Below are positions 1 through 21,155 of a DNA stretch of 21,155 nucleotides, piece after piece. The stretch covers positions 1 through 21,155 of the forward strand of contig JBHLRZ010000047.1 in assembly GCA_048882045.1 (NCBI GenBank), read 5' to 3'. Below the pieces are notes generated by a model. That model was not told the origin of the DNA. It saw nothing but the letters and a program-made list of their open reading frames with translations, and made no database searches. A program made the translations under genes and the position numbers. The stretch comes from Candidatus Thorarchaeota archaeon (GTDB lineage Archaea > Asgardarchaeota > Thorarchaeia > Thorarchaeales > Thorarchaeaceae). Position 1 is the stretch's first letter, and every line of letters starts with the position of its first letter.

Positions 1-183
1 CTGAACAGTCCCTCGTTCATCACGAAGTATGAGGAACTTGATCTTTCCCTTGTCCCGAAGGATATGAGTCCAACCCATCAAAACAACTTCTTTCCCATCC
101 AATTTTGAAGTGATTTCACTACTGTAATGAGTACGGGTCTCATTGCCGATTGGTACCGTCCCTGCGTCGTCATAGAAGTTCAT
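1..183 (-). CDS. aspS: Aspartyl-tRNA synthetase, archaeal type (N-terminal OB-fold anticodon-binding domain; gene continues off the left edge)
   Basis: Not in the ORF track. Manual translation from ATG at 183 gives MNFYDDAGTVPIGNETRTHYSSEITSKLDGKEVVLMGWTHILRDKGKIKFLILRDERGTVQ. This matches the RTHY...V.L.GW....R..G.I.F..LRD..G.VQ signature of archaeal AspRS (class IIb; AsnRS is the less likely alternative). GAGGT SD-like motif 6 nt upstream (190-194). Confidence 0.88.
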   Translation of the reverse strand, partial: MNFYDDAGTVPIGNETRTHYSSEITSKLDGKEVVLMGWTHILRDKGKIKFLILRDERGTVQ

Positions 184-256
184 TTTAAAACCTCAGGCTG
201 ATTCAATCGCCTGTGACATGAGTACATTATGAGGCTTTTGGAGAGAGTTGAAGAGG

Positions 257-276
257 GTCTGGGTTAAAACCCAGAC
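257..276. promoter_or_regulatory. Perfect inverted repeat between the HTH gene and aspS (operator or terminator hairpin)
   Basis: GTCTGGGTT-AA-AACCCAGAC (9-bp arms). It lies 28 nt after the HTH stop codon and ~73 nt upstream of the aspS ATG, followed on the minus strand by a pyrimidine-rich tract. Confidence 0.45.
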
Positions 277-304
277 GCCACCTTCTGGACCACAGTTCCC
301 GATG

Positions 305-517
305 TCACATTGGGACCTTTACAAGCTCATAGACTCTCTCCCTCGCGTCATCCTTATGTTCCTCTTCCCGAATTAGACCCAGAGCCTTCAGTCTGCTGAG
401 ACCGTAGTTCACAGTTCGGGGAGGGAGGAAAGTGCTGCTAATCAGGTCCTGCCGGGACATCCGGCGTCTGTCCCTAAGTAGCACGTATAGGAACTTCGCA
501 GAAGGAGGTAGAGACAA
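305..517 (-). CDS. Small winged helix-turn-helix (MarR/TrmB-like) transcriptional regulator; start uncertain
   Basis: LPPSAKFLYVLL...MSRQDLISSTFLPPRTVNYGLSRLKALGLI...DARERVY matches the widespread archaeal small wHTH family (LPPSAK...RTV.YAL..L...DAR...Y). The TTG at 517 has no SD. The frame stays open to 553, and a strong SD/ATG at 563 is out of frame by one base. Confidence 0.85.
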   Translation of the reverse strand: MSLPPSAKFLYVLLRDRRRMSRQDLISSTFLPPRTVNYGLSRLKALGLIREEEHKDDARERVYELVKVPM

Positions 518-692
518 GAATGAGCGTCGGGCAAAGGTGATCCCACCTGAAAGTTAGTGCCATGTATCATTTACCTCCGTAAAGTTTAGCCTCAGACTGA
601 CAAGTTTCATTGATAAGCTTTGGTATCTGCGTTATATCATATTATCAGAATGACTCTTCGTCTTGGAAGCTACTTCAGAGAGGAGAATAGTT

Positions 693-1952
693 TCAATGAG
701 TGGGTGCATGCTGTTCAGTTGCAGGCATACTTGGTCGCTCATTAGTGGACCAAAAGTCTACAATTTTATTCAGCAGATCAGCTATACCTTCACCAGTTAT
801 AGTTGAAGTTTCCATGAAGAACAGTGGATGAGACTGTCCATTTTCACCCATGGATTTTGCAGCTTTTTCGCAATATGCTCTGGCTTCTTCTGTTGTCACA
901 GGAACTTCAAAATCATCTTCTTCATCATATACCGGATGATCACGAAGATCTGTTTTATTTCCTACAATAATCATTGGAGGAGGAATCAAGAACACATTAG
1001 AAACTTCCTTTATCCAGAAGTCTAGACTCTCGAAGCTCCACCTTTCAGCTACCGAATATACAATTACAACAATTCCAGCACCGGTATAGAACTCTGTCTT
1101 TGGTATTTTCTCATCTATACTCTTCTGGAATGTCCAAGCATCAACTCTTACATTTGCTTGATTATGTTCGACAATATTGCTATAGGTGAACGGTTTGGTT
1201 GGAGGGATATCAAGAGAAGGATATTCATTTCCAAGCTTCAGATTACTTTCAAAGATTATACTATTGACACCAACCCCATCTTCGCCAAGGAACAGTACCT
1301 TCAGGTCAAATAGATTTGAAACCGGTTCGGCTGAGAATTGATCTGTTTCGGGCATTTCTGTAACAGGGAGAATATCATCTGGCATATCCCATACAAACTT
1401 CACAGGTTTATCGTTCTCTGAAGATTGTGTTCTTGGCGTAGGTGTAGTTGTAGGTATGTTTTCTGCATGGAAAGAATATACTAAACCTGTCACTTCCTCA
1501 CTAAGAGGAACATCCCAGATATTCATTGTCTGAGGAGCGGGGACTTCAAGTTTCAATTCCTGTGGGATTGGTAGTTCCGAAGTCAAACTGATTTTTATGT
1601 CATCAGAATCGATGAGCTTGCCAGTTGGGGAGAGGAATTCGTCTTTAAGGGATTCAATCACGTTTAGTGCCCTTGCGAGTTCAAGCAGATCATCTTTCGT
1701 TAGCTCTTCCTCACCAGGAATAATATCAACTTCGGGAAGGCCAATTCTTTTCAAAATAAACTTGAGAATAGGCTGCGGAACATTGAATCCTCGAAGATAC
1801 GCAAAACGTTGCACATCTTCCATGACTTCTTTGAAAGACCTACCGGTGTACTTCAATCTCCTAGAAATGACTCCGTCTACGATGCTTACTCGATTGACTT
1901 TGAGACTTACCTCAATATTAGTCCCCGGGATCTGCATCCTTAGACAACCCAC
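693..1952 (-). CDS. Rab/Ras-superfamily small GTPase-like protein with ~210-aa N-terminal extension; degenerate G1/G3 (probable pseudo-GTPase)
   Basis: C-terminal ~200 aa: KVLFLGEDGVGVNS (G1-like), FYTGAGIVVIVYSV...SFESLDFWIKEV (Rab-like beta4/alpha3), IIVGNKTDL (G4), FMETSTITGEGIADLL (G5). GTG start with GAGG upstream. No C-terminal Cys prenylation motif. Confidence 0.85.
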   Translation of the reverse strand: MGCLRMQIPGTNIEVSLKVNRVSIVDGVISRRLKYTGRSFKEVMEDVQRFAYLRGFNVPQPILKFILKRIGLPEVDIIPGEEELTKDDLLELARALNVIESLKDEFLSPTGKLIDSDDIKISLTSELPIPQELKLEVPAPQTMNIWDVPLSEEVTGLVYSFHAENIPTTTPTPRTQSSENDKPVKFVWDMPDDILPVTEMPETDQFSAEPVSNLFDLKVLFLGEDGVGVNSIIFESNLKLGNEYPSLDIPPTKPFTYSNIVEHNQANVRVDAWTFQKSIDEKIPKTEFYTGAGIVVIVYSVAERWSFESLDFWIKEVSNVFLIPPPMIIVGNKTDLRDHPVYDEEDDFEVPVTTEEARAYCEKAAKSMGENGQSHPLFFMETSTITGEGIADLLNKIVDFWSTNERPSMPATEQHAPTH

Positions 1953-2118
1953 GCATTCCTCTTCTTAACCAATGTCTGCTTCTTAAGCAAACATATGATA
2001 TATGATTAATTCATAATTTTATATATTAAGTCTTCTCATATATTATCTGACTTTTAGAAAATGAGCATGTGAACAAAAGAGAGCCCGCATAGTTAGAAGC
2101 AAAGCGCCATATATTGAA
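1953..2118. promoter_or_regulatory. AT-rich divergent intergenic region (probable promoters for the GTPase-like gene and the LRR gene)
   Basis: 166-bp, strongly AT-rich spacer between divergent starts. TATA-like TTTTATATATTAAG at 2017-2030 and a short inverted repeat TATGA-N5-TCATA at 2001-2015. Confidence 0.5.
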
Positions 2119-2787
2119 ATGGAGGAGCCCCTCTATTATCAAAGAAAGAGACTATGTGGGTTTAAAGTGATAGAAGTTAATGTTACCTTGTCTGATGGCA
2201 CCAATGAAACAATTCCAATTGCTTCTCACACCAAAGTGGTTGATCTTTCAAGCAAGTCGATAATGGCCATCAATCTTTCCGAACTTGACGGTCTTGAAGC
2301 TATTGAAAGTCTAATACTTAGTGGAAACAGCCTGATGACAGTTGATTTGACAGTCTTAGCCTTTTGTCCGGGAATTCGTTCAATATACCTAAATGAAAAC
2401 AACATTCAGATTGTGAACCTAGAAACACTTGGATATTGTACAACTCTGGAGAATCTTGATTTGAGCCAAAATCAAATCTTTAGAGTAGACCTCTCTCCAC
2501 TTTCCCAATGTAAGAGTCTAGTGACACTTAGCCTAGAGAAGAATCGGTTGGTGAATCTAGACTTGTCGCCCATTTCAAAATGTGCTCAGCTAAGAGAGTT
2601 GAATCTACTACAGAATCCTATCAAAAGACTTGACATAACACCGCTCCTTTCTTGTGCTTCACTTGATGAATTGATGGTTCCTGATAATTCAAGATTAATC
2701 TCAAGAAAAAGACAAGAAATCGAATTATTGAATCCTCCAGCTATAAATAGACTGATTGCAGAAGATAAGATCGAGTTCCTTTTATGA
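2119..2787 (+). CDS. Leucine-rich repeat protein (24-aa repeats, cytoplasmic); alternative in-frame GTG start at 2167
   Basis: About six tandem 24-aa units with LxxLxLxxNxI/LxxxDLxxLxxC consensus, e.g. LENLDLSQNQIFRVDLSPLSQCKS and LVTLSLEKNRLVNLDLSPISKCAQ. No signal peptide or TM segment. Confidence 0.92.
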   Translation: MEEPLYYQRKRLCGFKVIEVNVTLSDGTNETIPIASHTKVVDLSSKSIMAINLSELDGLEAIESLILSGNSLMTVDLTVLAFCPGIRSIYLNENNIQIVNLETLGYCTTLENLDLSQNQIFRVDLSPLSQCKSLVTLSLEKNRLVNLDLSPISKCAQLRELNLLQNPIKRLDITPLLSCASLDELMVPDNSRLISRKRQEIELLNPPAINRLIAEDKIEFLL

Positions 2788-2893
2788 ATCAAATTTTATA
2801 CATGAGATGGTATCTAAATATACTAGATTATCTTATTTTTTGATATTTCGATATTTTGCTGTTTCAAAGTGGTTGTATTTAGGAGCAGATAGT

Positions 2894-5800
2894 ATGAAGA
2901 AGGCAGGCGCTGCCTTAATAGTAGTAATCATCTTCTTAGTCCCGATGCTGTCTGGGCCTCCTCCTGTAGATAGATTTTCCCTCTTTTCTGATGCAATTGA
3001 GAGGGCAGATGATTACCTACCAAGCGACTGGCAAGATTCAAACTCAGGAAATGGAGATCCATTGCTTGGAAACTTCAACGGATTCAAAGTTGCAAGTGGA
3101 ACGTCAAGTCTTGACTTTTCAAAATCTGGGTTCATTGGTATCGATCCACCATTGGGTTGGAACTCCCAACAGTTAGAGGGACAGCTTGATCATCTCTCGA
3201 TATGGGCGGATGGTGTCTTAGTCAATCCGAATCTTGATTCGTACCATGAAGAACATTGGTTTATGACAGGCAACCCTGAATATAACAACGATCCGTTCTT
3301 TACCCCAGATGGATGGACAATAGTGAAGTTCGATGCGTCTGGTGGTACTGAGCACCCACAGCATGGTGTTTTCGAAATCAATTCATATTCTGGAAATGGA
3401 TACGATAATTCGCAAGGATGGAGATTCGATGCCAATCCTAGCAGTGGGACGACATTAGATCCATCGAATCAGATGTATTTAAGTCAGCAAATTTCTATAC
3501 CCTGGAGAAGTATCTATTCAGCTGAGATCAAATTCCGCTACTATGTTTCAAGTACTTCCATTTTAGACAATGACGTATTTATTTTCACGAGAGTCGAGGA
3601 TTATATTTCAAAGAACAATGTGTTTGTAAGCGGCACACCTATGGATACGTGGCTTCAAGCCACAAATATAGTACCCGCTTCTGCATTCCAATCTATGGAA
3701 GATCTAGGCTCAATGATTTTTGATATAGGTCTTGGAACGGATATAACTGGCATACCTGGAGCCTCAGTTCATGAAGTGTATATTGACGAGGTTGATGTAA
3801 GACTCCAAGTCCGCCCCTTCACAGAACAGATCGATCTACGAGCAAACGGAGCTAAGGTGACGGGATCAACTCAGGGAAGTGTTAGCCCATATGTTCCTGA
3901 TGGAAGTAATAGGGATTGCTACAGCGCACCGGATTCGAATGGAGGATCAGGCGGAGTAGACCTCAATGGATATGGTGACAATGGGTGGCTGGATGTTGGA
4001 GCGGATATCCCAGCCTATCCAGACTGGACAACAGCTTTCAGCTATCAGGCGGGTCTTCAATTTCCATTGCATGTCCCCCAAGGTTCAGCAGTCACATCGG
4101 CCACACTTCAGGTTGAAGCACCTAGTGACTCAACAGGTTTACCAGGAATGCGTATCTATGTTGCCGCTGAAGATGATGTTGCTGCGTTCACAAGTGGGTA
4201 TCCACTTCTTCCTGACAGATACAACTGGGTGAATACAAGCATCTATTGGCGACCCTCAACTTGGATAGCTAACGGGAGGTATGACACACCTGACATAGCC
4301 GCCCTAATTCAGGAAGTTGTATCAAGACCAGGCTGGCAGAGTGGAAATTACATCTGCGTAATGATTGACTATGCATATTCAAATCAGCAGTACGCATACA
4401 ATCAGATAAAGGGCTCAGCAGGATTTGCCCAAGCAGATCTTGCAAGACTATTTGTAGAGTATACCGAGGTTGATCCTTCAGATATAATACCTAGTTTTCA
4501 ATTTAACAAAGACATTGTTTTTGATCACACTAGGGTCGTGGCAGATCTCCAAGACTTTCCTGTTCTTGTGGATATTTGGGATGAGGACCTTCACTTCAAT
4601 ACACAACCTGATGGTGATGATATAGCATTCCTCTACAATGGCCAAGTCATCCCACATGAGCTTGAGTTATTCGATAAGAAAGGAAATGGAACTCACGCAC
4701 ATCTTGTCTGTTGGGTAAAAGTTCCTCAACTTTCGTCTGTCGAAGACACTACAATAGTGATGGTTTATGGTGATGAGGATCTTGGCAGCCAAGAAGACCC
4801 TGAGAGTGTGTGGGACTCTGATTATTCCTCTGTCTTGCATTTGGATAACAACCCTGCACAACCACAGTGGGACTCGACCTACGCGGACTACTTACCACAT
4901 CAACCTCAGATTCTAGACAGTACGTGGAATAATCTTGATGGTTTGTCATATGGTACTATGACCTCGAGTGATAGTGTTAGCGGTCAGATTGGAAATGCAA
5001 TTGACCTTGATGGTATAAACGATTTTGTCGATTTTGGGAATCCCTCAGAGTTGCAGATGAGTGGAGCTTTCACAGTCGAGGCATGGTTCAACGCTGATTT
5101 TATAGATAATGACTATCTTGTAGTCAAGTCAGGTGAAAGCAACTACCGTGGGTGGGATCTCAGTTTTGATGATGATCCAACGATAAGTCCTGCAGGTTGG
5201 GTAATGTTTAGATTCAGTCCAGATGGCGTAGCTATGACAGCCGTTGGTTACGAACGAGTTGACACGGGCCATTGGTATCATGTAGTTGGAGTGTTCAGTC
5301 CTTCATCATATGTAAGATTCTATTTGAATGGTGAACTGGCAGGTGAATTAACATCCGGTGTACCAGCATCTGTGAATGATCCTCCGAATCGGCCTGTTAG
5401 AATTGGCCGAAGGTCCGATAATCCAGGTGGAACATCATATATGGATACAATTGTAGATGAAGTTCGCATATCGACCGTTGCCAGGTCTGATGCATGGATT
5501 AGGACACAATACAACAATCAGAAGAGTCCGCATTTGTTCCTGTCCGTGGGCGATGAGAGTGCAAACTTCCAGTACATGAAAGACATCACTATCGATCATA
5601 CCAGAGTAGATTCTGATCTTGAAGGCTTTCCAGTTTTGATAGATATCTTTGATTCAGACTTACGGACGAAAGTACAAACAGATGGAGATGATATTGCATT
5701 CTTGCAAAATGGTAGGAGTATTCCACATGAAATTGAATTATTCAATCAACAATACAACTCCACTCATGCACATCTCATAGCTTGGGTCAAAGCTGATCTC

Positions 5801-8800
5801 TCATCAGCAGTTGATACTGTGTTGACAATGTACTATGGTAATCCATTGATAGGAAATCAGGAAAATCCGGAAGGCGTATGGGGAATCAACTATTTCGGTG
5901 TCTGGCACCTTGGAGAAACTAGTGGTGACGCACTTGATTCTACGTACTTGGGTATTGATGGGACAGTAATAGGAGGACCAACAAGAGGAGTTTCTGGTGC
6001 TGTGGGAAATGCGTATGCATTCGATGGTAGTGATGACTATATATCTCTAGCAAACTCGTATACTGAGGTGACGGGTACATACTCATTCTGGGTATATCCT
6101 GTAGGTTTTCCACCTGGACCCAATAGTGAAGTCAATTTTATGGGCGCTGATGCCTACCTCAACAGAATTTCCTACTATAATAGTAGGATCAGAGTTGAAA
6201 CAGCAACAGATGCGGAGTATTTTGATTTTACATCAAGCTCAATTGTAGCAGATGATTGGCTGTATGTTGTTTTTGTAAGATCAGGGGATTTTGGGGACCT
6301 CTACATTAATGGTGTTTGGATACAACAAGATGAAGTTGTAGGAGCAAATACTCTAACAGTGAACAGCATAGCAGGGACAGTTGATTTGGACAGAATGGTG
6401 AATGGCACAATGGATGAAGTCCGGATATCAACAGCGGCTCTCTCAGCTGGCTGGATTATTACCGAGTATAACAATCAGCAAAATCCATTCACTTTCTACT
6501 CTTTGGGAATCGAACAGGAAGTAGTAACACCAAAGGAGGTTCCACTTGACTTTACATACAGGAAAGATATTACCATCGACCATACAAAGGTAACATCAGA
6601 CCTCTATGGATTTCCTGTTCTTATCGATCTCTATGATGCAGACCTTCGATTTAATGTCCAACCAGATGGGGATGATATCGTATTTGCAATGGATGGATGG
6701 ATACTCCCTCACGAAATAGAGCTTTTTGAGCAATCATATAATTCCTCTCATGCACACCTCATCGTCTGGGTGCGAGCTGACCTATCAGCTTCGTCTGACA
6801 CAGTCATTTCAATGTACTATGGGAATCCCACTACAGAGAGTTATGAGAATCCCCATAGTGTCTGGGACACATCTTTTGGTGCTGTGTGGCATTTAAGTGA
6901 AGACCCATCAGGAACAGTCTACGATAGCACAGCAAATGGAAACGATGGTGTAGGCCTGCCAATTGGCTCGGAACCCACTCTTCAAACAGGGAAAATATAC
7001 GGAAGCTCGGAGTTCTATGGAGAGGCCACCAACGACAGAATTGAATCACCTCACTCTTCTTCTCTTGTGCTTCAAACAGACATGCTAGTAGAAGCATGGA
7101 TACAGACATCCAATACAGATCCTACCTCTGATGTCATAGTCGCAAAATGGGGAGATGTGGGTCATAGAAATTACTGGCTAGGAAAACTGGATGGTTCAAC
7201 GCTAGCATTTTATGTTGACAACACTCAGAGCGTTACTGCTCCTCTAAGCTGGATCAGCGATGGCAACTGGCATCACATTGTTGGTGTAGCTGATTCTCTA
7301 GGCGGCGATCTGTTATTGTATATAGATGGCATTGAAAGAGGAAATGCCCTTTACAGCGGTTCAACTCAAACAGGAACATCAGTGATTCAGATAGGAAACA
7401 ATCCGGGTTCAACTGGTTTCATTCAAGAATGGGACGGTCGAATAGACGAAGTGCGAGTTTCGAACTCATATCGAAGTCTGGACTGGATTGTGACAGAGTT
7501 CAATAATCAAAACGACCCTGATTCATTCTATTCAATAGCTGGTGAAATCCTTAGTGTTGGAAACTATGAATTCAGTAGACAAGTCATTGTTTCCGCTGGT
7601 TCCGAACCAATTCCAGCTGGATACTCAACTTCAATCACCATTGACCACGGAGCGTTAGTGCTTGCAGGAAAATCGCAGGCTGATGGTGATGATTTACGAA
7701 TACTTTACTGGAATGGTCTAGGTCTAATTGAGTTGGATAGGGTATTGGACTCAGATTCCTTTTGGAGTTCTTCGACAACAAAGTTATGGTTTAAGATTCA
7801 ATCTGATATCCCAGCTTTGACCTCTGACAATAATTACTACTTGTATTATGGAAATCCCTCTGCATTATCTCCGCCGGACAACCACGCTAATGTCTTTCAA
7901 TTCTACGATGGTTTCGAGAGCGGTGACGTGAGCGCATGGGATGGTTCATACACAGATACAGGCGACTCCCTAACAGTAACAACAGAACAGGCGAATACTG
8001 GTTCATATTCAGCAAAAGGAGAAGTTGACAACCAAGCAGCAGCTCAAGCCATGGTCTGGAAAGACTTCAGTGATAAAACGAATTTGTTAGCCAGAGTCCA
8101 CTTCTACATTTCTCCAACATTTTCTACAACTGATCATGTTACGATTATGCAATTCGTAGACACATCATCAGGATGGGTGAATCAGCTGAGTCTGACCATA
8201 CGAGATGATATGACGCTATATCTATGGAACGCCATTGCTGGAGAGGCATATGGATACGGAACAACTAGCGCAATTTCTACAGGTTCATGGCATATGATAG
8301 AACTGCAGGCCAAGTTCTCCACTACAACAGGAGAGGCAAGAATGTGGTTTGATGGAAACCTCGAAGTTGAAGAGACAGGAAAGAATCTAGGGGCAGAGGG
8401 TGTTGATAAGTTCTGTACTGTGTTCTATTGGGCGTCTCCTCAGACTGAGCCTAATATTGTATTTGCAGATGATGTGATGCTCAGACCATACGTGAATCCT
8501 GAGCCTACAACGTCCTTCGGAGCAGAAGTTGATCAAACCGTTCAATTAGGCTATAAGAAAGACATAACCATAGATCATACGAAGGTCACTGCAGATCTTG
8601 ATGATTTCCCATTGCTCATAGACATCTTTGACACTGATCTCAAAACAAAGGTCCAGCCTGATGGAGATGACATCATATTCAAATCAGGGGGCGTCATACT
8701 TCCTCATGAAATAGAAATTTTCGAGCAATCCTATAATGCGAGTCATGCACATCTTGTAGCTTGGGTAAAAGCAGACCTTCTGTCATCAACTGATACAGTT

Positions 8801-11800
8801 ATCACAATGTATTATGGAAATCCGAATATTGATAGTCAAGAAAATGCTCCAGATGTGTGGAACTCTAATTTCAAAGGTGTCTGGCATCTTAGTGAAGACC
8901 CAACCGGAACAATTTACGATTCAAGTGGCAATTTGAATCATGGTACAGGATACAATCTTCAATCAGACGATCAGGTAAGCGGACAGATAGATGGGAGTAT
9001 CGATTTCGACAATGTTCAGGACCATATTGACTGTGGCAACGACAGTTCGTTAAATGTGGGTTCTGTTGATTTCTCACTGTCACTCTGGTTCAAGTATGAT
9101 GGTGTTGACATGGGAGTTCTTGCTGGAAAAGGTGCTGTACTAATGGCTAATCGATATCGACTTAGCATAGAATCAGGCCCAGGAATGTTGATGGCAGAAA
9201 TTGACGATAATACTGTTGCGAAGACCATATTTTCGACTTCAACCTATGGCGATAATTTGTGGCACCATGTTTCTATGGTAAGAGACGGGAACAATCTTCG
9301 GCTATATATTGATGGAGTAGAAGATCCCAATTCTCCAATTGATATTACAGGTTATGGCAGTCTTGACGAGTCGGAGTCATTCTACATTAACGCTTTCCGT
9401 AGTGAGGTCGGTGGTACAATTGGCTATTGGTCTACTGCCAACACAGATGAAGTACGTGTTGCCAAGTTGGCGCTTTCACCGGAATGGATTGCGACTGAAT
9501 ACAGCAACCAAGAGAATCCAGCTAGTTTCTATACTGTAGGACCAGAGATTATTCCAGAGACTGAATATGCACAGACTCTAGAGTTCAAATACAAGAAAGA
9601 GTTGGTAGTTGATCACACAAAAGTCAGCGAAGACCTGGTTGATTTTCCTATGCTTATTGACATCTTTGACAAAGATCTCAGAACTAATGTGCAATCTGAT
9701 GCAGATGATATAATGTTCAAGACTGGGTATGTATGGTGTCCACATGAGATTGTATTCTTCGACAAGACATACAATGAAACACATGCGCATCTTATTGCAT
9801 GGATTAAGACAGATCTTTCCTCAACAATCGATACAACAATCACAATGTATTATGGCAATCCTGAACTAACTTCACAAGAAAATCCAAGTCTTGTATGGGG
9901 CAATTATGTTGGAGCATGGCACTTGGATGAGAGTCCTACAGGACTAGTATATGATAGCAGTCCATTCAACAATGATGGCGTGACTTTAGGATCCATGAGT
10001 GGTTCGGATCTAATTCCAGGTCAAATAGGAAACGGATTCAAATTAGATGGAATTGACGATATGATCAATGTTTCCGAGAGCCCGAGCTTGGATTCAATAA
10101 AATATGCAGGAACACTGTCATTATGGATAAATTGGGTAGATTCCTCCAATGGTGGATATCAGCGTATCATGACCACCAGTGATCGGTTCATATTGAACCC
10201 AACACCACCTCCCACAATTCTCCAAGATGATGGCTTTGAATTCGCAGTACAACCTGATGGGGATAATTACTTCTATCCTTGGGGCGGGAACAGTATTGAT
10301 TACAATCTCGCCACTAATCCATTCACAAATAGTATATGGCATCATCTTGCAGTCACGTTGGATTACTCTTCAAAATCCGTCGTGATATACCTAGATGGGA
10401 CACCATTATCTTTTGCAATCGAGAATGTACCAACAGAGTGGACACAACTAGCCTCGCTAGGCGACTGGTTATGGGGTGCAAATCAACTTGATGCAGCAAG
10501 TCACTTCCAGGGCAGGTTTGATGAAATTCGAGTTACTACTGCTGTGAGATCTGAAGGGTGGATGATAACAGAGTACAATAACCAGTACGATCCGGAATCA
10601 TTCTATTCTGTTGGGGTTGCGGAGCAAATCAGTGGAAGTGGATATATATTCACAACGAATTCAGACACTAGTGTCACAATCGGAGCTGAACTTTCGCTTG
10701 GAGTTCAAACCACGACACTCAGTTATGCAGACGATTTCTCATTAGGTTCATCATTCTCAATAGTAAATGGCAGCCTCCCAATCTGGTCAGCTAATGTATT
10801 GGTATCCCCACCACCCGAAATAGATGCCTTATCCTTTGAGATATCCTATCCTGAAGGCGAATGGTGGCCATTTTCGGTTAAGACTCCATCAGGTGTCGAG
10901 AAGTCGTTCACGACAGATTGGACATGTTTTGATGGTAAACTGATTGTTGAATCAACAGCGATTGATGAATATGGCATGTGGAAGATACAGTTCTTGGATC
11001 GAAATCATGTCCTTGACATGCAAATGGGTCCAAGTGGAGGACCCTATTCCTCCAGTGATAAGTTCGCAGTCGGGGATAATATCCAATTCAGGACGTATAG
11101 TTCTGGAATTACAGGGTCAACAATCTCTCTTGAACTGACAGACCCAACAGGCTCAACATGGTACACTGGAACCACAACATTTCAGGGAGAGAGATTCACT
11201 CTACCTTATTACCACAGGAAACACTTGACAATAAGTCAAACAAAGGTTGCGGAGGATCTTGTTAACTTTCCTGTATTAGTTGATATTTACGATGCAGATC
11301 TCCGCACAAGCGCTCGCCCTGACGGCAGAGACATAGCATTCACAATTGGTGAAGAAACACTTTCACATGAGATTGAACTCTTCGACCAGACATTCAATCT
11401 GACTCATGCGCATCTAATTGCTTGGGTGAAGGTGCCATTGCTCTCAGGTTCCAGTGACACAGTAATCAGCATGTACTATGACAACCCCTTAGCACCCATA
11501 GTTTATGCATCAGGGTCGGTTTGGGATTCGGACTATGTAGGAGTGTGGCATCTTGGAGAGAGTGGTTCAGGAGTCGTAGATGAATATACAGACAGCAGCA
11601 TCTACAAGAACAATGGGCAAGGTGGCAATGGAAATGTGGGTTATGTACCATCAAGAGTGGCAACACAAATTGGTTATGGACAAAACTTCACCGACCACTT
11701 TATTGACTGTGGGAACGCCACCAGTCTTGATATTACGAACAATCAGATCACGCTTCAGCTCTGGATGCAATATCCATCTGCCACACATCCAAATATGGGT

Positions 11801-14800
11801 CCATTCAATCACAAGGGGTGGTACAGTGGCTATCGATTTACAATGTCGCAGAATAGTCAAAACATGAGAATCAATCTAGGACCTAGACCTACTGGTGGCA
11901 CCTATGATTTGGGTACTAGTCAAAACATTGCACCTAATGCCTGGCATCATGTAGTCGCTACTTATGATGGCTCGCTTGTGAAATTCTATATTGACGGGAG
12001 CCAAGACGCAGCAACAATGGAGATGACAACCAACATACTATCAGCACTTCCAGACTCATTCAGAATTGGACATGCAGACCAACCAGAGGGAAAAGCATGG
12101 ACCTTCCCATGGCTTGGCCAAATTGACGAAGTACGCATTTCTAATATTGCGCGTTCTGGTGAGTGGATTCAGACTGAGTTTGAGAACCAGAATAATCCAA
12201 GTGGTTTCTATTCTGTTGGAGCAGAGGAGGATATAGGGTATTCAGAGTCAGCTTCGATAAATTTGGATACCTCAGCTCCCGCAGGAGTTTGGCATTCTAC
12301 AGCACGATACAGTGACAGTAGTTCTGATGTTAATTATAGAGCGGGTTTGTTTACTCGAAGCTTCATCGTGAAACGTGGAACCTCATTGAGCCTAACAGCT
12401 CCAGGTGATGCAGTAGGAGATGGGATTACAACAAAACTCGTTGGCGAGCAACTCTATGTTGAGTTTGAGCTAGAAGATGCATTGGATGCAACTTTAGTCA
12501 GTGGAGCGACAATATCCATGAACTGGAGTGTCAGTGGTGTACCAACAGATGTGCAGCTTAACGATTATGGAGATGGGAGGTATGGAAAGACACTCAACAC
12601 AACTGATTTGGATACATATGGAAGATGGCGAATAGATATTGAATCATCACATCCATTCTATAACAATGCAACAGATTTCTTCTATCTGGATCTCTCCCAT
12701 CGGACATTCTTGACATATGCACCTCCACTCGATGTACCATATGGGGATAATCTTGAGATACGATTGACATTGAAAGACAATTTTGATAATACTCCATTAA
12801 CAGGTGCCATTATTTCCTGCAATGGAACAATTGTAGGTCTACCAACGGACTATGGCAATGGAACATATCTTGTGACAATTGATAGCACAGGTCTCTCAAC
12901 TGGAGAGCATGTATTTAGGTTCACAGCAACTCCAGATACTTCATACCTTCTGAGTAGCAGTATAGACGTCCAATTCACTTACCGACCTATTGCTACTGAA
13001 GTTACACCTCTTACACCCGACACTGTTGATGCCCCTTGGGGCCAGCAAGCTAATACTAGTGTTTACTGTTATGACGTTGACCATGCAGAAATTGGGGTGG
13101 ATGGGGGATTATTCTCGATAGAGCCAGCTACCCAGATCTTGACTTATGATGATGGTGGTGGCTACTATAGCTTAACAATCGACGTGAGTTCCTTAGCTCC
13201 TGGAATTTACTACTTCAATCTGACATTCTCAAAACTGAATTACCAATCATCAATGTCCACAATAAGTATCACAATTCTCCCTCACAGTACAACGCTAAGT
13301 GTAGACCATAACTCCAGTATACCAGTTGGAACCGACGTTTACTTCGATATCTATTGGTTGGATCTGAATCTTGACTCAGTTGTAATTGGTAACGGTAACC
13401 TTAGTCAGGTGAGCTTGGATTGGGGGACAGGAAGTGATAGCTTCTTCGCATTTGGTTTTTGGTTAGATACTAGTGGGTGGGCTGTAGGATCATACTCAAT
13501 CAATGTGACAGTAAGTGCAATTGGAGCTCCAAGATTCTACATTGATTCTTACATTGTTATTCAGCTTGAGATTAGAAAACTGAATGTATACCTTAGTTGG
13601 GATCCACTTGAACCATTTCCAAATGGGAATGACTTTGTTATGTTTGTCTATGTGAATATCAGTGAACCTGGAAATCCAATCGATGGTACACCCATTACAG
13701 GGCTTGATCAGTCTTACTTCAGTGCTACTAACGAAACAGGGGATCCATATACTTTCAAGAGCTTCTCAAACCTCGGGGGAGGTGTCTACCAAATCACAAT
13801 TGATTATACAAGATTCCTTGAGGGGCAGTACAAGATCATTGTCTTTGTCGATTTTCTACCTTCGGAGAACTATATTGATAGAAATACTCCTGAAGTTTTG
13901 TTTACCTACCGTCCAATTCTTACCTACCTATCATCTCCAGACTATCCAACTGTGACAACTAGTTTTGACACAAATGTAACTGTCGCATTATCATATGTCG
14001 ATATCGATCATGTTCAGAATATAACAATCGGAACAATCACTTCTGAGGGAGCATCAATCATCTGGCAACACCTTGGAGATGGAGTTTACGAGGTGTTGAT
14101 AATAGTACAGGGATGGGACCTCGGTGCTCATGAAGTGAATCTTACCGCTGATGCAAATGGATACCAGGCGAAAACTCTGACCTTCCAGATCCTCGTTCAA
14201 ATTGCATACGCATATGCAAGGTCATCAGTTTCCCTCATTGATTTACCCGTCGGGGACACAACAGTGTTCTACGCAGACTATTGGGATATCACACACGATG
14301 AACCAATTATTGGAGCGAATATCAATCATAACTGGACCTATGCTTTGAGTATTACTTGGACTGGAGATCAGTATCGGATTGAACTACCTAGCATGAACGA
14401 CGATTTACTTGGTTCATATCTGATAATGTTCAACTTCTCAAAAGGATCAAACTACCAATTTGGATACTTCAATCTGAGCATCATACTCAGGACTCATCTA
14501 ACAGAGTTCAGACTCGCGGGTGCGGTTGAACCGACAAGCTACAATGCGATGGTCAACATATCTATCTACTGTGGAGACCTCGACAATGATGCCGGTGTAA
14601 TTGAATCTCCAGTTAGCTTTTCAGTTTATGGCGATTCGGGATTGATTCCTGCAACATATGTAAATGATACAGTGCTAGGAAACGGATATTACATTCTAAG
14701 TTTTGCAGCCATAAATTTGGGACCTTCAGGCATCTTTGAACTCACTGTGTACTTCAACTGGACAGGCCCTGTTCAGAAATACTACGATGGGGCACTTGTA

Positions 14801-17800
14801 GCCTCCGTGAAAATAATAGGGGAGGCATCAGATCTCAGTTTGATAGATTCTGCTGAACCCACACCCTATCTCGATAACCTAACATACATCTATCTCTATA
14901 GTGAGCTCTATAGCGGAATCGGTATCTCAAACATTTCTGCACCAGCTGGAAACGTGTTCGTCTATGTTGATTTTGTTGGCTTATCAGTTAGTCCTTCTCA
15001 ATATACAATTAGAGAGGAGATTGGAAACCCAGGTTGTTATTCAGTCGTGTTCAACAGCACGATATTTGGAAGACCTGGAGTATACACCATGATTGTTTAC
15101 GTGAACTGGTCGAGAGGTGTTGATCCGGGGTATGGCAACTGGACCGATACTGTTGCAGTTCGCATCATTCCACGAAGTACTGTAGTAAATCTGATTCCGC
15201 CAGAAAGTACTCCCTTTGGTGTTAATGCAACGTTCTCATTTTCATTCGATGATGTGGCTGAAGCCAGTCCCTACAGAATAGCAAATGGTAGTCAAATGAG
15301 AGTTTCAATCGGATTGCCAGATTATTCAATAATCTATAACGAATCGACAAGGATGTTCCATGTTTCCTTCAATACAAGTGTATTAGGAGCACCTCTAGGA
15401 AGTCGACAATTCACTATTGGTGTAACTTGGAATGGAGAACCATACTATGCCAATGTGACTAGTAGAACAGTAATTGTTAGTGTTAGATTCCGTGAAACAG
15501 AATTTGATTATTCGACTATTAGTCCTACACCTTATGGTGACAATGTGACTCTGCTGCTCACATTCACTGACGTCACATCAGGAAGCAATCAACCAATAGA
15601 TGATGGAGTGGTTACTCTATTCAATGGCACACAAGTGATTCCAGTGTCTGAATATTCCTTCTCTCCAATCGGAAATGGGGAGTATGAGATTGAGTTCAAG
15701 ACAACCTACTTTGCAAAACCTGGCACCTACTCAATTAAAGTAGAAATGAATACAGGTCACTTCTACTATGCTTCAGTAACTGCAACACGATCTCTTAGCT
15801 TACGTTATAGACTAACTGTCCTGCTTATAGAGCCCGTTGCAGAAACACCATTCAACAACTCCCTTGAAGTGATATTTCATTATAGTGATGTGTTAACACT
15901 TGCTGATATTGGGAACGGTTCAACACTAACTAGTATCCGGATTCTGAATGGAAGTTCTTGGATTTTCAATTCAATGTGGCGAAGCGTCTCAGAAGATTAT
16001 CTTCTTACAGTCCAAACGTATAATCAGAATCTTGAGATAGACAAAGAGTATGTTCTTTGGATTGAGGTCAGTTACCCAGACTCCTCGCCATTCTATCTAT
16101 CTTCTGAAACATTTGTTTCGTTTACGTTACGAGAACGACCCACTAGTCTGGAATTGACTACTACCCCAGAACCAACACAATATCTCGAGAATGTCAATTT
16201 CTCGATATATTATGAAGACTCATTGTCATTTGGTGGAATCGCTGGAGCAACAATTACTCTAACAATCAGTGGAATCGATCTGGTGGAAGGAGTGGATTAT
16301 GTACTGGAAAGTCCGGATGAAGGCAGTTATTACATTTCACTCAATACAACAGCTCTTGGCGCAGCTGGAGCAACTGTTAGTCTTGTTGTACAATCATCTT
16401 GGAATGCAACTGCGCCATTCTATTCAACGTCCACCTTAATTCTAAGCCTCAGTGTTACTCAAAGAAACTCAATTGCGGAAATTCTAAGTTCAATACCGCA
16501 GGTCAAATTCCTAGAGAATATCACTTTCACAATTCAGTATAGCGATGTTACAACAGGAAGTGCAATACAGCTCAACAAAAATCAGATGCTAATATACAGC
16601 GAAGGAGATCTATTGCAGATCAATGACTTCTCAATGGTTGATCTAGGAACAAGCTATAAGATATCAATCAATTCTTCGGTATTGAATACGGGATTGGTAA
16701 GTAATTGGAACATTACCTTCTATATAGATTGGCAGAGCAATGTTGCACCATACTACGCAGATGGTCGTGCATCAGCCCGGGTGAGTGTGGTAAACCGAGT
16801 CGGGATTGTAAAGAGTGATACAACGCCCACCGTACCAATCCATGACAACATGACACTGGAGTTCACATATACTGATGACTCAACGCATGCAGGAATCAAT
16901 GGTGCAATTGTAGAATTCGACTGTCTCAGTCCAAGTGGACTCATAGAGGGAGTAGATTTCTGGATCCTTCGAAATGCTGGTAATTACTCAATTCTCGTTG
17001 ATACTGATAGTCTTGGCAGTACTGGAACGTTCACATTTTCTCTTCGTCTACTTTGGAACCCGACCCTAGTACCATTCTATCGAAATACGACAACTATATT
17101 CCTTCAAGGTAGTGTCCGGTTAATTCAGGCTCAACTCACAAATGAAGAACCAGATCCATCGACTGTGCCGATAGATGACAACGTTTCTGTTGTCTTGAAT
17201 TTCCGAGACTTGGATCACGTATCTCCAATCGTTGGAGCAGAGGACTCGTTCTCAGTTGTTTACAAAACAAATGCATCGGGACCAACAACATGGAGTATAA
17301 CTCCAATCTCCCCTGGAGTATATGAACTGATTGTAGACTGTCACGATGCAGGTGCAACAGGGACTAACGCACTCATAATAACATTAACATTTTCAGACTA
17401 TCAGACTGTCGAGATACAGGTCCCATTTCAGATCAGACTCAGACAAGGAGAACTCAATGAACTACCTCCTCCAAGTACATATTTTGGCGAAACAACATAT
17501 GTGATTGTAGAGCTCGTTGACGTGGATGGAGGCAATGCACCTATTGATGGTGCTACTTTGACGATCACTTGGCCAGATATAGGATATACTCCAGATTATA
17601 CATCAATTGGACTAGGTCTATACAATATAACATTGACAACAGCTAGTCTTGATGCAGGTCTCTACACACTTGTGGTAGGTGCTCAAGTAAGTGACTATTT
17701 CATTTCAGATATCTCGGTACCAATTCAGATACGAAGTATACCTACTGAACTCATACTTCCTCAGACCATTTCAGATGTCTACTGGGGTCAGGACATATCA

Positions 17801-20452
17801 TTCTGGGCCATATTGAACAACACTCGCGATGATGTCCTTATTTCTGGGGCTTTGGTTGTTTATCAGTTGGGAGTTCTAGGTGGCGATCTTACTGAAGTAA
17901 TAATTGATCCAGGTAACTATTCTGTCACTCTTGATACAGGAAATCTCGCTGTCGCTTCGACCTACGTTGTATCAATAACTGCCACACTCAAGAACTATGT
18001 CACAGTGACTGGACAACTTACTGTGAATATACTGAAACTGCCAATTAGCCTGACTGTTGTAAGTGAAGCACAGCCAGATGTCTTCAAGGGCAGTGGAGTG
18101 AATATCACAGTCTACGTCAATAATACCAACAGGAATACTCCATTGTTGGGAGCGACGGTCGAAGTCACGTGGCTAGCACAAGGACCCAAGAGCATCATTC
18201 TTTCTCCCGTTCCAGGCTTGGACGGATATTATACTGGATTTGTTAACACAGATGACCTCTTTGTTGGAGAGTATGTCCTCACCATAACAGCTGATAGAAC
18301 TAACTATGTTACTGCGACTACATCTGTTAGTGTAAGAATCAGACAAATCTCGACAGTTGTTTTCCTTGATGCGCTGACGTCAACCTATGGTACACAGACA
18401 TTCAACTGGTCAGATACAATTCGAATTGGAGTGTACGTTCTTGCACCATCTTTGAACGAATCAGATCCGTTATCTACTGGCTTGGCGAATTGTACTGTGG
18501 TATGGTCCCTATCAGGAACAGGTTATACAGGTGAATTTCTCAACGGATCATTACTTGATAGACCAGGATACTTCTACTTCGATTTTGAAACATGGGACTA
18601 TAAGGCATCTACCTACACGTTGAGAATCACAGCTAAACCCAATATCGGAATGTATGCTTATTCCAGTAATCTCACGACGCTCATCATTGAACCAATTGAA
18701 ACATCAGTAGAATCCACATATCTGAGTCCAAAGATTTGGGGTTGGACTGGATGGATCAATCTCACTTACTGGGATCTTCTATTTGATAGAGGAATCGCAG
18801 GAGCTAATGTTTTGGTGGATTGGAATGGTAGTGAGAGTGTATTCAGAGAACTCGCCAATGGTACCTATCAGATCTTCATAAATGCCTCATTAGTATATCC
18901 CGGAATCTATCCCATTTCTGTCATATTTTCGATTGATAATTACAAGAGTGGTACAGGTGTGTTCACTCTCAATGTGAAAGAGGTTCCAACAGCAATAGCA
19001 GCTTATGCACCTGAGGTCAATCTAATTGATGATGATGTTCTGAATCTCCAAGTGCCATATGGAGATGTGCTTCCACTAGTCTTGTTCTATAATGACACAT
19101 GGTACAATAGAGGGATCCTAGGTGCAACTGAGATGACCGGGGTAATTCTTGGTGGATCCACTCTTGGAACGGACTATCTTCTGATTGAGGAGATAGCAGA
19201 TGGTAACTATAGTCTTCTATTGGATACAACAAGGTGGACTGTGAGTCCCAATCCATATAGACTGATTCTAAGCTTCTATCTTGCCAATTGGAGCAGAGCA
19301 ACAATAGAAATTCATGTCACTATTATCAATGTGCCCACAGGTCTCCAAGTCGAAGGGTCCACTTCCATCATCCTAAACTATGGACAAGAGTACAGTATCT
19401 GGGTATTCTATTTTGATACTTGGGAAAGTCATACAGGAGAGGGTATCGCTGGAGCTTCAATGAATGCAACAAGTCTGGATCCTCGCTTTGTGATTGTATC
19501 ACTGAATCAATCTGACCCTTCAAGACCAGGCTGGTATGAAATCAGAGTTTGGTCCCAAAGGACACAGGGATCTGCAATTGTTTCAATTATCATCTCAAAA
19601 GAGAACTATGATCCTAAAAGTGAGTTCATTACGATTTCAGTAGAACCTTCAGATTTTGACATACTCATTGAGCGAGCAATAGTATTCGGTGTACCAATTG
19701 GACTCGTGATAATAGCAGGAGCTGTTCTCTGGACTCGACTGTTCAGTGTTCCAAAGAGACTTCGAGAAATCAGAGGAATGGTGCGAACAATAAGTAAAGG
19801 TAAGATACCAGAGCCACCCGATAATGTCCCAAGCAGGCAAGAGATTGTCGCAGACCTGTTCAATGATATTGCAGAACCACTCGGTATAACGAAAACAGCT
19901 TCGAGTATGCCAGATGTCGCTGTCGCCACCGATGTTCCTGAAATAGAAGAACTGCTCATTCAATTATCAATCCTGTCAAAGCTCACGGTAGAGGAATTTG
20001 AAGACTTCAAACTCGATGTTTCGAAGATGAAGCTGAGCGAGCAAGTTGCCTTTGTCAAGGAGGTAATCAACCAAGAAGCTATCAAACAAGGAAGAATTGA
20101 TGGAAAACCGATGGAAGAGATTCTTGAAGAATCGGCTGCAAAGGCTCGAGCTTCGCTTACAGGAGAAGAGATTGATCAAGGTTTCGATCGAGAACCAGTT
20201 GAAGAGAAATATGAACCAATCGAGATGGAAGAACTAGAGAAACCTCCTCCAGAACCCGTAGAATTCGAAGAAGTCGACACTACCGATATTCTTGATGAAA
20301 GCGAACTAAAGGAGATGCGCAGACGACTAGTAGATGCTGGAATAGACGGGAGTGAACTTGCAACCATCATGGATCAAGCACGTGAACTTCCAAGAGAACT
20401 TGCAGAGGAGCTTCTAAAAAGCATTCTAGGAAAAGGAGGTGAAGATGAGTGA
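2894..20452 (+). CDS. Giant (~5,852 aa) type I membrane surface glycoprotein / putative adhesin-receptor: signal peptide, CBM-like domains, 7x DUF2341+LamG/ConA-like modules, ~23 Ig-like repeats, TM helix, cytoplasmic tail
   Basis: Uninterrupted 17.5-kb ORF. Start reassigned from 2756 to ATG 2894 because AGGAG lies at 2881-2885, the product then begins with a Sec-type signal MKKAGAALIVVIIFLVPML, and the overlap with the LRR gene disappears. Domain motifs are listed as separate features. Confidence 0.93.
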   Translation: MKKAGAALIVVIIFLVPMLSGPPPVDRFSLFSDAIERADDYLPSDWQDSNSGNGDPLLGNFNGFKVASGTSSLDFSKSGFIGIDPPLGWNSQQLEGQLDHLSIWADGVLVNPNLDSYHEEHWFMTGNPEYNNDPFFTPDGWTIVKFDASGGTEHPQHGVFEINSYSGNGYDNSQGWRFDANPSSGTTLDPSNQMYLSQQISIPWRSIYSAEIKFRYYVSSTSILDNDVFIFTRVEDYISKNNVFVSGTPMDTWLQATNIVPASAFQSMEDLGSMIFDIGLGTDITGIPGASVHEVYIDEVDVRLQVRPFTEQIDLRANGAKVTGSTQGSVSPYVPDGSNRDCYSAPDSNGGSGGVDLNGYGDNGWLDVGADIPAYPDWTTAFSYQAGLQFPLHVPQGSAVTSATLQVEAPSDSTGLPGMRIYVAAEDDVAAFTSGYPLLPDRYNWVNTSIYWRPSTWIANGRYDTPDIAALIQEVVSRPGWQSGNYICVMIDYAYSNQQYAYNQIKGSAGFAQADLARLFVEYTEVDPSDIIPSFQFNKDIVFDHTRVVADLQDFPVLVDIWDEDLHFNTQPDGDDIAFLYNGQVIPHELELFDKKGNGTHAHLVCWVKVPQLSSVEDTTIVMVYGDEDLGSQEDPESVWDSDYSSVLHLDNNPAQPQWDSTYADYLPHQPQILDSTWNNLDGLSYGTMTSSDSVSGQIGNAIDLDGINDFVDFGNPSELQMSGAFTVEAWFNADFIDNDYLVVKSGESNYRGWDLSFDDDPTISPAGWVMFRFSPDGVAMTAVGYERVDTGHWYHVVGVFSPSSYVRFYLNGELAGELTSGVPASVNDPPNRPVRIGRRSDNPGGTSYMDTIVDEVRISTVARSDAWIRTQYNNQKSPHLFLSVGDESANFQYMKDITIDHTRVDSDLEGFPVLIDIFDSDLRTKVQTDGDDIAFLQNGRSIPHEIELFNQQYNSTHAHLIAWVKADLSSAVDTVLTMYYGNPLIGNQENPEGVWGINYFGVWHLGETSGDALDSTYLGIDGTVIGGPTRGVSGAVGNAYAFDGSDDYISLANSYTEVTGTYSFWVYPVGFPPGPNSEVNFMGADAYLNRISYYNSRIRVETATDAEYFDFTSSSIVADDWLYVVFVRSGDFGDLYINGVWIQQDEVVGANTLTVNSIAGTVDLDRMVNGTMDEVRISTAALSAGWIITEYNNQQNPFTFYSLGIEQEVVTPKEVPLDFTYRKDITIDHTKVTSDLYGFPVLIDLYDADLRFNVQPDGDDIVFAMDGWILPHEIELFEQSYNSSHAHLIVWVRADLSASSDTVISMYYGNPTTESYENPHSVWDTSFGAVWHLSEDPSGTVYDSTANGNDGVGLPIGSEPTLQTGKIYGSSEFYGEATNDRIESPHSSSLVLQTDMLVEAWIQTSNTDPTSDVIVAKWGDVGHRNYWLGKLDGSTLAFYVDNTQSVTAPLSWISDGNWHHIVGVADSLGGDLLLYIDGIERGNALYSGSTQTGTSVIQIGNNPGSTGFIQEWDGRIDEVRVSNSYRSLDWIVTEFNNQNDPDSFYSIAGEILSVGNYEFSRQVIVSAGSEPIPAGYSTSITIDHGALVLAGKSQADGDDLRILYWNGLGLIELDRVLDSDSFWSSSTTKLWFKIQSDIPALTSDNNYYLYYGNPSALSPPDNHANVFQFYDGFESGDVSAWDGSYTDTGDSLTVTTEQANTGSYSAKGEVDNQAAAQAMVWKDFSDKTNLLARVHFYISPTFSTTDHVTIMQFVDTSSGWVNQLSLTIRDDMTLYLWNAIAGEAYGYGTTSAISTGSWHMIELQAKFSTTTGEARMWFDGNLEVEETGKNLGAEGVDKFCTVFYWASPQTEPNIVFADDVMLRPYVNPEPTTSFGAEVDQTVQLGYKKDITIDHTKVTADLDDFPLLIDIFDTDLKTKVQPDGDDIIFKSGGVILPHEIEIFEQSYNASHAHLVAWVKADLLSSTDTVITMYYGNPNIDSQENAPDVWNSNFKGVWHLSEDPTGTIYDSSGNLNHGTGYNLQSDDQVSGQIDGSIDFDNVQDHIDCGNDSSLNVGSVDFSLSLWFKYDGVDMGVLAGKGAVLMANRYRLSIESGPGMLMAEIDDNTVAKTIFSTSTYGDNLWHHVSMVRDGNNLRLYIDGVEDPNSPIDITGYGSLDESESFYINAFRSEVGGTIGYWSTANTDEVRVAKLALSPEWIATEYSNQENPASFYTVGPEIIPETEYAQTLEFKYKKELVVDHTKVSEDLVDFPMLIDIFDKDLRTNVQSDADDIMFKTGYVWCPHEIVFFDKTYNETHAHLIAWIKTDLSSTIDTTITMYYGNPELTSQENPSLVWGNYVGAWHLDESPTGLVYDSSPFNNDGVTLGSMSGSDLIPGQIGNGFKLDGIDDMINVSESPSLDSIKYAGTLSLWINWVDSSNGGYQRIMTTSDRFILNPTPPPTILQDDGFEFAVQPDGDNYFYPWGGNSIDYNLATNPFTNSIWHHLAVTLDYSSKSVVIYLDGTPLSFAIENVPTEWTQLASLGDWLWGANQLDAASHFQGRFDEIRVTTAVRSEGWMITEYNNQYDPESFYSVGVAEQISGSGYIFTTNSDTSVTIGAELSLGVQTTTLSYADDFSLGSSFSIVNGSLPIWSANVLVSPPPEIDALSFEISYPEGEWWPFSVKTPSGVEKSFTTDWTCFDGKLIVESTAIDEYGMWKIQFLDRNHVLDMQMGPSGGPYSSSDKFAVGDNIQFRTYSSGITGSTISLELTDPTGSTWYTGTTTFQGERFTLPYYHRKHLTISQTKVAEDLVNFPVLVDIYDADLRTSARPDGRDIAFTIGEETLSHEIELFDQTFNLTHAHLIAWVKVPLLSGSSDTVISMYYDNPLAPIVYASGSVWDSDYVGVWHLGESGSGVVDEYTDSSIYKNNGQGGNGNVGYVPSRVATQIGYGQNFTDHFIDCGNATSLDITNNQITLQLWMQYPSATHPNMGPFNHKGWYSGYRFTMSQNSQNMRINLGPRPTGGTYDLGTSQNIAPNAWHHVVATYDGSLVKFYIDGSQDAATMEMTTNILSALPDSFRIGHADQPEGKAWTFPWLGQIDEVRISNIARSGEWIQTEFENQNNPSGFYSVGAEEDIGYSESASINLDTSAPAGVWHSTARYSDSSSDVNYRAGLFTRSFIVKRGTSLSLTAPGDAVGDGITTKLVGEQLYVEFELEDALDATLVSGATISMNWSVSGVPTDVQLNDYGDGRYGKTLNTTDLDTYGRWRIDIESSHPFYNNATDFFYLDLSHRTFLTYAPPLDVPYGDNLEIRLTLKDNFDNTPLTGAIISCNGTIVGLPTDYGNGTYLVTIDSTGLSTGEHVFRFTATPDTSYLLSSSIDVQFTYRPIATEVTPLTPDTVDAPWGQQANTSVYCYDVDHAEIGVDGGLFSIEPATQILTYDDGGGYYSLTIDVSSLAPGIYYFNLTFSKLNYQSSMSTISITILPHSTTLSVDHNSSIPVGTDVYFDIYWLDLNLDSVVIGNGNLSQVSLDWGTGSDSFFAFGFWLDTSGWAVGSYSINVTVSAIGAPRFYIDSYIVIQLEIRKLNVYLSWDPLEPFPNGNDFVMFVYVNISEPGNPIDGTPITGLDQSYFSATNETGDPYTFKSFSNLGGGVYQITIDYTRFLEGQYKIIVFVDFLPSENYIDRNTPEVLFTYRPILTYLSSPDYPTVTTSFDTNVTVALSYVDIDHVQNITIGTITSEGASIIWQHLGDGVYEVLIIVQGWDLGAHEVNLTADANGYQAKTLTFQILVQIAYAYARSSVSLIDLPVGDTTVFYADYWDITHDEPIIGANINHNWTYALSITWTGDQYRIELPSMNDDLLGSYLIMFNFSKGSNYQFGYFNLSIILRTHLTEFRLAGAVEPTSYNAMVNISIYCGDLDNDAGVIESPVSFSVYGDSGLIPATYVNDTVLGNGYYILSFAAINLGPSGIFELTVYFNWTGPVQKYYDGALVASVKIIGEASDLSLIDSAEPTPYLDNLTYIYLYSELYSGIGISNISAPAGNVFVYVDFVGLSVSPSQYTIREEIGNPGCYSVVFNSTIFGRPGVYTMIVYVNWSRGVDPGYGNWTDTVAVRIIPRSTVVNLIPPESTPFGVNATFSFSFDDVAEASPYRIANGSQMRVSIGLPDYSIIYNESTRMFHVSFNTSVLGAPLGSRQFTIGVTWNGEPYYANVTSRTVIVSVRFRETEFDYSTISPTPYGDNVTLLLTFTDVTSGSNQPIDDGVVTLFNGTQVIPVSEYSFSPIGNGEYEIEFKTTYFAKPGTYSIKVEMNTGHFYYASVTATRSLSLRYRLTVLLIEPVAETPFNNSLEVIFHYSDVLTLADIGNGSTLTSIRILNGSSWIFNSMWRSVSEDYLLTVQTYNQNLEIDKEYVLWIEVSYPDSSPFYLSSETFVSFTLRERPTSLELTTTPEPTQYLENVNFSIYYEDSLSFGGIAGATITLTISGIDLVEGVDYVLESPDEGSYYISLNTTALGAAGATVSLVVQSSWNATAPFYSTSTLILSLSVTQRNSIAEILSSIPQVKFLENITFTIQYSDVTTGSAIQLNKNQMLIYSEGDLLQINDFSMVDLGTSYKISINSSVLNTGLVSNWNITFYIDWQSNVAPYYADGRASARVSVVNRVGIVKSDTTPTVPIHDNMTLEFTYTDDSTHAGINGAIVEFDCLSPSGLIEGVDFWILRNAGNYSILVDTDSLGSTGTFTFSLRLLWNPTLVPFYRNTTTIFLQGSVRLIQAQLTNEEPDPSTVPIDDNVSVVLNFRDLDHVSPIVGAEDSFSVVYKTNASGPTTWSITPISPGVYELIVDCHDAGATGTNALIITLTFSDYQTVEIQVPFQIRLRQGELNELPPPSTYFGETTYVIVELVDVDGGNAPIDGATLTITWPDIGYTPDYTSIGLGLYNITLTTASLDAGLYTLVVGAQVSDYFISDISVPIQIRSIPTELILPQTISDVYWGQDISFWAILNNTRDDVLISGALVVYQLGVLGGDLTEVIIDPGNYSVTLDTGNLAVASTYVVSITATLKNYVTVTGQLTVNILKLPISLTVVSEAQPDVFKGSGVNITVYVNNTNRNTPLLGATVEVTWLAQGPKSIILSPVPGLDGYYTGFVNTDDLFVGEYVLTITADRTNYVTATTSVSVRIRQISTVVFLDALTSTYGTQTFNWSDTIRIGVYVLAPSLNESDPLSTGLANCTVVWSLSGTGYTGEFLNGSLLDRPGYFYFDFETWDYKASTYTLRITAKPNIGMYAYSSNLTTLIIEPIETSVESTYLSPKIWGWTGWINLTYWDLLFDRGIAGANVLVDWNGSESVFRELANGTYQIFINASLVYPGIYPISVIFSIDNYKSGTGVFTLNVKEVPTAIAAYAPEVNLIDDDVLNLQVPYGDVLPLVLFYNDTWYNRGILGATEMTGVILGGSTLGTDYLLIEEIADGNYSLLLDTTRWTVSPNPYRLILSFYLANWSRATIEIHVTIINVPTGLQVEGSTSIILNYGQEYSIWVFYFDTWESHTGEGIAGASMNATSLDPRFVIVSLNQSDPSRPGWYEIRVWSQRTQGSAIVSIIISKENYDPKSEFITISVEPSDFDILIERAIVFGVPIGLVIIAGAVLWTRLFSVPKRLREIRGMVRTISKGKIPEPPDNVPSRQEIVADLFNDIAEPLGITKTASSMPDVAVATDVPEIEELLIQLSILSKLTVEEFEDFKLDVSKMKLSEQVAFVKEVINQEAIKQGRIDGKPMEEILEESAAKARASLTGEEIDQGFDREPVEEKYEPIEMEELEKPPPEPVEFEEVDTTDILDESELKEMRRRLVDAGIDGSELATIMDQARELPRELAEELLKSILGKGGEDE
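3881..4462 (+). other. Beta-sandwich domain of the CBM96/DNRLRE-like, PilY1-associated type within the giant protein
   Basis: AGLQF..VPQGSAVTSATLQV...TPDIAALIQEVVSRPGWQSGN...ARLFVEY resembles the GLRF..IPQGA.I.SA.....TPDL..IIQEIV.R.GW.SGN module of many prokaryotic surface proteins (recognised by pattern, not searched). Confidence 0.55.
4496..10624 (+). repeat. Six tandem ~1-kb DUF2341 + LamG/ConA-like modules (starts 4496, 5567, 6551, 7565, 8546, 9584)
   Basis: Recurring KDITIDHT.V..DL..FP.L.DI.D.DL...VQ.DGDDI.F...PHEIE.F...N.THAHL..WV..DL.S..DT...MYYGNP (DUF2341-like), followed by GVWHL.E...W.H....LY.DG...DEVR.S......WI.TEY.NQ..P..FY (LamG-like). The fourth unit is a divergent subtype. Confidence 0.9.
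11201..12229 (+). repeat. Seventh, detached DUF2341 + LamG module
   Basis: RKHLTISQTKVAEDLVNFPVLVDIYDADLR...DGRDIAF...SHEIELF..NLTHAHLIAWVKVP...GVWHLGE...WHHVVATYDG...IDEVRISNIARSGEWIQTEFENQNNP. Separated from unit 6 by ~190 aa of unrelated sequence. Confidence 0.88.
12371..19648 (+). repeat. Stalk of ~23 degenerate ~100-120-aa Ig-like beta-sandwich units
   Basis: Recurring junction R/K-x-x-T-x-L followed by P-Y/F/W-G-D-N-like motifs, then Y.D, I.GA.I, G.G.Y.I.I.T..L..G.Y. I counted 23 junctions by eye. Very rich in S/T/V/I/Y and N-x-S/T. Confidence 0.75.
19676..19732 (+). other. Single C-proximal transmembrane helix of the giant protein
   Basis: AIVFGVPIGLVIIAGAVLW (19 aa) followed by a basic stretch TRLFSVPKRLREIRGMVRTISKGK (positive-inside rule). 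Confidence 0.85.
20435..20441 (+). promoter_or_regulatory. Shine-Dalgarno site for the downstream paralog, embedded in the last codons of the giant gene
   Basis: GGAGGTG lies 7 nt before GTG 20449, which overlaps the TGA stop at 20450-20452 (GTGA). Confidence 0.75.
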
Positions 20453-21155
20453 GTTTCCTTAACACCACCAAAAATCTGAGATTTCTCCGACTGACTCATC
20501 TAATGAGCCATAGGACCATTGCAAGAGGATTTAGACGATCTTGGTGCAGGACCATTATAGTTTGTATCATCCTTCTCATGTTCTGCTTACCTGTAGGTAA
20601 TAATCCAGATCAGTCTAATTTGGTCACTAAAGAATTTACTACTACACCTCTGCAAAATCGATTTGTCACTACCGAAGATCCACAAACCTACAGTTCATCA
20701 GGATCAGCTCAAACGGTTACATTTAATGGCCTCTTGACAAATGACTCACAAGGCATCGTAATGGTAGATCCATCAACGCCAAATGCAGTTTCAATTCAAG
20801 CACCATCAGGATGGACTGGAAACGGCCTCAGTGGTTCTTTAGATTATATGTCAACAGAATTCAGACCTTTGAGAAACGGTCTTCTTGATGATTATCATGG
20901 AGAACGACACATCTTGCCTGGTTCTCCATGGAATGCGGAGGTCTTCGATGTTCCAGATTATTGGTCACTTTTGAAGAACGGAGATTCAACAAGTCATCCA
21001 ACACACGGAGGACTATATTGGTACACTGCTGCTGGTTCTGGTAGAGACGGTTCTATGGGATGGAGACCTAGCGTACTGTTCTCCTCCGGAACACCACTCG
21101 ACACTGATATGGAATTGTATCTGGTTCAAGATTTGCAAATGCCATGGAGAGATGT
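20449..21155 (+). CDS. N-terminus of a second secreted/surface protein, paralogous to the giant protein (truncated by the window end; alternative ATG at 20503)
   Basis: Not in the ORF track, but the frame is open from 20449 to the end (235 codons). Signal-like RTIIVCIILLMFCLPVG. Colinear matches to the giant protein N-terminus: IQAPSGWTGNGLSGSLDYM/IDPPLGWNSQQLEGQLDHL, LDDYHGE/LDSYHEE, FDVPDYWSLLK/FFTPDGWTIVK, HPTHG/HPQHG, GRDGSMGWR/GYDNSQGWR, SSGTPLDTDMELYLVQDLQMPWR/SSGTTLDPSNQMYLSQQISIPWR. Confidence 0.9.
   Translation, partial: MSFLNTTKNLRFLRLTHLMSHRTIARGFRRSWCRTIIVCIILLMFCLPVGNNPDQSNLVTKEFTTTPLQNRFVTTEDPQTYSSSGSAQTVTFNGLLTNDSQGIVMVDPSTPNAVSIQAPSGWTGNGLSGSLDYMSTEFRPLRNGLLDDYHGERHILPGSPWNAEVFDVPDYWSLLKNGDSTSHPTHGGLYWYTAAGSGRDGSMGWRPSVLFSSGTPLDTDMELYLVQDLQMPWRD

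Follow-up and report, generated by a model that had tools for sequence, protein, structure and literature searches.

A giant membrane-anchored surface glycoprotein of Thorarchaeaceae with a lectin-like head, an Ig-like stalk and a conserved cytoplasmic tail

In archaeal S-layer proteins, the C-terminal anchor typically stops within a few residues of its transmembrane (TM) helix or is processed at a PGF-CTERM motif. A giant gene of a Candidatus Thorarchaeota archaeon, whose product was predicted to continue far beyond its only TM helix, raises the question of whether such a protein is genuine and what it might do at the cell surface. We analyzed the window that holds this gene, a stretch of 21,155 nucleotides that forms one entire 21-kb contig of a metagenome-assembled genome (MAG) in 93 contigs and ends inside a second giant gene. 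The evidence establishes a genuine giant membrane-anchored surface glycoprotein with a lectin-like head, an Ig-like stalk and a conserved tail.

The gene (nt 2894-20452, plus strand, as are all parts of the protein described below) is a single unbroken frame of 5,852 aa. Its ATG at nt 2894 is preceded by GGAG, and in the sequence alignment orthologues share its N-terminus (MKK...FLVP...), confirming that the open reading frame is real. The original prediction had raised misassembly as a concern. Colinear orthologues from independent assemblies, for example P0013 with 5,889 aa, cover at least 91% of every region and 100% of the stalk and tail, and no DNA repeats within the gene exceed 76% identity. 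These full-length, independent orthologues and the lack of near-identical repeats speak against misassembly, which we reject.

Tandem giant-gene pairs have been noted before in two Thorarchaeota MAGs, with no function reported (Wu et al. 2022, PMC8813620), and were described there as distantly related to the aloposon giants, which would favor mobile-element cargo. The Otus/Ephialtes giants of the Heimdallarchaeum aloposons likewise occur in tandem, measure 3,000-6,000 aa and have members that are alike; aloposons integrate at tRNA genes and have four upstream genes, including one for a MinD/ParA ATPase (PMC8813620). Gene context sets the window apart from these elements. It contains no tRNA, genes for a Ras-like protein, a leucine-rich-repeat (LRR) protein and AspRS lie upstream, and the flanks consist of housekeeping genes whose order is conserved (AspRS, ESCRT genes, PolB and a methyltransferase). 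Although the MAG is fragmented and the contig stops within the next giant gene, we give almost no credence to an assembly artefact or to aloposon-like cargo.

Hydropathy analysis places only two strong hydrophobic segments in the giant, at aa 4-22 and aa 5595-5613. The first belongs to a Sec-type signal peptide or signal anchor (nt 2894..2959, aa 1-22), composed of MKK, a 16-aa hydrophobic core and SGP, with a hydropathy peak of 2.25. This pattern of n-region and h-region is common to all full-length homologues, and the SGP or GEP that follows the core is conserved, which puts a proline near position +1. The conserved proline leaves room for an N-terminus that may stay in the membrane, giving a loop and not a free-standing stalk. 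A class III (pilin-type) signal was rejected by eye, as the N-terminus departs from the pattern [KRDE][GA][ALIFQMVED] of this class.

The second segment is a single TM helix (nt 19676..19741, aa 5595-5616; hydropathy peak 2.47). AlphaFold2 (AF2) models it together with the juxtamembrane segment as one continuous helix, and it sits at the same relative position in 63/63 homologues, in agreement with the predicted single-pass topology. Its preceding flank is acidic, while the following flank has about 8 Arg/Lys among 24 residues, which fits the cytoplasmic side. Directly before the helix, a membrane-proximal segment (nt 19421..19675, aa 5510-5594) has a beta-like sequence that falls below the HMM threshold and is possibly one more diverged stalk unit.

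Behind the signal, the ectodomain starts with a conserved distal domain of ~520 aa (nt 2963..4513, aa 24-540), which is 62-73% identical to its orthologues and has 33 invariant columns. It found no match in Pfam (with 29 members), NCBIfam or the PDB (as single sequence and as profile), and a word-index search returned only fragments of the same giant family. The Atlas lead to CBM96 (0.79) is too weak for use.

The distal domain is followed by a variable array of seven cassettes (nt 4514..12223, aa 541-3110), each combining DUF2341 with a jelly-roll domain. Six pair DUF2341 with Laminin_G_3 and start at nt 4514, 5585, 6569, 8564, 9602 and 11225 (aa 541, 898, 1226, 1891, 2237 and 2778), whereas the one starting at nt 7634 (aa 1581) carries a Polysacc_lyase-like domain instead. 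A beta-rich stretch at nt 10661-11224 inside the array received no family. The Pfam matches are strong for Laminin_G_3 (PF13385; E 4.6e-100, 332 bits against a cut-off of 27.6, in 6 stretches) and for DUF2341 (PF10102; E 4.2e-36, 123.7 bits against a cut-off of 23.4), with several single DUF2341 copies just under the cut-off. This array is the least conserved region of the protein, with 41-70% identity to orthologues. The remainder, namely the N-terminal domain, stalk and tail, behaves as a constant chassis that aligns colinearly with orthologues at 57-79% identity, in contrast to the variable cassettes.

LamG and jelly-roll folds are also found in enzymes and structural proteins, and the lyase-like cassette points to one enzymatic possibility. 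Its PF14099 match (E 3e-10 to 4e-12) scores 46.9 bits against a cut-off of 29.9 and is kept in many orthologues; the LamG clan includes carbohydrate-binding modules, and the distal domain, with its weak lead to CBM96, leans the same way. Hence, the giant could capture and degrade polymers, its cassettes binding extracellular polysaccharide and PF14099 cleaving it, in the manner of a cell-bound cellulosome or a polysaccharide-utilisation scaffold. However, just 1/7 cassettes is lyase-like, genes for glycoside hydrolases, transporters or sugar metabolism are missing from the neighborhood, and the tail would be left unexplained. We consider this reading very unlikely.

The cassettes give way to a stalk of 22-23 diverged Ig-like beta-sandwich units (nt 12245..19420, aa 3118-5509). 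An iterated HMM resolved 22 units clearly and 1 weakly, each 100-110 aa long, across aa 3120-5509. Compared as tiles, the units are 20-40% identical to one another. The AF2 model of two units (pLDDT 89.9, pTM 0.72) shows the Greek-key Ig-like beta-sandwich for the ~105-aa unit and matches tandem Ig/cadherin-like domains (Foldseek, VIA). Protocadherin EC arrays are its top Foldseek matches (E about 1e-5), and the S-layer proteins SbsC and Sap are among the Ig-fold matches. Membership of the cadherin superfamily was rejected: aa 3100-5852 gave no Cadherin Pfam match, and the unit consensus lacks DxD, DRE and DxNDN. The resemblance to cadherins exists at the fold level only. Among the closer homologues (P0001-P0031) the stalk keeps 19-22 units despite a total homologue length that ranges from 3,373 to 6,569 aa. 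If extended, 22-23 units of about 4.3 nm would by simple arithmetic reach 95-100 nm; the ~90 nm first suggested is likewise a calculated length.

The stalk also stands out in its potential for glycosylation. It holds 66 N-glycosylation sequons where 26 are expected (2.5-fold enriched, z = 9), while sequons are depleted in the head (z = -2.8) and number zero in the tail. The resulting density of 1 sequon per 37 aa matches that of heavily glycosylated S-layer proteins (PMC11284389). Together with the conserved stalk length, the several paralogues per genome and the appearance of SbsC and Sap among the fold matches, it hints at a structural envelope or glycocalyx protein, an amorphous glycan-coated substitute for an S-layer whose tail only anchors or spaces and which has no specific ligand. 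Archaeal S-layer glycoproteins likewise lie exposed on the surface, consist of Ig-like domains, carry dense N-glycosylation and are held by a TM helix at the C-terminus. Against such a structural coat, the variable and sequon-depleted cassette head looks more like a surface for binding than like packing material, no domain of a lattice-forming kind was recognised, and a conserved modular tail of 236 aa exceeds the needs of an anchor. We regard the coat as possible but rather unlikely.

The tail (nt 19742..20449, aa 5617-5852), delineated by alignment, AF2 and profile search, separates the giant from S-layer proteins. It is about 236 aa long (235-239 aa), is acidic with 17% Glu, and contains no Cys and no sequon. 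As predicted from the start, the protein has no ArtA/PGF-CTERM-type ending: these conserved residues follow the TM helix, and neither a PGF-CTERM-like ending nor a PGF motif ahead of the helix was found. Sizes first estimated for the head (~3,150 aa), stalk (~23 units) and tail (239 aa) are correct within a few percent. According to AF2 (pLDDT 78.7) the tail folds into short helical bundles. It opens with a basic juxtamembrane helix; nt 19931-20161 encode a helical middle domain and nt 20285-20437 a terminal three-helix module, and the acidic linker between these two (nt 20168-20281) is disordered. Internal duplication was rejected, since hhalign gave a probability of 0.7% for the middle domain against the terminal module. 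The terminal module of ~55 aa occurs once in this giant (giant 1) and four times in its paralogue (giant 2). Across 34 aligned tails 29 columns are invariant, the invariant surface reading VPE..ELL..L..L / KM..SEQ..F..EVI.QE, and in its degree of conservation the tail roughly equals the N-terminal domain and the stalk. Conserved, predicted helical and modular in the paralogue, it is not a leftover.

The tail has no Pfam or NCBIfam match, and its profile reached a best E of 0.41 against PDB sequences. Among 1.84 billion (1.84e9) representative proteins the profile found 131 matches, almost all of them C-termini or fragments of the family, the last few (E > 1e-6) being weak partial matches. Of the genomes in the window's own family, Thorarchaeaceae, 80/85 encode it, whereas it is almost absent elsewhere; cultured Asgard lineages do not have it. 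The description of the giant as Asgard-type is thus too broad, the tail being restricted to this family. By eye, the tail alignment contains no ESCRT late-domain-like motifs (PPxY, P[ST]AP, YPxL). As neither the distal domain nor the tail belongs to a recognisable family, the roles proposed for them are guesses.

The neighboring genes offer candidates for partners of the tail. Directly upstream of the giant lies the gene for the LRR protein of 222 aa (nt 2119..2787, plus strand; LRR_8 E 2.3e-14), which has no hydrophobic N-terminus and, in the absence of a signal peptide, would share the tail's side of the membrane. Its orthologue in L009 is 56% identical and occupies the same position. Further upstream, on the minus strand and thus in divergent orientation, a Ras-like protein of 419 aa is encoded (nt 693..1952; Ras E 4.8e-13), with an N-terminal extension of ~210 aa and a degenerate P-loop. 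The Ras-like gene adjoins giant 1 in L009, on the P0029 contigs and in G364, G355, G343 and G375. As read from shorter homologues, the order Ras-like, LRR, giant 1, giant 2 is kept in two genera and in metagenome contigs.

The second giant gene begins at nt 20449 (20449..21153, plus strand), runs off the contig and continues on contig C28. Its GTG overlaps the TGA stop of giant 1 and lies 9 nt after GGAGGTG, and the encoded start is 30% identical to aa 7-205 of giant 1 (E 3e-23). The same 4-nt overlap is present in L009 and on the P0029 contigs. The two genes are translationally coupled. Tandem giant pairs exist at three loci of the source genome and also in relatives.

This conserved arrangement, the strong conservation of the tail and the position of the LRR protein on the tail's side of the membrane would all suit a transmembrane signaling receptor, in which binding by the head is relayed through the tail to the LRR and Ras-like proteins, comparable to eukaryotic modules of receptor and small GTPase. 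However, the P-loop of the Ras-like protein reads GEDGVGVNS in place of GxxxxGK[ST], and this degeneration is accompanied by loss of DxxG in 3/3 copies examined (the window, the C28 paralogue and the L009 orthologue). Absence of the P-loop Lys makes classical GTPase signaling doubtful. In addition, one TM helix under a flexible stalk of ~100 nm is a poor conduit for a conformational signal, and the paralogue pair in L010 has neither Ras-like nor LRR neighbors. We consider such a receptor distinctly unlikely.

A related proposal pairs the two giants in an integrin-like heterodimeric transmembrane linker, whose variable lectin head would attach to a partner cell or to matrix and whose conserved modular tails would couple this contact to the pair of LRR protein and Ras-like pseudo-GTPase, to the actin cytoskeleton or to the ESCRT machinery encoded nearby. 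We hold this to be unlikely, if slightly less so than the receptor. If true, it would represent an invention of outside-in surface coupling by an Asgard lineage, independent of eukaryotic adhesion receptors.

The reading we favor, and consider probable, is that of a long-reach multivalent adhesin built on a constant chassis with variable cassettes, its tail engaging cytoplasmic partners. The protein would be a type-I membrane glycoprotein whose chassis comprises the Sec signal, the distal domain, an Ig-like stalk under selection for carrying N-glycans, the TM helix and the tail. Its payload of DUF2341 and jelly-roll (LamG or lyase-like) cassettes, differing between lineages in number and sequence, would hold ligand- or carbohydrate-binding modules tens of nanometres off the membrane of an S-layer-free envelope and attach the cell to partners or particles. 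Giant 1 would be made jointly with giant 2 from the coupled gene, and the tail may recruit or organise cytoplasmic partners, with the LRR protein and Ras-like pseudo-GTPase encoded in synteny as the best candidates. Adhesin function, glycan binding, signaling by the tail, pairing with giant 2 and the identity of the tail partners are what we infer from sequence, predicted structure and gene order.

Comparison with known giants helps to place this proposal. Laminin_G_3 is the commonest domain in archaeal proteins over 5,000 aa, the function of which is not understood (PMC11573180), and the huge archaeal proteins with this domain share the Pfam content of the giant. Database entries from Thorarchaeota MAGs named "DUF2341 domain-containing" or "LamG-like jellyroll fold domain-containing protein" include direct orthologues. 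Neither that survey nor these entries describe the split into chassis and payload, the sequon-rich stalk of fixed length, the conserved tail domain or the synteny. Closer in architecture are the SPEARE proteins of nanohaloarchaea, giants that likewise combine a Sec signal, a huge ectodomain containing Ig-like domains in tandem, an anchor in the membrane and a sizeable cytosolic part, and for which a role in attachment to another cell was proposed (PMC10266531). In contrast to the Thorarchaeal tail, which has no ATPase or other Pfam domain, the cytosolic part of SPEARE is a VirB4/TraG-like ATPase with a coiled coil; the lineage (DPANN) and the head differ as well.

Neurexins, protocadherins and Fat/CELSR have a similar topology, in which a signal, LamG and/or Ig or cadherin beta-sandwich repeats and a single TM helix precede a cytoplasmic tail that measures a few hundred residues. 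At the sequence level the giant is unrelated to these eukaryotic adhesion receptors, and the consensus of its stalk units lacks cadherin Ca-binding motifs. The original comparison to eukaryotic receptors therefore stands for the topology, as an analogy and not as membership, and fails for the tail, whose profile has no clear match outside the family and which matches nothing in Pfam, NCBIfam or, by sequence, the PDB.

Protruding surface proteins of Asgard archaea are thought to mediate the cell-cell contacts that are central to models of eukaryogenesis; no Thorarchaeon is known to have been cultured or imaged. Cultured Asgard cells have no S-layer and display protruding surface proteins that are still unidentified (PMC9834061; 10.1101/2025.11.06.686947). 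The giant family provides concrete molecular candidates for such proteins in one lineage, with a conserved chassis predicted to display exchangeable lectin-like modules far from the cell. Its orphan tail and distal domains are candidate new domain families. A conserved modular cytoplasmic domain combined with conserved cytoplasmic neighbors is unusual among archaeal surface proteins, and it makes testable whether surface proteins of Asgard archaea communicate with the inside of the cell.

The window comprises all 21,155 bp of contig C47, part of a MAG of 3.63 Mb in 93 contigs (93% complete, 44% GC), and an uninterrupted open frame spans 2756-20452 on its forward strand. Within this frame, the giant gene (giant 1) starts at an ATG at 2894 with GGAG just before it. 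Its product opens with MKK, a hydrophobic core and SGP, the same pattern that begins full-length homologues; on both grounds this ATG is taken as the start, which gives a product of 5,852 aa. A Kyte-Doolittle scan displays just two strong hydrophobic segments, at aa 4-22 and aa 5595-5613, the second being the predicted transmembrane (TM) segment near the C-terminus. An acidic flank N-terminal to it and about 8 Arg/Lys within 24 positions C-terminal to it form the positive-inside pattern. The chain then runs on for another ~235 residues, of which 17% are Glu and none is Cys, and N-x-S/T does not occur there. Since a Pro is conserved just after the hydrophobic core of the signal, the N-terminus may instead be an uncleaved anchor. 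Repeat-driven collapse or chimerism of the gene is unlikely, because its within-gene DNA repeats are at most 76% identical, and is further disfavoured by the colinearity of orthologues from independent assemblies. The original prediction of a giant single-pass surface protein is confirmed as an observation (one 5,852-aa frame, two hydrophobic segments, a tail of ~235 aa), and its sizes for head, ~23-unit stalk and tail proved essentially correct.

The head consists of a distal domain (aa 24-540) and a series of cassettes, in which Pfam recognizes seven pairs: DUF2341 + Laminin_G_3 six times (from aa 541, 898, 1226, 1891, 2237 and 2778) and DUF2341 + Polysacc_lyase (PF14099) once (from aa 1581). 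Neither Pfam nor NCBIfam models match aa 24-540, aa 2590-2777 or the tail. Comparison with orthologues of 5,176-6,569 aa from independent assemblies reveals uneven conservation. Distal domain (62-73% identity), stalk (56-78%) and TM plus tail (49-79%) are all colinear with 97-100% coverage, whereas the cassette region reaches just 41-70% identity. Across the giant family, homologue length ranges from 3,373 to 6,569 aa, and stalk unit number stays at 19-22 among the closer homologues P0001-P0031. Because distal domain, stalk and tail are conserved while cassettes and total length vary, giant 1 is a constant chassis bearing a variable, lectin-like payload.

An iterated HMM resolves aa 3120-5509 into 23 units of 100-110 aa each, of which 22 are clear and one is weak. 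An AlphaFold2 model of two adjacent units, built on an alignment of 96 repeat windows, is all-beta (pLDDT 89.9, pTM 0.72) and resembles tandem protocadherin EC, titin, filamin and SbsC domains in Foldseek (E ~1e-5). On the strength of these matches to the model, the predicted Ig-like character is right at the level of fold; none of the cadherin calcium-binding motifs looked for is present in the unit consensus. Pairwise identity among units is just 20-40%, yet each unit (window 12245-19420) is separately conserved between orthologues with 100% colinear coverage, so that the array is old and stable rather than a recently amplified repeat. Tandem Ig arrays extend ~4.3 nm per unit, so that 22-23 units would reach ~95-100 nm.

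N-glycosylation sequons, counted against composition-preserving shuffles, are strongly enriched in the stalk (66 observed, 26.3 expected, z 9.0) and depleted in the cassette head (12 observed, 23.9 expected, z -2.8). The distal domain holds 1 (expected 4.6, z -1.8) and the tail 0 (expected 0.3, z -0.5). This pattern fits a glycan-coated extracellular stalk, a glycan-free head and a cytoplasmic tail.

Alignment of 34 tails yields 29 invariant columns, and conservation clusters at three sites: a basic juxtamembrane segment, a middle block (consensus VPE..ELL.QLS.L ... KM..SEQ..F..EVI.QE) and, beyond an acidic linker of variable length, a terminal module (LS..E.EELR..L...G.P..E...I..QA..LP..L..EL..S). 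The AlphaFold2 model of the tail (pLDDT 78.7) shows the TM helix continuous with a long juxtamembrane helix, followed by a middle domain of four to five helices, a disordered linker and a terminal three-helix bundle. A relation between the middle and terminal parts as repeats was considered and rejected, with none detectable (hhalign probability 0.7%). The terminal ~55-aa helical module is autonomous, as the paralogous giant 2 has it four times in its tail; a homologue subfamily of ~4,000 aa has tails of ~405 aa. Searches for the identity of the tail in fold or sequence identified none (best Foldseek E 0.76, best PDB sequence profile E 0.41, Atlas ≤0.78). Against 1.84 billion representative proteins, the tail profile gave 131 matches, all C-termini or fragments of the giant family bar a few weak partial ones at the bottom of the list.

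NCBI labels of homologues are mostly Thorarchaeota, with a few Sifarchaeia, Hermod-, Odin-, Loki- or Promethearchaeota. In a set of 400 genomes from the phylum, the tail occurs in 80 of the 85 genomes of Thorarchaeaceae, across 16 of 16 genera, and in the single genome of the sister family, versus 0 of 135 in the largest other family; other families contribute just nine genomes with weak matches (E ~1e-6). The proposed interpretation stands in part; on this distribution, the label "Asgard-type" should be narrowed to "Thorarchaeaceae-type". Genomes carry 1-11 tail matches, which are matches rather than gene counts. The genome studied here (G000) holds at least six giant genes with the tail, on C3 (a tandem pair at 171519-193475, 4,086 + 3,187 aa), C23 (a tandem pair at 42218-53562, 2,568 + >1,220 aa), C53 (1-4110), C28 and in the window; in the C23 and C53 members the tail domain is limited to its first half. 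The frame around the tail match contains one in-frame TAG in seven relatives (G385, G386, G319, G349, G353, G334, G382) and an in-frame TGA instead in G324 and G362, which could reflect sequencing error, a split gene or recoding.

The stop codon of giant 1 overlaps a GTG start (GTGA) located 9 nt downstream of GGAGGTG, and the frame so opened is 30% identical to the giant 1 N-terminus (E 3e-23). This paralogue, giant 2, occupies window 20449-21153 (+) and C28 32453-43222 (-). The 4-nt overlap followed by a second giant gene of ~3,800-4,400 aa recurs in related locus L009 and the contigs of homologue P0029, and the pair is also found in L011, L012 and L008. C28 follows the order of L011 and L012 (remainder of giant 2, methyltransferase, aminotransferase, PolB), except that a further Ras-like paralogue separates giant 2 from the methyltransferase. 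Since reverse-complemented C28 is colinear with the region 3' of giant 2 in these two loci, C47 and C28 very probably adjoin one another in the genome.

Upstream of giant 1 lie a divergent gene for a 419-aa Ras-like protein (693-1952, -) and, between the two, one for a 222-aa LRR protein without signal peptide (2119-2787, +), with a 56%-identical orthologue at the equivalent position in L009. Many more LRR genes occur in G000, on C57, C20, C56, C12 and other contigs. The Ras-like protein has a conserved N-terminal extension of ~210 aa, a 59%-identical paralogue (C28 30422-31624, +) and an orthologue (L009 7735-9015, -). In all three copies the P-loop reads GE[DR]GVGV[NS]S versus the expected GxxxxGK[ST] (GEDGVGVNS in the window, with no Lys and no Ser/Thr), and DxxG is absent while NKTD is retained; the protein also retains ETS. 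Because paralogue and orthologue share the same motif changes, it is a conserved pseudo- or atypical GTPase. The order Ras-like gene, small protein, giant 1, giant 2 also occurs in the L009 and P0029 contigs and, by coordinates, in G364, G355, G343 and G375, together spanning two genera; in G355 and G343, two tandem Ras-like genes adjoin giant 1. L010, a different giant paralogue pair, has no Ras-like or LRR neighbours.

In L009 (684-7246), the giant locus adjoins AspRS and an ESCRT cluster (Snf7, two DUF285, Vps4, ESCRT-II, EAP30). The same adjacency is likely in G000, as the window starts inside AspRS (1-183, -) and C46 ends inside Vps4 directly after Snf7 (21096-22233). It may be incidental, since the P0029 contigs lack AspRS/ESCRT adjacency. 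Between AspRS and the Ras-like gene, a 70-aa ORF (305-517, -) has a sequence reminiscent of small winged-helix DNA-binding proteins (MarR/TrmB-like).

Public databases already list orthologues of giant 1, under generic names, and a survey of huge proteins found Laminin_G_3 dominant in archaeal giants, with function not understood (PMC11573180). [quoted passage not shown] Nanohaloarchaeal giants likewise combine a huge Ig-rich ectodomain with a cytosolic domain, which there is a VirB4-like ATPase, unlike the giant 1 tail (PMC10266531). In the literature on Asgard DUF2341, LamG or adhesin proteins, we found no characterisation. New here are the chassis/payload organisation, the uneven distribution of sequons over stalk, head and tail, an orphan tail domain that is modular and family-restricted, and the conserved pseudo-GTPase and LRR neighbours.

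Cultured Loki-type cells have no S-layer, and "complex surface proteins" project from their single membrane (PMC9834061). The P. syntrophicum proteome yielded no putative S-layer proteins (PMC11284389), and an amorphous protein coat covers another Asgard isolate (10.1101/2025.11.06.686947). These comparators bear on giant 1 only by analogy. All of them fall outside Thorarchaeota, and the giant 1 tail is absent from their lineages. On the best reading, giant 1 would act as a long-reach, multivalent surface adhesin, one that may bind glycans, on an envelope without S-layer; it would be made together with giant 2, with which it might form a heterodimer, and its conserved tail would engage cytoplasmic partners.
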